64,000 nt of DNA from Candidatus Campbellbacteria bacterium GW2011_OD1_34_28 (lineage in GTDB: Bacteria > Patescibacteriota > Minisyncoccia > Phycocordibacterales > UBA12079). This document shows, one piece after another, positions 1 through 64,000 of this stretch. A program made the position numbers and the translations under genes. Numbering within the stretch: position 1 is the first letter of the stretch; the number at the start of each line of letters is the position of its first letter. The stretch is from positions 490,303 through 554,302 of the forward strand of contig CP011215.1 of assembly GCA_001029775.1 (NCBI GenBank), written 5' to 3'. The notes below the pieces were generated by a model. It worked only from the letters and a program-made list of their open reading frames with translations, was not told the origin of the DNA and did no database searches.

Positions 1-117
1 TCCATTTATGGAAACAGCAAAGTTTTTGATTAATTATTATGAAATACCGCCAGACAGATAATTTTGCAAAATTATCTGTCTGGCAAGTGCAAAGTAGTAA
101 GGAGTAAGTATTAAGTT

Positions 118-1389
118 ATGAAAAAGATTTTTAAAAAAGCAATAGTTTACATATTGATGCTCGAAGCCCGAGCGGTTCTTTGGAAGTACAAACCAAAGAT
201 TGTTGCTGTAACAGGAAGTGTCGGAAAGACAACCACCAAAGATACTATATATACTGTTTTAAGCTCTGCATTTTTTGTAAGAAAAAGCGAAAAAAGTTTT
301 AACAGTGAAATCGGAGTGCCTCTCAGTATTTTGGGTGTTCAAAATGGAGGGAATAATCCTGTTATTTGGCTTAAAAATATTTTTGAGGGATTGGTTTTGA
401 TTTTGTTTAAAAATCATTATCCGATGTGGTTGGTTTTGGAAGTAGGCGCTGATAAACCTGGAGATATAGAATATATTGCAAAATGGCTGAAACCAGATAT
501 CGCTGTAATAACTCGTTTTGCAGAGATTCCTGCTCATGTTGAATATTTTGAATCTCCAAAAGATGTGATTGAAGAAAAGAAAAAACTGGTTGAGTATATG
601 CAGAAAGATGGATTTTTGATTTTAAATTTTGACGACAAACAAGTTTTTGAAATAAAAGAAGAATACAACAGAAAGACTGTGACATATGGTATGGAAGATG
701 GCGCAGATATCAAAGGATCAAATAATTTGTTCTTGTACGAAGATAAAAAAGTTGTTGGGATCACTTTCAAAGCCAATCAAAACGGAACAAGTATCCCTGT
801 AAACATAAAAGGATCTTTGGGAGTTCAACATATTTATCCTGCGCTCTCTGCTTTTGCTGTGGGATTTTCTCAAGGACTTAATTTGGTTTCAATGTCGCAA
901 GCACTTTCTTCCGATCACAAATCACAACCAGGAAGAATGAAATTGATTGATGGAATAAATAACTCAACTATCATTGATGACTCATATAATTCTTCGCCTC
1001 TGGCTGTTCGTTGGGCACTAAGGACTGTAAAAGAAATTGAAACTAGTGGTAGAAAAATTGCTGTCCTTGGGGACATGATGGAGTTGGGAAAATATACTTC
1101 GGATGAACACAAAAAAATAGGAAATCTGACAGCCGATGTTTGTGATGTATTGATAGCGGTAGGATTGCGTTCGAAAAGCACGATTGAGGGTGCAGTGGAA
1201 TCTGGAATGAATGAAAAAAATATTTTGCATTTTGAAGACTCTGTTTTGGCAGGGGAATATATGAAAAATTTTGTTAAAGAGGGAGATGTTATTTTGGTAA
1301 AAGGTTCTCGTTGGGCGATGCGAATGGAGAGGGTAGTTGAGAGAATAATGGAGCATCCTGAAAAAGCAGACGAGTTGTTAGTTAGATAA
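118..1389 (+). CDS. murF: UDP-N-acetylmuramoyl-tripeptide--D-alanyl-D-alanine ligase (Mur ligase)
   Basis: VTGSVGKTTTK P-loop, SFNSEIGVP, DDSYNSSP, LGDMMELG and VLVKGSR motifs typical of MurF. Confidence 0.9.
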   Translation: MKKIFKKAIVYILMLEARAVLWKYKPKIVAVTGSVGKTTTKDTIYTVLSSAFFVRKSEKSFNSEIGVPLSILGVQNGGNNPVIWLKNIFEGLVLILFKNHYPMWLVLEVGADKPGDIEYIAKWLKPDIAVITRFAEIPAHVEYFESPKDVIEEKKKLVEYMQKDGFLILNFDDKQVFEIKEEYNRKTVTYGMEDGADIKGSNNLFLYEDKKVVGITFKANQNGTSIPVNIKGSLGVQHIYPALSAFAVGFSQGLNLVSMSQALSSDHKSQPGRMKLIDGINNSTIIDDSYNSSPLAVRWALRTVKEIETSGRKIAVLGDMMELGKYTSDEHKKIGNLTADVCDVLIAVGLRSKSTIEGAVESGMNEKNILHFEDSVLAGEYMKNFVKEGDVILVKGSRWAMRMERVVERIMEHPEKADELLVR

Positions 1390-1560
1390 AAAGCAGGTTT
1401 TTTGAGAAAAAGGCCGATTTTTGGAAAAAGCCCAAAAATCGGCCTTTTATTGACCAAAAAACTTGACTTTTGAAAACTAATGTTTTATATTCAGAAGAGG
1501 AGTGTTCATTCATAAAACCCAATTTTTTCAACGATATTTTATTGTTCTAGGAGGAAAAAA

Positions 1561-2175
1561 ATGAAACGAATGTTTGAAGGAACCATGTCAATATTGCTTG
1601 CCATCGCCACTCTTTGGCTGATGTCGGATTTGTATCGACAAAGGATCGAGGGGAGAAAGGCAGAAAAGGCTGGTGTTGTTCAGTTGGAGGGAAAAACTGA
1701 GCAGACCCAACAAGGTCCAAAAATCCACGAAGTGGCGAAGGGGAACACTTTGTTTTCCATCGCTCAGCGCTACGCGGTTTCCGTTGAAGCACTGAAAAAA
1801 GCCAACGGATTTTCTCACAGTCGCGATACTTTGTATCCGCGACAACTTCTCGTCATTCCAAAAACAAAGTATGTGGACGAACAGGTTCTTGCTTCTTGGT
1901 ATGGACCAGGATTCCATGGACGGAAAATGGCGAATGGCAAACGGTTTGATCAAAACGATCCAACCGTCGCCGCACACAAAACTTTGCCCCTCGGGACGAA
2001 GTTGCGCGTGACCAGTAAGGACACGGGCAAAAGTATTATTGTTGAAGTTCAGGATCGTGGCCCCTATATTTGGGGTCGTGAACTTGATCTGTCTATGGCG
2101 GCGATGAGGAGAATCGAACCGTTACAGAAAGGGGTTGTTGAGGTGCAGATCGAGACAATTTATCCCAGAGGATAA
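1561..2175 (+). CDS. rlpA: LysM-domain RlpA-family lytic transglycosylase
   Basis: N-terminal TM segment; LysM (HEVAKGNTLFSIAQRY); DPBB domain (ASWYGPGFHGRKMANG, AAHKTLPLGT, DRGPY, DLS); AGGAGG SD. Confidence 0.9.
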   Translation: MKRMFEGTMSILLAIATLWLMSDLYRQRIEGRKAEKAGVVQLEGKTEQTQQGPKIHEVAKGNTLFSIAQRYAVSVEALKKANGFSHSRDTLYPRQLLVIPKTKYVDEQVLASWYGPGFHGRKMANGKRFDQNDPTVAAHKTLPLGTKLRVTSKDTGKSIIVEVQDRGPYIWGRELDLSMAAMRRIEPLQKGVVEVQIETIYPRG

Positions 2176-2195
2176 ATCGAAGTCTCGGTTTGTTA

Positions 2196-2225
2196 AAAAG
2201 CTCTGCGCTTGCGCAGAGCTTTTAT
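2196..2225 (+). terminator. intrinsic terminator after rlpA
   Basis: AAAAAGCTCTGCGC-TT-GCGCAGAGCTTTTT hairpin. Confidence 0.8.
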
Positions 2226-2320
2226 TTTTTCGTCGTTTTTAGATATCTTTTTTATTTTATAAAATAAAAAATTGAAAGTTTTAACGACCGTGGGTTAAAC
2301 ATATTAACTTGGTTGGTAAA

Positions 2321-2401
2321 TTTTGTGCATTAAGAAACGATCGTTTCTTAATGCACAAAAGAAAATAGCTTTTATTTGCTATAGCAAATAAAAGCTATTT
2401 T
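2321..2401. repeat. two adjacent perfect 40-bp loopless palindromes
   Basis: 2321-2360 and 2362-2401 are each their own reverse complement. Confidence 0.95.
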
Positions 2402-2566
2402 TATAAAATTTATGTACCACAGGTTAAAGACAAAAAGTCTGTTGATAAAAAGGTAGAGGGCATTTGAATTATTTTTTAACTGGCAAATTTATCGTATTTA
2501 TGGTTATATTTTGTTAGATTAGTGTAGGAATCCAGCGTTAACCAATTTAGGGAGGTAAACAAACAT

Positions 2567-2764
2567 ATGGCTCTGATAATGATTCCGATTGAAGTTCCTG
2601 ATGAGGATGATTGTAAACACCCAAATGGTGAAGTCTGCCGACTTTTTCATTGGGGTCACGAAGATGAGCCTTTTTGTCGAGGATGGAAGGGCGAATTTAA
2701 GATTCAGAATTTCAAAAAACATTCTATGTGTAGAAACTCAACAATCAGAGCGAGGTTAGGATGA
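2567..2764 (+). CDS. small Cys-rich hypothetical protein (paralog of next gene)
   Basis: GGAGG SD; CxHxxGxxCxLF...PxCxGW...KKxxxC pattern. Confidence 0.75.
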   Translation: MALIMIPIEVPDEDDCKHPNGEVCRLFHWGHEDEPFCRGWKGEFKIQNFKKHSMCRNSTIRARLG

Positions 2765-2994
2765 AGATTCATGCAGAAGTAAATATTCCCTCGAGAAATA
2801 CTTGCCGGCATTCAAGTGGGCAGTTGTGTTGTCTTTTTAATCACGGAATTAATGGGCACCCTACTTGTTGGGGATGGAACAATTTGCCGATCATCGATCT
2901 GAAAAAGACCGTAGAGTGTTTGACCTACGGAGTCGAATCGTACAGACCGCGTGGTTTTTTAGACAAACATTATTCAAAACATCACGGTCAATAA
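2761..2994 (+). CDS. small Cys-rich hypothetical protein (paralog of previous gene)
   Basis: ATGA overlap with upstream ORF; same Cys pattern; hairpin terminator at ~3002-3030. Confidence 0.75.
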   Translation: MKIHAEVNIPSRNTCRHSSGQLCCLFNHGINGHPTCWGWNNLPIIDLKKTVECLTYGVESYRPRGFLDKHYSKHHGQ

Positions 2995-3038
2995 AATCAG
3001 TCCCGTGTCGTCTGCAAGCGACACGGGGCTTTATTTTT

Positions 3039-3533
3039 TTAATCTATTCTTAAATAAATTTTTCTACCGGTTTCTTTTTCAAGATTACGCGCCAGATTGA
3101 GGCCTTCTTTTGATGTAGGCCAAGCAAATACTTTTAAATCTTTTGTTTTTTCAAATCTGCTGATTGCTTCTAATGTCATTTCTTTAGCATATCCTTTGTT
3201 CCTATATTCAGGAGCAGTGACAATTGCACATAAATACAAAGCATCGTATTCCGTATTTGGTTTTGTTTGTTCAAAAAGCTCTTTTTCGTTTATTTCTTTT
3301 GCAAGAAATTTGTCCATTATTTCTGTTGATGTTGGTATTGTAACAACCCATGAAATCAAATTTTCTTTTTCATCTATTTTATACAACAAAGAATCATCAC
3401 TTAACTTTTTAAGTTTTTTCCGACTTTCTTCATTAATAGGCATTTGGTTTGGGTCTTCTGCGGACTTGAAAATAGACTCGGCAATTTCTCGTGCCTGTTT
3501 AATAATTTTTTCGCTGGGTGAATTGGTTATCAT
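3039..3533 (-). CDS. GNAT-family N-acetyltransferase
   Basis: IVTAPEYRNKGYAKEM acetyl-CoA-binding motif A. Confidence 0.7.
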   Translation of the reverse strand: MITNSPSEKIIKQAREIAESIFKSAEDPNQMPINEESRKKLKKLSDDSLLYKIDEKENLISWVVTIPTSTEIMDKFLAKEINEKELFEQTKPNTEYDALYLCAIVTAPEYRNKGYAKEMTLEAISRFEKTKDLKVFAWPTSKEGLNLARNLEKETGRKIYLRID

Positions 3534-3674
3534 TTTGTAAGTTTTATTTTAATGACGATATAATATCACATGATAATAAATAGTCACTTTTTAAATATTG
3601 CATTGAAAAAGTTAAGTTTTCTGTTAATATTCTAATTATTAAATATTATGGTCCCGTTTTTTCTAATAACTAAA

Positions 3675-3718
3675 ACCTGCCTGCCGTGTCGTTGCTTTTC
3701 TTTCAGAAAAGAGGCAGG
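3675..3718 (+). repeat. 44-bp CCTGCC...GGCAGG dispersed repeat, copy 1
   Basis: identical to 46239-46282. Confidence 0.9.
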
Positions 3719-3741
3719 ACTAATGGCTATAAACTTAATAC

Positions 3742-3813
3742 GGCCCTATCGTCTAACGGTTAGGACATCGCCTTCTCAAGGCGGGAATCAGAGTTCGATT
3801 CTCTGTAGGGTCA
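3742..3813 (+). tRNA. tRNA-Glu(CTC)
   Basis: GGCCCTA/TAGGGTC acceptor stem, CTC anticodon, GTTCGATT T-loop. Confidence 0.95.
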
Positions 3814-4026
3814 CAAATCGCAAAAAAGAAACGCCAGTTCGAAAGAACTGGCGTTTCTTTTTTAGAAAAGCAAACTGCTTTGCTTTTCGGCGATTTGTGA
3901 AGCCGGAGGCATAATTTTTCGAGCATCACGAGAAAAATAGCCGAGGCGAGGTCGACAAGTACTTAGATATTTTAGAACCCGAAGGGTTTTTAAATATTTA
4001 GTAACTTGTGACCACACAGATTTAGT
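3814..4026 (+). repeat. tRNA-linked structured element (Glu subtype)
   Basis: colinear with the element after tRNA-Glu(TTC) at ~44391-44565 (-); carries GCAAACTGCTTTGC and ACTTAG...TTAGT core. Confidence 0.85.
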
Positions 4027-4115
4027 CAGTATTGAATACTTGGAAATACTGTCTATATAGTTTTTGACTCAATGGCTCAACGAGTTGAGCCGTTGATATA
4101 TGATACAATTTTAAA

Positions 4116-4919
4116 ATGATTGGAAAAAATTATTATATTTATGTTCTTGCTTTGTTTGTCTTGGCAACTATTTTTTTATTTGGTTTGAAAGAAGAAAAAA
4201 ATTTTGAAAATATGACAACTATTGAAGAAATTGAAGCTCGTATCTCAGGCATAGGTATAAAAAATGAAAACAGAGGTTTTTGGTGGAATAGTGGGGATGG
4301 CTATAATATTTTTGTTCCTGCTGATGAATCTGTGACAATTATAAAGACGGGAGTAGCTCCTGTTGAAAGAGACCTCGTCGCGAGAAAATATTTTGATGAA
4401 GAAGGTTCTTTGGCTGATTTGGTTCTTATGAATCGTCATTTTATTTTCAATATAGAAAATTCTTCAACCAGTACCTCTGATAAAAAATTTTATGATTATG
4501 TTCAATCTTATGAAAATGGTGATGAAAAATGTTCGGTAATAGTAAATCCTGATTTTATGTCATATCCAAAAATTATTGATATGGGATACAGTATGTCGGT
4601 AGTTTGTGGAAATGATTTTGAAAAAGCGAAAGATGAACAGGCCCCTCTTATTGATTCTCTCGGTTTAAAAAATACGAAAAATGTTGTGATTTTGAAAAAC
4701 AGAATGGGAGATTTTTTGAAAGTTGGAATATCGAGTGTTAGAAGTGGGGGATATGCAATTTTAAAAAAAGAAGGAGAAAATTATCGGGTATTATTTAAGG
4801 GACAAGAGGACCCTTTTTGCAATCTGATTAAAGAAGAAAATATTCCAGAAAATATTTTAAAAAGTTTTGGCATCAACGGTTGTTTTATAGATGGTGCAGA
4901 ACATAAATTTTTTGAGTAA
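4116..4919 (+). CDS. hypothetical membrane-anchored/secreted protein
   Basis: 267-aa ORF with N-terminal hydrophobic helix. Confidence 0.75.
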   Translation: MIGKNYYIYVLALFVLATIFLFGLKEEKNFENMTTIEEIEARISGIGIKNENRGFWWNSGDGYNIFVPADESVTIIKTGVAPVERDLVARKYFDEEGSLADLVLMNRHFIFNIENSSTSTSDKKFYDYVQSYENGDEKCSVIVNPDFMSYPKIIDMGYSMSVVCGNDFEKAKDEQAPLIDSLGLKNTKNVVILKNRMGDFLKVGISSVRSGGYAILKKEGENYRVLFKGQEDPFCNLIKEENIPENILKSFGINGCFIDGAEHKFFE

Positions 4920-4962
4920 ATTAATTTCAAGGAAAAACAAACCACTCACTACCAATTACAAA

Positions 4963-7900
4963 CTAGTCTAGTTTCTTAACACTATCCACAATCAAACTAG
5001 TTTCGCCATTTCGTTTGGAGATTTTTCCTTTTAGAGCGATTGTTGTGTCTTCTAAAATAATATCTTTGAATTGCTCGTATGTTTTTGGAAAGACAACAGT
5101 TTCCATCGTTCCTGTAAAATCAGAAATTCGCACAAATGCCATTTTTGAAGAACCTTTTTTGGTCAAAATTTCTTTTACTTCATCTACAAGTCCCGCCACA
5201 GCAGTTGTTGTCCCTTCGGGAACAGTTTCGGAAATACTTTTTATATTTTTTCCATCTTTCCCCAAAATATTTCTGTATTTATCCAACGGATGTCCCGAGA
5301 TATACAATCCCAACAATTCTTTTTCCCATGCCAATTTTTCTTTCATCTCGGCAGGGTCAGTCTTTTTTAACTTAAGTTGTGGAACATTACTGTCTTCTTG
5401 CATCAATCCAAACAAAGAGTCTTGATCTTTGTGTTGATGAGCTTTCTCTTTGTTGTATGCCAACAAGTCTTCCATGTTTGCAAGAATTTCTCCTCTTTCT
5501 CCAAAATTATCCATCGCTCCGCATTTTGTCAGCGCTTCTAGTGATTTCTTATTCAAATTTCTGTCTTGTATTCTTTCTAGGAAATCAGCGAGCGATTTAA
5601 ACTTTCCATTTTTTGTTCGCTCTTCAATAATCACATTGGCAATTCCTTCGCCAAAATTTTTGATTGTTTGTAATCCAAAACGAATTGCTTCACTTGGAAG
5701 ACCTGTTTCCAAGTCGGTGGTTTCTACAATAGTAAAGTCGGTAAAACTTTCGTTTATGTTAGGAGAAAGAACTGGGATTTTTAGTCTTTTACATTCACCA
5801 ATTATTTCGGCTACTTTTTCTGTGTCTCCCGAGTCCGCCATCAACAAGGCTGTCATATATTCAATAGGGAAGTTTGCCTTCATGTATGAAGTTTCGTAAG
5901 CCACTCGTCCATAACTGGCGGCGTGCGCTTTGTTAAATCCATAAGCGGCAAAGGTTTCAATCTTTGCCCAAAGCTCGTTGATTGTTTTTTCGCTCACACC
6001 GTTTGCTAAACATCCTTTGTAAAATTTTTCTTTTTGTTCTTGCATCAATTCTGGAATCTTCTTTCCGATTGCTTTTCTAAATTTGTCTACTTCCAACCAA
6101 GAATACCCCGCCAATTCAATCGCGGTTAAAAGAATGTCATCTTGATAGGTGATTACTCCAAAAGATTTATCCAAAATCTTTTCTAGCTTTGGATGTAGAT
6201 ATTTTATTTTTCTTGGATCATTTTTTCTCTCAATATACTCTGGGATAAATTCCATCGGACCTGGACGATACAAGGCAACAGCGGCGTTGATGTCGTTGAT
6301 GCTTGATGGTTTCATATCCATAATTACTTTTGTCATACCTCCACCTGACAACTGAAAACATCCAACAGTGTGTCCTTTGGCAAGCATTTCGTAAGTCTTT
6401 TCGTTGTTTAAATCTACATTATCCAAATCAACACTGATACCGCGGAATTTTTTTACCAATTCAACAGAGTTGGAAAGTATAGAAAGATTTTTGATTCCCA
6501 AGATATCAAATTTTGGTAGGTTTACGACACCGTCACGGTCTCCTGTATACATATCGTATTGAGTAATAATCTGTTCATCTTTATCAAACTGAACAGGACT
6601 GTAATCGTCTATACGAGTAGGGGAAATCAGCACACCAGCAGCGTGAGTAGAAATGTGTCTGGCACAACCTTCAATTTTTTTTGCATATTTAATTATCTCT
6701 TGAACATCTTTGTTTTCTTTATGAAGTTTTCTCAGATCTTCTTCCATCTCGAGAGCCCTTTCTATCGTCATTGGGAAACCCTGTGAACCCATCGGGATTA
6801 ATTTTGCTATCTGATCCCCCAATGTATAGGGGTGTCCCAAAGCACGGGTCACATCTCGCACCGCTCCGCGAGCTGCCATCGTACCGAATGTTCCTATCTG
6901 AGCAACCGCTTTTCCACCATATTTGCTCTTTAGATAGGCAATCACATCATCTCTACGAATGTCGGCAATATCCACGTCGATATCAGGAATACCAGGTCTT
7001 TGTGGATTCATAAATCTTTCAAAAGGTAGTTTTAATTCAAGAGGATTTACTTTCGTAATAAAGTTTAAATAAGAGACAAGACTTCCAGCAGCCGAACCTC
7101 TGGTGTTTGTATAAATACCCACACTTCTTGCGTGTTGAATTAAATCTGCCACGATTAAAAAGTAAGACGAGTAGCCTTTGTTTTTGATGATCTCCAATTC
7201 ATATTCAATACGATCAACAAGTTCTTGTGTTTTTTCTAAGCCTCTTTTTTCTATACCTGCATAGGTTTCTTTTTTTAGTTGTGTGTCATAAGTTTCGCCA
7301 TCTGGTATTGCGATGCTGGGAAAGGTCCAAGAGTCTAGGTCCAATTCCAAATAACACATCTTTAATATTTTTTCTATGTTTTCTATTGCATCGGGTGTGT
7401 CCTTAAAATATTCTTCTGCTTGTTTTGGAGTGATAAAAGAAAAATCGTCGTTTTCTCCACCAAAAGATTTTCCTGCCGATGTTTGTACCGACATTAAAAT
7501 GTTTCTTGCTCGACTGTCTTGTTTATCCAGATAATATACATCATGAGAGGCAACTAACGGGATATCCAATTTTTTTCCAAGATTGATTATTTTTTCTTTC
7601 AGTTCAAGAGACCCTTCTATTTCTGGGTGATGGGTGATTTCTAAATAAAAATTTTTAAATCTCTCCTGATACCATTTTGCGATTTCTTCTGCTTTCGTAA
7701 AGTTGTTTACTTTGAGAGCTTGAGAAATTTCTCCACTAAAATGAGGAGAGATACAAATCATTCCGGCGCTGTGATTTTCTATCAGCTCTTTGTCTATTCT
7801 GGGTTTGTAATAAAAACCTTCCAAATTGGATTTTGTTACCAGCTTGATCAAGTTTTTATAACCGCTTTCGTTTTTGGCAAGCATCACGAGACGACTTCTG

Positions 7901-8154
7901 CGGTTGTCTATTCCGGGTTCTTTGTCATGTCTGGTTCTAGTTGCTACATAAAAATCAACTCCAAGAATAGGAGTGATTCCTGCTTTTTTGCAGGCTTTGT
8001 AAAATTCTATCGTGCCGTACATATTTCCGTCGTCGGTCAAAGCCAAAGCTGTCATATTATTTTCTTTTGCTTTTTTAATTAAATCGGGAATCTGAGGAAG
8101 CGCATTCAAAAGACTATAGTGGCTGTGGGTGTGGAGATGGGTGAATTTTGACAT
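4963..8154 (-). CDS. dnaE: DNA polymerase III alpha subunit
   Basis: PHP domain HLHTHSHYS, RGSAAGS, PDIDVD, YGFNKAHA, C-terminal OB fold; start set at MSKFTH. Confidence 0.97.
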   Translation of the reverse strand: MSKFTHLHTHSHYSLLNALPQIPDLIKKAKENNMTALALTDDGNMYGTIEFYKACKKAGITPILGVDFYVATRTRHDKEPGIDNRRSRLVMLAKNESGYKNLIKLVTKSNLEGFYYKPRIDKELIENHSAGMICISPHFSGEISQALKVNNFTKAEEIAKWYQERFKNFYLEITHHPEIEGSLELKEKIINLGKKLDIPLVASHDVYYLDKQDSRARNILMSVQTSAGKSFGGENDDFSFITPKQAEEYFKDTPDAIENIEKILKMCYLELDLDSWTFPSIAIPDGETYDTQLKKETYAGIEKRGLEKTQELVDRIEYELEIIKNKGYSSYFLIVADLIQHARSVGIYTNTRGSAAGSLVSYLNFITKVNPLELKLPFERFMNPQRPGIPDIDVDIADIRRDDVIAYLKSKYGGKAVAQIGTFGTMAARGAVRDVTRALGHPYTLGDQIAKLIPMGSQGFPMTIERALEMEEDLRKLHKENKDVQEIIKYAKKIEGCARHISTHAAGVLISPTRIDDYSPVQFDKDEQIITQYDMYTGDRDGVVNLPKFDILGIKNLSILSNSVELVKKFRGISVDLDNVDLNNEKTYEMLAKGHTVGCFQLSGGGMTKVIMDMKPSSINDINAAVALYRPGPMEFIPEYIERKNDPRKIKYLHPKLEKILDKSFGVITYQDDILLTAIELAGYSWLEVDKFRKAIGKKIPELMQEQKEKFYKGCLANGVSEKTINELWAKIETFAAYGFNKAHAASYGRVAYETSYMKANFPIEYMTALLMADSGDTEKVAEIIGECKRLKIPVLSPNINESFTDFTIVETTDLETGLPSEAIRFGLQTIKNFGEGIANVIIEERTKNGKFKSLADFLERIQDRNLNKKSLEALTKCGAMDNFGERGEILANMEDLLAYNKEKAHQHKDQDSLFGLMQEDSNVPQLKLKKTDPAEMKEKLAWEKELLGLYISGHPLDKYRNILGKDGKNIKSISETVPEGTTTAVAGLVDEVKEILTKKGSSKMAFVRISDFTGTMETVVFPKTYEQFKDIILEDTTIALKGKISKRNGETSLIVDSVKKLD

Positions 8155-8234
8155 AGGTCTATTATAAATTAAAAATTGAAATCTCAAAATTTAAAGTCTT
8201 GTTTTGTTTTTTAATATTTAGTATATTTAATGAT

Positions 8235-8507
8235 AAGGAAGTTGAAAATCTCTTCTAAATGCCAGAAATAAGAGATGAGAGGGTAAATGCCCAGACCGAA
8301 TGCTAAGTACTCTGTTGATTGATGCCATTATGTAGAGAATGCTACTAGTGGCTTATATCATTGGAGACTAACGACGCATCGGACGATACCAAAGTTAGGT
8401 ACTGCTTTTTTCTTCGGATAGAGCAATCTGGCCCAATAACTTTGGATTGATGTCGTGGTACACTTCCTTTCTTTTGTAGACCGTCCTCTCGGGGACGGTT
8501 TTTTTAT
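8235..8507 (+). ncRNA. candidate structured non-coding RNA
   Basis: GC-richer tract without a long ORF; CCAAAGTTA/TAACTTTGG pairing; terminator ACCGTCC-TCTCG-GGGACGGT-T-run. Confidence 0.35.
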
Positions 8508-8597
8508 TGTATGATTTTCAATGTTTAAATTTATTTCTTAAATCGCATCATAATTTAGTTTGGCTTATATTCATAGAAATAGTTATAATTTATCTCA

Positions 8598-9209
8598 ATG
8601 ACCAATTGTCGATATCTAATTGGAATAGACGAAGTGGGTAGAGGACCTGTTGCTGGCCCTGTGGCTGTTGGAGCGGTTTTGTTTTATGCAGAAAACAAAA
8701 CTGTCATGGAAGAAAGATTTTCTAACTTTAAAGATTCAAAAAAACTTTCTCCCAAAAAAAGAAATGAATGGTTTGAAAATATTAAAAAAGCAAAACATGA
8801 GGGACTATTAGATTACAAAGTTGTTTTTGTTGATAATAAAAAAATAGACGAGTTTGGAATTGCTCCATCAATCAGGTCTTGTATAAAAAATTCTTTACAA
8901 TCTCTGTGTAAGACGTCGGACGTCTTACATAAAGATTGTCTGGTGTTGTTGGATGGGGGATTAAGAGCACCAGAGGAATTTGTAAATCAAAAAACTATTA
9001 TTAAGGGGGATGAAAAAGAAATGGTAATTGCTCTTTCTTCAATCGTGGCAAAAGTCACCCGTGACAGTCTGATGTGCAAGTTAGCAAAAGAATACCCCCA
9101 ATATGGTTTGGAAAATCACAAGGGTTACGGAACAAAAGCACATATGACCGCAATAAAAAATAACGGTATCTCTGAAATTCATCGAAAAACTTATCTAAAG
9201 AATATTTAA
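8598..9209 (+). CDS. rnhB: ribonuclease HII
   Basis: GIDEVGRGPVAGP, DSKKL, IIKGD, KGYGT motifs. Confidence 0.95.
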   Translation: MTNCRYLIGIDEVGRGPVAGPVAVGAVLFYAENKTVMEERFSNFKDSKKLSPKKRNEWFENIKKAKHEGLLDYKVVFVDNKKIDEFGIAPSIRSCIKNSLQSLCKTSDVLHKDCLVLLDGGLRAPEEFVNQKTIIKGDEKEMVIALSSIVAKVTRDSLMCKLAKEYPQYGLENHKGYGTKAHMTAIKNNGISEIHRKTYLKNI

Positions 9210-9289
9210 TATATGTCTTTACAAAATAAATAATATGATTTATAGTTTTGTGAGGATTTCTTATTTAACTCATATTTAGGAGGCACGTC

Positions 9290-9688
9290 ATGCACGATGA
9301 TTTGAAAGGGTTGGCCGAAGGATTCGGCGAGCTGTCGGGGTTTCTTGATTCTATTTTCGGTGGAAGCGAGGAAAAGGGAAGTAAGGAAGACTTGACTGAC
9401 GACGCTCTGGACAAGCTCCGCACCCTGATTGGTACCAACAATGTGATTCTCAAAAAGTTGGTCGCCGGTCTGCTTTTGGAATACTTTGTCGGCAAGCTGT
9501 CGTTTCAAGAGTTGGAATATTTTCTCCACTCTCGTGACAAGGACATTCAGATCGAGGCCGGCAAGGCCATTCTGGACTTCCACTGGAGGTCTCTCAATGT
9601 TAACATCCTACGCGAACTTCTCGCTCTTGAGGACGAAGAGATCAAACGAAAAATCAACGACTATCTCTCTTCAATGAAGAAGAAGTGA
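9290..9688 (+). CDS. orphan helical hypothetical protein
   Basis: AGGAGG SD, higher GC, own hairpin terminator at 9701-9732. Confidence 0.75.
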   Translation: MHDDLKGLAEGFGELSGFLDSIFGGSEEKGSKEDLTDDALDKLRTLIGTNNVILKKLVAGLLLEYFVGKLSFQELEYFLHSRDKDIQIEAGKAILDFHWRSLNVNILRELLALEDEEIKRKINDYLSSMKKK

Positions 9689-9843
9689 GTGTGGTCAAAA
9701 CAGCCCTTGGCAAAGCAATTTGCCAGGGGCTGTATTAAATTGAGTTTAGTCTGTTGCTTTTTCTGTAATAATGTAGTAAATTTATATCTGTTAATTTTAA
9801 AAAAGCTGTTAGCTGTTAGCTATCAGCTATTAGCTTCAAAAAT

Positions 9844-10152
9844 ATGTCAGTAAGAATGAGACACACAAAGGGTCACACCCGTAATAGAAGATCACATCAT
9901 GCGCTAACAGCGCCTCGTATTTCTAGTTGCCCAGATTGTGGAGCTTCACATTTGAGACACAGAGTTTGTGAGACTTGTGGAAAATATAGAGGAAAGCAAG
10001 TTGTAGATGTTGTAGCAAAGATTGAAAAGAAAAATACTAGATTAAAAGACAAAGCTAGAAAAATGGGAATTGACCCAGGAGAAGCGAAAGAAAAAGAAGA
10101 AAAGAAAGAAAAGAAGGAAACTCCAAAAAAGAAAACAACTACTAAAAAATAA
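9844..10152 (+). CDS. rpmF: 50S ribosomal protein L32 with charged C-terminal extension
   Basis: RNRRSHH, CPDCG...[10 protein letters not shown] zinc ribbon. Confidence 0.93.
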
Positions 10153-10280
10153 AATAAAATAAAAAACTGAGACATCCAATGTCTCAGTTTTTTATTTTGA
10201 CAAAGTTTTCCACTTCCGCTTTTAAAAATTTTGTGTTATTTTATAGAAAATAGTAAATAATCTAAATTTTAAATTTTGTC

Positions 10281-11201
10281 ATGTCAAACAGGCACCTTTC
10301 AAGAACAATAGTTTTACAATCGCTCTTCGAGTGGGATTTCTCTTCGAAAGATAATTCCGAAGTAGATTCAATTCTTGAATATAATACAAGAGAATTTTCA
10401 ACTGGAATGTGTGATTTTGAGTTTTCACAAAAGCTTATCAAGATTGTTGTTGAAAAAAAACCTGTGATTGATGACATTATTCAAAAAGCAGCTCCTCAAT
10501 GGCCGATAGAAAAAATATCGGTTGTAGATAGAAACATATTAAGAATCGGTCTTGCCGAATTGCTTTTTGCTGATAGAAAAGAAATCCCGCCAAAAGTAGC
10601 TATCAACGAAGCAATTGAATTGGCGAAAAATTTTGGCGGTGAAAATAGCGGCCGTTTTATAAGCGGTGTTTTGGGAACTATTTACAAAGAAATGGGCGAG
10701 CCCGATAAGGACCAATTTGGAAAAAAGAAAAAGAAAATAGAAGATATCCCCTATGACCAAATGTTGGTCGAGAAAAAATGTGGTGCTGTTGTTTACTCTA
10801 TAAAAAATGACGAAATCCATTTTGCCTTGGTTCATGACATTTTTGGACACTGGACTCTTTCAAAAGGAAGTGGTTTAGAAGGAGAAGATCCAGAAAAATG
10901 TACAGCGAGAGTCGTTAAAAAAGAAATGGGTGTTGATATAAGTGTAGAGGACAAATTGGGTGATAACGAATACATTGCTTATGACCCAGAAAAAGGAAAG
11001 ACAAGAAGACAGGTTCTTTATTATTTGGCAAAGACAGAATACGCACCACTTGTTTTGGAGGACGGAGAAGATGCTGGTGGTTTGGATCAAGTAAAATGGT
11101 TCAAGATGTCAGAGATACCAGATTTGAATTTTTATGATGATATTCTTCCTATTGTTACAAAAGCGATTGAAATTTTGAAGAACAAAAAAACTATCGCTTA
11201 A
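10281..11201 (+). CDS. nusB: NusB fused to a C-terminal NUDIX-like domain
   Basis: RHLSR, DRNILR, INEAIELAK; C-terminal WTLSKG...ARVVKKEMG degenerate Nudix box. Confidence 0.9.
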   Translation: MSNRHLSRTIVLQSLFEWDFSSKDNSEVDSILEYNTREFSTGMCDFEFSQKLIKIVVEKKPVIDDIIQKAAPQWPIEKISVVDRNILRIGLAELLFADRKEIPPKVAINEAIELAKNFGGENSGRFISGVLGTIYKEMGEPDKDQFGKKKKKIEDIPYDQMLVEKKCGAVVYSIKNDEIHFALVHDIFGHWTLSKGSGLEGEDPEKCTARVVKKEMGVDISVEDKLGDNEYIAYDPEKGKTRRQVLYYLAKTEYAPLVLEDGEDAGGLDQVKWFKMSEIPDLNFYDDILPIVTKAIEILKNKKTIA

Positions 11202-11278
11202 TTTAAAAAATGCTTTGCTAATTTATTTGAAAAAATGTAAGCTATTGGTGGCTGTAGCTATTAGCTTGTAATAAATAT

Positions 11279-11971
11279 ATGGATTTTTCAAAATTTGAGA
11301 AAAAAATAGAGGTTGAGTTTAAAGATAAAGATTTGCTTAAAAAAGCTTTTACTCATCGTTCTTATATAAATGAACATGGTGGTTCTTACTGGGATCACAA
11401 TGAAAGATTGGAGTATCTAGGAGATGCTGTTTTGGAATTGGTTGTTTCTAGACATCTATATGACAAATTTCCAGAAGAAAAAGAGGGGATACTTACTTCA
11501 TATCGTTCGGCTTTGGTTAATACAGTAACTATTTCTGATTCAGCTAGAAATTTGGACATGAATAGTTATCTTTTGTTATCAAAAGGAGAATCAAAAGATA
11601 CAGGTAGAGCCAGAAATTCTATTTTAGCGAATGCTTTTGAAGCTTTGATCGGAGCAATTTATTTAGACCAAGGATACGACACAGCTGAGCAGTTTATTGC
11701 GAATAATTTATTCCATCTAACAGATAATGTTATAAAAAATAGATCTTGGCAGGATTCAAAAAGTTTTTTCCAAGAAAAAGCACAAGATATTGTAAAAATT
11801 ACACCGTCTTATCAAGTGCTTGATGAGACAGGACCTGATCACGATAGAAAATTTAAGGTAGGTGCTTTTTTGGGTGAGGATAAGGCTGGGGAAGGTGTTG
11901 GAGCTTCTAAACAAATTGCCGAACAGGAAGCAGCAAAAGATGCTCTTAAAAATAAAGGTTGGGATAATTAA
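11279..11971 (+). CDS. rnc: ribonuclease III
   Basis: NERLEYLGDAVL signature and C-terminal dsRBD. Confidence 0.97.
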   Translation: MDFSKFEKKIEVEFKDKDLLKKAFTHRSYINEHGGSYWDHNERLEYLGDAVLELVVSRHLYDKFPEEKEGILTSYRSALVNTVTISDSARNLDMNSYLLLSKGESKDTGRARNSILANAFEALIGAIYLDQGYDTAEQFIANNLFHLTDNVIKNRSWQDSKSFFQEKAQDIVKITPSYQVLDETGPDHDRKFKVGAFLGEDKAGEGVGASKQIAEQEAAKDALKNKGWDN

Positions 11972-12001
11972 TCCAAATTTACTAAACTCTAAGCACTAAA
12001 C

Positions 12002-12021
12002 CCTGCCTGCCGGCAGGCAGG
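12002..12021. repeat. CCTGCCTGCCGGCAGGCAGG palindrome
   Basis: perfect 20-bp palindrome sharing its ends with the 44-bp repeat. Confidence 0.85.
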
Positions 12022-12247
12022 TTTAAATTCTAAACAAGTCCAAATAATCAAAATTCAAAATACAAAGAATTGTTCACTGACCGTTTTTTGTATTTGTATC
12101 GCATTAGTATTATTCGTATCATTCGTATATTGGTATGTCTATCTACAAGATTTGATTATTTTTTTATATTGATGTAAAGTTAAATTCCAGAGAAGTTCTC
12201 AAACATTTTTTATTTTTTTTTATCCAACTTTTCGCAAGGAGGCGATT

Positions 12248-12709
12248 ATGGAACAGACAAGTATTGTTGGAAGTGAAAACGGCCTCCGGCACAAGGTTTC
12301 AGTCCCCAATACTTTGGGGTTGAACGGACGGCTTGTAGAGGCGTTAGATCTCGGATTGAGGGGTCGGGATGAGACCATAGATTCAATTCAAAAATTCGGC
12401 GAAGAGATGGCCGATGTTGCTCGTCTTCGGGCGAGGTTGCCTTTGGTTATTGCTTTGGCAATCGTTGAACAGGTTCGTTACCCTGTTGTTTACAAAATTT
12501 CAATGGAAGACCCGTCTTTTCGGGAACTATTTCATCTGGATCATTTTGTGACAGATAAGCCCGGTGGTTTATTTGGGAAAACCCTTGAGATTTTCAATCT
12601 TATCAAAGGAGAGTCCATCAAGGGATATTCTTTGCCTGTGTGTCTCGTCTGTGGAGGAGGTTCTCCTTATATCAGTGTGGATATTGCTGGCATTTTGAAT
12701 ATTGGATAA
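12248..12709 (+). CDS. orphan hypothetical protein
   Basis: TTGATT-17-TAAAGT promoter, AAGGAGG SD, terminator CCCGTCGC..GCGACGGG at ~12721-12741. Confidence 0.75.
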   Translation: MEQTSIVGSENGLRHKVSVPNTLGLNGRLVEALDLGLRGRDETIDSIQKFGEEMADVARLRARLPLVIALAIVEQVRYPVVYKISMEDPSFRELFHLDHFVTDKPGGLFGKTLEIFNLIKGESIKGYSLPVCLVCGGGSPYISVDIAGILNIG

Positions 12710-12836
12710 AAAAACAAAAACCCGTCGCATCGAGCGACGGGTTTTAAAATTTCTTAAACATTATAATCCTAATACCTCAAATTATATCCGAATACTACGA
12801 ATCTTCTCCATCAAGACTTCTAATCACAAAATGTCG

Positions 12837-12925
12837 TGGATTGCTTCGCTTCGCTCGCAAAGACGAATTTCCTTCGGAAATTCGTCAGTGTTGGTTCGTC
12901 TTTGCGAGCGAAGCGAAGCAATCCA
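12837..12925. repeat. REP-like palindromic element (31-bp perfect inverted repeat)
   Basis: TGGATTGCTTCGCTTCGCTCGCAAAGACGAA / TTCGTCTTTGCGAGCGAAGCGAAGCAATCCA; degenerate copy at 45625-45673. Confidence 0.85.
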
Positions 12926-13007
12926 GAATCGTATTTCGTAATTTAAAATTTAAGAATTAATTAAAATTTTTATTTGTAGAATTCAGATTATATTTATTTT
13001 CTGCTTA

Positions 13008-13886
13008 CTACAAACTACTCACTAAACAAATTTCTCCACCCACTTCCTTAATCACACCTTTTATCTCTAATAAAGAAATAACAGAGTTCAATTCTGAAAT
13101 CGGTATCAAAGATTTTTGTGCTATCTCGTCTCGTGAAAGCGGTTCGTTTAATAAAAGTAAAATCTCTTTTTCTTCCTCGGAAAAATTTTCTAGCAATAAT
13201 ATTTTTTGCCCACTTTCTTTTTCAGAAGAGATTCCGAGTATTTCCAAAAGATCATCAGTGCATGTAATAGGGACAGCTCCTTGTCTTAACAATTTGTTTG
13301 ATCCTTTTGCCCCATCTATAAAAATTGAGGCAGGAACAACAGCAATTTCTTTATTATAATCAAGACCCATTCGGGCGGTTATCAATGTCCCCGATTTTTC
13401 TCCAGCTTCTATAACTAAAATAACATCGGATAAACCAGCCATAATTCTATTTCTCTGAGGAAAGCTCCACTGTGTTGCTTTGAAATTGTTTTCAAATTCT
13501 GACAACAAACATCCTCCCGAATTTACAATTTCTTCTGCCAAACTTTTGTTGATAGATGGATAGATGACAGAATTGTCCAGTCCAGAACCAGGTACTGCAA
13601 TAGTTTTTAAATTATTTTTCAATGCACTTCTGTGTGCGATGGAATCAATTCCAACCGCCAATCCGGATATTATTGTTATGTTGTGTCCCTTTAGCCCAGA
13701 AATTATTTTTTCGCAAACTTCTTTTCCGTATGATGTGTATTTTCGTGAGCCTATTACGGTTACAAATTTTGTATCATCCCAATTTGGTATTTCACCTTTT
13801 ACAAAAATTTGTTTTGGAGGCTGGGGAATTTCAAGAAGCTTTTCAGGGAAATATTCTTTTGATAGTTTTTTTATTTCATAATCCAT
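13008..13886 (-). CDS. dprA: DNA-processing protein DprA
   Basis: IGSRKYT, SGLAVGID, FPQRNRIMAG, SGTLITA. Confidence 0.95.
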   Translation of the reverse strand: MDYEIKKLSKEYFPEKLLEIPQPPKQIFVKGEIPNWDDTKFVTVIGSRKYTSYGKEVCEKIISGLKGHNITIISGLAVGIDSIAHRSALKNNLKTIAVPGSGLDNSVIYPSINKSLAEEIVNSGGCLLSEFENNFKATQWSFPQRNRIMAGLSDVILVIEAGEKSGTLITARMGLDYNKEIAVVPASIFIDGAKGSNKLLRQGAVPITCTDDLLEILGISSEKESGQKILLLENFSEEEKEILLLLNEPLSRDEIAQKSLIPISELNSVISLLEIKGVIKEVGGEICLVSSL

Positions 13887-14113
13887 AAAATGATTATAAC
13901 AAGACAAAAACATTCAGACACCCTGATAGATGCCGGAATGTTGATAATGCTTTTTTTCTTATCTTTTTTCTGCTACGATATTATCAATGTTATTAAATGG
14001 TTTAATTGAAAAAAAGTCTACTTCAAACAGCCCAGCTGTAGCGTAGGGTTGGTTGAATATATGGCTGGGCGGAAAATACTAAGGACTAATTACTAAAAAC
14101 TAAAAACTAAACT

Positions 14114-15379
14114 ATGTTAGATATAAAATTCATAAGAGAAAATAAAGATTTAATTGATATGGCTGCTAAGAAAAAGCATATCAATTTTGATGTGGAAAAA
14201 CTTATTTTGGCGGATGATAAAAGAAGAGACATTGTTGGGAAAATAGACGCTCTTCGAGCAGAACAAAATATTTTAAGCGACAAGATACCTTTGATTACCG
14301 ATAGTGCAGAAAGAAACACTGTTGTTGAACAATCAAAAGAAATAAAAGCAAAATTACAGGCACTAGAAGACAGTTCAAAAGAAATCATAAAAGAGTGGAA
14401 ACTTTTGATGTTACAAGTTCCAAATATTCCCGATATGTCTGTTCCTGACGGAGACAGTGATGCTGACAATCAAGAAATAAAAGCATGGGGCGAAAAAACA
14501 AAATTTGATTTTGAGCCAAAGTCACATGTGGATATTATGCAAAATCTTGATATGGTAGATTTTGAAAGAGGAGCAAAGGTGCACGGGTTTCGAGGGTATT
14601 ATTTGAAAAACGACGGGGCAAGATTGTCTTGGGCAATTTGGAATTATGCCAATGAATTTTTTGGAGCAAAAGGCTTTATTCCAATACTTCCTCCTGCAAT
14701 TGTAAAAAAAGAAAATCTTTATGGAACAGGACACCTGCCAAATGATGCGGAAGATGTTTACAATACCCAAGACGAAGATTATTTGATTGGAACAGCAGAA
14801 GTACCTGTTACTGGATATCACTCGGGAGAAGTTTTGTCACAAGCAGAATTACCTAAAAAATATTTGGGATTTTCTCCTTGTTTCAGAAGGGAAGCAGGGT
14901 CTTATGGAAAAGATACAAAAGGACTTATTCGTGTTCACGAATTTTATAAGGTGGAACAGGTGATTTTATGTGAGGCTAGTCATCAAGAATCTGTAAAATG
15001 GCACGAATGGATAAATAGAAATACAGAAGAATTTATTGAATCTTTGGGGATTCCTTATCATACAGTAATAAACTGCGGAGGTGATTTGGGACAAGGTCAG
15101 GTAAAAAAATATGATATTGAATTGTGGGTGCCAATGGAAGAAAAGTACAGAGAGATTTCTTCGGCCTCATATTTCCACGATTTTCAAGCCAGGAGATTTA
15201 ATATTAGATACAAAAATAATGAGGGCAAAGTGGAATATATTCACACCTTAAATTCTACAGCGATTCCGACACCCCGAATTTTGGTTTCTTTGGTTGAAAA
15301 TTTTCAACAGGCAGATGGATCAATTAAGATTCCTGAACCTTTGAGAAAGTACATGAACAAAGATACAATCAGTTTATAA
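14114..15379 (+). CDS. serS: serine--tRNA ligase
   Basis: MLDIKFIRE, GTAEVP, FRREAGSYGKD, EISSAS. Confidence 0.97.
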   Translation: MLDIKFIRENKDLIDMAAKKKHINFDVEKLILADDKRRDIVGKIDALRAEQNILSDKIPLITDSAERNTVVEQSKEIKAKLQALEDSSKEIIKEWKLLMLQVPNIPDMSVPDGDSDADNQEIKAWGEKTKFDFEPKSHVDIMQNLDMVDFERGAKVHGFRGYYLKNDGARLSWAIWNYANEFFGAKGFIPILPPAIVKKENLYGTGHLPNDAEDVYNTQDEDYLIGTAEVPVTGYHSGEVLSQAELPKKYLGFSPCFRREAGSYGKDTKGLIRVHEFYKVEQVILCEASHQESVKWHEWINRNTEEFIESLGIPYHTVINCGGDLGQGQVKKYDIELWVPMEEKYREISSASYFHDFQARRFNIRYKNNEGKVEYIHTLNSTAIPTPRILVSLVENFQQADGSIKIPEPLRKYMNKDTISL

Positions 15380-15433
15380 AATAAAAACAACTCTTAAATT
15401 TTTATAAAAATTTAAGAGTTGTTTTTATTTTAT
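15376..15433. terminator. 58-bp perfect loopless palindrome at serS stop (terminator-like)
   Basis: 29-nt arms exactly complementary. Confidence 0.8.
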
Positions 15434-15500
15434 CGCTATCAACCACTCATTATCAATTATTTACTTGCTACCAGTTACTTGCTACTTTATACTATTTCCA

Positions 15501-16283
15501 ATGGCCAAGTACACATCATCACAATTTACACAAAGAAAGAGAAAAGATTTTTTGATAAAAACAGGCTTGCTTCTCGTTTTTGTTGTTGTGGTTTTTCTTT
15601 GTATCTCAGAAATTTTCAAATTTAATTTTGCAAACATAAAAGAGGTAAATATTAGTGGAAATAAAATTGTAAAAACTTCGGATATTCAAAATATTGTTCT
15701 AGAAAACTTGGAGGGGAATTACTTTTGGAAATTTTTTCCTAAAAGAAATATTTTAATTTACCCACGAGAAAATTTAACTGCAGAATTGTTTGAAAAAAAA
15801 CCAAGAATTAAAGAAATTGATTTAAAATTGAAAGATTTTAATAATTTGATTGTGAAAATAAAAGAGAGAGATCCTTTTGCTTTTTGGTGTCAGGAAAATG
15901 AATTGATTGATGAATGTTTTGTAGTAGACAGTGAGGGTTTGATTTTTGACAAAGAAAGAGGAGAGGACTTGTTCAAATACTATGTAGACTTGAACGATAA
16001 AAAAATAATTGGTAAAAGCGTTTTTGAATTTGAAAAATTTAAAGAAATTGATTCAATAATTAAGTTTGTTACCAATTTAAAATTGGAACCATATAAGTTG
16101 GTTCAAAAAGAAAACAAGCTTGAAATACATATATTAGATGGAAGCAAAATTATTTTTAACAAAGATCAGTCTGCCCAAGAAGTTATTACAAATTTGCAGT
16201 CTGTTATGAATATGAAAGATTTTGATATAACAAAAATCGGGTATGTAGATTTTTCTTTTGGGAATAAAGTTTTTTACAAATAA
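15501..16283 (+). CDS. FtsQ/DivIB-like cell division protein
   Basis: basic N-terminus, single TM, POTRA-like IKEVNISGN, IKERDP, YVDFSFGNKV. Confidence 0.7.
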   Translation: MAKYTSSQFTQRKRKDFLIKTGLLLVFVVVVFLCISEIFKFNFANIKEVNISGNKIVKTSDIQNIVLENLEGNYFWKFFPKRNILIYPRENLTAELFEKKPRIKEIDLKLKDFNNLIVKIKERDPFAFWCQENELIDECFVVDSEGLIFDKERGEDLFKYYVDLNDKKIIGKSVFEFEKFKEIDSIIKFVTNLKLEPYKLVQKENKLEIHILDGSKIIFNKDQSAQEVITNLQSVMNMKDFDITKIGYVDFSFGNKVFYK

Positions 16284-16421
16284 AAATATAAACATACCAA
16301 TATACAAATGATACTAATAATACAAATGCGATACGAATAATATGGCAAAGAATTTCTGGAATAAAATTAAAAAAGCGTTCAATTCTGATTTTTAAAATCA
16401 AAATTGAACGCTTTTTATTAT

Positions 16422-16757
16422 TTATAAATGACAGTCGTCATCCATATATTCTTTAAATGTTTTTACAAATCTAAAGCCCATTTTTTCTAAATTAGAATCA
16501 AATTTTGTCGTGCAAAAATACATGGCCCTTGTTTTTTTGTGCCCGTTGATATCGAAAAGCCAACCCCATGCTACCATTTTATTGCTTTCATGCATTTTAA
16601 AATTTTTATCATCTACGCCACGTCCTATTCCTGCTACGCGAAATATACAATCATCATTTGTGACGATATCGTCAGGCTTAAAACCACAAATTTTTTTGCA
16701 TTTCTCTGGGTCAGTATCGACATCAATAAGCTGTCTCTGAAAGGTTGTTATTTTCAA
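16422..16757 (-). CDS. orphan hypothetical protein
   Basis: 111-aa ORF, TTG start after AGAGG, hairpin at 16370-16416. Confidence 0.6.
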   Translation of the reverse strand: MKITTFQRQLIDVDTDPEKCKKICGFKPDDIVTNDDCIFRVAGIGRGVDDKNFKMHESNKMVAWGWLFDINGHKKTRAMYFCTTKFDSNLEKMGFRFVKTFKEYMDDDCHL

Positions 16758-16833
16758 GGTATACCTCTTTCTGATTTTTATTTGAAAACTGTATCTAAAA
16801 GTGATAGTATCAAAAAACTATAATCAATACAAT

Positions 16834-17832
16834 ATGTCAAAGAATTTTTGGAATAAAATTAAAAAAAGACCATTTTTTGTTTTGGCTCCGATGGCCGATG
16901 TTACAGATGTTTCTTTTAGACAAGTCGTGGCCAAATATGGAAAGCCAGATGTTTTCTGGACAGAATTTGTCGCTTGTGACGGTCTTTGTTCTGTGGGGCA
17001 AGAAAAGTTGGTAAAAAATTTGTTGCAATTTAGCGAAAAAGAGCGACCGATAGTGGCACAACTTTTTGGTTCCAATCCAGAAAATTTTGAAAAGTCTGCG
17101 AGACTTATAAAAAAACTTGGATTTGATGGAATTGATATCAATATGGGTTGCCCACAAAAAAATATTTTGAAACAAGGTGCTGGTGCAGAACTGATAAAAA
17201 GTACAAAGCTCGCAAAAGAAATAATAAGAGCGACAAAAAAAGGAGCGGGCGGTTTGCCTGTTTCTGTAAAAACTAGAATTGGATATAACAAAAATGAAAT
17301 AGAAACTTGGATACCAGCTATTTTAGAAGAAGAACCTGTGGTGCTAACAATACACGGACGAACAAAAAAAGAGATGTCAAAAGTTTCTGCTCATTGGGAT
17401 ATTATAAGAGATGTCGTTGATATAAGAGACAGGATGAAAAGCAAAACTTTGGTGATAGGAAACGGAGATATTTTTTCTTTTAAAGATGGTCTAGAAAAAG
17501 CAAAGATGAGTGGTGTAGATGGAATAATGGTGGGCCGAGGCATTTTTGGTAACCCTTGGTTTTTTTCTGGAAAAAATCCAACAATAAAAGAAAAAATGAA
17601 AGTAGCTTTGGAACACACAAAATTGTTTGAAAAAATATTTGGTGAAACGAGAGAAAATAAAAAGATATTTGGCGGTCGCGCAAGAAATTTTGCTTTGATG
17701 AAAAAACATTACAAAGCCTATATAAATGGTTTTGATGGAGCGAAAGAATTGCGAATAAAATTGATGGATGCTGATTCTTTAAAAGAAGTAGGGGATATAA
17801 TTGTTCAAAAAATAAAAACTCTTGAAAAATAA
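16834..17832 (+). CDS. tRNA-dihydrouridine synthase (Dus family)
   Basis: LAPMADVTD, DINMGCP, HGRT, NGDI, GIMVGRG. Confidence 0.93.
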   Translation: MSKNFWNKIKKRPFFVLAPMADVTDVSFRQVVAKYGKPDVFWTEFVACDGLCSVGQEKLVKNLLQFSEKERPIVAQLFGSNPENFEKSARLIKKLGFDGIDINMGCPQKNILKQGAGAELIKSTKLAKEIIRATKKGAGGLPVSVKTRIGYNKNEIETWIPAILEEEPVVLTIHGRTKKEMSKVSAHWDIIRDVVDIRDRMKSKTLVIGNGDIFSFKDGLEKAKMSGVDGIMVGRGIFGNPWFFSGKNPTIKEKMKVALEHTKLFEKIFGETRENKKIFGGRARNFALMKKHYKAYINGFDGAKELRIKLMDADSLKEVGDIIVQKIKTLEK

Positions 17833-17891
17833 TTCTGTTGCTGATATATTGTTTTGAGGAATTTTAGTTAAATTTTGAAAAAGGTGGTGTT

Positions 17892-18083
17892 ATGACGAAT
17901 GAAATAATTTTGGAAAAGGATCACCCCGCAGGAACCCGTCTGGTTGTAGGAGGTTTTTCTCTTGTTTTGGGGTGTATGGGCGCGGACATTCATCTGAAAG
18001 CAAAAAAGCAGATTGAAGCTACTCCCGAAGGTACTCCTAATCGTGAAGAAGCACTTCGTCTCATCAATCGTTATTGCAACTAA
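17892..18083 (+). CDS. small orphan protein
   Basis: AAGGTGG SD, terminator at 18090-18121. Confidence 0.6.
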   Translation: MTNEIILEKDHPAGTRLVVGGFSLVLGCMGADIHLKAKKQIEATPEGTPNREEALRLINRYCN

Positions 18084-18174
18084 TATCAATAGGGCAAGGA
18101 AACCGGAGGTTTTCTTGCCCTATATTTATTTTGAGAGTATTATTCTTTCAGATTAAAAATTAATTTATTTTTTT

Positions 18175-18465
18175 ATGGTGAAAACAATTTCAAGAGAAGA
18201 ATTTAAACAAAGATTGGATTTGGGAGAATACATTTTAATTGATGTCAGAACTGAAGCAGAAAATTTGCTTGCGAATATTCCCGAGTCATTAATACTAGAT
18301 ATTAGCCAGCCTGATTTTGCTCAGAAAATTTTATCACTAGATAAAGATAAGAAATATTTGATATATTGTGCAAGCGGGAATAGATCATCTTATGCACTTT
18401 CATTTATGGAACAATCAGGTTTTAAAGAAGTATATGAATTGGAGGGTGGAATAATGAATTGGTAA
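18175..18465 (+). CDS. rhodanese-like domain protein
   Basis: LIDVRT, YCASGNRS, LEGGIMNW. Confidence 0.92.
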   Translation: MVKTISREEFKQRLDLGEYILIDVRTEAENLLANIPESLILDISQPDFAQKILSLDKDKKYLIYCASGNRSSYALSFMEQSGFKEVYELEGGIMNW

Positions 18466-18587
18466 TAATTGCTTGGGGGCTCGACCTCCAAGTTTTTATT
18501 TTTTTATATAAATTTGAATTTTAGAAATAATCTGATATTATCGGTATCAGAAATGTTTTTATAAATTTTTTCTGTGGGAGAAACATT

Positions 18588-18770
18588 ATGGGTGCTGGTG
18601 AAAATTGTGGTTTTACTCCGATGGACGAAGGGAGTGAAGATGAATCGCCACGTAAAAAACCGTTAGGAATTCCGTTAACGCCGGATATAAAGCGTTTTAG
18701 AGAAGAAATAATAGAACCATGGAAAAAAGCCGGCAGAGATGCCGGTGAAGAAGGGAAATATCCCTGTTAA
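18588..18770 (+). CDS. small orphan protein
   Basis: GGGAG SD, downstream hairpin. Confidence 0.55.
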   Translation: MGAGENCGFTPMDEGSEDESPRKKPLGIPLTPDIKRFREEIIEPWKKAGRDAGEEGKYPC

Positions 18771-18875
18771 TTTTTTAAAGCTCTGTCTTACGACAGGGCT
18801 TTACTGTTTTTAATAAATATTGTATTGTTTTATCTAGAAAATATATCTTTTAAACCAAGTATATAAGAGGGAAAT

Positions 18876-19247
18876 ATGAAGAGTTTATTTTTGGGAATAT
18901 TTTTTGCTTTGTTTATATCGGGGTGTTCAGAAAGAGTAATTTCTGGCCACGGATATTCTAGGACAGTTTTTCAATGTCGTCTTTATGATGGAACAATTAT
19001 TTATGTTGATAATCTTGAAGAGTGCAAGCAAGATAACAAAATAACAGAGGAAGTGATCGCAGGAGAACCATTGTCGATTCATGAAAGTCACGAAGAATCT
19101 CTTTCAAAAGAAGTAGAAGATATAAAAGAACAATATCAAACAGAGGGATGTAATAGTTTCAGAAATTCTGACCCCAAAGGGTGGTGTCGCAGTAGTTGTC
19201 GCAAGGCATACAGCGACACCGGTTTCTGTATGTTATTTGACCCTTAA
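18876..19247 (+). CDS. putative Cys-rich lipoprotein
   Basis: lipobox-like FISGC; six further Cys; GAGGGG SD; terminator AAAAGGCCGA..TCGGCCTTTT. Confidence 0.7.
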   Translation: MKSLFLGIFFALFISGCSERVISGHGYSRTVFQCRLYDGTIIYVDNLEECKQDNKITEEVIAGEPLSIHESHEESLSKEVEDIKEQYQTEGCNSFRNSDPKGWCRSSCRKAYSDTGFCMLFDP

Positions 19248-19326
19248 AAAAAGGCCGAGCAATCGGCCTTTTACTTATTCACCTTATTCCTTTTGTGTTT
19301 ATATTTAATATCTTATAATTATAAAT

Positions 19327-19641
19327 ATGAAAAATTTTATAAAAATATTATCTTTGGGAGTATTTATGTTTCCGGCAATGGCCCTTGCCGCAGCTCCTAC
19401 AAGTTTACAAGATTTAATAGGAAGATTTCAGGAAATTATCAATATGCTGGTTCCTTTGGCAATGGGATTGGCGGTCTTGGCTTTTATATGGGGCCTTGTC
19501 GTTTATATTTATAACGGAAGTAACCCCGCAAAGAGGAGTGAGGGGTATATGTTTATGGTGTATGGAATCATCGCTTTGTTTGTAATGACAACGATGTGGG
19601 GATTGGTAGCAATTCTTAATGGTACAATTTTAGGTGCATAA
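19327..19641 (+). CDS. VirB2/TrbC-like pilin 1
   Basis: signal peptide (AMALAA), two TM helices, FIWG...MVYGIIALFVM motif. Confidence 0.75.
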   Translation: MKNFIKILSLGVFMFPAMALAAAPTSLQDLIGRFQEIINMLVPLAMGLAVLAFIWGLVVYIYNGSNPAKRSEGYMFMVYGIIALFVMTTMWGLVAILNGTILGA

Positions 19642-19655
19642 TCGGGTGTAAAACA

Positions 19656-19664
19656 TTATCCACA
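19656..19664 (+). promoter_or_regulatory. DnaA-box consensus
   Basis: TTATCCACA in the intergenic region before pilin 2. Confidence 0.4.
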
Positions 19665-19743
19665 CTTGCCTATCGTTTAGAATTGTTTAGTTTGGTATTA
19701 TTAAGGTAAATTTATAAATTAATATTAATAAATAGTAAAAATT

Positions 19744-20088
19744 ATGAAAAAGTTTTTAGTTATGGGTGGTGTGTCATTGTTGATGCCAGCAGTTGTATTA
19801 GCTGCGGATCTTACAACAATTTTGACAAAGGTTCAACAAATTATTGGTTTGATTGTTCCTATCGTTATTTCTCTTGCTGTTATACTTTTCCTTTGGGGAC
19901 TTATTGGTTTCATCACAAAAGCAGGAGCAGACCAAAAAGCAGCTAGAGAACAAATGATCTGGGGGATCATCATTTTGTTCGTGATGGTGTCTATCTGGGG
20001 ATTGGTGGCTTTGATCCAAAATACATTTGGAATAAGAGGTACAGAAGGAACTGTAACAAATCCGTTGGATAAAATTGAGAACTTCTAA
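19744..20088 (+). CDS. VirB2/TrbC-like pilin 2
   Basis: FLWG...MIWGIIILFVMVSIWG. Confidence 0.75.
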   Translation: MKKFLVMGGVSLLMPAVVLAADLTTILTKVQQIIGLIVPIVISLAVILFLWGLIGFITKAGADQKAAREQMIWGIIILFVMVSIWGLVALIQNTFGIRGTEGTVTNPLDKIENF

Positions 20089-20093
20089 TTTTT

Positions 20094-20372
20094 ATGGGAG
20101 CAACATCACAATTTGTATCTAATATGAACGAATTTATCATAATACCACTTATTGGATTATTGATAAGTTTGGCAACACTGATATTTGTTTGGGGACTGGT
20201 TGAGTTTATACATGGATCGGGAAGTAACCCAGCAGCCAGAGAGACAGGGAAAAAACATATGATGTGGGGAATTATTGGATTGTTTATAATGGTTTTTGCG
20301 AAAGCAATTATTTCTTTGTTCATAAATTCTTTTGGAATTGATACTGCTCCGATAGATAACGCCTTGCTTTAA
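20094..20372 (+). CDS. VirB2/TrbC-like pilin 3
   Basis: FVWG...GKKHMMWGIIGLFIM. Confidence 0.75.
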   Translation: MGATSQFVSNMNEFIIIPLIGLLISLATLIFVWGLVEFIHGSGSNPAARETGKKHMMWGIIGLFIMVFAKAIISLFINSFGIDTAPIDNALL

Positions 20373-20506
20373 ATCAGGACTATTTAAACAAAAAACCACC
20401 GATAAATTTATCGGTGGTTTTTTGTTTGAAATTATTTAATAAATTTGGTACTATTATGCTCAAATCAATTTTGACTTTTGATTTTTAACTTTTAAATTTC
20501 TATAAT

Positions 20507-20629
20507 GCCGAGGTGGCGAATTGGATTAAAAACAAACTGCTTTGTTTTTAATCCGGTTCTGAGCGAAGCGAAGAAATTTCCGTTATCGAGTGAAGCGAGA
20601 TAGGAAATAGGTGGAAGACGCACTAGCCT
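20507..20629 (+). repeat. duplicated 5' half of tRNA-Leu(TAG) with ~91-bp insert in the D-loop
   Basis: GCCGAGGTGGCGAATTGG [insert] AGACGCACTAGCCT matches the downstream tRNA. Confidence 0.85.
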
Positions 20630-20669
20630 CTGGTTAAATGAAGCAGGATTGAAAAATAGGTAATATAAT

Positions 20670-20751
20670 GCCGAGGTGGCGAAATTGGTAGACGCACTAG
20701 CCTTAGGAGCTAGCGGGGCAACCCATGGAGGTTCAAGTCCTCTCCTCGGCA
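20670..20751 (+). tRNA. tRNA-Leu(TAG)
   Basis: GCCGAGG/CCTCGGC acceptor, TAG anticodon, long variable arm. Confidence 0.95.
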
Positions 20752-21015
20752 CAAAAACCAGACCTGAAAGCGACAGCTTTCAGGTCTTTGGTTTTTGTAG
20801 CCAGAGGAGAGGACTTGAACGGCGGAGGCGGTATACAAGACGAGCGAAGCGAGGGCTTGTCGCCGAGCCGCGTCCAGCAGTACTTAGGCTTTCGGAATCC
20901 GTAGCGAAGCGAAGGATGAGCGAAAGACTTAGTAACTGCGGGACAAGTCCTAACTTTTTAGCACAAAAACTTAGACCCAGAAGCACCAGCTTCTGGGTCT
21001 TTGGTTTTTGTAGTC
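20752..21015 (+). repeat. tRNA-linked 3' element (antisense tRNA end + core + decayed direct repeat)
   Basis: GAGGAGAGGACTTGAAC is the reverse complement of the tRNA 3' end; core GGCGGAG...GCGGGAC; then AAGTCCT and a duplicated hairpin. Confidence 0.85.
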
Positions 21016-21087
21016 ACAAAACATTTGCTAAATCATTAATTTGTGAAATAATTATAATAATTAAAAATTAATTTAATTCAAAAAAAA

Positions 21088-21648
21088 ATGACTACTATTT
21101 TATTTATTATTTTGGGAATAATTGCCGTTATTGCAGGATGGATTGCAATGACCTATAACGGTTTTATTACTTTAAAAAACAGAACAGAAGAAGCGTGGGC
21201 AGACATTGATGTTCAACTAAAGAGGAGATATGATCTTATTCCAAATTTGGTTAACACAGTAAAGGGATACATGACTCACGAGGCAAGTACTTTTGAAAAG
21301 ATTACCGAGGCTCGTTCAAACGCAATGAATGCACAAGGAGTTGAGGCAAAAGCACAATCAGAAAATATGTTATCAGGCGCTTTGAAATCTCTTTTTGCTG
21401 TTGCCGAAAGTTACCCAGACTTGAAAGCCAATCAAAACTTTTTGGAATTACAAAAAGAATTGTCAGACACGGAAAACAAAATTCAATCAGCAAGAAGATT
21501 TTACAACGGCAATGTGAGAGATTTGAATACAAAGATAGAATCTTTTCCATCAAATGTAATTGCAAATATGTTCAAATTTGTTAAGAGAGAATTCTTTGAG
21601 TTGGAAGAGGGATCGGAAGAAAAAGAACCCGTAGAAGTAAAATTCTAA
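21088..21648 (+). CDS. lemA: LemA family protein
   Basis: IDVQLKRRYDLIPNLV, AESYPDLKAN, RRFYN. Confidence 0.95.
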   Translation: MTTILFIILGIIAVIAGWIAMTYNGFITLKNRTEEAWADIDVQLKRRYDLIPNLVNTVKGYMTHEASTFEKITEARSNAMNAQGVEAKAQSENMLSGALKSLFAVAESYPDLKANQNFLELQKELSDTENKIQSARRFYNGNVRDLNTKIESFPSNVIANMFKFVKREFFELEEGSEEKEPVEVKF

Positions 21649-21662
21649 CAATTAAATAAAGC

Positions 21663-23456
21663 ATGCAAAATAAAAGCATTAAATCATATTTAATTTTTGG
21701 CTTGCTGTTTTTTCTTTTCGCAGCTCCTATAAATGCAGAGGAACAAAATAGAAGTTATCTCTATGATTCTTTTAAGGTAGATATTGTCATAAACAAAGAT
21801 TCTACTTTGGATATCACCGAGAGGCAGACCTTTAATTATAAAGGTAGATATAACAAAGGATGGCGTTCTATTCCTCTAGATAAAATTTCTGATATTACAG
21901 ATGTAAAAGTTATCGACGGAGCTACTGGTCTGGAATTAATCCATTCTTCTAAAATTTTAGAAAAAACTGATCCTGATAGTTGGGGTAAATATACATTTTA
22001 CAAACAAAATGGTGCTATAAATATCGAGTGGTATTACGATTTGGCTGATACTTCTCATGAATGGATTATTGAATATAAGGTTTATGGTGGTATTGGTTTT
22101 TATAATGATCATGATGAAGTTTACTGGAATCTATTCACAGATTTCGACGTACCAATTAATCATTTAGAAGTTTTAATTACCTTACCCTCTAATAATTTCT
22201 CAGAAGATGATATAACAGAAACTTTTTACAGTGATGCTGGGGGTCAATATTATTTGAAGAAGATGGAGGGTTCTGGGGTATTTTACTCTAAAGAAAATAT
22301 ACCCGTAAAAGCAGATGTAACTGTCGCTGTTGGTTGGCCAAAGGGTTTAATAAATCAAAGTTCATTTTGGTTGGGTTGGATAAAAATAAATATTCTCCTT
22401 ATCGTCTCGAGTCTTATTATTTTCCTTTGTTTAATAACTGGCTTTGTTTATTGGTATAGGAGTGAAAGAATGAATCAAGGTAGGGGAACAATCATTCCAC
22501 AATATGAACCACCTCAAAATCTACGTCCTGCTATGGCTGAAATAATTTGCAGAGAGGGTATAACCCCAAAGGCATGGCCTGCTACAATCGTCGATCTCGC
22601 AGTAAGAGGTTATATAACTATAACGGATAACACTAAAAAATTTCTTATATTCAAGACTCCTGATTTTGTCTTAGAGAAAAAGAAGAATTTTTTGAATGAA
22701 GATGGATTAGAAGATTATGAAAGAGAATATCTAACTATATTATTTTCATACGGAAAAGAAGGAAAGTTTTCTACAAGAGAAATGAATAAATCTTCTGATA
22801 CTATAAAGAGAGATATGTACAAGAAAATAAAGAAATTGGAGGAACATTTAATTAAAGAAACAGAAATTGATACAGGCGCTTTTGAGAAACTTCTTTCAAA
22901 AGAGAAAAAAATGTTTAGATGGATTATATTTTTAATTGTTTTCATCGCTTTTTCCGCGGAATATTCTATTTATCTTGTCACTGAACATTTACTTTCTACT
23001 AGTTTATTTTTGGTAATTAGTGCTGTGATTATTTTAATCTTTTTTATCAAGTATGAGGCTCGTTTAAATAAAAAAGGACAAATTTTGAAGGAAGATTGGC
23101 TTGGCTTTAAAATTTTCTTGGAAACCACAGGAAAAGATAGAATGCAAAATTTAACTCCAGAAATTTTTGAAAAATATTTACCATATGCCATGATTTTTGG
23201 GATAGAAAAACAATGGGCGAAAAAATTTGAAGGTATACACATGGTTCCTCCTGTTTGGTACCACAATACTGGTGCTATGATTGCTAGCAGTAGTTCGCTT
23301 GGTAACAGCGCTTCCAACTTTTCTCCTTCTGCTTTCTCTTCTTCTTTCTCGTCTGCTTTTTCGTCTGCCTTTTCTAGTTCAGCTGGTGGAGGTGGTGCTG
23401 GAGGTGGCGGGGGTGCCGGAGGCGGTGGAGGAGGTGGTGGAGGAGGCGCCAGCTAG
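21663..23456 (+). CDS. DUF2207 family membrane protein
   Basis: YWNL, ATIVDLAVRGY, LPYAMIFG, Ser/Gly-rich tail; lemA-htpX context. Confidence 0.85.
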   Translation: MQNKSIKSYLIFGLLFFLFAAPINAEEQNRSYLYDSFKVDIVINKDSTLDITERQTFNYKGRYNKGWRSIPLDKISDITDVKVIDGATGLELIHSSKILEKTDPDSWGKYTFYKQNGAINIEWYYDLADTSHEWIIEYKVYGGIGFYNDHDEVYWNLFTDFDVPINHLEVLITLPSNNFSEDDITETFYSDAGGQYYLKKMEGSGVFYSKENIPVKADVTVAVGWPKGLINQSSFWLGWIKINILLIVSSLIIFLCLITGFVYWYRSERMNQGRGTIIPQYEPPQNLRPAMAEIICREGITPKAWPATIVDLAVRGYITITDNTKKFLIFKTPDFVLEKKKNFLNEDGLEDYEREYLTILFSYGKEGKFSTREMNKSSDTIKRDMYKKIKKLEEHLIKETEIDTGAFEKLLSKEKKMFRWIIFLIVFIAFSAEYSIYLVTEHLLSTSLFLVISAVIILIFFIKYEARLNKKGQILKEDWLGFKIFLETTGKDRMQNLTPEIFEKYLPYAMIFGIEKQWAKKFEGIHMVPPVWYHNTGAMIASSSSLGNSASNFSPSAFSSSFSSAFSSAFSSSAGGGGAGGGGGAGGGGGGGGGGAS

Positions 23457-23488
23457 GATATTTTTTAAATTATAATATACTCTTACAT

Positions 23489-24394
23489 ATGGCAACACTT
23501 TATACTCATCAAGATTCAAATATTAGGAAAACATGGTTTTTAATGACCGTGTTTTTCGTCATTATAATTTGTCTTGGTTGGGCGTTTAGTTATTATTTTG
23601 AAAATCCGGCAATTTTATCATTTGCAATTATATTCAGTATTTTGATGAATATTACCAGCTATTGGTATTCTGATAAAATTGCACTGAAAATGTCAGGAGC
23701 AATTCCGGCTGACGAAATAAAATTTCAAGATCTTCACAACATTGTTGAAAATCTTTCCATCACAGCGGGCCTTCCAAAACCAAGAGTTTATATAATAAGC
23801 GACCCTTCTCCAAATGCTTTTGCAACAGGTAGAAACGCAAAAAATTCTGCCGTTGCTGTTACCACAGGTCTTTTAGATATTTTGGAAAAGAGCGAACTAG
23901 AAGGTGTGATTGCGCATGAACTCTCCCACATAGGAAACAGAGATATTTTGGTTTCTACTGTTGTTGTGGTACTGGTTGGCTTTATTGCCTTGCTGTCGGA
24001 TATGTTTTTAAGAATGGCTATTCATGGTGGGGGCAGAAGCAATGATTCTGGGAACAAGGGCAAGGCTATTATCCTCGTAATTGGGCTAATTTTGGCCATT
24101 TTAGCACCTATTGCATCTACTTTGATACAATTAGCAATATCTAGAAAAAGGGAGTTTCTGGCCGATGCGTCGGGGGCTCTCTTAACTCGTTATCCAGAAG
24201 GCTTGGCAAATGCTTTAAAGAAAATATCCGCCAATCCAAATCAGTTACAAAAAGTAAGCAAGGCGACTGCTCATATGTTTATTGCGAACCCATTTAAAGG
24301 GAAAAACATCTCTAATCTATTTATGACACATCCCCCGGTAGAAGAAAGAATTAAAGCATTATTAGGTAAAAATAATCCGAATGACCCGAATTAA
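23489..24394 (+). CDS. htpX: M48 zinc metalloprotease HtpX
   Basis: PNAFATG, HELSH, SRKREFLAD, THPP. Confidence 0.93.
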   Translation: MATLYTHQDSNIRKTWFLMTVFFVIIICLGWAFSYYFENPAILSFAIIFSILMNITSYWYSDKIALKMSGAIPADEIKFQDLHNIVENLSITAGLPKPRVYIISDPSPNAFATGRNAKNSAVAVTTGLLDILEKSELEGVIAHELSHIGNRDILVSTVVVVLVGFIALLSDMFLRMAIHGGGRSNDSGNKGKAIILVIGLILAILAPIASTLIQLAISRKREFLADASGALLTRYPEGLANALKKISANPNQLQKVSKATAHMFIANPFKGKNISNLFMTHPPVEERIKALLGKNNPNDPN

Positions 24395-24501
24395 ATCCTA
24401 ATTCCCCGAATTATCGAATCATCCGAATTTTATCACTTGTAATTCGTATTCGTAATTATTTGGGGCATTCGGATATAATTTGTAGATTCGGATTATATCT
24501 T

Positions 24502-25404
24502 ATGAAAGAAAATACCCATCTTTATTTTGCGGAAAAGGTTTTTGATTGTTTAGAAAATAAAAATCTTAGAAAAATTTTAAAAGAAAATTTTGATTATTAT
24601 GTTTTAGGAAGTGTTTTTCCTGATATTTTTTATCATAATAAAAAAACATCTGAAATATCCCAGATTATCCACGGAAGGGAATTGGAAAAAACCAATGAAT
24701 TGATATTTGATTTCTTAAATTATGCGAAAGAAAAGCAGGATGAAAAAAGTTTGGCCTTTACATTGGGATATATTTCTCACTATGTTTTGGATTCAAAATT
24801 GCATCCAATTGTTTATTTTTTGACAGGAAATTATTATGACAAAGATCAAACAAAAAGATTTTCTGCAATGTTACGTCACCGTCAATTAGAGACATTTTGG
24901 GATAAAAAACTAACAAAAGGATTTTCTCTTTGTAAAAAAGTAAAAATATCTTCGTTAAATGATCTAAGTCTGACGAATATAATTTTTGAAAAATACGAAA
25001 TAAATAAAAAGACTTTCATCTCTATTTTTAAGCAGTGCAAAATAAATAATAGGTTGTTTAGAAGTTATACGACTTATCTATTGTTTATTTTTTTGATTAA
25101 AGTCGGTTTATACAAAAACAAAACTGTTGATGGATTTTTTTTGTTCACCAAAAACAAAAATCTAGAAAACATAAGTAATGATTTAAGTTACAGAGATTTA
25201 ATTACAGGTGAACACAAAAAAGAAAATCTTTTGGATTTGATGAAAAAAACAGAGTTTTATTCAAAGGATTTGTTGGAATCAGCGTATGAATATTATTTGG
25301 GGAAAATAAGCATATTGGAATTGGAGAGAACAATTCCAGGCGTCAGTCTGGATACTGGTAAAATAGATTTTTCTGTCGAAAGTATTGTCTATACTAAATA
25401 TTGA
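24502..25404 (+). CDS. zinc-dependent phospholipase C family protein
   Basis: TH near N-terminus, GSVFPD, GYISHYVLD..HP, HRQLE. Confidence 0.75.
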   Translation: MKENTHLYFAEKVFDCLENKNLRKILKENFDYYVLGSVFPDIFYHNKKTSEISQIIHGRELEKTNELIFDFLNYAKEKQDEKSLAFTLGYISHYVLDSKLHPIVYFLTGNYYDKDQTKRFSAMLRHRQLETFWDKKLTKGFSLCKKVKISSLNDLSLTNIIFEKYEINKKTFISIFKQCKINNRLFRSYTTYLLFIFLIKVGLYKNKTVDGFFLFTKNKNLENISNDLSYRDLITGEHKKENLLDLMKKTEFYSKDLLESAYEYYLGKISILELERTIPGVSLDTGKIDFSVESIVYTKY

Positions 25405-25406
25405 TT

Positions 25407-25940
25407 TTATTCAACAAAAGTAAAAGATGAGACAATTTGAAGAAGGTCTTTTTTGATTATTTTGTCTTCCATATTCCAAGCAACAAACAAAAATTCATAA
25501 TTGTCTTTTGATGTAGTATAAACTTCACCATCGTTATAATTCATACCTTTTTGGTTTGCAACAAGGATCTCTTCTTTTGAAAATGGATCCATTCCACTTG
25601 GAGGAGCGAGACTGTCATCGCTATTTTCTACTTTTGCGATATTAACCAAAATTTCTTTTTGAGAACTGTTTGTTAGTTGGATTGTTTGGATAACACCTCC
25701 TGGTTGATCTCCATCGTTCCATTTGAAATCTTTTATTTTGTAATTTTTAGGATAATCAAATTTGAATCCATATTCTTGGTTTTGATATGTTCTTGTCTCA
25801 ATAATAGTTTTTTGTTCTTTCTGGATAGGGACATTTTCAGCAGTGGCTTTTTCAATGTTTTTGTTTTTAACAAATAAAAATGCAACAAAAGATGCCAATA
25901 TCAAAGCTATTATGGAAATAAGAATTATAAATTTTTGCAT
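25407..25940 (-). CDS. membrane-anchored PsbP-like hypothetical protein
   Basis: N-terminal TM, TYQNQEYGFKFDYP, IVSSFTF C-terminus. Confidence 0.6.
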   Translation of the reverse strand: MQKFIILISIIALILASFVAFLFVKNKNIEKATAENVPIQKEQKTIIETRTYQNQEYGFKFDYPKNYKIKDFKWNDGDQPGGVIQTIQLTNSSQKEILVNIAKVENSDDSLAPPSGMDPFSKEEILVANQKGMNYNDGEVYTTSKDNYEFLFVAWNMEDKIIKKDLLQIVSSFTFVE

Positions 25941-26016
25941 GGGTTAGATTTTAACATATTTTGATTCTTTTTATAAATTTTTTTTCCTGCGATATAATTA
26001 TTTTTTGTAAAAATAA

Positions 26017-26628
26017 TTATAAAGCTATTGTAGAAAGAACTGCTTGAAGATCAGTATCCTTTTTTTGTACCTCTATCGTAGGATAGCCGTATTTTTCGGC
26101 TTCTGCTCTAAGTTTATGACTAAAATCCAGCACCCACTCTATTTCTTTTGGTTTGAGGTCATCTGAATATTTTTTTGCATCATCCCAAAGTCCACGATTG
26201 TATATAACATCTTTTATTCTGTCTGCATCTTCATCCACTAAAAATACAGACGTAATTTCTTTGTTATTAGAAAAGTCTTTGGCTACTAGATGCGGTAATA
26301 TACCAACCCCTTCCATCACAAACCCTTTTTTCCATGTGTAATCATTTTCAATAAATTTTTTAATACCAACCCATACTGCCTCACTTTGTTCTAATTCTAT
26401 ATCTGCTATTTCTGAAGCAGAAAATTCAGTCAGAAATTTTTGAGCGTCATAACCTTCAATATTGAATAGTTTTGGATAATCTTCTCTTCGAGCAACGAGA
26501 CGCATGGTTTCTCGTATTTGGTCGGTAGAAATCCAAGGTAGATTCAAATGTTTTGCAACCAAAGCAGCCATAGTTGATTTACCAGTTGTGGGCGCTCCTC
26601 CTATAAGAATAATTTTTTTTGTTTTCAT
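26017..26628 (-). CDS. P-loop kinase (2-phosphoglycerate kinase-like)
   Basis: ILIGGAPTTGKST, STDQIRE, VMEGV. Confidence 0.7.
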   Translation of the reverse strand: MKTKKIILIGGAPTTGKSTMAALVAKHLNLPWISTDQIRETMRLVARREDYPKLFNIEGYDAQKFLTEFSASEIADIELEQSEAVWVGIKKFIENDYTWKKGFVMEGVGILPHLVAKDFSNNKEITSVFLVDEDADRIKDVIYNRGLWDDAKKYSDDLKPKEIEWVLDFSHKLRAEAEKYGYPTIEVQKKDTDLQAVLSTIAL

Positions 26629-26645
26629 GGTTTGAATTATTATTT

Positions 26646-26844
26646 TGCGGAGGGTACGAGATTCGGCGCCAGTTCTAAATAAAATTTTCGTCCTGCAGAC
26701 TTAATTTTATTAAGAACTCGCTGCCCCCGCTCACTCGTGTTCGTCGCTTCGCTCCTCCATACTCGCTCGGTTCGAATCTCTTCCCCTCGGTGTAACGACA
26801 CAAAACAAAAACAGTGCATTGGTACTGTTTTTGTTTTGGTCGTG
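26646..26844 (-). repeat. tRNA-linked 3' element (Ser subtype)
   Basis: 20-bp direct repeat of the tRNA 3' end at 26646-26665; inverted copy at 26770-26790. Confidence 0.85.
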
Positions 26845-26929
26845 CGGAGGGTACGAGATTCGAACTCGTGAAGGCTTTCACCTTGCCGCCTTTCCAAGAC
26901 GGTGCACTCGACCGCTATGCGAACCCTCC
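26845..26929 (-). tRNA. tRNA-Ser(GGA)
   Basis: GGAGGGT/ACCCTCC acceptor, GGA anticodon, long variable arm. Confidence 0.95.
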
Positions 26930-27005
26930 AATGAGAGTGATTATAACAAAATAAAAAAAATAGCCCAGCATGGATTGTCTTGCAACAATCTTTGCTGGGC
27001 TTTTT

Positions 27006-27281
27006 TTACTTGATCTCTGCCGTGATTTTGGCGGTGAGTTTTTTCAGATAATTTTTTGCCTTGGTGTCATAATGCTCTGGTATTGATTGATTCATCAACG
27101 CTATGGCGATGACGATCTCGTCGATTTTGTCACTGGGGAGTTTGCTCTCCCGAAGAATCGTACCGTATTTACGCATGTCGGCTTCTGCCTGAGCCGTCGG
27201 CAGATGTTCGATCTGTTCGCGCATTTTGCCGAGAATGACCTCGTGAAATGGTTGTTTTTTGCCATTTTTTTTCTCACTCAT
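27006..27281 (-). CDS. small orphan helical protein
   Basis: AAGGAGG SD; overlaps upstream ORF stop. Confidence 0.7.
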   Translation of the reverse strand: MSEKKNGKKQPFHEVILGKMREQIEHLPTAQAEADMRKYGTILRESKLPSDKIDEIVIAIALMNQSIPEHYDTKAKNYLKKLTAKITAEIK

Positions 27282-27583
27282 TTGCATTCCTCCTTTACCA
27301 GATTAGAAAGTGCAGAAATTGCCTCTGACAACTCGTTGATTGTTTGCAACGCATCGTCGTTTCTGAATGGTTGTATCTTGATTCTCATCTCGACTAATTT
27401 TGAAATAATAATTTCAATACTCTTTGTGTCTTTGGGCGGACACTCAGATAAATACCGACATACTCTTGCCACTAACTCTCTGTTTTTGGGAGCACAGGTA
27501 GCAAAAATTATGCCGTTGACATCTTTCTCCATATCACCAAGCATAATCTGGTATATGGGTGCTAAACTGTCTTTTCGGCACAT
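27278..27583 (-). CDS. small orphan helical protein
   Basis: AAGGAGG SD; weak similarity to the downstream ORF. Confidence 0.7.
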   Translation of the reverse strand: MCRKDSLAPIYQIMLGDMEKDVNGIIFATCAPKNRELVARVCRYLSECPPKDTKSIEIIISKLVEMRIKIQPFRNDDALQTINELSEAISALSNLVKEECK

Positions 27584-27729
27584 CAAAACCTCCTTGTCAA
27601 AAAATGGTTAATCTTGAATTTCTGACAAAATACTACATTTTTTGAATAAAAAAGACAAGGGATTTGACTTTAAGGCAAGTTTCCTGTTAAATCTTGCTAG
27701 AAAGATTAATTTAAAAGAGGAATATACTA

Positions 27730-28269
27730 ATGAATATTTATAAGGTAATAGCCAATTGTTTAAGTGCTTCAAGATTTTTAATTCCCATAATTCTTTTTGG
27801 ACCGCTAGGTTCTGTGGTTCAAAAAATTGTTGTTGTCATTGTTTTGATTTCCACGGATTTTGTGGACGGATGGTTTGCCAGAAAAGGAGGATCTCCTGCT
27901 CGTTTGGGGGAAATTCTTGATCATACATCTGACAAAGTTGCTTCGCTATCTGTTGGAATTTTTATTTTGTTAAATAATTTTGTTGTTTTCCCTGTAATAT
28001 TTACGGCTCTTGTTTCAGAAACCTTAATATTTTTGTTGTCAGCTTTGTTGGTTAGATTAAATGGTAACTTGATTATTACCAAGATCGGCAGAACAAAAAT
28101 GTTGTTTTTTTGTGCAGGGTTTGTTTTTATTTTTTTAAATCAAATCGATCCGAGACAAATTTTTGAAACGTTGATTTTTGTAAGTTTAGTAATAGGAATT
28201 TTGTTATCAATCATTTTAAATTTTTTTTACTCAACAAAAATTTTACAGCTTGCCATCTGTGGCAAGTAA
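27730..28269 (+). CDS. CDP-alcohol phosphatidyltransferase family protein
   Basis: ANCLSASR; DFVDGWFAR...GEILDHTSDK signature. Confidence 0.85.
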   Translation: MNIYKVIANCLSASRFLIPIILFGPLGSVVQKIVVVIVLISTDFVDGWFARKGGSPARLGEILDHTSDKVASLSVGIFILLNNFVVFPVIFTALVSETLIFLLSALLVRLNGNLIITKIGRTKMLFFCAGFVFIFLNQIDPRQIFETLIFVSLVIGILLSIILNFFYSTKILQLAICGK

Positions 28270-28338
28270 AAAGCGGTGTAAGACACCGCTTTTTTTATTT
28301 TTTAAATTTACATTTTATGAAAAATATTTTCTAAATCT

Positions 28339-28347
28339 TTATCCACA
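28339..28347 (+). promoter_or_regulatory. DnaA box upstream of ribonucleotide reductase
   Basis: TTATCCACA ~70 bp before the start. Confidence 0.5.
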
Positions 28348-28416
28348 AATAGATTTGAAAAAAAGAGAGTAGAATTTTAGTAAATTCATTATTAATTTAT
28401 TAAAAAAGTCTTCAAA

Positions 28417-30699
28417 ATGGTAAAAAAAGTTCAAAAAGTTGGAAAAACATCCGATTTTATTAAAAAAGTACAAAAAAGAGACGGAACAGTTGTTTCTTTC
28501 AACGAAGAAAAAATTGTAAATGCTGTTTACAAGGCAATGCTTGTAACAAAAGAAGGATCTGAAAAAGATGCAAGATATATTGCTCACAAGGTTTATGTAG
28601 ATTTGTTGAAAATCGCTAAATTACATAAGACTTTTATTCCTACTATTGAGGGGATTCAAGACTCCGTGGAATCCGAGCTCATTTTGGGAGATTATGTAAA
28701 GACTGCAAAAGCATATATTCTTTACAGAAGAGAAAGAGAAAAATTGAGACAACAGGGGGTTAAGGTACCTGAAAAGGTAAAAATATTGACAGAGGAAAGT
28801 AAAAAGTATTTTAAAAATCCTTTGGCAGAATTTGTTTATTATCGATCTTATTCAAAATGGATAGAAGGAGAAGGTAGAAGAGAGACTTGGGTTGAGACAG
28901 TGGATAGATATATGGGTTTTATGCAAAAAAATCTTGGAAATAGTCTAAAACCTGCAGAATATAAAAAAATAAAAGAATTTATTTTGAGTCAAAAAACAAT
29001 GCCCTCAATGAGATTGATGTGGAGTGCTGGCAATGCTGCAGAAAAGTCTAATGTAACTGGTTACAACTGTTCTTTTATTGCACCTTCAAAACCAGAAGAT
29101 TTTGGAGAAATAATGTATCTATCAATGTGCGGTGCAGGGGTTGGTTTTAGTGCAGAAAGTCATAGCGTTCAAAAATTTCCTCAGATTCAAAAACAAACAG
29201 GAAAGAAGAGACCTTCTTATTTAGTTCCTGACAGTAAAGAGGGTTGGGCTGACGCTTTCGTCTTGGCGGTAAAAACATGGATGGCGGGAGAGGATATCGA
29301 CTTTGATTATTCACAGGTTAGACCAAAGGGGGCAAAACTTAAAACAATGGGTGGAAAAAGTTCGGGACCAGAACCTCTTATGGAATTGATGAGTTTTGCA
29401 AAAGAAAAGATTTTAAGAAAACAGGGGAGAAGATTGAGCAACTTGGATGTCCACGATATTGTTTGCAAGATTGGAGAAATTGTTGTTTCTGGAGGAGTGA
29501 GAAGGACTGCTTTGATATCGTTGTCTGATTTGGACGACAAAGATATGAGATCTGCAAAATTTGGACAATTTTATATTACAGAACCACAAAGAAGTATGGC
29601 AAATAATTCTGCCATCTATAATGAAAAACCAACAAATGTTGAATTTATGGATGAGTGGATAGCCTTGATGAAAAGCGGTTCGGGAGAAAGAGGCATCTTT
29701 AATAGAGGGTCTTTAAAAAACCAAATGCCTGATAGAAGATGGAAGGTTTTTGAAAAAGATTTGGATAGTTGTGGGACAAATCCTTGTGGTGAAATTGTCT
29801 TGAAATCCAAACAATTTTGTAATTTGTCTGAAATAGTTGCTCGTGCGGAAGACACAGAAGCTATTCTTATGGAGAAAGCAAGAATTGCAGCAATTTTGGG
29901 AACTTATCAGTCAACACTGACCAACTTTGGATATCTTTCAAAAGAATGGAAAAAGAATTGTGAGGACGAAAGATTGCTCGGAGTATCAATTACAGGACAG
30001 TGGGATTGTAAGATTTTGAAAGATAATGCAAAACTTTTGCAAAAATTAAAAAATGAAGTTATCAAAACCAACAAAGACTATGCAAAAAGATTTAAAATAA
30101 ATCAGTCTACTTGTACGACTTGTGTAAAACCTTCTGGAACAGTTTCTCAATTGGTAGACGCTTCATCAGGAATGCATCCTCGGCACTCAGAATATTATAT
30201 TAGAAGAGTGAGAATTTCTGCGACAGATAGTTTGTTCAAGATGCTAAAAGATCAAGGAGTTTTGTATCATCCAGAAGTAGGGCAGTCATATGAGAATGCC
30301 AATACTTATGTTTTGGAATTTCCCGTTAAGGCGCCTGCAAAATCTGTTTTCAAAAATGATTTAACAGCAATAGAGCAGTTGGAACACTGGAAATTGGTAA
30401 AAACAAATTATACAGAACACAATCCGTCAGTAACAATTTCTGTTGGTGAAGGTGAATGGATTGAAGTGGGGAATTGGGTTTATTCAAATTGGGATATCGT
30501 CGGGGGGCTTTCGTTTTTACCAAGATCAAACCATGTTTACAAGCTGGCTCCGTATGAAGAAATTGATAAAAAAAGATATGATGAGATGTTGAAGCGATTT
30601 AAAAATATTGATTTCTCAAAGATTGTGACTTATGAAAGAGCCGATGAAACTGAAGGAGCAAAAGAATTGGCTTGTATGGGGGGAGTGTGCGAACTTTAA
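28417..30699 (+). CDS. nrdJ: class II (adenosylcobalamin-dependent) ribonucleotide reductase with N-terminal ATP cone
   Basis: VQKRDG ATP cone, GGVRRTA, TNPCGE, VKPSGT, C-terminal CMGGVC; no beta-subunit gene nearby. Confidence 0.88.
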   Translation: MVKKVQKVGKTSDFIKKVQKRDGTVVSFNEEKIVNAVYKAMLVTKEGSEKDARYIAHKVYVDLLKIAKLHKTFIPTIEGIQDSVESELILGDYVKTAKAYILYRREREKLRQQGVKVPEKVKILTEESKKYFKNPLAEFVYYRSYSKWIEGEGRRETWVETVDRYMGFMQKNLGNSLKPAEYKKIKEFILSQKTMPSMRLMWSAGNAAEKSNVTGYNCSFIAPSKPEDFGEIMYLSMCGAGVGFSAESHSVQKFPQIQKQTGKKRPSYLVPDSKEGWADAFVLAVKTWMAGEDIDFDYSQVRPKGAKLKTMGGKSSGPEPLMELMSFAKEKILRKQGRRLSNLDVHDIVCKIGEIVVSGGVRRTALISLSDLDDKDMRSAKFGQFYITEPQRSMANNSAIYNEKPTNVEFMDEWIALMKSGSGERGIFNRGSLKNQMPDRRWKVFEKDLDSCGTNPCGEIVLKSKQFCNLSEIVARAEDTEAILMEKARIAAILGTYQSTLTNFGYLSKEWKKNCEDERLLGVSITGQWDCKILKDNAKLLQKLKNEVIKTNKDYAKRFKINQSTCTTCVKPSGTVSQLVDASSGMHPRHSEYYIRRVRISATDSLFKMLKDQGVLYHPEVGQSYENANTYVLEFPVKAPAKSVFKNDLTAIEQLEHWKLVKTNYTEHNPSVTISVGEGEWIEVGNWVYSNWDIVGGLSFLPRSNHVYKLAPYEEIDKKRYDEMLKRFKNIDFSKIVTYERADETEGAKELACMGGVCEL

Positions 30700-30730
30700 T
30701 AATCAAATTTAAATTTGATTATTAAAGTTC
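30691..30730. repeat. 40-bp perfect loopless palindrome over nrdJ stop
   Basis: GAACTTTAATAATCAAATTT|AAATTTGATTATTAAAGTTC. Confidence 0.9.
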
Positions 30731-30883
30731 AAGTAGTAAGGTATAAGTAATAAGGTGTAAGCAAAGCAAAAACTTGGGGGGAAATCTCCAGGTTTTTGTT
30801 TTGACAATTTGTTAGAAAAATGTTAAAAATACTGTTAGAAAAAGGACAGCGGGTGTCCTTGTAATTTAAGCAAAGAGGAAATC

Positions 30884-31033
30884 ATGACACTTGAAAAAAG
30901 GTTGCAGAATGGTAAAAGGGTTGTTTCGTTTAAACCCAGTATGGATCTCTTGAACAAGGGTTTCAAGCCAATTTCGCCTCCGGCGATTATGAAGAGTCGC
31001 GGTCGTATCAGTCAAGACAAGAAAGGACGCTGA
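30884..31033 (+). CDS. 49-aa basic orphan peptide (not in ORF track)
   Basis: TTGACA-17-TAAAAT promoter, AGAGGA SD, MTLEKRLQNG...DKKGR*, hairpin at ~31043-31069. Confidence 0.6.
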   Translation: MTLEKRLQNGKRVVSFKPSMDLLNKGFKPISPPAIMKSRGRISQDKKGR

Positions 31034-31123
31034 ACGACAGCAAAAAGGGGACCTTGTAAGGCCCCCTTTAATTTGTCTATAATTAGTTGAAATTTTTAAA
31101 TAATAGTGTAATATATAGTAATT

Positions 31124-31435
31124 ATGAAATTCGCAGTAATAGAAACAGGAGGAAAGCAATACAAAGTCTCAGAAGGAGATGTTGTTAAAATTGAAAAGCT
31201 TTCTGATTATAAAAAAGACGGTAAAGTAACTTTTGATAAAGTACTTCTTATTGATGATGGTAAAACAACAGAAGTAGGAGCGCCATATATCAAAGGAGCA
31301 AAAATTTCCGCTGTCTTCGAAGAAGAAGGAAAAGGAAAAAAAGTTCACATTGTAAAATTTAAATCAAAGAGTAACTATTCAAAGAAGATTGGTCACAGAC
31401 AACCATTTAACAAAATAAAGGTTGAAAAGATATAA
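31124..31435 (+). CDS. rplU: 50S ribosomal protein L21
   Basis: FAVIETGGKQYKV, GHRQ. Confidence 0.97.
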   Translation: MKFAVIETGGKQYKVSEGDVVKIEKLSDYKKDGKVTFDKVLLIDDGKTTEVGAPYIKGAKISAVFEEEGKGKKVHIVKFKSKSNYSKKIGHRQPFNKIKVEKI

Positions 31436-31460
31436 AAAAAGCACCCCTAGGGGTGCTTTT

Positions 31461-31649
31461 TTAGTCGTAGATGTGTAAATATGCTTTGGCAATCTCCCTT
31501 TCCTCGGGAGGCATTTCTTTCATTTTATCAAGAAGATGAGATGTGTTTCCGGTGGAATTTCTTCCGCTAAGAAGACCAAGATGTCTTCTTTCACATACTG
31601 TATGCGGGTAGATTTTCTTGACTGTCTTTTCCGGTTTTTTAGGAGTCAT
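31461..31649 (-). CDS. small orphan protein
   Basis: AAGGAAG SD, shared bidirectional hairpin at 31435-31462. Confidence 0.6.
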   Translation of the reverse strand: MTPKKPEKTVKKIYPHTVCERRHLGLLSGRNSTGNTSHLLDKMKEMPPEEREIAKAYLHIYD

Positions 31650-31764
31650 TTTGATTTCTTCCTTTTAGCAAAATTTAAACTTTGTGAACGAATCTGAGAT
31701 AAATTTTAGCATATTTAAATAAATTTAAAATTGTTTGTTAGCAAGTCTTGAGTAGCAAATTTAA

Positions 31765-32313
31765 CTACTCTACGATTTGTAACTTAGGCCATTTCGAAAG
31801 CCATTGTTTTTTGTTTACTCGATTTATAAAATAATCACGCCCATCTCCAAAATTGGGGGTCATTCTTAGTTTAAGAGAAAATAAATCATCTAAACCGTGA
31901 GGAGCTATTATTTTTAAAGAATCGTCTGGCAACATTACAACTCCAATAGCTGTCGCTGTTTCTGGCCAATGTGTGATAGCATCTGTCGACGAAATATAAT
32001 CAGCCCCCTGATTGTTTATTTTCCCCATTCTTGCTTGATTGGTAACAGACCAATCAGCTTCTAATTTTTCTGAAAGAATCCTTTCGTATTTTTTTTCTGT
32101 CTCTTCTGATAAGTCATTTGGATCAAAATATATAACATCAATATCTGTCATATGTGGTTTGTTTTTAAAATTATGTAATGCATCCCAAACAGGGTTACGG
32201 ACAAATCCAGCTCCGATCAACCAATCAGGAAGATTTAATGTGCGAACAGTTCTTAAGATATCCATTCTCCAAGGATCGTTTTTTATTATATTGACGATAA
32301 AATCTTCGTTCAT
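31765..32313 (-). CDS. nucleotidyltransferase family protein (DUF925-like)
   Basis: WLIGAGFVRN.VWD, DIDVIYFD, NQARM, WPETATAIG, APHGLDDL. Confidence 0.85.
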   Translation of the reverse strand: MNEDFIVNIIKNDPWRMDILRTVRTLNLPDWLIGAGFVRNPVWDALHNFKNKPHMTDIDVIYFDPNDLSEETEKKYERILSEKLEADWSVTNQARMGKINNQGADYISSTDAITHWPETATAIGVVMLPDDSLKIIAPHGLDDLFSLKLRMTPNFGDGRDYFINRVNKKQWLSKWPKLQIVE

Positions 32314-32379
32314 TTTTAAAAGTATATCATTTATATTTTTTACGAAAAGCGTGGGGGCGCTTTTCTTTGACTATGATGA

Positions 32380-32460
32380 CTCGACTTCCAGTTCTAATCG
32401 AAAATTTCGTCTTCACTTCGTTACAACTCATTTTCGATAAGAACTCGCTGTCCCGTCGCT
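32380..32460 (-). repeat. orphan copy of the tRNA-linked core (Ser subtype)
   Basis: minus strand GGGACAGCGAGTTCTTA...TTAGAACTGG matches the Ser element core GGGGCAGCGAGTTCTTA...TTAGAACTGG. Confidence 0.7.
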
Positions 32461-32549
32461 CATATTTTTCTATATACAAAACACCTAGAATTTTTGTTAA
32501 TTTTGTAATATAATTCAAGATATTTTAAGTTTTTAACTTTTGATATTTG

Positions 32550-32621
32550 GGCGTAGTGGCGAAGTGGAAACGCTGTGGTCTGCAAAACCACCATGCGCCG
32601 GTTCGATTCCGGCCTACGCCT
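32550..32621 (+). tRNA. tRNA-Cys(GCA)
   Basis: GGCGTAG/CTACGCC acceptor, GCA anticodon, U73. Confidence 0.95.
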
Positions 32622-32627
32622 CAAAAT

Positions 32628-32709
32628 GCCTGGGTGGCGGAATTGGTATACGCGCACGACTTAAAATCGTGTCTCGCAAGAGATGCGGGTTCGACTCCCG
32701 CCCTAGGCA
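32628..32709 (+). tRNA. tRNA-Leu(TAA)
   Basis: GCCTGGG/CCTAGGC acceptor, TAA anticodon, variable arm. Confidence 0.95.
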
Positions 32710-32746
32710 CATTGAAATTTTTTGAAATTTCAATACAATAGTGTAT

Positions 32747-32945
32747 TATCCGCTCGTAGCTCAGCTGGATGAGAAGCGTTGAAGCTTCGAATCCGAGCGA
32801 AGCGAGGTGGAAGAGTATTCCTTTGAAATGTAAGAGTCGGATGCTAATACACTTAGCATGGACTTCAGAGGTTTTACACAAAAGTAAAAGTAGAGATATC
32901 CGCTCGTAGCTCAGCTTCTGCCAAAGGCAGACAGGGTCCGAGCAA
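32747..32945 (+). repeat. two duplicated 5' fragments of tRNA-Lys with D-loop inserts and an antisense anticodon-arm copy
   Basis: TATCCGCTCGTAGCTCAGCT at 32747, 32897 and 32990; TAAGAGTCGGATGCT at 32831-32845. Confidence 0.85.
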
Positions 32946-32992
32946 CAATCATTGAGACAGACAAGTCTGTAAAATCATCATGGATTTAGTAT

Positions 32993-33065
32993 CCGCTCGT
33001 AGCTCAGCTGGTAGAGCATCCGACTCTTAATCGGCAGGTCGAAGGTTCGATCCCTTCCGAGCGGA
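32993..33065 (+). tRNA. tRNA-Lys(CTT)
   Basis: CCGCTCG/CGAGCGG acceptor, CTT anticodon. Confidence 0.93.
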
Positions 33066-33157
33066 CAAGTAGACCCGAAGGAGGGTAAACGAATTATTAG
33101 ATAATTTTATATTTCTCGTTTTGAATATATTTCAATTTTGAGATTTAAATTTTTAAC

Positions 33158-33316
33158 ATGTCACAAGATCAATTGATAAAACTGGCTTGTCAGAGTTGTA
33201 AAAGAATCAATTACTGGAGCAGAAAAAATAAAAAACTGGTTCAAAAAAAGATTGAATTGAAGAAAAGATGTAAATGGTGTGATAAGCAAACAGTTCACAA
33301 AGAAGTAAAAAAATAA
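33158..33316 (+). CDS. rpmG: 50S ribosomal protein L33 (not in ORF track)
   Basis: MSQDQLIKLACQSCKRINYWSRKNKK...IELKKRCKWCDKQTVHKEVKK. Confidence 0.93.
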   Translation: MSQDQLIKLACQSCKRINYWSRKNKKLVQKKIELKKRCKWCDKQTVHKEVKK

Positions 33317-33374
33317 TTTCAAAATTTAGTCGATACTTTATAAACTTTTAACTTTATAAACTTTCGACTAATTT

Positions 33375-33447
33375 GGGCCTATAGTTTCAATTGGTAAAAC
33401 AGTGGTCTCCAAAACCATCGTTCGAGGTTCGAGTCCTCGTGGGCCCG
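33375..33447 (+). tRNA. tRNA-Trp(CCA)
   Basis: GGGCCTA/TGGGCCC acceptor, CCA anticodon; follows rpmG. Confidence 0.95.
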
Positions 33448-33682
33448 CAAAAAGAAGACCCGCAAGGGTTTTTCTTTTTGTTGGGTCCACGAACAAAGCA
33501 ATCTAAATTGCTTTGTGTAGGACGAGAACGGCGGAGCGGTTTACAATTTTAGTAAAATTTTCCAACAAAGAAAATCTTACTAAAATTGTCGCGAGCCGCG
33601 TCCAGCGATACTTAGACTTTTTGAAACACGAAGTGTTTCAAAAAGACTTAGTAATCGCGGGACAGTCCTCGTGGGCCCGCAA
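33448..33682 (+). repeat. tRNA-linked 3' element (Trp)
   Basis: split antisense end at 33483-33529, core 33530-33663, exact 19-bp direct repeat 33664-33682. Confidence 0.9.
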
Positions 33683-33720
33683 TTTAAAAACTCTCCACAA
33701 AAGTGGAGAGTTTTTAAATT

Positions 33721-34047
33721 CTAGATCTTATGAGATATTTCATCAATACGTTGTCTATTTTTTTCACCTCTGTCAATTTCAAAATCAAAGAAGGGAATCC
33801 TTTTCATTCTTACCTTTGGTTTGATGAATTCTTTGAAGTCTCTTCTTTTTCTTTTTAAAAAATTAATTACAGATTCTTCACTTGTTTCAGGATAAACGGT
33901 AACAAAAATAGTGGCTCTTTTAAAGTCTTTTGAAACACTGGCATCGGTTACAGTTATTAGGGAAGTATAGTTTGATTCTTCCTGTAAAAATTGAGCCGCT
34001 TGATTTCTTATTAGTTCTTTTACTTTGTCCTGTCTTAAATCAGTCAT
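33721..34047 (-). CDS. rbfA: ribosome-binding factor A
   Basis: ITVTDASVSKDF, MKRIPFFDFEID; downstream of infB. Confidence 0.9.
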   Translation of the reverse strand: MTDLRQDKVKELIRNQAAQFLQEESNYTSLITVTDASVSKDFKRATIFVTVYPETSEESVINFLKRKRRDFKEFIKPKVRMKRIPFFDFEIDRGEKNRQRIDEISHKI

Positions 34048-34056
34048 ATATAAATT

Positions 34057-35598
34057 TTATTCTTCTATTAGTATATACGCTTCTATATAATCTCCAGGTG
34101 CGAGATCTTTTTTGGCTTCAATCATTGATCCAAATTCGTCTCCTTCTCTAACCTCTTTTGCTTCTATTTTTTGAGTTTGAAGACCTAAAATTTTTCCTTT
34201 TTCTAATTCAAAATCTCTTCTCGATATTTTTATATTGGCATTTACAGAGATTGCACCTTCTGTTACTTTTCCTCCAATAACTTGTTTGTTTTTTGTTTTG
34301 TTAAATATTTTTAATATCTTTGCTTTTCCGATTATTTTTTCTGTTACAATTTTTGGAGTTTTATTTATAATTTGTTCTTCCAACCATTCTGTCAATTTAT
34401 AAATAATATCAAAGTTTTCAATTTTTATATTATTTTTTTCCGCCAAATCTTTTGCTCCTCGATCAACTTTTACGTTGAACCCGACGATCAGTGTGTTTTT
34501 GTCTCCACCCGCAGTTTGAATATCATTTTCTGTGATATTTCCAACGCCTGTATGGATTGTCTTTAAAATTATTCTGTCAGATTTTATTATGTCTTCTTTT
34601 TTTACAAGTTTTCCAATCTCATTTTGGATAGCTTCAATTGTTCCTAAAACATCTGCTTTGATTATCAAAGGCACAATAACCTTTGAGCTATCTTTTTCAG
34701 AAATATTTTTATCTTTGTTTTTTATTTCTGAACCTATAATTTCTTTGTATTCCTCAACCATTTTTTCTGCTTCTTTTTTTGAAGAAACTATTTTAAATTC
34801 TGCACCAACATTTGGAATTTCTTTAAAACCGACTATTTGAACAGGGCTTGAAAAAGTAGCCGTGCTAACTGTTTCTCCCAAGAAATTTTCCAGTGTTCTT
34901 ATTGAAGCAAATTTATCTTCGCTTGCTATAAAAGATCCAGTTTTCATCGAGCCATCTTTTATTATCAAGGTTGTGCAAACTCCTTTTTGGGCATCCAATT
35001 TTGTTTCCAAAATGTAACCTTCTGCGGGTTTTTCTGCGTCTCCTTGCAATTCTTCCATTTCTGCAATAAGTAGAACCATATCAAGAAGTTCTGGCACTCC
35101 TTGGCCTGTTTTGGCTGAAATAGGGGCCCATGGTATATCTCCTCCGTATCCTTCTATATAAATAGCATTTTCTATTAACTGTGTTTTTGTTTTTTCAATA
35201 TTTGCTCCAGGTTTATCAATTTTGTTGATTGCAACAATAAAAGGAATTCCTGATTTTTTAATTGATTCCAATGCTTCCAAAGTCTGAGGCTTTGGACCTT
35301 CTTCGGCTGAAATTATCAAAATTGCGATGTCAGCAATATTGGCTCCTCTGTGTCGCATTGCTGTGAAAGCAGCATGTCCAGGAGTATCCAAAAATGTTAT
35401 TTTTTTATCACCATTTTTTGATTTGTGAACAACTTCGTAAGCAGAGATGTGTTGGGTAATTCCACCAGCCTCACCTGCAACAACATTTGATTTTCTAATG
35501 TAGTCCAAAAGAGCTGATTTTCCATGATCAATATGACCCATCACAGCTATGATAGGAGGTCTTTCTATTGTATTTTCACTGTGTGTTTTATTTTCCAT
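34057..35598 (-). CDS. infB: translation initiation factor IF-2 (short form without N-terminal domain)
   Basis: RPPIIAVMGHIDHGKS, GGITQH, DTPGH, NKID. Confidence 0.96.
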   Translation of the reverse strand: MENKTHSENTIERPPIIAVMGHIDHGKSALLDYIRKSNVVAGEAGGITQHISAYEVVHKSKNGDKKITFLDTPGHAAFTAMRHRGANIADIAILIISAEEGPKPQTLEALESIKKSGIPFIVAINKIDKPGANIEKTKTQLIENAIYIEGYGGDIPWAPISAKTGQGVPELLDMVLLIAEMEELQGDAEKPAEGYILETKLDAQKGVCTTLIIKDGSMKTGSFIASEDKFASIRTLENFLGETVSTATFSSPVQIVGFKEIPNVGAEFKIVSSKKEAEKMVEEYKEIIGSEIKNKDKNISEKDSSKVIVPLIIKADVLGTIEAIQNEIGKLVKKEDIIKSDRIILKTIHTGVGNITENDIQTAGGDKNTLIVGFNVKVDRGAKDLAEKNNIKIENFDIIYKLTEWLEEQIINKTPKIVTEKIIGKAKILKIFNKTKNKQVIGGKVTEGAISVNANIKISRRDFELEKGKILGLQTQKIEAKEVREGDEFGSMIEAKKDLAPGDYIEAYILIEE

Positions 35599-35742
35599 GT
35601 TGATAAATTTATTACGAAACAATATCTAATTTCTAATTACTAATTTCTAATAAAATGTCCAATTCTTAAATTTTAAAATTTGATATTTAGATTTTTGTTG
35701 GGTATTGGATATTGGTAATTAGAAATTTTAAAAAATAATTTT

Positions 35743-36204
35743 TTATTTTCTTGCTTTTGCTTTTTCCAACACCTCTTTTTCTTCTTCTGTCATTTCGTAT
35801 TCACATTTCCAATTTATTATTGGTTTTGCAAAAACGCTTACTTTTTCTCTCGAGTAAAGAGAAGACAAAATCACTCCGTTTCCATCTTTGTCTACCAATG
35901 CAGTAGCAAAACTCTGATTTCCACCGATACCGTCTCCTTTGAAAGGATTAAATCTTATTGTTTCAATCCCTTGAATAGTATCTCTTATTTCATTATTTAT
36001 AGAAATAATATTTAATTCGGTCTTATCTTTAAATTTAATTAGTTCCGATGTGTCTTCTTCCAATTTTTTTAATCTATCATTTACGATCTTGTCGCTTTTT
36101 ACAGAAGGCAATTTTTTGAATTTTGTTTCAAGCAAAGCAACCCAAGCTATCAAAACAGCCACAATAAAAACCAATATGTAAATAATGAATTGATCGCTAG
36201 ACAT
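35743..36204 (-). CDS. DUF4446-like membrane-anchored protein
   Basis: RFNPF...GGNQSFA...GNGVILSSLYSRE...AKP. Confidence 0.75.
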   Translation of the reverse strand: MSSDQFIIYILVFIVAVLIAWVALLETKFKKLPSVKSDKIVNDRLKKLEEDTSELIKFKDKTELNIISINNEIRDTIQGIETIRFNPFKGDGIGGNQSFATALVDKDGNGVILSSLYSREKVSVFAKPIINWKCEYEMTEEEKEVLEKAKARK

Positions 36205-36318
36205 AGATTTATCTCAAATTATATATAATAAATAGCCTTTTAGAGGCTTACTTTGAGAGATTATACCTTTTGTGACCCAAATAGTAAACCAATTTTAGTG
36301 TGTTATAATTTATCCCAA

Positions 36319-37218
36319 ATGTTTGGATTTGGTGATAAAAAAATAATATTTGCTACTCACAGTAATCGTTTTCATACCGACGATGTTTTTGCTACGGCCG
36401 TCTTGATGTTGTTTCTAAAAGACAAGGAAATTGAGATAGTTAGAACCAGAGATGAAGAAATAATAAAATCTGCCGATTATGTTTACGATGTTGGTGGTAT
36501 TTACGACGAAAGTCTAAACCGGTTTGACCATCATCAAGAGGGAGGAGCGGGGACAAGAAAAAATGGAATCCCGTATTCATCTTTTGGTTTGGTTTGGAAA
36601 AAATTTGGTAAAGAACTTTGTGGTTCCCAAGAAGTTGCAGATTTTTTGGATAAAAAAATTGTTCAGTTTGTAGATGCAATGGATAACGGAATAAAAACTT
36701 TTAAAGAAGATGACGACGAGACAAAGACATATCTGTTCATAGATGCTGTTGATGCTTTCAATCCTTTTTGGCCAGAAGAAGAAAAATTTGATGAAAGATT
36801 TTTAGAAATTGTTGAATTTGCAAAAAGAATTTTGCAAAGAGAAATTGAAAGAGCAAAAAATCTAGAAGATGCAAAATCAATCTTGAAGAAAATTTATGAT
36901 GAGACAGATGACAAGAGAATTATTTATTTAGACAAAAATTATCCTTGGGAAAATATTTTGAACAAATATCCAGAACCTGTTTTTGTAGTAAAAAGTAGGG
37001 GTGAAGGAATGTGTTCTGTAAATTCAGTAAGAGACAATATATATTCTTTTGAAACTAGAAAATTATTTCCAGAAAGTTGGGCAGGGAAGAGTGGCAAGGG
37101 ATTGGCGGATATTACAGGCGTAGAAGATGCTATTTTTTGTCACAATAAACTTTTTATTTGTTCAGCAAAATCAAAAGATGGAGCAGTTAGACTTGCCCAA
37201 TTAGCCCTTGAAGAATAA
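36319..37218 (+). CDS. MYG1 family exonuclease
   Basis: THSNRFHTDD, RTRD, DVGG.YD, FDHHQ, SSFGLVW, FCH. Confidence 0.9.
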   Translation: MFGFGDKKIIFATHSNRFHTDDVFATAVLMLFLKDKEIEIVRTRDEEIIKSADYVYDVGGIYDESLNRFDHHQEGGAGTRKNGIPYSSFGLVWKKFGKELCGSQEVADFLDKKIVQFVDAMDNGIKTFKEDDDETKTYLFIDAVDAFNPFWPEEEKFDERFLEIVEFAKRILQREIERAKNLEDAKSILKKIYDETDDKRIIYLDKNYPWENILNKYPEPVFVVKSRGEGMCSVNSVRDNIYSFETRKLFPESWAGKSGKGLADITGVEDAIFCHNKLFICSAKSKDGAVRLAQLALEE

Positions 37219-37233
37219 ATTTGATTCTAAAAC

Positions 37234-39723
37234 CTAGCCCAACTTATTTATCCAATACCTATATTGATCACTTTTGTCTTTATAATTTTTAAACAGATTA
37301 AAGCTGGCGGCGGCGTTTGATAATAGACAGATTCCTTTTCCGTTTTCATAAGCTTTACTGACCGCATTTTTCATATTGTTTACTTCAAAAATATTTCTAT
37401 TCTTTACATATTTAACCATTTCTTTTCCTGTTTCCGGAAAGATTATAAAGTTTTTTATCTCCGTTTTTGTTAGATATTTTGCAAAATTATCCAAAGGAAT
37501 ATTTCTGTTTAATCCGCCTAAAATTATTGTATTTACATTTTTTAGAGATTTTATTGATTCAATCGTTGCTTCTGGAATTGTTGCCAGTGAATCATCATAA
37601 AAGATTACACCTTTTTTTTCCATCACTTTTTCTAATCGCAGAGGTAAAGGCTTGAAGGTTTTTATAGAATCTTTTATTTTTTTGTCTGATAGCCCAAATT
37701 GTCTAGCGACGGTATAAGCAATAAAACAATTAAGTTGATTATGTTCTCCCTTCAATTCCGTCTTAAATTTTATTGGTGATTTTTTAAATTTTAATATTTG
37801 AGCTTTTGTTTTGTAATTATGATCGCTTGTATTGATGAATAAATTATTTTTGTTTTGGAAATTTGTGATGTTAAATTTTGCGTCTTTGTATTCATTAAAA
37901 TTTTCGTGATGATTAAGATGGTCGTGAAAAATATTAGTGAGGACTGCAATCTGGGGAGATTTTTCTAAGTGTTCACACTGAAAACTACTCATCTCATAAA
38001 TATAGACATTTTCTTTTTTGTTGTTCTTGTTTTCTAGAAAATTTAGTCCTGTTGTTCCTATATTCCCGATAAGGTATGAACCTTTTAAGATGTGATTAAT
38101 TAAACTTGATATAGTGCTCTTGCCTTTTGTCCCTGTAATTCCAATAACACTTCCTTTAATATTTTCCATAAAGAGGTTCGTGAGGCTTGATATTTTTGTG
38201 TTTTTTGATTTGATTTTTAATTTTATAGTTGGAATTCCGGGAGATTTATAAACAATTTTAAAATCAGCGGGAATTATTAGATTGTTATGAAAATTAATAT
38301 TACTTGGAAATCCTTCCCTCAAATGATCCTCGTCAAATATATGAATTTCTGTGTTTGGTCGTTTTTTAAAATATTCGTACAATGCCTTGCCTTCTGTTCC
38401 GAATCCGGCTATTGCAATTTTTTCTTTTAAAAATTTATTAGGAACCAGATGTTCTGTAGTTTCAGATGTTAAAATTTTGGAGTAATTGCTAGCTTTATCC
38501 GTATTTATTTTTTGTAAGATAGATGGAAGTTTTTTATATTTTTGTTTGGCTAAGTGAAGAGCGAGAAGTGTTTCTTCAATTGTCCCAACACAATCAAAAG
38601 GTTTGTTGTCTTTTTGTCCAACTAATTCTCTATACAAAGGTAATAGAGATTTATCTTTAAATAAATTTTTCCCAAAAATTTGTTCTGTGGTTTTTGAATC
38701 AATGAACGCATTTAATCCCGCAAATACAAAACCGCATTTAGCACATTTCCCACACCATTTTCCTGTTTTTAAACCAGGGTTACAACTTATAAATGAATTA
38801 AAATATTGTGGATATTCAACAAATTTTTTCATTATCTGAATATCATATAAATTTCTTAAAAGAGAAAAATAATTTATATCCGGGGATATGTATTTCTGTA
38901 TATATTCGTGTATTTGTTTTTCAAATTCAAAACTTTTTGAATATTGATGGTTTATTTCTACTCCCAAATATTTTAAGTTGCCTGTGTTAGCACTTCTTTC
39001 ATTCGATAATATTATGTATTTAAAACCATATATTTGAGCCACTAGCGTAGCACTAAATGCGTAAACTGAGGATATCGGGACATGCCCGTTGTAAGCACCT
39101 TTTTTGTTAAGGTTTGTTATTTCTTTGAAGTTTTTTTGTACATCTCTACCTAGAAATATTTTTTTATTATTTTTTGATGTTTTAATGACTTGTTTTGTTG
39201 CTTTATTTGGCTCTATCGCAAACCAAGTAAAATCAAAACCTTTTTCTCTGAGTATTTCTGCACTTACAATACTGTCTTTACCTCCTCCGATTGGAAGCAG
39301 GACGCTCTCTCTTTTGGGGGACATCCGATGCCCCCCAATTTTTAAGTGAGGTGCTTTTGGATCAATCTTTATGTTTATTAAATTTCTGAAATCAATTTTA
39401 TTTTTATAAAAAAATTCACCCAAACCTTTTTCGTAGAGATTTTCCCAGAACTTTATTTGGACTTTATCTAGATACCCAGCTTTTATTGTGATTTTTGGAG
39501 AGCAATATGCTTTGTAGAAACTGGGCAATTCTGCCATCCCTAAATTAAATACAGCTGATGCAATTTTTGATGTATTTTTAACCTTGCTTAAATCTATTTT
39601 TATTTCTGGATTAAAATAAATTTTGTCGTCAAAAGAATAATGAAAAACTATTCTATTTTTCTTTTTATTTATATTAAATCCGTGAAATATGAATTCTTTA
39701 TAGGTTTCTTTTGATTCAGACAT
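37234..39723 (-). CDS. MurL-like epimerase fused to MurD-type ligase
   Basis: N-half GGGKDS, NGHVP, SNERSA, NHQYSKS, SCN..WCGKCAKC, KPFDCVG; C-half SPGIP, GITGTKGKST, EMSSFQ, DHL, DDSLAT. Confidence 0.8.
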   Translation of the reverse strand: MSESKETYKEFIFHGFNINKKKNRIVFHYSFDDKIYFNPEIKIDLSKVKNTSKIASAVFNLGMAELPSFYKAYCSPKITIKAGYLDKVQIKFWENLYEKGLGEFFYKNKIDFRNLINIKIDPKAPHLKIGGHRMSPKRESVLLPIGGGKDSIVSAEILREKGFDFTWFAIEPNKATKQVIKTSKNNKKIFLGRDVQKNFKEITNLNKKGAYNGHVPISSVYAFSATLVAQIYGFKYIILSNERSANTGNLKYLGVEINHQYSKSFEFEKQIHEYIQKYISPDINYFSLLRNLYDIQIMKKFVEYPQYFNSFISCNPGLKTGKWCGKCAKCGFVFAGLNAFIDSKTTEQIFGKNLFKDKSLLPLYRELVGQKDNKPFDCVGTIEETLLALHLAKQKYKKLPSILQKINTDKASNYSKILTSETTEHLVPNKFLKEKIAIAGFGTEGKALYEYFKKRPNTEIHIFDEDHLREGFPSNINFHNNLIIPADFKIVYKSPGIPTIKLKIKSKNTKISSLTNLFMENIKGSVIGITGTKGKSTISSLINHILKGSYLIGNIGTTGLNFLENKNNKKENVYIYEMSSFQCEHLEKSPQIAVLTNIFHDHLNHHENFNEYKDAKFNITNFQNKNNLFINTSDHNYKTKAQILKFKKSPIKFKTELKGEHNQLNCFIAYTVARQFGLSDKKIKDSIKTFKPLPLRLEKVMEKKGVIFYDDSLATIPEATIESIKSLKNVNTIILGGLNRNIPLDNFAKYLTKTEIKNFIIFPETGKEMVKYVKNRNIFEVNNMKNAVSKAYENGKGICLLSNAAASFNLFKNYKDKSDQYRYWINKLG

Positions 39724-39778
39724 AATTTTATGCGATAATTGTTGTAATTATATACCAGTAAAGAATAAAAGATAAATT

Positions 39779-40948
39779 ATGTTTTTTAAAAAGAAAGAAA
39801 GAAGGGTTTTTTTGGATCACGCTACAACTACGCCTGTTAGAAAAGAAGTCTTGAAAGTAATGGAACCTTATTGGAATGAAAAATTTGGAAATCCAGGTAC
39901 AATTCACAGGTTTGGGGTAGAAGCCAAAAAAGCACTAGATGAATCAAGAAAAAAGATTTCTCAGATTTTAAAATGTCACAGCGATGAAGTGATTTTTACT
40001 GCGAGTGGAACAGAATCAAACTCGTTGGCGATTTTTGGTTTCCTAGACAAACAAGAGGAAAATGGAGCCGATTTTAAAAAAATGCATATTATTACAACAA
40101 AGATGGAACATCCGTCTATTCTTGCTTGGTTTGCACGTTTTGAAAGAAAAGGTATAAAAGTTTCTTATATTGATATTGATAAAGAGGGGATTGTTGATTT
40201 AAAACAATTTAGAAAATTGCTTACTCCCGAGACAATTTTTGTTTCTGTAATGTGTGTAAACAACGAAATAGGAACAGTTCAGCCGATTTCAAAAATAGCA
40301 CATATTATAAAAGATTTTAATCGCGACAATAAAGCAAAAATAATTTTACATAGTGACGCTAGTCAGGCACCTTTGTATTTGAAATTGGATGTACATAGTT
40401 TGGGCGTGGATATGCTGACAATAGATGGACAAAAAATCTATGGACCAAAGGGGGTAGGGGCTTTGTTCAAAAAAAGAGGTATTGAAATCAATCCCTTGTT
40501 GGCAGGAGGCAGTCAAGAAATGGGACTTCGTGCAGGAACAGAAAATATTCCTTTGGTTGTTGGTTTGGCAAAAGCTTTTGAATTGGCGGAAAATGAAAGA
40601 GAAAAAGAATCAGAGAGATTGATAAAATTGAGAGACAAATTTATTGATAGAATTTTAATAGAAATCCCAGGATCAGTTTTGAACGGAAGTAAAACCGAAA
40701 GAATCCCAAGTAATGTAAATATTTCTATTCCTAATATTGATAGTGAATACATGATAATCAAGCTAGATGCAAAAGGAGTTGCTTGTTCTTCAAAGAGTGC
40801 GTGTATGGGAAGAATAAAAAGTGCTTCTTATGTGATAGAAGCATTGGGTAACGACATGGGCAATTCTTTGCGATTTAATTTGGGAAAAAGTACAACAGAA
40901 AAAGATATTGATTATGTTGTTGATATGATAAAACAAAGCATTAAGTAG
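39779..40948 (+). CDS. iscS: cysteine desulfurase (IscS/NifS family)
   Basis: LDHATTTP, QKIYGPKG, RAGTEN, SSKSAC. Confidence 0.9.
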   Translation: MFFKKKERRVFLDHATTTPVRKEVLKVMEPYWNEKFGNPGTIHRFGVEAKKALDESRKKISQILKCHSDEVIFTASGTESNSLAIFGFLDKQEENGADFKKMHIITTKMEHPSILAWFARFERKGIKVSYIDIDKEGIVDLKQFRKLLTPETIFVSVMCVNNEIGTVQPISKIAHIIKDFNRDNKAKIILHSDASQAPLYLKLDVHSLGVDMLTIDGQKIYGPKGVGALFKKRGIEINPLLAGGSQEMGLRAGTENIPLVVGLAKAFELAENEREKESERLIKLRDKFIDRILIEIPGSVLNGSKTERIPSNVNISIPNIDSEYMIIKLDAKGVACSSKSACMGRIKSASYVIEALGNDMGNSLRFNLGKSTTEKDIDYVVDMIKQSIK

Positions 40949-40953
40949 TTTTT

Positions 40954-41307
40954 ATGAACAAAGAAAAAATTTTTAAAAATCATAGAGCCGAGCCGTATTT
41001 TACTTTTGTTAAAAAAGGAATAAAAACAGTAGAAGGTAGATTGAACAAAGGAAAATATAAAGAGATTCAACCCAAAGACCATATTGTTGTTTTTAATAAT
41101 GAGGAAACAGAAAGTTTTGAAGTTGTCGTCGTTGGCGTGAGAAATTATTTTTCTTTCAAAGAGTTGTTAGAAAAAGAGGGATTAAAAAAAGTTTTACCAA
41201 ATGCAGAAACTTTGGAAGAGGGAAGTAATATTTATCGAGAATTTTATTCAGAAGAAGATGAAAAAAATTTTGGCGTGGTGGCTATTGAAGTGGAAGTTGT
41301 TAAATAG
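40954..41307 (+). CDS. ASCH domain protein
   Basis: GIKTVEGRL...GVVAIE. Confidence 0.85.
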   Translation: MNKEKIFKNHRAEPYFTFVKKGIKTVEGRLNKGKYKEIQPKDHIVVFNNEETESFEVVVVGVRNYFSFKELLEKEGLKKVLPNAETLEEGSNIYREFYSEEDEKNFGVVAIEVEVVK

Positions 41308-41343
41308 TGTGAGGTGTTTGACACCTTGAATAAGAAAAGTAAT

Positions 41344-41467
41344 AAAAAAAGCACCACATGGGTGGTGCTATATATGTGGATCCTGTGTTGCTAAGCAACT
41401 GGGATCCGAATGAGCTATAAAGGACTGGTTGAGAGCGAAAGTTTAGTTTTTATTTCTTCCTCTCTCA
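41344..41467 (-). ncRNA. candidate sRNA
   Basis: TTGACA-16-TACAAT promoter, hairpins, terminator, no ORF. Confidence 0.5.
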
Positions 41468-41486
41468 CTTATATTGTAGCAAGCGG

Positions 41487-41642
41487 TCACTTTTTGTCAA
41501 GTATTTTTTGACGATTTTTTGTTGGGATTGGAGACAAAACCTCTCTTATTTTGCTAGTGGTAACAGAGGTAATATTTGAATGGAAACCTTCTGTAATTTT
41601 TCCGTGATGTCCTTCGCCAAAAAATACTTTTTTCTTTTTCAT
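41487..41642 (-). CDS. 51-aa orphan peptide (not in ORF track)
   Basis: GAGGAG SD; MKKKKVFFGEGHHGK...ILDKK*. Confidence 0.45.
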   Translation of the reverse strand: MKKKKVFFGEGHHGKITEGFHSNITSVTTSKIREVLSPIPTKNRQKILDKK

Positions 41643-41818
41643 ACAGGAATCTCCTCGTTGTTATCGTATTTTGGTTTATATTTACCTAAACAAAGATTAT
41701 CTGAAAAAAATTGTAAATACAAGTCTGCTTCAGTCTTATTGACACAAAAGGAAATTTTGCGTAACCTTGTTGAAGGTGTTTGTTATTGTAATAATACTAG
41801 GAAAAAAAGGAGATAAAA

Positions 41819-42037
41819 ATGAATAAAGGTAGCGCTGGATATGAAATAGCAAAATATTTACAGGATAAAGGAGGAAAAGATTCGTTTATTAATATCGTCG
41901 ATTCGCTTAAATGGGACACTGGATTCACAAATGCTGTGGTTCGAGACATGAAAGATCTTCGTAAAACGATTGAAGTCAAAGGTGGCATGGTTTATTTAAC
42001 AGATGTAGGTGTCGCCGAATTGGCAAGATTACAATAA
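41819..42037 (+). CDS. small orphan protein, possible winged helix
   Basis: AAGGAG SD; C-terminal VYLTDVG motif. Confidence 0.65.
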   Translation: MNKGSAGYEIAKYLQDKGGKDSFINIVDSLKWDTGFTNAVVRDMKDLRKTIEVKGGMVYLTDVGVAELARLQ

Positions 42038-42078
42038 AATGGTTTTTTGTATAAAAAACCCTCCTTCTTGGAGGGTTT

Positions 42079-43290
42079 TTATAATGCCAAATTTCCTTCT
42101 GCTCTGATCTTTCCCGTTTTGTTTGGTAGTAGAATCTTGTTATCTAAATATCTAAAATAACTCGCAATTCCTATCATCACGGCATTGTCAGTAGAGTGTT
42201 TTGCATCGGGTATCAAAATATTAATACTCAATTCTTTTTCCAATTTTTTAAATTCTTTTCGTATTTTTTTATTTGCGGTTACACCACCTCCCAAAATCAA
42301 TGTCTTTATATCATTTTTTGCGATAGCTTTTTTTGTTTTTAAAAGTAGTACATCTACAACTGCATCTTCAAATTCTGCACAAATTTCTTTTTTTATTTCG
42401 GGCGTCACTTTTTTAATATTTTTGACGGTATACAAAACAGCCGTTTTTAATCCGGAAAAAGAAAAATCAAAGTCGTTTGTATGAAGCATTGGACGAGGTA
42501 GAGTAAAGTTTTTAGTTTTTAGTTTTAAGTTTTTAGAGAATTCTTCGGAAAGTTTTGATATTTCAGGACCGCCTGGGTAGGGGAGGCCGAGCATTCTTGC
42601 TACTTTGTCATAAGCTTCACCGACAGCATCATCTCTGGTTTGACCGATCAATTTATAATCCATCCAATCCTTAATCAGCACTAACTCTGTATGACCTCCA
42701 CTTATCAATAAACCAAGAGCAGGAAACTCAACTCCTTTATACTTGCTACTTGTTACTTTTGACTTGAGGAGCGAAGCGACGAGGTGTCCTTCCATATGAT
42801 TAACAGGAATAAAAGGTTTGTCCCACGCCAGTGCCAAAGCTTTTGCAAAATTTATTCCTGTCCAAAGAGCCGGTTCCAACCCTGGTCCTTGTGTCACAGC
42901 GATTGCATCAATTTTGGGAATTTTGTGTGTTTTAACAAATTCTAACAACGGTTCGGCTATCTCAATTTCTCTTTCTAGTATTTTATGTATCTTATTTGTT
43001 GTTTGTTTGGAAATTGGAAATTGGAAATTGAAAATTTTATTTTTGGAATTGCTTACGGGATTTAATAGACCCCCTTTTTTTAATGTTGTTAAAAGAATCG
43101 GTAATAAATTCTTAGTGTGCTCCCTTTTTGCGAGAGCAGGGAAGACACCCCCATACTCTTTGTGGATATTTATTTGAGAAATAATAGTATCAGCAATAAT
43201 CTTGAACTGAGGTTTTTTTAATCCTCCTTTTGCTTCAATTATGCTAATTGCTGTTTCATCGCAACTTGTTTCTATTGCTAATATCTTCAT
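42079..43290 (-). CDS. tsaD: tRNA threonylcarbamoyltransferase TsaD
   Basis: IETSCDET, HMEGH, SGGHT, DDAVGEAYDK, FSFSGLKT, TDNAVMI. Confidence 0.96.
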   Translation of the reverse strand: MKILAIETSCDETAISIIEAKGGLKKPQFKIIADTIISQINIHKEYGGVFPALAKREHTKNLLPILLTTLKKGGLLNPVSNSKNKIFNFQFPISKQTTNKIHKILEREIEIAEPLLEFVKTHKIPKIDAIAVTQGPGLEPALWTGINFAKALALAWDKPFIPVNHMEGHLVASLLKSKVTSSKYKGVEFPALGLLISGGHTELVLIKDWMDYKLIGQTRDDAVGEAYDKVARMLGLPYPGGPEISKLSEEFSKNLKLKTKNFTLPRPMLHTNDFDFSFSGLKTAVLYTVKNIKKVTPEIKKEICAEFEDAVVDVLLLKTKKAIAKNDIKTLILGGGVTANKKIRKEFKKLEKELSINILIPDAKHSTDNAVMIGIASYFRYLDNKILLPNKTGKIRAEGNLAL

Positions 43291-43596
43291 AAAATTAATA
43301 TACTAATATACGAATTATACTAATAATACAAATGAATACAAATTTTGGCGGTCCTTATTCGTAAATATTTGTATCATTCGTAACATTTGTATATTTGTAT
43401 GTTTACCTCGGTTATGCACATTTCTTTTTTAGAAAAATGTTATATTCTTTTATATGGAAACAGTACGATATGTTTATATTTTTTCAGGCAGAAAAAAATA
43501 GACATTAAAATTTATTGGCTTGTTAGACACAGGCCTACACAAAAACAAAAATCCTCTCGCAATGAGAGGATTTTTGTTTTTGAGAACCAATAAAAT

Positions 43597-44328
43597 TTAA
43601 GATCTAAAGTCCAAAATAAAAGTTGATTGTATTATATAGTCTGAATTTTTTAACGTCTCTTTTGTTTTTTTTGCGTCGTTATCCTGAAGAGAATATTTTT
43701 CTATTAGTAATTCCGCCAAGCCATTAATTTTTCTACTTTGAATAATTTTATATTTAATATTTTCTTTTTTTAATATACCCTCAATTTCTGCTTCTGTACT
43801 AAAATAAAAATCTTTTCTTTCAAGAAGTTCCACTATTCCACTAAATAATTTATGAGAAGAAATTTGAAGTTCATCCGGATTTTTTTTATCCGCACCTTGA
43901 TGTTGAATAATTGCAATTCCTTTTGTTAGCCTCTTTATTTCAGAGATAATTTTAATTTGATCTTCTAACGAATTCCATGCCAAGACATATCTCGAAATGG
44001 TCATATCAAATTTTTTATTTTCTAATGGAATTTGTTTTGCATCACTTATAATTTTATAATCAGCAATGTTTTTGTCTAAGTCTAGGTTATCTAAGTCTAT
44101 TGCGGTAGTGTTAAAATCATATTCTGTCAAATTCAACATTAAATCTCGCAAAAGTTCTCCTTTGTGGCTTCCAATATCTAACAGCATATATTTCCCTTTT
44201 TTAAACTCATTTTTTATTATGTCAGAAAATAATTTTGAAGACTCTCCATAAATTAATTTTATGGTTTTATTGGTAGAAAATCCGTGAAATAACTTTTCAG
44301 AAAAAGCTCCTTGTATTTTTTGAAACAT
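43597..44328 (-). CDS. class I SAM-dependent methyltransferase
   Basis: LLDIGSHKG motif I, FDMTISRYVL. Confidence 0.75.
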   Translation of the reverse strand: MFQKIQGAFSEKLFHGFSTNKTIKLIYGESSKLFSDIIKNEFKKGKYMLLDIGSHKGELLRDLMLNLTEYDFNTTAIDLDNLDLDKNIADYKIISDAKQIPLENKKFDMTISRYVLAWNSLEDQIKIISEIKRLTKGIAIIQHQGADKKNPDELQISSHKLFSGIVELLERKDFYFSTEAEIEGILKKENIKYKIIQSRKINGLAELLIEKYSLQDNDAKKTKETLKNSDYIIQSTFILDFRS

Positions 44329-44390
44329 GATATGAGATTATTTATAATCTAGAGGATTCTTATTTTGCTTGTTTAGGAATGCTTCGCATA

Positions 44391-44565
44391 CTAAATCTGT
44401 GTGGACACAAATCACTAAATATTTTTTTCGCCCTTTGGGCTCAAAAATATCTAAGTGTTTGTCGTCCTCGGCTCGCGGTTTTTGTCTCTTTGTGAGAGAC
44501 AAAAACATTGCTCCGCCTTCACAAAGCTAAAAAAGCAAAGCAGTTTGCTTTTTCTTAACGCTTTG
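44391..44565 (-). repeat. tRNA-linked structured element (Glu subtype)
   Basis: colinear with 3814-4026, with compensatory stem changes. Confidence 0.85.
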
Positions 44566-44637
44566 TGACCCCACAGAGAATTGAACTCTGGTTAACAGAT
44601 TGAAAACCTGCTGTCCTAACCACTAGACGATGGGGCC
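44566..44637 (-). tRNA. tRNA-Glu(TTC)
   Basis: GGCCCCA/TGGGGTC acceptor, TTC anticodon. Confidence 0.95.
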
Positions 44638-44724
44638 AACAATGAATTTCTAATAAGAAAATCACGTTCAAAATTATACCAACTTTTTTAAAAAATGCAA
44701 AAAAGTGTTAAACTATTTGCCGAT

Positions 44725-44811
44725 GGAAGTGTGGCTGAGTGGCTGAAGGCATCGCTTTCGAAAAGCGACATGCGGGAAACCGCATCAGGGGTTCGAATCC
44801 TCTCACTTCCG
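44725..44811 (+). tRNA. tRNA-Ser(CGA)
   Basis: GGAAGTG/CACTTCC acceptor, CGA anticodon, variable arm. Confidence 0.95.
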
Positions 44812-44860
44812 CACAACTAAAACAAAAAAGTCCTCTCATTGCGAGAGGACTTTTTGTTTT

Positions 44861-45415
44861 TTAAATTGTTTTGTTTTTAAATTTAGAAACGTCTTGTTTT
44901 TCAATGAGTTCCATAAATTCTAGAATTTCACCTGTGTAAGAGGGAATAACTGAACCATTGTAATGATACAATTTTTCTTCTGTTGTTGTTCCTTCGTAAT
45001 AATGAGATGTATTTTTATTATTTCCTCCTAGGTTGTGAGCGATTGTTTCTATCGCTGTATCCCAAGATTCAAATTTTATTTTACATGATCCCCATCCAAA
45101 TGGGTTATAACCGCAAGCAAACTTTCCACCTGTGGATTCTTTGATAGCAATGGCTGGAACCAATCTCCAGTCAAGGTCATTTTTTTCTGCTTCGGTCACC
45201 ATTTTTTCACCGTAACCTTCCAAGGGCATACCTCGTTGGGCAAAATAAGCATCAATTTTTTCTGCACGCTCTATGTTGATTGATACAGAAGTCTCGACAG
45301 CTTTATCTTGCGATTTGCTCATTGTCTGTTGATAAAGAGCCATGAACGGGGAAACGATTGAGAAGATAGGAATAAATGTTAACCCTTGTGCATACCTAAT
45401 TATTTTATTTTCCAT
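44861..45415 (-). CDS. lysozyme-like/glucosaminidase-fold secreted protein
   Basis: LVPAIAIKESTGG, NPFGWG, YN motif. Confidence 0.65.
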   Translation of the reverse strand: MENKIIRYAQGLTFIPIFSIVSPFMALYQQTMSKSQDKAVETSVSINIERAEKIDAYFAQRGMPLEGYGEKMVTEAEKNDLDWRLVPAIAIKESTGGKFACGYNPFGWGSCKIKFESWDTAIETIAHNLGGNNKNTSHYYEGTTTEEKLYHYNGSVIPSYTGEILEFMELIEKQDVSKFKNKTI

Positions 45416-45748
45416 AATATAGCGGTTTCGCTCCGCAAACTCCTTAATGAAATATCAGGGCTTACTAAATAAAAGAAAAGTCCTATATAGGACCGCCAAG
45501 ATATTGCGTATATACTACTATGAACAATATAAAAAGTCAATGATTTTTGGCATTATTTTTGTATGAAATCATTAAAAAAACCAATAATATTAAGGCTTTT
45601 TTGGTATTATAAAAGAAGCTGATAGCGAAGACGAACCATCGTCGTCTTTGCGAACCGGAGGTGAAGCAATCCACTTTATTTCATGATTCAAAATAAATTA
45701 GGGTAAGTTTGTGGATATAAAAATTTAATCATTTGCTATAATTTATTT

Positions 45749-46207
45749 ATGAATAAAACACTTAAATTAATATCTGTGATTTTGATTTGTCACATGGCAG
45801 GTATTTTGGGAGCATTTTTTACGACACCACAAATAGATGGTTGGTACAGCATTCTGATAAAACCATCTTTTAACCCACCTAGTTGGATTTTTGGACCCGT
45901 ATGGCTGACTCTCTATACTTTGATGGGGATTTCTTTATTTTTAATTTGGCAAAATAAAGGAAACAAAAAAGCGGTAAATTGGTTTTATTTACAGCTTTTA
46001 TTAAATGCTAGCTGGTCCATTATTTTCTTCGGCGCTCATGAATTGTTTTTGGCTTTTATAATTATCTTGGCATTAATTCTTTCTGTTATAAAAACAATGT
46101 TGGAATTTTGGAAAATAAACAAAACATCTGTTTATTTACTTGTTCCATATTTATTGTGGATTTCTTTCGCAGGATTTTTGAACTACAGTATTTGGATACT
46201 CAACTAG
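45749..46207 (+). CDS. tspO: TspO/MBR family membrane protein
   Basis: WY..L.KPSFNPPSWIFGPVW, PYLLW. Confidence 0.93.
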   Translation: MNKTLKLISVILICHMAGILGAFFTTPQIDGWYSILIKPSFNPPSWIFGPVWLTLYTLMGISLFLIWQNKGNKKAVNWFYLQLLLNASWSIIFFGAHELFLAFIIILALILSVIKTMLEFWKINKTSVYLLVPYLLWISFAGFLNYSIWILN

Positions 46208-46238
46208 AAAAATGAAAAGCTGCTAGCTTGTAGCCAAT

Positions 46239-46282
46239 ACCTGCCTGCCGTGTCGTTGCTTTTCTTTCAGAAAAGAGGCAGG
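46239..46282 (+). repeat. 44-bp CCTGCC...GGCAGG dispersed repeat, copy 2
   Basis: identical to 3675-3718. Confidence 0.9.
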
Positions 46283-46397
46283 GTTGATAGTGGTAATCAA
46301 AATGAGTTTACAGTTTACAGCAAAGACGGAAGAATTTTGGCAAAGCCAAAATTCTTCCGCACTTGCTACTTGATACTAGCTACTTTATACTTGGTTC

Positions 46398-46504
46398 AGT
46401 GTATTGGGCAAAAGTGTGCTGTTACCATCACGGCCAAAACTCTCCAGCGCGCATCTCTTTTATTTGCCTTTTTACACAAAACCCGCCATTCGGCGGGTTT
46501 TTTT
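46398..46504 (+). ncRNA. candidate sRNA
   Basis: TTGCTA-17-TATACT, long irregular hairpin GTGTA...TACAC, terminator. Confidence 0.4.
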
Positions 46505-46534
46505 ACTTGCTACTTATTACTCAGCACTTTTTAC

Positions 46535-47461
46535 TTATTTTGTTCTTATATAAATATAAATATCTTCCAAAGCTTTTATAGCATCTCCCGAAGCAATATT
46601 GTTTTGATGATATAAACCGTCGGTACAATCTCCAGCTGCCCAAACACCCTCTGCAGAGGTTCTTTGTGTTTGATGATCAACAACGATAGATTTGTAGTCG
46701 TTCAGTTTGACCAATTCAGAAACAAATCCTGTTGTTGGTTCTGCACCAATTTCTACAAAGATTCCATTTGTAGAAACTTCTTTTTCTTCGCCTGTGTGAA
46801 TATCAATATATCTCAAACCAGTGACAAATTTTTCTCCTAATATTTCTTTTGTCTCGGCATTTGATATCAGTTTGAAATTTGGATGTGAGGAAACTTTTTT
46901 GACGGTTATTTCATCTGCTTTAAATTTTCCATTTTTGTGTAGCAGAGTGACGCTCTTGGCATATGCTAAAAGTTGGGAAGCGGTTTCAAATCCTGCATTA
47001 CCGCCACCAATAACCATTACATCTCTTCCTGTGTATAGAGGGCCATCACAGGTAGCACAGTAAGTAATTCCGCGATGTTCCAAGACATCAGCATTTTTTG
47101 CTTGTAATCTTCTTCGGTGACTTCCTGTTGTTACCAAGACTGTCTTTGCTTTGTATAAATTATTTTTTGTTTTTATTTCAAAGCCATCAACTTTATTTCC
47201 ACTTATCAGCTCTACTTTTTCACCTTCTTTAATATCAACAATATCGCCAGCATATTCTTTTAAGTGACTTTCCAGATTTTTTGATAGCTCTTGTCCCGAA
47301 ATAGATTTTGTTCCAACCCAGTTTTGAATATCATCGGACACAATACTTTGTCCGCCAAAAGAGTCTGCAATTAAAACAGTTTTTAATTTTTTTCTTGCAG
47401 CGTATATTCCTGCGCTGATTCCTGCGGGACCTCCGCCAATGATTGCCAGTTCGTATATCAT
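46535..47461 (-). CDS. trxB: thioredoxin reductase-like FAD oxidoreductase
   Basis: GGGPAG, CATCDG, GGGNAG, AAGD. Confidence 0.9.
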   Translation of the reverse strand: MIYELAIIGGGPAGISAGIYAARKKLKTVLIADSFGGQSIVSDDIQNWVGTKSISGQELSKNLESHLKEYAGDIVDIKEGEKVELISGNKVDGFEIKTKNNLYKAKTVLVTTGSHRRRLQAKNADVLEHRGITYCATCDGPLYTGRDVMVIGGGNAGFETASQLLAYAKSVTLLHKNGKFKADEITVKKVSSHPNFKLISNAETKEILGEKFVTGLRYIDIHTGEEKEVSTNGIFVEIGAEPTTGFVSELVKLNDYKSIVVDHQTQRTSAEGVWAAGDCTDGLYHQNNIASGDAIKALEDIYIYIRTK

Positions 47462-47630
47462 AGTTTTTAGTCGTTAGTTTTTAGTTTATAGATAATTTCA
47501 AATTTTAACAGTTTTTGTTTAATAAGTAAAAATTTATGTAGTTTGAAAAAGCAAAGAAAAAACCCGTATTAATAATTACGGATTTTTTCTTTAAATTGGC
47601 GATGAAATGTGCCAAATTTGGGTTAATTTT

Positions 47631-48773
47631 TTATTTATTTCTTCTTAAAAATGAAGGTATAGCATCCCAAGTATCTTCTTCCTCCTCTTGTGCTGGCGGT
47701 TGCTGTGTAGGAGTTGGGTTGATTGGTTTTTGTGGAGTTTTAATTTCTTCTTTCTTTGTTCCTATTGTGTTGTGAATTTTATTTTTTTTATCGTCTATAA
47801 TAACTTTTCCAATAGGGGATAATCCAAACCCTGTTGCAATAACAGTAATTTTTATTTCGTTCTTTTTCAATTTGTCGTCTTTGATTGTTCCAAATTTTAC
47901 CTTTGCATCTGGATCAATTGATTCTGTAATAATATTTGCTGCTGTTTGGATTTCGTCCATTCTCAAATCGTCACCACCTGCAATTGTAAACAAAACTCCT
48001 TTTGCTCCGTGAATTGAAACATCCAATAGGGGAGAGCTGATTGCTTTTTTAGCGGCTTCTTCGGCTCTTTTTTCTCCAGTTGCTTTTCCTACTCCCATAA
48101 GAGCAGAACCAGAGTTTTCCATGATGGCGCTGATGTCTGCAAAGTCCACGTTGATTCTTCCAGGGGATGTAATAAGGTCTGAAATGCCCTCTACGGCCTC
48201 TCTTAATACCTCATCGCTCATAGCAAAGGCACTATCCACTGTCATTCCTTTTGGAGCAATACTCAAGATGCGATCGTTAGGGATAATAATCACAGCATCT
48301 ACCGCTCTCTGTAAATCGTTTAATCCGGCTTCTGCCAATTTCATTCTTTGATTTCCTTCAAAAGAAAATGGTTTTGTTACAACAGCAACTGTTAGGATGC
48401 CAAGTTCTTTTGCCATCTTTGCAATCACAGGGCTAGCACCTGTTCCTGTTCCTCCCCCCAATCCTCCGGTGATAAAGACCATGTCAGATCCTTTCAAAGT
48501 TTCTTGAATTTCTTCACGAGTTTCTTCTGCCGCTCTTTGTCCCAAGTCTGCGTTCATTCCTGTACCAAGTCCACGAGTTAGATTTTTTCCGATATGAATT
48601 TTTTTGTTTGCAAGAGAGTGATGCAAATCTTGTGCATCTGTATTCATAACAATAAATTCAACTCTGTCTACTTTAGACTTGATCATATAGTTGGTTGCGT
48701 TTTTTCCAGAGCCTCCTACTCCAATCACTTTTATTCTGGCGAATGCTTCAACCTCGGGGTTTATTTTCGGCAT
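47631..48773 (-). CDS. ftsZ: cell division protein FtsZ
   Basis: GGGTGTG tubulin motif, NVDFAD, C-terminal IPSFLRR. Confidence 0.97.
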
Positions 48774-48996
48774 ATTAGTATAAAAATTATTTGTTAAATT
48801 AAAATAAAATACAGAGCGCTTTTTCAAGTCCGCACCGGTCTTTTAAACCATTTTTAAAAGTCATTACTATAATACCAAAAAGAAAAGCAAAATCAAAATT
48901 GATTAAAAGAGGCCTTTTTTGAATTTTATCCGAGATCCGACCTCGGGTAAATAAAAATCCCCCAGGCCGAAGCTTGGGGGTTGAAAGGGTTATATG

Positions 48997-49182
48997 TTAG
49001 AGAATCACCTGAATTCCCTTTGCCTCTAATTCTCTCCGAATTTTGAGAGGATCAGAGGTCTCTCCCACAACAACAAGAGGGTTGTTGGGGTGAGTGATGT
49101 TCCAGCCACGCTTGTCGTCCCTACGGACAACAGCGACTTCTTTCAGGTCGTACTTACGACCGTTCTCTGTTTGGAAAGTCAT
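48997..49182 (-). CDS. small orphan protein inserted between ftsA and ftsZ
   Basis: TTGACA-17-TATAAT promoter, AGAGGA SD, own hairpin at ~48958-48981. Confidence 0.7.
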   Translation of the reverse strand: MTFQTENGRKYDLKEVAVVRRDDKRGWNITHPNNPLVVVGETSDPLKIRRELEAKGIQVIL

Positions 49183-49427
49183 TTTTTTATCCTCTTTCAA
49201 TTTTTTTTAGGTTGTCCTCCCTATAGACAACCTTATTCTTATATTATTATATAACTATATAATACAAGTGTCAATAGAGTAAAAACCTTTTAAAAACAAG
49301 CTAAAATAGGGAAGTGAGATACAATAAGATTATATGTTGTTTGTGTCAATATAGCGTAATAATTCAAAACAAAAAACGGAAAATTTTGTTTCAACAAAAT
49401 TTTCCGTTTTTAATATTTAAATTGCAA

Positions 49428-50594
49428 TTATATTGAAAACATTCGAAGCCATCCAAACAATTTTTCTTTGATATTCTTGAATCCACGAGAGATTCCGCCT
49501 TCATCTTTTGAATTTAATCCCAAGACACACAATCCATAGGCGACAGTCCAAGTAGAGTCTTTTATTTTTGCATTTGTATTAGTAATTAGGTTAATAGAAG
49601 CAACTTTTGAAGGCAATTTCAAATATGCTTTTGCGATGTCTTCTATTGTGGTAATACCGGATCCACCCCCTGTCAAAATAATTCCCCCTGGTAACAGTCC
49701 ATTTCTACCGATTTTTTTAAGGTGTGCCTCGATTAGCTGGAAAATACCTGCCAATCTTGAAAAAATAATATCGTCTAATTTCTTTTTTGGGTAAGATGTA
49801 TTGCTGATTACTCCTGTTTTTATTTTTTCCGCTTCCTCCAAAGAAATCTTTAGACCCAAAGCAATGTCGTTTGTTATATTAGTTGATCCAATAGGGAATA
49901 TTTCTAAGGAAATAGGAGTGTTGTTTTCGTAAACTATTATTGAGACAGTTTCTGATCCTAAATTTGCCAAAACACAGCCCGGCATCTTTTGAGATTTTGT
50001 TAGGGTTACGATTCCTGCTGCTATCGGAGCAGCAACAATGTCTTCTACTTCAATACCAATTTCTTCAACCGCATTTATCAAATCTTCCAAATGTTGTTTT
50101 AGATATGTAATAAATAAAACTTCTATTTCCATTTTTTTCCCCTTTATTCCCTGTGGTCTGCCGAATACTTTTTGTCCATCTATTTTATATGAAAGGGGAA
50201 CACGATGAATAATTCTTTTGTTTAAAAGCTGAACATTGTTTTCTGCTGAACGGATTGCTTTTTGTATATCAAGTTCTGTTATTTCATAATCTCCTTTTGT
50301 TGAGATAGTAGAACCGACGGTAGTGATCCCTTCTAGAGAAACTCCTCCTATCGATAGGTATGCTTTTTTAATTTTTATACCCGAAGATCTTTCTGCTTGT
50401 TTAACCGCTCTTTCTAGACTTTTTGATACATCACTTTGATTTATGATATAGCCGTGACGAAGACCTTTTGATTCAGAAGAACCTCTCCCAATAATCCTTG
50501 GAATGTCTTTTGATTTCTCTTTTATCAATTCAGCAACAACCACCTTTATTTGGTGTGTTCCGATGTCTATTCCCACTGAATTTTTTTTAGACAC
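49428..50594 (-). CDS. ftsA: cell division protein FtsA
   Basis: GIDIGT, GLRHG, ITNDIA, LTGGGS; near ftsZ. Confidence 0.93.
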   Translation of the reverse strand: MSKKNSVGIDIGTHQIKVVVAELIKEKSKDIPRIIGRGSSESKGLRHGYIINQSDVSKSLERAVKQAERSSGIKIKKAYLSIGGVSLEGITTVGSTISTKGDYEITELDIQKAIRSAENNVQLLNKRIIHRVPLSYKIDGQKVFGRPQGIKGKKMEIEVLFITYLKQHLEDLINAVEEIGIEVEDIVAAPIAAGIVTLTKSQKMPGCVLANLGSETVSIIVYENNTPISLEIFPIGSTNITNDIALGLKISLEEAEKIKTGVISNTSYPKKKLDDIIFSRLAGIFQLIEAHLKKIGRNGLLPGGIILTGGGSGITTIEDIAKAYLKLPSKVASINLITNTNAKIKDSTWTVAYGLCVLGLNSKDEGGISRGFKNIKEKLFGWLRMFSI

Positions 50595-50649
50595 TTTTAA
50601 AAATCAATAATTAATAATTATTAAATCAGAAAATTATTTTTTGCAGAAA

Positions 50650-51042
50650 TTAAAGATTAAAAAATTTTCTAATTTTATCTTCTTGTTCCTCCATTCTACT
50701 ACTATGTTCAAAACCTTTCAAATGGATAAGTCCGTGTATAAATAGGAATCCTATAAAATCGGAAAATTCTCTCTCGTATTTTTTTGCTTGTTTTTCGGCT
50801 AGTTTATAATTTATAAAAATTTCTCCAGAATCTTCTGAAAGTGGAAAACTTAGAATATTTGTCGGGCTGTTTTTTCCTCGGTATTGTGTATTTAGTCTTT
50901 TTGATAATTTATCTCCAATAAACACCAAACTTAATTCATATTTTTTACCTAATGCCTTATTTTTGATATTTTCAAAAGGCAAGCTGGGAAGCTTGCCTTT
51001 TGTTTGGTTTTTTATATTGATTGTTTCTTCTGATTTTTTCAA
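50650..51042 (-). CDS. ybeY: rRNA maturation endoribonuclease YbeY
   Basis: YRGKNSPTNILSF, HGLIHLKGFEH. Confidence 0.92.
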   Translation of the reverse strand: MKKSEETINIKNQTKGKLPSLPFENIKNKALGKKYELSLVFIGDKLSKRLNTQYRGKNSPTNILSFPLSEDSGEIFINYKLAEKQAKKYEREFSDFIGFLFIHGLIHLKGFEHSSRMEEQEDKIRKFFNL

Positions 51043-51046
51043 AGTC

Positions 51047-51277
51047 TTACTTCTTTGCGGGAGCTTTTCCCATCTTAATCATTTGATCAATTTCAGCTTT
51101 TCTTGTTATTGATTTAAGAGTTCTCTTTTTTCTTGTGTATTTTGATTCATCTCTTTGGTGGTATCTGATAGAACGCACTCTAGCGATGATTCCCGAGCTC
51201 TTTACTTTCTTGCTGAATCTTCTAATCAAACCAAGGTTATTTTCGTTATTATTCTTTGTTAACTCAATGTTTATCAT
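51047..51277 (-). CDS. rpsU: 30S ribosomal protein S21-like
   Basis: small basic protein, LIRRFSKKVKSSG...RY. Confidence 0.7.
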   Translation of the reverse strand: MINIELTKNNNENNLGLIRRFSKKVKSSGIIARVRSIRYHQRDESKYTRKKRTLKSITRKAEIDQMIKMGKAPAKK

Positions 51278-51315
51278 GGCTGTTAGAATAACATAATTTA
51301 TTTTTTTATGCAAAG

Positions 51316-51418
51316 AAAAAACGCCTTCCCGGGGGAAGGCGTTGAAAGAAGGTTGTAATCGTTGGAAGTTTTCCTGATTATTTGTTTGGGAGGGAAGCCC
51401 AAACCCAATCGATTACAT
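51316..51418 (-). ncRNA. candidate sRNA
   Basis: TTGACA-16-TATACT promoter, closed multi-stem TGTAATCG...CGATTACA, terminator. Confidence 0.55.
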
Positions 51419-51498
51419 TAATAGTATACATTTAAATTTATCATTGTCAATCCCACACTTTTTGTTTTTGTAGAAACAATCCGCCTGTCTTTAATGGT

Positions 51499-52638
51499 TT
51501 AAACAAACTTTATTTTTTTCAAATATTGAGGAAGTTTGTTTATTTTTACAATTTCATAAGAAACATTATGTGTATTTTTGAAAATAACTTCGTCTTCAAG
51601 CGCTTCTTTTTGGCCGATTATTATCATATAAGGAACGCGTGTTTTTTTTGCGCTGATAAACTGATCGCTTAGCTTGTTTTTATATAGTTTTTGATGAACT
51701 GTGATTTTTTGTCTTCTCAAGATATCAATTACCTCAAAACTTTTTAGTTTTGCTTTGAATCCAAATTGAATCAAAAATATTTGAGGGGTGTTTATTTTGT
51801 TTGAGTAAGCAGGAGTAAATCCATTTTTCTTGTAAATCATAGAAAGACCAACTGCGGGTAGATTTCTTTTTCCGATGATTTTGTTTACTACATCATCATA
51901 TCTTCCTCCTCTTGCCAAGATTAATTCTGTAGAGTCTTCTCCTAATGTTTTAATTTCAAAGACTGTTTTTGAATAATGGTTGTCTTCTACAACAAGGTCA
52001 CTGTTGATTCGGTAGGGAAGACGCATGTCTTCTAGATATTCCAAAACCTCTTTAAAGTGTTGGCGGCTTTTTTCTGTTAAGTAGTTTATTGGTCGCGGAG
52101 CATTTTCTATCAATTCTCTGCAGTTTTCGTTTTCACAAGAGGTTGCTAAGAAATTTTTCTTATCAATTTTATATTTACAACTACAATTGAAAGAACCAGA
52201 ATGTTTTTTATAATAATTACCTACTTCCTCTATAAATTTGTTTAGAGAGTCTTTATCACCTGTACAATTTATATCTATAAAAAAATTTTTATAACCTTCT
52301 TCACTTAGAATTTTTGAAGCCGTATTTATAAGCATTGCTTCGGCGATACTATTTTGAACTCCGATAATATCAAGGCTTAAGACTTTGTGAGTTTTTAAAT
52401 TAGGAATTTGTTTTTTGTTTATCAAAATAGGACGATCAAAATAAAGCATTAGTGGTTGTGAGTTTGCACCTTTTCCACTCATTTTTCCATATGTTTTTAA
52501 TACATGGTGTTTTTCTTCAGGGTGAAGAGGAGTATTTTTGTTTGTGTAGGCGGTTGGGATTTCTTCAAATCTAAAACCATGGTGAAGTGCTATTTCGTCA
52601 GCTTTGTCTAATCTTTTTTTGAGGATTTTAATGTCCAT
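51499..52638 (-). CDS. degenerate histidyl-tRNA synthetase paralog
   Basis: motif 3 GGRYD and anticodon-binding domain retained; motif 2 and RGLDYY replaced. Confidence 0.7.
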   Translation of the reverse strand: MDIKILKKRLDKADEIALHHGFRFEEIPTAYTNKNTPLHPEEKHHVLKTYGKMSGKGANSQPLMLYFDRPILINKKQIPNLKTHKVLSLDIIGVQNSIAEAMLINTASKILSEEGYKNFFIDINCTGDKDSLNKFIEEVGNYYKKHSGSFNCSCKYKIDKKNFLATSCENENCRELIENAPRPINYLTEKSRQHFKEVLEYLEDMRLPYRINSDLVVEDNHYSKTVFEIKTLGEDSTELILARGGRYDDVVNKIIGKRNLPAVGLSMIYKKNGFTPAYSNKINTPQIFLIQFGFKAKLKSFEVIDILRRQKITVHQKLYKNKLSDQFISAKKTRVPYMIIIGQKEALEDEVIFKNTHNVSYEIVKINKLPQYLKKIKFV

Positions 52639-52682
52639 ATTTTTGTTAAAAAACAATTTATTAATGATATTTAATTTGATGA

Positions 52683-53231
52683 TTAATAATCAAAATTTCC
52701 TGGCAATACATCTATCTTATTAATTGGCAGAAGTCTTAAGAAGGCTTTTCCTACTATCATATCTTTGGGCAATGCCCCCCAAAATCTTGAGTCCGAGCTA
52801 TTTCCTCGGTTGTCTCCCATAACAAAATATTCATTTTCTCCTAATTCAACCCGCGTGTTTTCCAGAGATCCTTTTTCAACATAATTTTCTTTTAGATTTA
52901 AACCTTCTGGTTTGTTGATATTGTAGATTGTTACCTTTCCGTTCTTAATTTCTACTGTTTCGTTTGGTAATCCGATAATTCTTTTTATAAAGAAACGACT
53001 TGGATCTTTGGGATATTTGAAAATTATTACTTCGCCTCTTTGAGGGTCTTCTATTCGGTAAGAAATTTCATCAACAATGAGATAGTGACCTGTTTCAAAT
53101 GTCGGACTCATCGATGCGCCATCAACAATAAATGGTTTTGCGACGTACATTCTGAAAGGAAGCACAATAAGTAAAGTAAGTAGTGAGAACTTTAAAACTT
53201 CTACAAAAAAGTTTTCTTTAGAATTATTCAT
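52683..53231 (-). CDS. lepB: signal peptidase I
   Basis: GASMSPT, IKRIIGLP, GDNRGNSSDSR. Confidence 0.95.
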   Translation of the reverse strand: MNNSKENFFVEVLKFSLLTLLIVLPFRMYVAKPFIVDGASMSPTFETGHYLIVDEISYRIEDPQRGEVIIFKYPKDPSRFFIKRIIGLPNETVEIKNGKVTIYNINKPEGLNLKENYVEKGSLENTRVELGENEYFVMGDNRGNSSDSRFWGALPKDMIVGKAFLRLLPINKIDVLPGNFDY

Positions 53232-53385
53232 TGCAGATATCTTATCACAAACAAAAATTCAAATGCAAAGAAAAATTTATCGGAAAATTTTTTATTTCTC
53301 TCGTCAATAGGATTTTTTCTGGTGTTTTAAAAAATTTATGTGTTATAATTTATCGGAATTAATTATAAATTTAAAATTTTTTTAT

Positions 53386-53622
53386 ATGAACAAAGTAACA
53401 ATTTATACAACACCGACTTGTACTTATTGTTTGATGGCAAAAGATTTTTTTCAAAGCAACGATGTTGACTATGAAGAAGTTGATGTTGCTGGCAATCAAG
53501 AAAAAATACAAGAGCTGTTGGAGTTGACCGATGGTCAAATGGGAGTGCCTGTTATCGTAATTGATGGGGAAGTAGTCTTTGGTTTTGACAAAAGCAGAAT
53601 CGAAGAGCTTTTGGGAATTTAA
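53386..53622 (+). CDS. glutaredoxin/NrdH-like protein
   Basis: CTYC, GVPVI, GFD. Confidence 0.9.
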   Translation: MNKVTIYTTPTCTYCLMAKDFFQSNDVDYEEVDVAGNQEKIQELLELTDGQMGVPVIVIDGEVVFGFDKSRIEELLGI

Positions 53623-53738
53623 AAACAACAATAAAATTTTAAATAAAAAACCCCGTATAAATTTTATTTACGGGTTTTTTTATTTATTAAACATTAAATT
53701 GAATAAAAAACATTATAATGATATCTTAGAGAATAAAT

Positions 53739-53810
53739 GCTCTCATAGTTAAATGGATATAACGACTCCGTCCTAAGGAGTAATTCTAGGTTCGATTCCT
53801 GGTGAGAGCA
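53739..53810 (+). tRNA. tRNA-Arg(CCT)
   Basis: GCTCTCA/TGAGAGC acceptor, CCT anticodon. Confidence 0.95.
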
Positions 53811-54056
53811 CAAAATAAAAACAGGTGTAGCGAAAGCTCCGCCTGTTTTTATTTTGTGTTCTCACAGAAAGCAAACTGCTTTGCTTTCGTCAGGAATCGA
53901 ACGGTGGAGCATGTCGCACGCAAGTTATTTTCTCCCACAAAGAGAAAATAACGAGTACGACAGCGAACCGCGTCCAGCGATACTTGGGATTTTTTGAAAC
54001 ACGAAGTGTTTTGAAAAAGACTTAGTAATCGCGGGACGATTCCTGGTGAGAGCACA
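53811..54056 (+). repeat. tRNA-linked 3' element (Arg)
   Basis: split antisense end at 53855-53902, core 53903-54037, exact 20-bp direct repeat 54037-54056. Confidence 0.9.
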
Positions 54057-54110
54057 TATTAAAAACAAGTTTACTTTGATGTTTTTTTTGATATACTTTT
54101 GTTTATGGAT

Positions 54111-54223
54111 CCCGTTAGAGATAGCGAACGCATAGCGGGATAAACAACAGAATCAATTTATTAATATAATTTAAATAGATAGAACGTGTGATTATATAAA
54201 GTTCGCGTCCTATCTCTAACGGG
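54111..54223. mobile_element. MITE-like element, 14-bp TIRs, ATGGA flanking duplication
   Basis: CCCGTTAGAGATAG ... CTATCTCTAACGGG flanked by ATGGA(T) and ATGGA(A). Confidence 0.75.
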
Positions 54224-54505
54224 ATGGAATATTTTGATCCAGAATTACAAAATTTGATGAGGGAAAATCTCAAAGTTGCTAATGAGAACAATGAATTGCT
54301 TCACAAAATTTGGAGAGATGTTCAATATAAGAGATTTCTCAAATTTTTTTATTGGGGAATAATAATTGCCATTACTTTTGGTGCATATTATTATATCCAA
54401 CCAATCATAGATTCAATTTCTGAAAATTATGGTAGTTTGAGAGGAGGACTTGATGTAGGTATCAAAAATTTTCAAAAAATAAATGATTTGATTCCCAAGA
54501 TTTAA
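54224..54505 (+). CDS. small membrane hypothetical protein
   Basis: coiled N-terminus plus single TM. Confidence 0.75.
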   Translation: MEYFDPELQNLMRENLKVANENNELLHKIWRDVQYKRFLKFFYWGIIIAITFGAYYYIQPIIDSISENYGSLRGGLDVGIKNFQKINDLIPKI

Positions 54506-54531
54506 AAATTTAAATTTTTAACTTTAAATAT

Positions 54532-54604
54532 GTCGAGGTAGCTCAGTTGGTAGAGCATTCGCCTGAAGAGCGAAGGGTCGGCGGTTCGAGCCCGCCCCTC
54601 GACA
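54532..54604 (+). tRNA. tRNA-Phe(GAA)
   Basis: GTCGAGG/CCTCGAC acceptor, GAA anticodon. Confidence 0.95.
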
Positions 54605-54670
54605 CATATAAAAAATCAGCCTGAATAAGGCGTAAAAAAATGCAGAGGCCTTGCCTCTGCATTTTTTGTT

Positions 54671-55126
54671 TTATTGAAAAAGTTTTTCCACTACTTCTTT
54701 TACATCTCCTCCGTCTGCCTTATCTTTTAATTCTTTTATTATTGCTCCCATCAACATTCCCATCTTGGACTTATCCGTTAGCCCCATTTCATCTTTCTTA
54801 ACGATGGCAATTTTCAGGATCTCTTCTTTGCTCATTGTTGCTGGAAGATATTCACCTAATATTGCGAGCTCCTTTTCTTCGTTTTGTGCCAAATCCTCGC
54901 GATTTCCTTTTTTAAATAGTTCTATAGAATCTTTTCTTTGTTTAACCATTTTTTTGATCACATTAAGGGCATCTGCATCAGGTAGTTCTTCGCTCGGTTT
55001 TTTTCTTTGTGCAACTAATTCATTTGTGAATCCAGCAAGTAGACCTTTTAAAACGAGAGTTCTTACTTCGTCTCTTGCTTTCATAGATTCTTTTAACTGT
55101 TCTTTGATTTGATTTTGTATTGTCAT
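54671..55126 (-). CDS. GatB/YqeY domain protein
   Basis: MKARD, KQRKDSIELF..GNREDL, YLP, MGMLMG. Confidence 0.92.
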   Translation of the reverse strand: MTIQNQIKEQLKESMKARDEVRTLVLKGLLAGFTNELVAQRKKPSEELPDADALNVIKKMVKQRKDSIELFKKGNREDLAQNEEKELAILGEYLPATMSKEEILKIAIVKKDEMGLTDKSKMGMLMGAIIKELKDKADGGDVKEVVEKLFQ

Positions 55127-55222
55127 ATAAACAAGTATAAAGTTAAAAGTTTATAAAGTCTATAAAGTTCATAAAGTTTTTAAAGTATAAAGTTAAAGTA
55201 CATAAAAAAATAATTTATAACC

Positions 55223-55381
55223 CTATATGTTCTTTACATTTGCAGTCATATAATCATAAGTAACAAAAGCTATTTGAATAGAAGTTTTCAAAAAAGAATA
55301 TCCTATTATAAGGGTACAAACAAAAAGAAATCCTAACAGGAAATCATAATGGTATTCTTTTTTAGAAGTTTTCTCGATCAT
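55223..55381 (-). CDS. small membrane peptide
   Basis: 52-aa ORF with one TM helix. Confidence 0.4.
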   Translation of the reverse strand: MIEKTSKKEYHYDFLLGFLFVCTLIIGYSFLKTSIQIAFVTYDYMTANVKNI

Positions 55382-55505
55382 TGTTTTTAAACAAGGTGTG
55401 ATACACACAAAGAGAAATTTTACACCATCTTTCTGAAAAGTAAAATGTGGAAAACCCAATATTTTTATTAAATAAACTAATAAAAAATTTTGTTATAATT
55501 GTTTT

Positions 55506-58178
55506 ATGATAAAAAAACAATTATGGCACCATCTTTCAATAAAAGAGATTGAAAAATATTTAAATACCGATTTAGATGTTGGTTTAAAATCTTCGGATAT
55601 TCAAAATATTCAAAAAAAGTTTGGAAGAAATTTGTTTGATAAGAAAAAAGATTTTGGATTGTTAGGAAAAATATTTTCTCAATTTAAAAGTCCTTTAATT
55701 TTTATTTTACTAGTTGCGGGAATTGCCACATTTTTTCTTAAAGAGTATTCCGACTCAATTGTTATTTTTTTGGCTTTACTTATAAATACAGCAATTGGGG
55801 CATTTCAAGAAAATAAAGCATCTAATGCCTTTGATAAACTAAGCGAGTTACAACAAAAACAAGCTACGGTTATTAGAGATGGAAAGAAAAGCGTGATTTT
55901 GGCAGAAGATTTGGTTCCTGGTGATTTGGTTGTGTTGAATTCTGGAATGTTTGTCCCTGCCGATTTAAGATTAATAGAAGAAAAAAATCTATTGATAAAT
56001 GAATCTGTTTTAACTGGAGAGTGGGCTGATGTTGTAAAAGAAACAAAGGTAACAACAAGTTCTTTGGCGGACAGGTCTTTGAACAAGCAAATTAACATGG
56101 TTTGGATGGGTACAACAGTTTCTTCTGGTAATGCATTAGGAGTTGTCGTAGAGATCGGAGATAAAACTGAAATTGGAAAAATTGCACAGAGTTTAAATTT
56201 GGTAAAGGAGGAAAAGACACCTATTAAAGAAAGTCTGGAAAAATTGGCAAGATTTTTATCAGTTTTGGTTTTGATTGTTTTAGTTGTTATTTTTTTCTTG
56301 GGACTCGCTCGCGGAGAATCTGTAACAGAAATGTTGATTGTTGCTATTGCAATGGCTGTTGCTGTAATGCCAGAGGGTTTGCCTATTGCTGTGACATCTG
56401 TCTTGGCGGTTGGAATGAGTAACATCTTAAAAAAAGGTGGTTTGGTTAGAAATTTGTTAGCAGCAGAAACTTTGGGTAGCACTACTTATATTCTGACAGA
56501 TAAAACAGGTACACTCACAGAAGCAAAAATGCATTTAGACAAAGTTTACACTTGGAATTTTATTAACGATGGAGGAGATCAAGACGATGAAGATTTGATA
56601 AAAATGGCAGTGTTGTCATCGGATGCTTTTATCGACGAAGGTAATCAAGCCCCAGATAATTTGATTGTGAGAGGTCGTCCTATCGAGAAAGCAATTATAT
56701 TGGCAGGAATAGAACACGGATTTACTCAAGATGATTTATTTAATGAGAGGGAAAGGTTGGATTTTCATTCTTTTGAATCCAAAAATGGTTTTAGTGCTTC
56801 ACTGAACAAAGATAAAAAAAGGAATAAATTGTATGTCAGCGGTATTCCAGAAATGATTTTGGAAAAATCAAAATTTATTTACCACAACGGTAAAGAGAAA
56901 AAAATGACAAAAAAAGCATTGGAACATTTTTTGAAAGTACAAAAACAAAAAAGTTTAGATGGCGTGCGTTTTATTGCTCTTTCTTATAAAAAAGTTGATT
57001 GGGAAAAAATTCCTAATTTAGAAAAGCAAGAAAACCAAGAAGATTTGAGCGATTTAGTTTTTGTCGGCCTTCTTGCTTTTTCTGATCCAATAAGAGCGGA
57101 TGTGAAAGAAGCAATAAAAAAAGCTCAAATGGCAGGAGCTCATGTTGTGATGGTAACAGGAGACAATCCCAATACTGCCTCAAAAATTGCAGAAGAGGTT
57201 GGTATTATAAAAAAGGGAGACAAAATTTTGACAGGCATAGAGATTGAGAAAATGAAAGACAACGAATTATTTGAAGAATTAAAAACCGTAAGAGTTTTTG
57301 CAAGGATGAATCCTTCTCAAAAATTAAGACTTTCAAAAATTTTACAAAAAAATGGAGAGGTGGTGGCAATGACAGGAGATGGTGTAAATGATGCCCCTGC
57401 TTTGCAAGGGGCGGATATTGGTATCGTAATGGAAAGTGGAACAGAAGTATCAAAAGAGGCATCGGATCTGATTTTGTTAGGTGGGGATTTTTCAACAATA
57501 ATTTTTGCGATAGAAGAAGGAAGAAGGTTGATCGATAATTTAAAAAAGATACTGGGATATTTATTATCTACAAGTTTTGCCGAATTTTTGATAATTGGCG
57601 GAGCTTTGCTGGTTGGGCTTCCTTTGCCCATTCTTCCGACTCAGATTCTTTGGTCAAATATAATTCAAGAAGGGTTAATGAATTTTGCTTTTGTTTTTGA
57701 ACCAGGTGAAAAAGATTTAATGAAAAGAAAACCTGGTTCAATGAAAAAAAATAATATCCTGACAAAAGAATTAAAGATGATGATTTTTACAGTTGGATTA
57801 TCTGCGGGAATATTTTTGCTTTTGGTTTATTTGTTTATTATGCAAACAAATATGACAATGGAAAAAATAAGAACAATAATGTTTGCTTCTGTTTCTTTGG
57901 GGACTGTCTTTTTCAGTATTTCTTTCAAATCTTTTCACTTAAGTTTTTGGAAAATAAATATCTTTTCCAATAAATATCTTATTTTTTCTTTGCTAATCAG
58001 CCTCTTATTCTTGGCTGTCGCTTTGTTTGTTCCTCCTGTGAGAGATATGCTTTCGTTAGTTAAATTGACGGGAGGAGAAATAATTTTGCTCGGAATTATA
58101 GGTATTTTCAATTTTGCCATAATTGAACTGTCTAAATATTTTGTGTTTAGAGGGGAGAGATTGTCTAATGCGGTATAG
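55506..58178 (+). CDS. cation-transporting P-type ATPase (type II, Ca2+-like)
   Basis: LTGE, PEGL, DKTGTLT, TGDN, GDGVNDAP. Confidence 0.95.
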   Translation: MIKKQLWHHLSIKEIEKYLNTDLDVGLKSSDIQNIQKKFGRNLFDKKKDFGLLGKIFSQFKSPLIFILLVAGIATFFLKEYSDSIVIFLALLINTAIGAFQENKASNAFDKLSELQQKQATVIRDGKKSVILAEDLVPGDLVVLNSGMFVPADLRLIEEKNLLINESVLTGEWADVVKETKVTTSSLADRSLNKQINMVWMGTTVSSGNALGVVVEIGDKTEIGKIAQSLNLVKEEKTPIKESLEKLARFLSVLVLIVLVVIFFLGLARGESVTEMLIVAIAMAVAVMPEGLPIAVTSVLAVGMSNILKKGGLVRNLLAAETLGSTTYILTDKTGTLTEAKMHLDKVYTWNFINDGGDQDDEDLIKMAVLSSDAFIDEGNQAPDNLIVRGRPIEKAIILAGIEHGFTQDDLFNERERLDFHSFESKNGFSASLNKDKKRNKLYVSGIPEMILEKSKFIYHNGKEKKMTKKALEHFLKVQKQKSLDGVRFIALSYKKVDWEKIPNLEKQENQEDLSDLVFVGLLAFSDPIRADVKEAIKKAQMAGAHVVMVTGDNPNTASKIAEEVGIIKKGDKILTGIEIEKMKDNELFEELKTVRVFARMNPSQKLRLSKILQKNGEVVAMTGDGVNDAPALQGADIGIVMESGTEVSKEASDLILLGGDFSTIIFAIEEGRRLIDNLKKILGYLLSTSFAEFLIIGGALLVGLPLPILPTQILWSNIIQEGLMNFAFVFEPGEKDLMKRKPGSMKKNNILTKELKMMIFTVGLSAGIFLLLVYLFIMQTNMTMEKIRTIMFASVSLGTVFFSISFKSFHLSFWKINIFSNKYLIFSLLISLLFLAVALFVPPVRDMLSLVKLTGGEIILLGIIGIFNFAIIELSKYFVFRGERLSNAV

Positions 58179-58262
58179 GGACCAGAGGTGTGTGAAAAAA
58201 CCATATCCTCTAATTCCTAACTCTAAATACACTTTTTAATTAAAAATGTTATCATTGAATCA

Positions 58263-59321
58263 ATGGAAATTATTCTTACAGCACTCATTATTTTGTTGGT
58301 TTTAGCCGTTGCGGTGATGGCATATTTTTTGTACAAACTTTCTCTCAAAGGCAACGAAAAAAAAGATGACAACAGTTTTTTGTTGATTCAAAACCAATTA
58401 AATGAATTGACCAGAACTTTGGATTCAAGGATAGGGGAGTCATCAAAAATGATGAATGATTCAGTTAAAACACAATTTAGTGAATCACAAAAATTGATTA
58501 AAGAGATTACCCAAGAATTGTCCAGTGTCAAAGAAACCAGTCGTCAGGTAGTTGGTTTTGCTGATCAACTTAAAAATTTGCAGGACATTTTAAAAAATCC
58601 AAAACAAAGAGGTGTGCTAGGAGAGTATTATTTGGAGACAGTTTTAAAAAATGTTTTACCACCGGAAAGATTTCAAATGCAATACAAATTTGAAAACGGA
58701 GAAATAGTAGACGCGGTTGTTTTTTTGGATAAAAACAAATTTCTTCCCGTTGATTCAAAATTTTCTTTGGAAAATTATAATAAAATAGTTAGCACTAACG
58801 ACCCTCAAGAGAAAGAAAGATTGGAAAAAGTATTTAAACAAGATTTGAAAAACAGGATTGATGAAACAGCAAAATATATTCGTCCAAAAGAGGGAACAAT
58901 GGATTTTGCCTTTATGTTTATTCCATCAGAAGGAATTTATTATGATTTGCTCATTAATCAGGTAGGTGCAGTAAAGACTTCTACAATTGACCTGATAGAG
59001 TATGCATTCCAGCAAAAAAAGGTAATTATCGTCTCTCCTACGTCATTTTTGGCTTATTTACAGACTGTTTTGCAAGGATTAAGGTCTCTTCAGATTGAAG
59101 AAAAAGCTCAGGATATCATCAAGAGGGTGGGTCAATTGGATAAACATATGAACAATTTTGGTCAGTTTATGGAAAAATTAGGAAGCTCTCTATCAACGAC
59201 CGTAAATCATTTCAATCGTTCACATAAAGAATTTCAGCAAATAGACAAAGATGTTTTAAGAATTACAGGTGAATCATCAGGAGTTGAGTCTATTATTATT
59301 GATAAACCAGCTATTGATTAA
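58263..59321 (+). CDS. rmuC: DNA recombination protein RmuC
   Basis: RGVLGE, VDSKF, DFAFMFIPSE, VSPT. Confidence 0.92.
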   Translation: MEIILTALIILLVLAVAVMAYFLYKLSLKGNEKKDDNSFLLIQNQLNELTRTLDSRIGESSKMMNDSVKTQFSESQKLIKEITQELSSVKETSRQVVGFADQLKNLQDILKNPKQRGVLGEYYLETVLKNVLPPERFQMQYKFENGEIVDAVVFLDKNKFLPVDSKFSLENYNKIVSTNDPQEKERLEKVFKQDLKNRIDETAKYIRPKEGTMDFAFMFIPSEGIYYDLLINQVGAVKTSTIDLIEYAFQQKKVIIVSPTSFLAYLQTVLQGLRSLQIEEKAQDIIKRVGQLDKHMNNFGQFMEKLGSSLSTTVNHFNRSHKEFQQIDKDVLRITGESSGVESIIIDKPAID

Positions 59322-59324
59322 TTT

Positions 59325-59573
59325 ATGTCTAATCATATAAGAGTATTTTTTTCAAAATTATTTTATTGTCCAGGATTTTTCTGGGGAATTTTTGTCGCAG
59401 GTAGTTATCTTATATTTACTCAATATGAATTCATCGGTTGGCAGTTGCTTTTGTTATGTGCGTTGATACTTTCTTGGATAAAAGAATTAGAAAGAAAAAA
59501 TATTTATGAAGAATGTTATGGAAGAAAGCTTTTCAAAAAATGTTTTAGAAAGAATGATAGACATGAAAAATAA
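59325..59573 (+). CDS. small membrane hypothetical protein
   Basis: two hydrophobic segments, directly after rmuC. Confidence 0.5.
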   Translation: MSNHIRVFFSKLFYCPGFFWGIFVAGSYLIFTQYEFIGWQLLLLCALILSWIKELERKNIYEECYGRKLFKKCFRKNDRHEK

Positions 59574-59633
59574 AAAACAGCCAGTCGGAGGGACTGGCTG
59601 TTTTGCTGTAATTATTCATCCGACTCAAATCTA

Positions 59634-60035
59634 CTAAAACATAAAACAAGAATCATCTTCAAAAATATTGAATGTTCTTTCATAGCCAGAAAGTCGTGCC
59701 GTTCGGCGTATGCAATACCCGTTGGCATTTTCTGAATCAATACAATAAGATATTTCAATATGAGGTTCTTCGTTGTCCTGGAGAGACCCTATGTAGTCAT
59801 ACGGGATCAAATCTCGCTCTATGAGTTTTTCAGCCAACCCCGGATGTCCATTTTTGGGCAAAAGATTACAATTCTCATCTATATAAATTTTTTCAACAAT
59901 GGTCTTTGCTCCAGTTTTTTTAATCTCGGCATATATTTTTTTGTCTATTCTTTTATTGAATAACCTCAAGATTAATATTAATACAAGTATAGCAAAAAAA
60001 ATTATAGCTATAGCCGTTATAATTTGTTGTGGCAT
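59634..60035 (-). CDS. orphan membrane-anchored protein
   Basis: AAGGAGG SD, N-terminal TM. Confidence 0.7.
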   Translation of the reverse strand: MPQQIITAIAIIFFAILVLILILRLFNKRIDKKIYAEIKKTGAKTIVEKIYIDENCNLLPKNGHPGLAEKLIERDLIPYDYIGSLQDNEEPHIEISYCIDSENANGYCIRRTARLSGYERTFNIFEDDSCFMF

Positions 60036-60190
60036 AAGACTTTTCCTCCTTTCAAAAAATTGATGTTTAACCCCATGTTTTTTCTGTTGATAAATATACT
60101 TAAAATTTAAAATAAAGTCTAGTTTTTAAAATCTTAGAGTTTTGATGGTCGTCAGAATTTTAAGATTTTGTTTCATTAAAAAATCGTAGC

Positions 60191-60814
60191 TTAGCTACGA
60201 TTTTTTAATGCGTTTTTAAGAGTGTCGTCGTCTGAATATTCCAACTCGCTTCCTGTAGACAATCCTTTGCCCAGTGTAGACATTTTGAAGGAGTATTTTT
60301 CTTGCAGAGGTTTCAATATCTGTTGAATATGATATATGGTATTTTCTCCTTCTGGGTTGAGACTTAACGCCAAGATAATTTCTTTCAATGTTCCTTTTTC
60401 CAACTCTCTCTCAATCAGTTTAAAAAGTTCTTTTGATCGTACCCAACTGGCACTGTTTTTTAAAATAGGCAAGTATCCTCCAAGAATAAAATATCTACCA
60501 TTATAAATATTATTTTTTTCTATATTTTCCATATCAGCGTCTTTTCCGACAATCATAAAGACAGAGTCGTCTCTGGTGGTGTCTCTGCAAATATCACATT
60601 GAGTTTTTGCCGTAGGATTTTTTGATTGAAAGTAACAAAAACAGATTTGACAGATATTTACTGATTTTTTTAGACTTAAAATATTTTCTGATAATTCTTT
60701 TAGGTATTGATCGTCTCGGGTAAGCAAAAAATACACAAATCTTTTTGATTGCCTTGGCCCTATTCCGGGGAATTTTGAAAAATATTCAGCTAATTTGTCT
60801 ATATTATTCGACAT
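60191..60814 (-). CDS. recR: recombination mediator RecR
   Basis: FPGIGPR, C4 zinc finger, toprim EGENT, LEYSD..TL. Confidence 0.95.
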   Translation of the reverse strand: MSNNIDKLAEYFSKFPGIGPRQSKRFVYFLLTRDDQYLKELSENILSLKKSVNICQICFCYFQSKNPTAKTQCDICRDTTRDDSVFMIVGKDADMENIEKNNIYNGRYFILGGYLPILKNSASWVRSKELFKLIERELEKGTLKEIILALSLNPEGENTIYHIQQILKPLQEKYSFKMSTLGKGLSTGSELEYSDDDTLKNALKNRS

Positions 60815-60866
60815 AATAAAATTTTATTTTTTAAAATTTATATTTTGGAAATTGTTTAGAATTTTA

Positions 60867-62255
60867 TCAGAAGGCGTCATCGTCACCTACTTCTGTGAGA
60901 GCAAAATCGTCAAAGGCGTTGGTGTCAATTTCTTGGAAGGTTGCCTTCTTGTCATCAAAATTAAGAGTTATCCTGCCTGTTGGACCATTTCTGTGCTTTT
61001 CAATAAGTATTTCTGTAACATTAGATTTTTCACCGTCGTCATTTTTGTCTCTGTGAATAAACATAACCACATCGGCGTCTTGTTCAATAGATCCAGAGTC
61101 TCGGAGGTCTGAAAGTTTTGGTCTACCTCCGCGTGACTCAATAGCACGGCTTAGCTGTGAAAGAGCAATAACGGGTACATCTAACTCTCTCGCCAAATGT
61201 TTTAGTGATCTAGATATTTCTGTCACTTGTTGAACAACATTGTCGGATGATTTTGTCTGTGTCGGAGCCATCAACTGGAGATAGTCCACAATAATCAATT
61301 CCAAACCGTGTTGTCTTTTTAATTTTCTCGCCATAGAACGCATTTTAAGGATATTGTTTGCAGGCTGGTCATCTATAAAAATAGGGGCCTTTGAAAGATT
61401 GTTCAAAGATTCTCTAATCAAATCAAACTCCTCTTCTTTGTTCAATTTTCCTGTGCGAAGTTTCCACGCATCTACTTTTGAATCGGCGGCGAGCATTCTA
61501 TCAACTAATTGCTGAGAACTCATTTCCAAAGAAAAAATAGCCACAGGTTTTTTGTGTTCTATTGCTACTCTTCTTGCAATGTCCAAGGCAAAAGCGGTTT
61601 TACCCATAGAAGGACGAGCTGCCAAAATAATAAGATCTGATTTTTGAAAACCAGAAAGTTTGTTATCCAAACTTTTAAATCCAGAAGGAACACCTCTCAT
61701 CTTGTCTGTAGATTCGTGAAGACGACTAAGCCTCTCAAAGGCTTCGCCCAATGCATCCTTTATCTCAATAAATTTATTTGAAAGTAGTGATGTTGTTACT
61801 TCATAAATACTTTTTTCTGCTTTATCTAGTGATTCATCCAAATCGTCTACTTCGTTGTATCCCAATTCTGAGATTCTTTCAGAAGATTCAATTAATCTCC
61901 TTAACATATATTTTTTATGAACGATTTTGGCATAGTATTCAATGTTTGCAGAAGAAGGAACTGTGTTGACTAGCTCTGTCAGGTAATCACTCCCACCAAT
62001 CTGATCAAAGACTTGTTTGTTTTTTAATTTGTTTGAAAGAGTAAGGACATCAATCGGCTCTTTTTTTGAAAACAATTCAAGCATTGCTTTGAAAACAAGT
62101 CTATGCTTTTCGGCATAAAAACATTCAACTGAAATGAAATCCATAATTTCAAAAAGTGCGTCTGCTTTTAACATAACAGAACCTAAAAGAGCTTTTTCTG
62201 CATCAATATCTTGAGGAGGAATTCTTAATTTATGAGGATTATTTTTTTCTGCCAT
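60867..62255 (-). CDS. dnaB: replicative DNA helicase
   Basis: AARPSMGKT, VDYLQL, LSQLSR, LRDSGSIEQDAD. Confidence 0.97.
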   Translation of the reverse strand: MAEKNNPHKLRIPPQDIDAEKALLGSVMLKADALFEIMDFISVECFYAEKHRLVFKAMLELFSKKEPIDVLTLSNKLKNKQVFDQIGGSDYLTELVNTVPSSANIEYYAKIVHKKYMLRRLIESSERISELGYNEVDDLDESLDKAEKSIYEVTTSLLSNKFIEIKDALGEAFERLSRLHESTDKMRGVPSGFKSLDNKLSGFQKSDLIILAARPSMGKTAFALDIARRVAIEHKKPVAIFSLEMSSQQLVDRMLAADSKVDAWKLRTGKLNKEEEFDLIRESLNNLSKAPIFIDDQPANNILKMRSMARKLKRQHGLELIIVDYLQLMAPTQTKSSDNVVQQVTEISRSLKHLARELDVPVIALSQLSRAIESRGGRPKLSDLRDSGSIEQDADVVMFIHRDKNDDGEKSNVTEILIEKHRNGPTGRITLNFDDKKATFQEIDTNAFDDFALTEVGDDDAF

Positions 62256-62460
62256 AGGGGAATTTTAACACGAGAGTTACTTTCAAAGAAAACCTCGTTT
62301 GGTTGAGAAGGTGGGGAAGTGTTGGGGATAAAGATACAGCATTCTGCTTCGCAGAATACTCAAAAAGAGTTAATTTAAGTAAAGTGATTTACAGGTCAAT
62401 ACTCATGTGTTATTTTAAAAAGAGATAAGTTGATTTCAACATTGTGATAAAGGAGGAACT

Positions 62461-62571
62461 ATGAAAAAGGAATGTTCTTTCAGGGATATTTTAAACCGAT
62501 TTTTTATTTTTATAACAGCAACGGCCATATCTCTTTTTATTTTTGAGTTTTTTCTTCCTTTTCCCAAGTAA
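62461..62571 (+). CDS. 36-aa hydrophobic orphan peptide (not in ORF track)
   Basis: AAGGAGGA SD; MKKECSFRDILNRFFIFITATAISLFIFEFFLPFPK*; terminator follows. Confidence 0.55.
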   Translation: MKKECSFRDILNRFFIFITATAISLFIFEFFLPFPK

Positions 62572-62605
62572 AAAAGTTGGCGGTCTGACCGCCAACTTTT
62601 TATTT

Positions 62606-64000
62606 TTAAATTTTGTGGATTTTTTGTCCGTCAGGAGTGTCTTTTATTTCAAACCCAAGTTTTTCTATTTCATTTCTCAAATGATCGGCTTCTGCGTAGT
62701 TTTTATTATCTCTTGCCTCTTTTCTTTTTTCCATCAGCATGACAATGTTGTGAGGAATTATTTCTTCAGAGAATATTTTTGGTGCCATAGATTTTGAATT
62801 TTTTAAATCTAATCCTAATACTCTATCAAAATCTAAAATCGTTGCTAATTTGTCTTTATTATTTAGATCAGATTTCAACAAATCAGACACGACAGCTAGA
62901 GCTTGTGCCGTATTAAAATCATCTTCCAATTTTTCTGTAAATTTTTTCTTGTAATCAATATTTATTTTCCCTTTGGGAGAAAAGATCTTTTTAAAGAGAG
63001 ATGTATTGTTATCAAGTTTTGCTACTTGCCCATATAAATTAATCAGACCTGTTTGAGAAGCTCTCAGCGCATCCCAAGTAAAATTTTGTTGGGAACGATA
63101 GTGTGCTTGCAAGAAAAAATATCGCAATGACAGTGGTCTATACCCTTTACTCTTTATATCAGAAACGCTAAAAGAAGTTCCTTGTGATTTTGACATTTTT
63201 CCACCATCAACCAAAAGATGTTCGTTGTGTATCCAATAATTTACAAATTTTGTATCGTTTGCTGATTCACTTTGTGCAATTTCGTTGGTATGGTGAACAG
63301 GAATATGTTCTACTCCTCCCATATGAATATCTACAGTATCTCCAATAAATTTTTTACTCATTGCAGAACATTCTATATGCCAACCAGGGAAACCTTGGCC
63401 CCAAGGAGATTTCCATGTTTGGATAGCATTTTCGTGAACTCCTTTTTTGAAAAACCAAAGAGCAAAATCGGAATTATTTTTCTTTTGTGCGTCAGTCACA
63501 TTTCCAGAACCTGCTCCTTGAATATTTTTTTCAAGAGACTGCCCTGAAAGTTGCGTGTAATTTTTTGCTTTTGATATATCAAAATAAATTGCCAAATCTG
63601 TTTGATAGGCGAAACCTTTATCAATCAATGTCTGTATCATACTTACAATTTCTGGAACTGTTTCTGTCGCTTTTGGACGATGGGTGGGGGAAAGGGTGTT
63701 TAGTTTTTTTACATCCTCTTCAAATATTTTTATGTATTTTTCAGAAATTTGTTGGGGGGTTAGGTTTTCTCTTTTTGCGCCTTTTTCCAGCTTGTCTTCG
63801 CCCTCATCCTCATCGCTTGTAAGATGTCCGACATCGGTATAATTGCGAACAAAGTTTACTTCGTAACCTAAATATCCAAATGTCCTAACAATGACATCAG
63901 ACATTACCATAGCGCGAATATTACCCAAGTGTTGTGTCCAATAAACAGTTGGTCCGCATTGATAAAAACCGACCCTTTTTTCTTCCAAAGGTTTAAATTC
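62606..64000 (-). CDS. cysS: cysteine--tRNA ligase (5' end beyond window)
   Basis: CGPTVY, HLGN, PGWHIECS, KMSKS. Confidence 0.96.
   Translation of the reverse strand, partial: EFKPLEEKRVGFYQCGPTVYWTQHLGNIRAMVMSDVIVRTFGYLGYEVNFVRNYTDVGHLTSDEDEGEDKLEKGAKRENLTPQQISEKYIKIFEEDVKKLNTLSPTHRPKATETVPEIVSMIQTLIDKGFAYQTDLAIYFDISKAKNYTQLSGQSLEKNIQGAGSGNVTDAQKKNNSDFALWFFKKGVHENAIQTWKSPWGQGFPGWHIECSAMSKKFIGDTVDIHMGGVEHIPVHHTNEIAQSESANDTKFVNYWIHNEHLLVDGGKMSKSQGTSFSVSDIKSKGYRPLSLRYFFLQAHYRSQQNFTWDALRASQTGLINLYGQVAKLDNNTSLFKKIFSPKGKINIDYKKKFTEKLEDDFNTAQALAVVSDLLKSDLNNKDKLATILDFDRVLGLDLKNSKSMAPKIFSEEIIPHNIVMLMEKRKEARDNKNYAEADHLRNEIEKLGFEIKDTPDGQKIHKI

Follow-up and report, generated by a model that had tools for sequence, protein, structure and literature searches.

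Many tRNA genes of Candidatus Campbellbacteria bacterium GW2011_OD1_34_28 are followed by gene-less units of ~0.2 kb, free of open reading frames, that carry an antisense copy of the host tRNA's own tail (here called the guide). The order of the unit is tRNA positions 57-76, a hairpin, the antisense copy reaching position 54, a two-stem core and the displaced tRNA tail, which starts again at 57/58. That the units move and change their targets is shown by a precise pair of empty and filled alleles, by tandem arrays of mixed composition and by almost identical cores found at different tRNAs. We favour, at somewhat better than an even chance, the view that they are non-autonomous single-stranded DNA elements in which the antisense copy guides strand exchange at 56/57 and the site is chosen by base pairing.

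The window, which is the whole stretch of DNA analysed, comprises 64,000 nt (CP011215.1, 490,303 to 554,302), and coordinates count from its first letter. It contains the following members and parts.

20670..20752, plus strand: tRNA-Leu(TAG), host gene; C56 = 20734, A57 = 20735
20753..20797, plus strand: Leu unit, first hairpin (M1), resembling a terminator on either strand
20798..20819, plus strand: Leu unit, antisense guide, copy of tRNA positions about 73 to 54, with two bulged A
20821..20869, plus strand: Leu unit, left core stem
20872..20944, plus strand: Leu unit, right core stem (match to R1)
20945..20964, plus strand: Leu, decayed direct copy from position 57
20965..21013, plus strand: Leu, hairpin left from an older, truncated unit
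26844..26929, minus strand: tRNA-Ser(GGA), host gene
26793..26843, minus strand: Ser unit, first hairpin
26771..26792, minus strand: Ser unit, antisense guide
26665..26770, minus strand: Ser unit, core of the second subtype; left stem 26727-26770, right stem 26665-26725
26646..26664, minus strand: Ser, exact direct copy from position 57
33375..33448, plus strand: tRNA-Trp(CCA), host gene
33449..33481, plus strand: Trp unit, first hairpin
33482..33528, plus strand: Trp unit, bipartite antisense guide; internal hairpin 33493-33518; tandem G.A pairs opposite G57-A58
33530..33663, plus strand: Trp unit, core; left stem 33530-33597, right stem 33600-33663
33664..33682, plus strand: Trp, exact direct copy from position 58
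53739..53811, plus strand: tRNA-Arg(CCT), host gene; C56 = 53793
53812..53854, plus strand: Arg unit, first hairpin
53855..53901, plus strand: Arg unit, bipartite antisense guide; internal hairpin 53866-53890
53903..54037, plus strand: Arg unit, core; left stem 53903-53969, right stem 53972-54037
54038..54056, plus strand: Arg, exact direct copy from position 57; empty allele in G006 (L298)
3815..4013, plus strand: member following tRNA-Glu(CTC) that lacks a direct copy from the T-loop; its short antisense, 3890-3900, matches the acceptor end and trailer
44403..44564, minus strand: member behind tRNA-Glu(TTC), acceptor-end subtype like Glu(CTC); antisense 44519-44527
32383..32470, minus strand: orphan core, truncated at its 5' end, with a T-loop-like remnant after it; no tRNA lies upstream on this strand

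The layout that a first-pass annotation had described at four loci (Leu, Ser, Trp and Arg) reads as claimed at all of them, and ARAGORN calls all four tRNAs. The cognate antisense copy is present at each, ending in GAA opposite positions 54-56. The direct copy, which had been placed near positions 56-58, restarts at 58 in Trp and at 57 in the other three; at the Arg and Ser junctions a shared C leaves 56 versus 57 ambiguous. As described, the Leu copy has decayed, and the remaining three are exact over 19-20 bp. Beyond these loci the window holds the two Glu members and the orphan core, and the family in this genome is larger than the four loci first described. Its 25 cores do not lie mostly away from tRNAs, the outcome that had been named as damaging; 21 of them are downstream of 17 tRNA/tmRNA genes. 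The Trp and Arg units fold as RNA with z = -14.0 and -13.7, and the Leu unit as DNA with z = -12.2. The layout is not due to chance. Nor are the repeats an assembly artefact, because an 808-bp contig from a separate assembly, of a sequencing run that may be the one behind this genome, spans the Arg unit without difference and 30 other genomes have the family. Contigs of three related sequencing runs break at the Arg locus and are uninformative on empty alleles or circles; among the contigs no circle was seen.

The core family was found in 30 of 40 relatives (the other genomes of the comparison) and in 0 of 140 genomes sampled across the phylum, outside its own order where listed. Among GTDB cores with enough flank, 88/112 lie directly behind a tRNA gene, and arrays reach 3-4 members. 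The GTDB search pattern demanded GA after the core, so its junction counts are biased. About 200 distinct right ends were surveyed. The targets comprise 32 anticodon labels and tmRNA, with acceptor-end sites and one protein-gene end also in use. Rfam at gathering score reports only tRNAs within the 64-kb window, and at E up to 1 it adds three weak miRNA matches for 15 units. A metagenome scan with a 17-mer returned 46 stretches, many apparently chance or non-CPR, which were excluded from the allele test. Viral scans gave 1 and 11 matches to core motifs, all judged on reading to be chance.

The match between guide and adjacent tRNA, one of the earlier claims, extends well beyond the window. Across 337 tRNA loci, a set enriched for such elements, an exact antisense of the tRNA's own positions 57-63 lies within 140 nt in 148, compared with 0.9% for the antisense of another tRNA's positions 57-63. 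The guide complements positions 54-56 in 143 of the 148, including all six with T-loops other than TTC, and the base opposite G53 is C in just 37/143. The claim for 54-56 rests on this test because the search anchor of a second set, of 70 guides, fixed two of the three bases. The guide is perfect over 54-64 in 45/70 and so is better preserved than the direct copy, which is perfect over 57-72 in 39/111. Two features of the guide that are no copy of the tRNA, an internal hairpin and tandem G.A pairs, lie at fixed registers. A conserved guide could also mean selection for excision or for hairpin stability only. The strand marker G.T versus A.C in the guide duplex, at 17 versus 13, gives no clear preference.

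A complement of ~20 nt to a tRNA 3' end had suggested a retro-element primed by the tRNA, with the antisense as its primer-binding site, and polar tandem arrays would suit such an origin. The antisense is not a primer-binding site, because it tracks the rare T-loop variants (6/6) and the genomic trailer, which is complemented by 32 of 57 informative guides, and never the mature CCA (0/57). In addition, the guide is often split by a hairpin, the loops are of DNA type and there is no reverse transcriptase match in the near-complete genome. tRNA-primed chemistry is thus largely refuted, and we regard it as highly improbable.

The comparison of relatives for empty and filled loci yielded such a pair at Arg-CCT, empty in G006 and filled in GW2011_OD1_34_28, where restored tDNA and a displaced fragment bound the element. 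The tRNA-Trp locus is filled in 14/19 genomes of the family, and when read by eye the cores differ even behind identical tRNAs. Tandem neighbours are mostly unrelated whole units: of 15 adjacent pairs, at least one of them spurious, just two share hairpin and guide at >=90%. Movement of the core alone, with duplication of hairpin and guide, fits 1/15 and was rejected. Of the core pairs with at least 80% identity, 13 of 15 occupy tRNAs of different amino acids, and in G008 three units with different cognate guides have the internal hairpin and the right stem in common. Units also persist behind broken or displaced tRNA copies. The displaced tail corresponds to another functional allele in 3/35 cases against 0.62 expected, a weak excess. 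The core search, the empty and filled loci and the retargeting support the first-pass reading of a non-autonomous tRNA-targeting mobile element with a common core and host-specific flanks.

At L083, the single ribosomal-protein case, a unit sits at the 3' end of the gene. The upstream and displaced tails both encode S-K-R-stop with synonymous differences, and the guide matches the upstream tail; because of this, the unit is taken to carry its own tail. A search for further protein-gene targets in 401 genomes gave 6 matches, all chance. The same locus bears on the idea that the antisense is a mere footprint with no later role, left at each core insertion when synthesis folds back from the first hairpin and copies the tail of the tRNA. 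Such copying accounts for cheap retargeting, for the match to the genomic trailer and for hairpin-guide pairs repeated around different cores (L290, L303). However, the L083 guide matches the incoming tail and not the displaced one, a single fold-back run would erase the internal hairpin found after 64/65 in 18/28 cases, and it would not yield the tandem G.A opposite 57-58 (4/62 guides), which recurs in E. coli. The better preservation of the guide than of the direct copy also speaks against a footprint, which we consider unlikely.

Selection on the core structure is indicated by sequence comparison. In the right stem 91.7% of cells are paired and 19 of 25 pairs have changed on both sides, in a structure drawn from the same sequences, and RNAalifold finds compensatory changes in 17/20 pairs. 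Over 91 elements, cGNAg triloops number 87 in the sense and 9 in the antisense orientation, against 18.5 in shuffled sequences. GNA loops are stable in DNA, and the fold is accordingly read as DNA-type and lying on the tRNA-sense strand. The units are also highly stable as RNA, and cGNRAg loops are in excess (35 against 10.5 shuffled), both of which would suit a cis-acting RNA that works by pairing to the 3' end of the pre-tRNA, be it as a switch, a processing aid or an sRNA. Three rRNA-linked repeats of E. coli are transcribed and bind Hfq and CsrA, according to PMC8144298. Against an RNA role stand the near absence of cUUCGg loops (1 in the 91 elements) beside dominant GNA triloops, the T4 run that precedes the guide end in 61 of 79 units, the patchy presence and replacement at orthologous loci, and the units left behind broken tRNA copies. 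The switch offered by the first-pass annotation is for these reasons distinctly unlikely.

The closest counterparts are the tRNA-linked repeats (TLRs) of E. coli, which include the tyrT 178-bp repeat or RtT (Rfam RF00391). They have been known since 1978, and PMC8144298 describes their function as still unexplained. They lie directly behind a tRNA or rRNA (5S) gene in one to five copies of about 170-200 bp, and their 3' end is an 18-19 bp copy of the upstream gene's tail (PMC8144298). Position, size, tandem copies and the terminal copy are thus alike. The first-pass annotation knew of no inverted cognate copy in these repeats, but their sequences do contain one: a cognate antisense T-arm is present in 10 of 17 tRNA-linked RtT hits of K-12 (Tyr, Pro, Ser, long Lys). 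The Tyr, Pro and Ser repeats have the tandem G.A opposite G57-A58, as in the Patescibacteria family, and their cores have cGNAg loops. The cores of the two families are otherwise unrelated, with RF00391 matching 0/61 genomes of the order of the Campbellbacteria unit and R1 having no significant match in 7 E. coli loci. In TLRs the antisense extends as far as position 49 and a second copy of the T-stem, in sense orientation, comes after it, whereas the Patescibacteria antisense stops at 54; the TLR junction is at 58/59 rather than 57, and TLR arrays hold near-identical copies rather than mixed units. The common layout suggests base pairing as the way in which both families locate their site. 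The literature searched contains no account of the Patescibacteria family or of the antisense copy in TLRs; Rudd 1999 may mention it. An RtT-like pattern gave 1 raw match in the viral scan.

In the guided-exchange model, the units would act as folded single-stranded DNA on the tRNA-sense strand, consisting of the unit's own copy of tRNA 57-76, the hairpin or terminator, the guide from 73 to 54, the left stem and the right stem. In the free form, which is probably circular, the guide would pair with the unit's own 57-76 copy, and three bases (GAA) would stay open at a three-way junction. This toehold would anneal to T54-T55-C56 where a tRNA or tmRNA gene is single-stranded, and the target tail would then displace the unit's own copy from the guide. 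A single strand exchange at 56/57 would join target C56 to the unit's 57 and the right-stem end to the target's 57. The tRNA would be restored and the old tail shifted downstream, where it decays; the first hairpin would usually stop transcription ahead of the guide. The enzyme would act in trans, candidates being an HUH-type protein or a small GIY-YIG nuclease with a host ligase.

As the first-pass annotation stated, no integrase, transposase or reverse transcriptase lies in the window, and the Y1, GIY-YIG, tyrosine- and serine-recombinase matches are all outside it. The genome gave no match to reverse transcriptase, IS110 or IS91 genes. The search for longer copies carrying an ORF, which had been suggested earlier, found no enzyme gene inside any complete unit among the ~200 right ends. 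ORF clustering around 109 and then 155 loci returned host genes and tRNA-side LAGLIDADG-like and GIY-YIG genes, none within a unit. The Y1 and GIY-YIG genes of GW2011_OD1_34_28 never enclose a complete core. The core is absent from 32 Y1 loci, the Y1 genes read have palindromes of their own, and across 34 loci of the Y1, Ssn-like and recombinase kinds R1 gave no match with E below 0.09. The GIY-YIG proteins of this genome are 96 and 82 aa long; in relatives, 25 of 47 small GIY-YIG genes read adjoin tRNA/tmRNA genes. At two tmRNA loci (L061 = L218, L080) a GIY-YIG gene precedes a mere right-stem tail, and the R1 matches found close to GIY-YIG genes belong to separate units that share the tRNA. 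A Y2 transposase occurs in 1/41 genomes, on a contig that looks foreign and by eye lacks the element, and in 0/19 of the own family. The serine recombinase sits in a separate island.

Folded single strands are joined by a tyrosine recombinase through one strand exchange in CTXphi/XerC and attC/IntI. By analogy, the antisense could be structural rather than a search guide: it would make the single-stranded unit double-stranded locally, and a tyrosine recombinase would link the resulting attP-like fold to the T-loop in a single strand exchange. The core stems do have conserved bulges and a T.T mismatch, and the genome has one XerC/D-like recombinase, its only PF00589 match. Islands that target tRNA genes are known to use the T loop as a crossover subsite (PMC4383910). 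Yet the recombinase gene is located elsewhere with no core near it, the breadth of targets, from 32 anticodon labels and tmRNA to acceptor-end sites and a protein-gene end, exceeds one protein-read site, and the three guide bases past the unit's own copy follow the target. We give this explanation little weight.

tRNA/tmRNA-integrating islands resemble the units in the restored tDNA and displaced 3' fragment, the T-loop crossover and the tandem arrays; they differ in having a tyrosine integrase and 2 kb or more, whereas the units lack an integrase, measure ~0.2 kb and add the cognate antisense copy and >30 different targets for the one core family (islands: PMC4383910). IS608 of the IS200/IS605 group finds its targets through pairing between DNA strands, and lengthening that pairing can redirect it; its imperfect hairpins with a guide at the stem foot, its one active strand, and the pairing that sets target and right end resemble what is proposed for the units (IS608: PMC5934647). 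Its guide has 4 nt and the engineered extension pairs upstream of the cut (PMC5934647), while that of the units has ~20 nt and would pair mostly downstream. The units also carry a replacement tail, have no linked TnpA and show no lagging-strand-template bias, with 11/23 co-oriented and 10/15 head-on genes filled in a small, hand-classified sample. In fold, strand bias and guide register they are compatible with the strand-specific imperfect subterminal hairpins and base-pairing guide of IS200/IS605 derivatives. The IS91 family targets the tetranucleotide GTTC (also GTCC), equal to tRNA 53-56, and has single-stranded circles and a palindrome beside the end (bioRxiv 10.1101/2025.01.24.634351). 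The unit junction after C56 agrees with IS91-type insertion 3' of GTTC or a CTTG-like tetranucleotide. IS91 differs in that no duplication is made and a Y2 transposase is needed (bioRxiv 10.1101/2025.01.24.634351). Small Ssn GIY-YIG proteins cut single-stranded DNA beside strand-specific hairpins, but the cores of the units enclose no GIY-YIG gene, and Ssn is not known to transpose (PMC11893778).

Together with the E. coli TLRs, the units may, as a tentative proposal that we think possible rather than probable, form a widespread, unrecognised class of natural DNA-guided insertion elements. In these a folded single strand would carry a ~20-nt guide and a replacement target copy, and a small trans-acting enzyme would read only core structure. 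The guide would be rewritten from the target, and therefore one enzyme could insert, non-disruptively, at any tRNA, tmRNA or conserved gene end. Should the site be set by pairing, the units would be a natural counterpart of engineered IS608, a programmable, non-disruptive DNA-guided insertion. Given the antisense copy in TLRs and the Patescibacteria family, the empty and filled alleles and the retargeting, TLRs are no longer just curious small RNAs but mobile elements open to testing, with 10 copies in E. coli K-12 amenable to bench tests. A repeat of a tRNA tail in a streamlined genome need not indicate an island, and the family accounts for a large part of the non-coding DNA that surrounds tRNA genes in such genomes.

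The layout claimed in the first-pass annotation was borne out when the sequence was reread at the four tRNA loci of the window (Leu-TAG, Ser-GGA, Trp and Arg-CCT): each tRNA is followed by a hairpin and an antisense of its own T-arm and acceptor strand, then by a core and finally by a tail copy in direct orientation. At these loci the core is 105–135 bp long, and the direct tail copy begins at tRNA position 57, or at 58 in Trp. A search of the window against Rfam returned 11 tRNAs and nothing else. A covariance model (R1) was built from 18 copies of the right core stem, which has a T·T mismatch and a bulge. With the structure drawn from the same sequences, 91.7% of cells are paired and 19 of 25 pairs have changed on both sides. 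Conservation of the right stem is by structure.

The genome, a single contig of 752,630 bp, has a tmRNA and 39 called tRNAs. The core described earlier as shared was recovered by R1 in 25 sense matches, with three overlaps on the opposite strand. Twenty-one of the 25 lie less than 700 bp behind 17 tRNA or tmRNA genes; of the others, two follow displaced tRNA 3′ fragments (Ser-GCT and Gln-CTG), a third lies within a broken copy of Ser, and the last is an orphan. R1 also matches all 18 other genomes of the family and 12 of 22 genomes from other families of the order, and none of 140 genomes drawn phylum-wide (20 of these, as listed, outside the order). Across 89 loci from the R1 match list, a called gene is upstream of 87 of 115 matches, and most of the rest, among those listed, come after either a displaced fragment or a tmRNA that is cut off. 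Scanning GTDB with a 19-mer gave at least 121 stretches. Among the matches listed, the titled stretches name no lineage other than Patescibacteria, a same-strand tRNA or tmRNA is upstream of 88 of the 112 cores with a 300-bp flank, and the targets of those cores comprise 32 anticodon labels and tmRNA. The units and their linkage to tRNA genes are real.

The antisense, or guide, is cognate to the adjacent tRNA, as had been proposed for the flanks: 5.27 of 6 positions pair at 59–64, against 3.17 ± 0.11 with shuffled hosts. For the register counts, the antisense was located by positions 57–63 alone. Positions 54–56 are complemented in 143 of 148 cases, non-TTC loops are tracked in 6 of 6 (four TCC, two TGC), and the base opposite G53 pairs in only 37 of 143 copies. 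The antisense therefore extends exactly three bases beyond the tail that the unit itself carries. A hairpin splits 28 guides, 18 of them after position 64 or 65, and in a subtype behind Glu genes the antisense pairs with the acceptor end instead. At the acceptor end, 32 antisense copies are complementary to the genomic trailer, 0 to the mature CCA and 25 to neither, with 7 CCA-encoding genes uninformative; that the units arise by tRNA priming is very improbable.

The earlier suggestion of a mobile element agrees with an empty and a filled form of Arg-CCT: the related genome G006 shares the tRNA and its flank and lacks the unit, whereas CP011215.1 has the unit, with 57–76 repeated. The tRNA-Trp gene is filled in 14 of 19 family genomes and not in 5, one of which ends 53 nt past the gene. 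The Trp units of G006 and CP011215.1 have the tRNA in common; their hairpins and core subtypes are unrelated. In arrays, neighbors are mostly unrelated, hairpin and guide being common to 2 of 15 adjacent pairs. Core pairs at ≥80% identity serve different amino acids in 13 of 15 cases, and 15 of 117 cores agree with their nearest core in amino acid (baseline 6.6%). Judged from these comparisons, core ancestry ignores the host tRNA. In the compared genome G008, Lys, Phe and Leu units have a common internal hairpin and right stem with different guides. Together, these observations indicate that guides are often rewritten, or modules swapped.

The direct copy decays and is perfect in 39 of 111 units. 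A single unit (L083) lies at the end of a protein gene, that of a ribosomal protein we take to be S9. Its upstream and displaced tails differ at synonymous sites, S-K-R-stop being encoded by both, and it is the upstream tail that the guide matches. This combination indicates that the unit carried its tail with it. Diverged displaced tails are identical to another functional allele in 3 of 35 cases against 0.62 expected, a weak hint that some units may arrive with the donor's whole tRNA through recombination on the left.

The model that fits best, and that we favor with moderate confidence, is a unit that would act as folded DNA on the sense strand, its three open guide bases serving as a toehold for one strand exchange at tRNA 56/57. 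In a predicted circular fold of the Arg unit, the three toehold bases lie at a three-way junction, largely unpaired. The antisense might instead be structural, an attP-like fold for a tyrosine recombinase, which seems unlikely; that it is the passive footprint of a fold-back is also doubtful. Among 91 elements, cGNAg minihairpin loops number 87 on the tRNA strand and 9 on the other, with 18.5 in shuffles; cGNRAg loops number 35 and cUUCGg 1. The minihairpin loops are strand-biased and DNA-like, and an RNA function of the unit is a distinctly improbable reading. The guide duplex gave no strand signal from G·T versus A·C (17 versus 13), and no lagging-strand bias of units was seen. For strand exchange by folded DNA, the single strand could be supplied by a transcription-displaced sense strand or by incoming DNA.

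Other repeats occur around the tRNA genes:

Window 20507–20629, forward strand: broken 5′ copy of tRNA-Leu, its D-loop carrying an 87-bp two-hairpin insertion.
Window 32750–32990, forward strand: ahead of the intact tRNA-Lys(CTT) gene, two extra 5′ fragments of it, separated by decayed insertions.
Genome contig G000:C1:196547–196740 and loci L071, L077, L082, L085, L121, L155 and L411: further core families.

The family of the 87-bp insertion also has members within cores and in copies of Ser, Thr and Phe tRNAs, and it has a hairpin in common with the guide's internal hairpin. The further core families, at least four in number, are laid out as tail, hairpin, antisense, core and direct copy and form stacks with R1 units. 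At many sites of the genome, a perfect palindrome of 20 bp interrupts cores, direct copies and broken copies of tRNAs.

An enzyme moving R1 units was not found among the genes examined in the genome and its relatives. Encoded in the genome are three Y1 proteins, which come with palindromes of their own, together with two small GIY-YIG proteins, a single Xer-like protein and a single serine recombinase; RT, IS110 and Y2 gave no match. One GIY-YIG gene (96 aa; L010, G000:C1:367950–368800), presumably Ssn-like, lies amid CGTC-type palindromic repeats. At L011 (G000:C1:396606–397300), tRNA-Thr(TGT) is followed by another copy of itself whose D-loop holds an insertion; this copy is split at the T-loop by a GIY-YIG gene (82 aa) that lies within a 15-bp inverted repeat. 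In relatives, 25 of 47 small GIY-YIG genes read adjoin tRNA or tmRNA genes as separate cassettes; at two tmRNA loci the gene directly precedes a right-stem tail, and none of the genes read encloses a complete core. In two GIY-YIG cassettes behind tRNA-Gly (L212, L217), the ORF is flanked by the tRNA tail on one side and by a short antisense of that tail on the other, and a direct copy comes next; the layout is guide-like, with a different junction. A gene-less inverted-repeat element lies at a gene start at window 54109–54225 and is absent there from G006. Its ends match inverted repeats around GIY-YIG genes at L197, L219, L223 and L224, so such nucleases have non-autonomous satellites here. 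The GIY-YIG fold of Ssn nucleases can cut hairpin single strands, according to the accessible text of PMC11893778. Elsewhere, LAGLIDADG-like ORFs (by motif) abut tRNA-Tyr, -Ser and -Leu genes (L039, L094, L105, L126, L128), a GIY-YIG gene is within an apparent 16S rRNA gene (L184), and a tyrosine recombinase and an IS91-like transposase share a contig that looks foreign to its bin (L444, G032:C41).

Known systems resemble the R1 family in part. According to the accessible portions of the sources, it has the restored-gene logic of tRNA-integrating islands (PMC4383910), target choice by pairing like IS608 (PMC5934647), and the GTTC target of the IS91 family (bioRxiv 10.1101/2025.01.24.634351); it fails one defining test of each. 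In the accessible text of PMC8144298, E. coli tRNA-linked repeats (TLRs) are defined by an 18–19-bp tail, their function is not known, and the words "inverted" and "mobile" are absent. We read the tyrT locus and all 18 matches to RF00391 (RtT) in E. coli K-12, taking an alignment score of ≥24 as cognate antisense. A cognate antisense T-arm is present in 10 of the 17 tRNA-linked matches (four Tyr, one Pro with a score tied with a non-cognate arm, three Ser and two Lys) and not in 7. The Tyr, Pro and Ser TLRs have tandem G·A opposite G57-A58, as does the Trp unit of the window. The rRNA-linked TLR of K-12 (L463) appears by eye to hold a degenerate antisense to the 3′ end of 5S together with its trailer. 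The cores of the TLRs and the R1 family are unrelated, so the R1 family works like a TLR, yet is no RtT member. No description of it was found in the openly accessible literature searched. The R1 family is a variant, previously undescribed in that literature, of a known but unexplained type of repeat.

Follow-up and report, generated by a model that had tools for sequence, protein, structure and literature searches.

The genome of Candidatus Campbellbacteria bacterium GW2011_OD1_34_28 (the source genome, G000) is a single contig of 752,630 nt with 34.8% GC and is 99.5% complete. The stretch of DNA analysed here, called the window, comprises 64,000 nt, and positions refer to it unless a contig is named. 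It contains tRNA genes in the order Cys-Leu-Lys-Trp. tRNA-Cys(GCA) (32550..32622) and tRNA-Leu(TAA) (32628..32710), identified by tRNA and Rfam calls, are the upstream neighbours of the locus, which lies between tRNA-Leu(TAA) and the intact tRNA-Lys(CTT) (32993..33066, 68.6 bits); these genes and the parts of the leader described below are on the forward strand. Rfam gathering scores at the locus were reached by the four tRNAs alone and by no other family, including RtT. The tyrT/rtT repeats of E. coli are tandem units that repeat a tRNA end, in a 3'-end design. Group I and group II intron families were absent among the Rfam matches up to E = 10 at the locus, and the Lys pseudo-copies described below have no 3' half of their own, so that there are no exons to be rejoined as in an intron. 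The T-box model gave no match at the tRNA-Lys locus; a sub-threshold T-box match of 53 bits lies elsewhere in the source genome (G000:C1:447891-448026). The ORF list contained no ORF of at least 60 aa that is confined to the 243-nt leader of tRNA-Lys, and a small GIY-YIG gene was not found at the tRNA-Lys(CTT) locus itself.

Some further features were seen in the surroundings. An imperfect inverted repeat of 28 nt (32378-32457) is located upstream of tRNA-Cys, and the gap between tRNA-Lys and tRNA-Trp holds a short ORF (~33158-33316) which is kept in relatives and presumably resembles ribosomal protein L33. Behind tRNA-Trp, an element of the T-loop type (33449-33682) consists of a terminator, a 3'-end antisense, a hairpin core and a 19-nt sense copy. 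Elsewhere in the source genome, ARAGORN called two tRNAs with undetermined anticodons (G000:C1:5172-5252 and 309860-309951); TGG was the only Pro isoacceptor called, and Val(GAC) was not called.

The leader is a real and organised structure. The original prediction was that the 5' 20-mer of tRNA-Lys is present three times, and exact matches indeed start at 32747, 32897 and 32990; since the third belongs to the gene itself, only the first two are pseudo-copies. The stacks differ within the genus. The source genome has unit A, a 150-nt cassette (32747..32896), followed by unit B, a second, unrelated cassette of 93 nt (32897..32989), whereas the same-genus genome G006 has two tandem copies of unit A immediately upstream of tRNA-Lys and lacks unit B, and this difference defines the boundaries of both units.

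Unit A starts with three leader bases (32747-32749) and pseudo-copy 1, which corresponds to tRNA-Lys nt 1-19 (32750..32768). Then follows hairpin A of a short D-loop module (32767..32794), in which G18/G19 pair with the closing CC of the module and which has an internal tandem GA mismatch. A GCGAAGC mini-hairpin with tandem GA pairs and the purine-rich end of the module (32793..32811) was assigned from its sequence and from passages of PMC13037366. Next come an altered sense copy of tRNA nt 21-29 with a linker (32812..32830), the perfect antisense of tRNA-Lys nt 23-37 including the anticodon (32831..32845, exact reverse complement) and a 7-bp local hairpin with a conserved stem and a variable loop, which traps the 3' part of the antisense (32841..32859). 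The linker is also found in the Asn leader of the source genome. A simple decaying copy was considered for 32812-32830; the identity of this part in G006 and the linker shared with the Asn leader argue against it. The 11-mer of the mini-hairpin occurred 9 times in the window at up to one mismatch, compared to a shuffled mean of 0.39, and 22 times exactly in the genome, which is rich in palindromes that contain it.

Unit B carries pseudo-copy 2, which matches tRNA-Lys nt 1-17 (32900..32916), and, judged by fold and comparison, a 6-bp GC hairpin with an 8-nt linker in place of nt 18-21 (32917..32939); tRNA-like sequence returns at 32940-32944 (nt 22-26). The unit is predicted to fold on itself. 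Its linker is also present in two Cys leaders (L030 and L148), and a similar hairpin precedes GIY-YIG genes at tRNA-Pro in relatives. The same D-loop junction had originally been described for the 5' ends. This applies to copy 1 and to the 5' element of tRNA-Leu(TAG) (20523-20615), which follows the same junction logic and has a third hairpin that copy 1 lacks, but not to copy 2, which ends at nt 17 instead of nt 19 and has a different insert.

Unit A of the source genome and the second unit of G006 agree in all of their first 102 nt, and about ten differences were found in the rest. Since neighbouring genes of the two genomes are only about 93% identical, this indicates selection or recent transfer and not decay. 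The antisense 15-mer is unchanged in both G006 units, and two more unit A variants on contigs of run X1 have changes in the linker and the spacer, no change being listed for the 15-mer; these contigs have a gap at unit B, which is not counted as evidence. A search of 401 genomes of the order gave the exact Lys hairpin A in 2, and the hairpin-plus-linker pattern of unit B was seen in 1 of 61 genomes (the source genome alone) or, if shortened, in 2 of 19 genomes of the family; an exact-pattern search across GTDB yielded 7 loci. Sequence patterns therefore have a short reach. Among 42 Lys(CTT) loci, 8 had a 5' copy of any kind and 34 had none, and empty as well as filled tRNA alleles were observed among the loci compared.

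The hairpin module in tRNA and 23S rRNA genes

The insert of unit A is a short form of a covarying hairpin module that is found in the order. A model search gave matches in 34 of 151 genomes of the order and none in 60 Patescibacteria genomes drawn phylum-wide. The long form is present at seven places in the source genome, at Leu(TAG), Ser(TGA), Ser(GCT), Asn, Thr(CGT) and Thr(TGT) and in a repeat behind tmRNA; in the same genome, 23 tRNA genes have a sense or antisense copy of themselves within 400 nt. The helices of the module covary, with double changes in 8 of 11 pairs compared to 0 of 500 shuffles (17-copy model, the structure being derived from the same sequences). This covariation fits DNA and RNA alike and does not separate the two. 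Outside the source genome, 32 hits to the module were sorted by eye: 10 follow G19, 12 follow D-arm nt 21-27, 3 lie in 23S rRNA genes and 7 outside a tRNA copy. The module is stacked three times at one D-loop (L042) and is inserted in non-tRNA repeat sequence at two loci (L048 and L002). In Lys(TTT) leaders of relatives, hairpin A comes after nt 24, and sense and antisense of the anticodon loop form a tight hairpin behind it; the Lys leader of G005 has the long module and no antisense. Three loci (L116, L122 and L123) have a disrupted copy of tRNA-Gln(CTG) in which the loop of the module's third hairpin encloses an intact gene for the same tRNA. Two further observations concern the repeats themselves. 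The Lys(TTT) leader of G004 (L054) contains a 9-nt piece which is part of the Lys(CTT) antisense and mismatches its own tRNA, hinting at a possible transfer between isoacceptor loci, and the source genome has heptamer runs, one of which is built from a D-loop heptamer.

Insertions of the D-loop module were also found in 23S rRNA genes (L112, L115, L120, L267 and L286); the native, uninserted site of the source genome lies near position 9200 of G000:C1. Here, the rRNA itself supplies the 5' arm of hairpin A; the antisense of this arm, two more hairpins and a duplicate of the target follow downstream, a four-helix layout that, as in the leaders of other genomes, was read by eye from complementarity. 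In L286, the antisense follows the local 23S variant. When 23S genes were sampled by a neutral pattern, 2 of 24 had the insertion and one more had a variant of it. The long hairpin A of the tRNA leaders would then be a captured 23S target, and we infer as a rule of the family that a spare copy of the target is folded into a hairpin. Near 263 tRNA genes, C(GNA)G triloops were found 53 times (reverse complement: 9), GNRA loops 23 times (versus 10) and cUUCGg loops not at all. According to the passages of PMC13037366 compared, GCGNAGC mini-hairpins are stable as DNA, but the one RNA counterpart given there, a GAAA tetraloop form, is much less stable.

Junction positions in tRNA genes

The original prediction placed the breaks of both 5' and 3' elements at the elbow of the folded tRNA. 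Junction positions were tabulated for 272 tRNA genes, grouped by how the loci were obtained, after genes that could not be numbered, were longer than 95 nt or were duplicates had been dropped; kin in this table are not independent and interrupted copies are under-counted. Copies of the 3' end begin at nt 55-58 in 12/14 cases in the source genome itself, in 31/42 at loci picked by tRNA, in 7/11 at loci picked by nuclease and in 8/17 at loci picked by module. The corresponding numbers for downstream antisense arms that end at nt 52-55 are 16/18, 31/35, 8/12 and 10/13, and for 5' copies that end at nt 19 they are 3/6, 2/20, 0/15 and 12/23. Thus, breaks at the elbow were confirmed for the 3' junctions, which cluster in the T-loop, but not for the 5' junctions, which at unselected loci are spread from nt 11 to nt 55. 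A fixed position is thus seen for the T-loop junction; the one in the D-loop is specific to a single module, which is inserted at other sites as well.

Recognition of the folded tRNA would call for a process at the RNA level, for example reverse transcription that stalls at, or is primed from, the corner of D- and T-loop and thereby sets both types of junction. The tight clustering of the T-loop junctions and the position of the module after G19 in most 5' elements of the source genome would agree with such a process, but the scatter of the 5' junctions largely refutes it on that side, insertions of the module at GG are also seen outside tRNA sequence and in 23S rRNA genes, and the genome has no RVT_1 match for a reverse transcriptase. 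Moreover, the homing endonuclease SegB of phage T4 reads a T-loop motif as DNA sequence, as described in the parts of PMC2330249 compared. The invariant GG and TTC sequences could account for the junction bias without recognition of folded RNA, and we regard an elbow mechanism as very improbable.

Deleted islands of tyrosine integrases could leave scars of a similar appearance. An intact tRNA gene with an upstream 5' fragment is a recognised island signature, described for 159 of 3919 islands in the sections of PMC4383910 consulted; there, as in the Lys leader, the target is restored by a duplicated end and the displaced 5' fragment lies upstream in the same orientation. In the same sections, the islands are 2-200 kb long and carry an integrase gene between tRNA and fragment, and the known crossover subsites are the anticodon loop, the T loop and the T/acceptor junction and not the D-loop. 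The Lys leader, in contrast, has 243 nt, D-loop junctions and no integrase, the only tyrosine recombinase match of the genome lies more than 300 kb away, and the signature comprises neither antisense copies nor conserved modules. An integrase scar is therefore extremely improbable.

Small GIY-YIG genes and the origin of the cassettes

The source genome encodes two small GIY-YIG proteins and three Y1 transposases. At tRNA-Thr(TGT) (L035, G000:C1:396500-397300), the downstream copy holds the D-loop module and, in its T-loop, an 83-aa GIY-YIG gene between inverted repeats, and ten tandem copies of a D-loop heptamer are located upstream. The second GIY-YIG gene (97 aa, G000:C1:368081-368900) is followed by dense CGTC-type palindromes with the mini-hairpin of the tRNA module. 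Neither protein matched a named NCBIfam family above cut-off; the best solved relative of the tRNA-linked protein is found among UPF0213 proteins. Relatives of the 83-aa gene lie near a tRNA or tmRNA gene at 17 of 30 loci of the family, 9 of 29 loci of the order and 18 of 60 metagenome loci, and in the order and metagenome sets all of the tRNA-near genes are on the same strand as the tRNA or tmRNA gene. The usual order is 5' copy, hairpin, GIY-YIG gene and intact tRNA. At one locus (L074), a unit with the gene precedes two tandem units without it, whose hairpin resembles that of unit B. A three-hairpin module and a GIY-YIG gene were not found together in one 5' cassette at any locus examined, so that the link of an enzyme to unit A is indirect. 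In other lineages, GIY-YIG cassettes with long inverted repeats are present at nt 7-10 of, or just before, Ala, Glu and Arg tRNA genes (L159, L197, L201-L216).

By duplicating one end of a host tRNA, the cassettes leave an intact gene, and hairpin modules that can be exchanged interrupt the remaining copy. Close relatives differ by gain, loss and tandem amplification of units, and in many 5'-copy cassettes a tiny GIY-YIG gene separates the pseudo-copy from the intact tRNA. On balance, we consider it probable, if by no means certain, that the tRNA-Lys leader consists of two stacked, gene-less cassettes of a small selfish DNA family which lodges in stable-RNA genes of the order and whose target copies are folded back into hairpins. 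Several lines of evidence argue for this: the A+A and A+B stacks and the presence of 5' copies in 8 of 42 Lys(CTT) loci; the triple stack of the module and its insertion in non-tRNA repeats; the 23S insertions with target antisense and duplicate, including the local tracking in L286; the GIY-YIG genes near tRNA and tmRNA genes, with the units of L074 and the module and GIY-YIG gene in the Thr(TGT) copy; and the bias to C(GNA)G triloops, the DNA-stable GCGNAGC mini-hairpins (PMC13037366, in the passages compared) and the covariation of the module. Mechanistically, a GIY-YIG nuclease acting in trans would nick single-stranded tRNA-gene DNA or the hairpins, recombination via the invariant GG and TTC motifs and the shared 5' 17-24 nt would move modules between loci, and fold-back copying of the local target would yield the antisense arms. 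The pattern of L074, a gene-bearing unit followed by gene-less tandem units, is the one proposed for the Lys leader. Against selfish cassettes stand the indirect enzyme link of unit A, the 102-nt identity of unit A, with the selection or recent transfer it indicates, and a statement in the parts of PMC11270868 compared, where GIY-YIG genes in rRNA insertions of CPR bacteria are judged to be outside spread by homing. Furthermore, a 23S insertion must also be tolerated as RNA.

A purely passive origin was weighed as well. Without a dedicated enzyme, tandem duplication, template switching at hairpins and gene conversion among REP-like repeats could build and homogenise such leaders in a cell that lacks mismatch repair. 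Indeed, no MutS match was found in the 99.5%-complete genome, many palindromes share the same mini-hairpin (22 exact 11-mers), heptamer runs occur, one of them of a D-loop heptamer, and conversion between inverted repeats would keep an antisense perfect. The fixed T-loop junctions, the covarying multi-helix module and the nuclease genes inside the same kind of cassette, however, indicate a specific system, and we judge an entirely passive origin to be quite improbable.

Selfish cassettes of the kind proposed share features with several known systems. In the Ssn/SRM system (Chenal et al. 2025, PMC11893778, in the parts compared), tiny single-domain GIY-YIG proteins are tied to strand-specific ssDNA hairpin repeats, and the source genome has its 97-aa GIY-YIG gene among CGTC-type palindromes. 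The degenerate hairpin motif of SRM, however, had no hit on either strand of the whole genome, the tRNA-linked protein probably belongs to a subfamily other than Ssn, and the repeats described here carry copies of host genes; the main text of PMC11893778 mentions neither tRNA nor CPR. SegB of T4 is a free-standing GIY-YIG homing endonuclease whose gene lies among tRNA genes and whose site includes the T-loop motif; it cuts dsDNA and drives homing of a whole region (PMC2330249, in part). The proteins found here have ~83 aa, their genes lie within duplicated ends of tRNAs, and what they leave behind are hairpin cassettes without a gene. Non-intron insertions in CPR rRNA genes include short (<200 bp) unclassified 23S insertions and insertions that encode GIY-YIG proteins; the short ones have been proposed to be IVSs cleaved by RNase III (passages of PMC11270868). 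The D-loop module is likewise present in 23S genes, but the main text of PMC11270868 does not mention tRNA, and a target duplication with an antisense arm was absent from the passages compared. As in REP/BIME elements with their RAYT proteins, modular palindromes are stacked in arrays and the genome has three Y1 transposase matches; the Y1 genes are, however, flanked by other repeats, where the module was not seen by eye. A literature search of listings and abstracts, which covered few subscription papers, found no published description of tRNA-linked copies or GIY-YIG cassettes in CPR bacteria.

The antisense 15-mer and folding of the precursor

The 15-mer at 32831-32845 is, as originally stated, the exact reverse complement of tRNA-Lys(CTT) nt 23-37 (33015-33029) and spans the anticodon; by chance, a 400-nt stretch would hold about 2.5e-7 such matches. 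A sigma-70-like promoter candidate upstream (32712..32739) matches the consensus at 10 of 12 positions and, by this match alone, would start transcription at ~32746, at the start of unit A, so that the leader would be co-transcribed with the tRNA. Its equivalent is visible in G006, and a second candidate lies at 32722-32749; in total, 5 promoter-like sites were found compared to a shuffled mean of 2.0. A weak internal candidate just upstream of the intact gene (32952..32981, 9/12) is not above chance. Three RNA runs yielded at most one short contig each, from other sequences, and carry no weight for or against expression of the leader. The predicted fold of the full precursor has 14.1 of the 15 antisense nucleotides paired to the tRNA; a cloverleaf has to be enforced at a cost of 14.9 kcal/mol, compared to a mean of 6.0 kcal/mol (range 4.9-10.6) over 20 shuffles of the 15-mer. 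When the leader is folded by itself, the downstream trap hairpin pairs with 9 of the 15 nucleotides. The duplex energies of the antisense are -26.3 kcal/mol with the tRNA, -12.7 kcal/mol with the trap and -7.1 kcal/mol with the local sense copy. Sequestration of the anticodon in the precursor, as had been suggested, is thus thermodynamically possible, but the leader alone traps most of the 15-mer and the feature is rare.

Among 252 tRNA genes, 51 had a 5' copy. Strong antisense to nt 23-38 (-16 kcal/mol or better) was found in 12/51 leaders with a 5' copy and in 5/201 without, a comparison among loci that are not independent of each other; the natural 3' stem strand is contained in some of the copies. 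Perfect host-specific 15-mers are also present at Phe (L050, G006) and, in another family, at Glu (L117), and imperfect ones at Asn. At Lys(CTT), the antisense accompanies a 5' copy in only 3 of 42 loci, and one more locus passed the energy threshold but lacks a 5' copy. The host-matched antisense design is therefore recurrent yet optional. In several Ser, Thr and Val leaders, the D-arm antisense has mismatches opposite G18/G19, bases which, by eye, pair with the module, and pairing with the local copy is therefore favoured.

The leader could act as an RNA switch, in which the co-transcribed 15-mer alternates between the local trap and the anticodon arm of the pre-tRNA and blocks maturation or creates a substrate for RNase III, whose gene is present in the genome; such a switch could be a cassette that was domesticated by the host. 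The promoter-like site that would start at the first base of unit A, the conserved core of unit A, the cost of the cloverleaf, the host-specific 15-mers at Phe, Glu and Asn and the excess of strong antisense in leaders with a 5' copy all point in this direction. On the other hand, both features coincide in just 3 of 42 Lys(CTT) loci and 34 lack a 5' copy, the G005 leader has the long module without antisense, 9 of the 15 nucleotides are trapped in the leader, which is transcribed before the tRNA, and several leaders end, by eye, in a -10-like hexamer of their own before the intact gene. In addition, the analogous antisense in 23S insertions presumably cannot serve to block a working copy, and a ligand-sensing part is not evident. 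A switch thus appears unlikely.

Alternatively, the antisense arm may be a cis-encoded, host-matched guide which, as ssDNA or RNA, base-pairs to the anticodon arm in an empty tRNA allele or in the precursor it belongs to and, together with the module, forms a branched substrate for the 83-aa GIY-YIG nuclease or RNase III. Such an element would program itself by copying its guide from the stable-RNA gene it has landed in, hairpin A would be a frozen, 23S-derived guide, and the arm may have been domesticated to gate tRNA maturation. We hold this to be distinctly unlikely. If the leader consists of selfish cassettes, as we prefer, the 15-mer would be the 3' strand of a target-derived helix that locks up the extra copy and not a regulator of the real anticodon. 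The calculated energies do not fit a pure self-locking role, since pairing with the tRNA (-26.3 kcal/mol) is far stronger than with the local copy (-7.1 kcal/mol) or the trap (-12.7 kcal/mol), and the perfect retention of the Lys 15-mer is not explained by selfish cassettes.

In sum, the tRNA-Lys locus taken alone is one more instance of its kind; its value lies in two cassette types side by side and in a relative with a different stack. If the leader is indeed built of selfish cassettes, very small genomes would be home to a modular family of parasites of essential single-copy RNA genes, each of which copies one end of its host gene and folds the extra copy away. tRNA pseudo-copies, unclassified 23S insertions and tiny, uncharacterised GIY-YIG nucleases would then be parts of one system, and the nucleases would gain a concrete substrate. 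If the antisense arm is functional, it would represent a new control of tRNA supply or a new design of a guide-directed nuclease.
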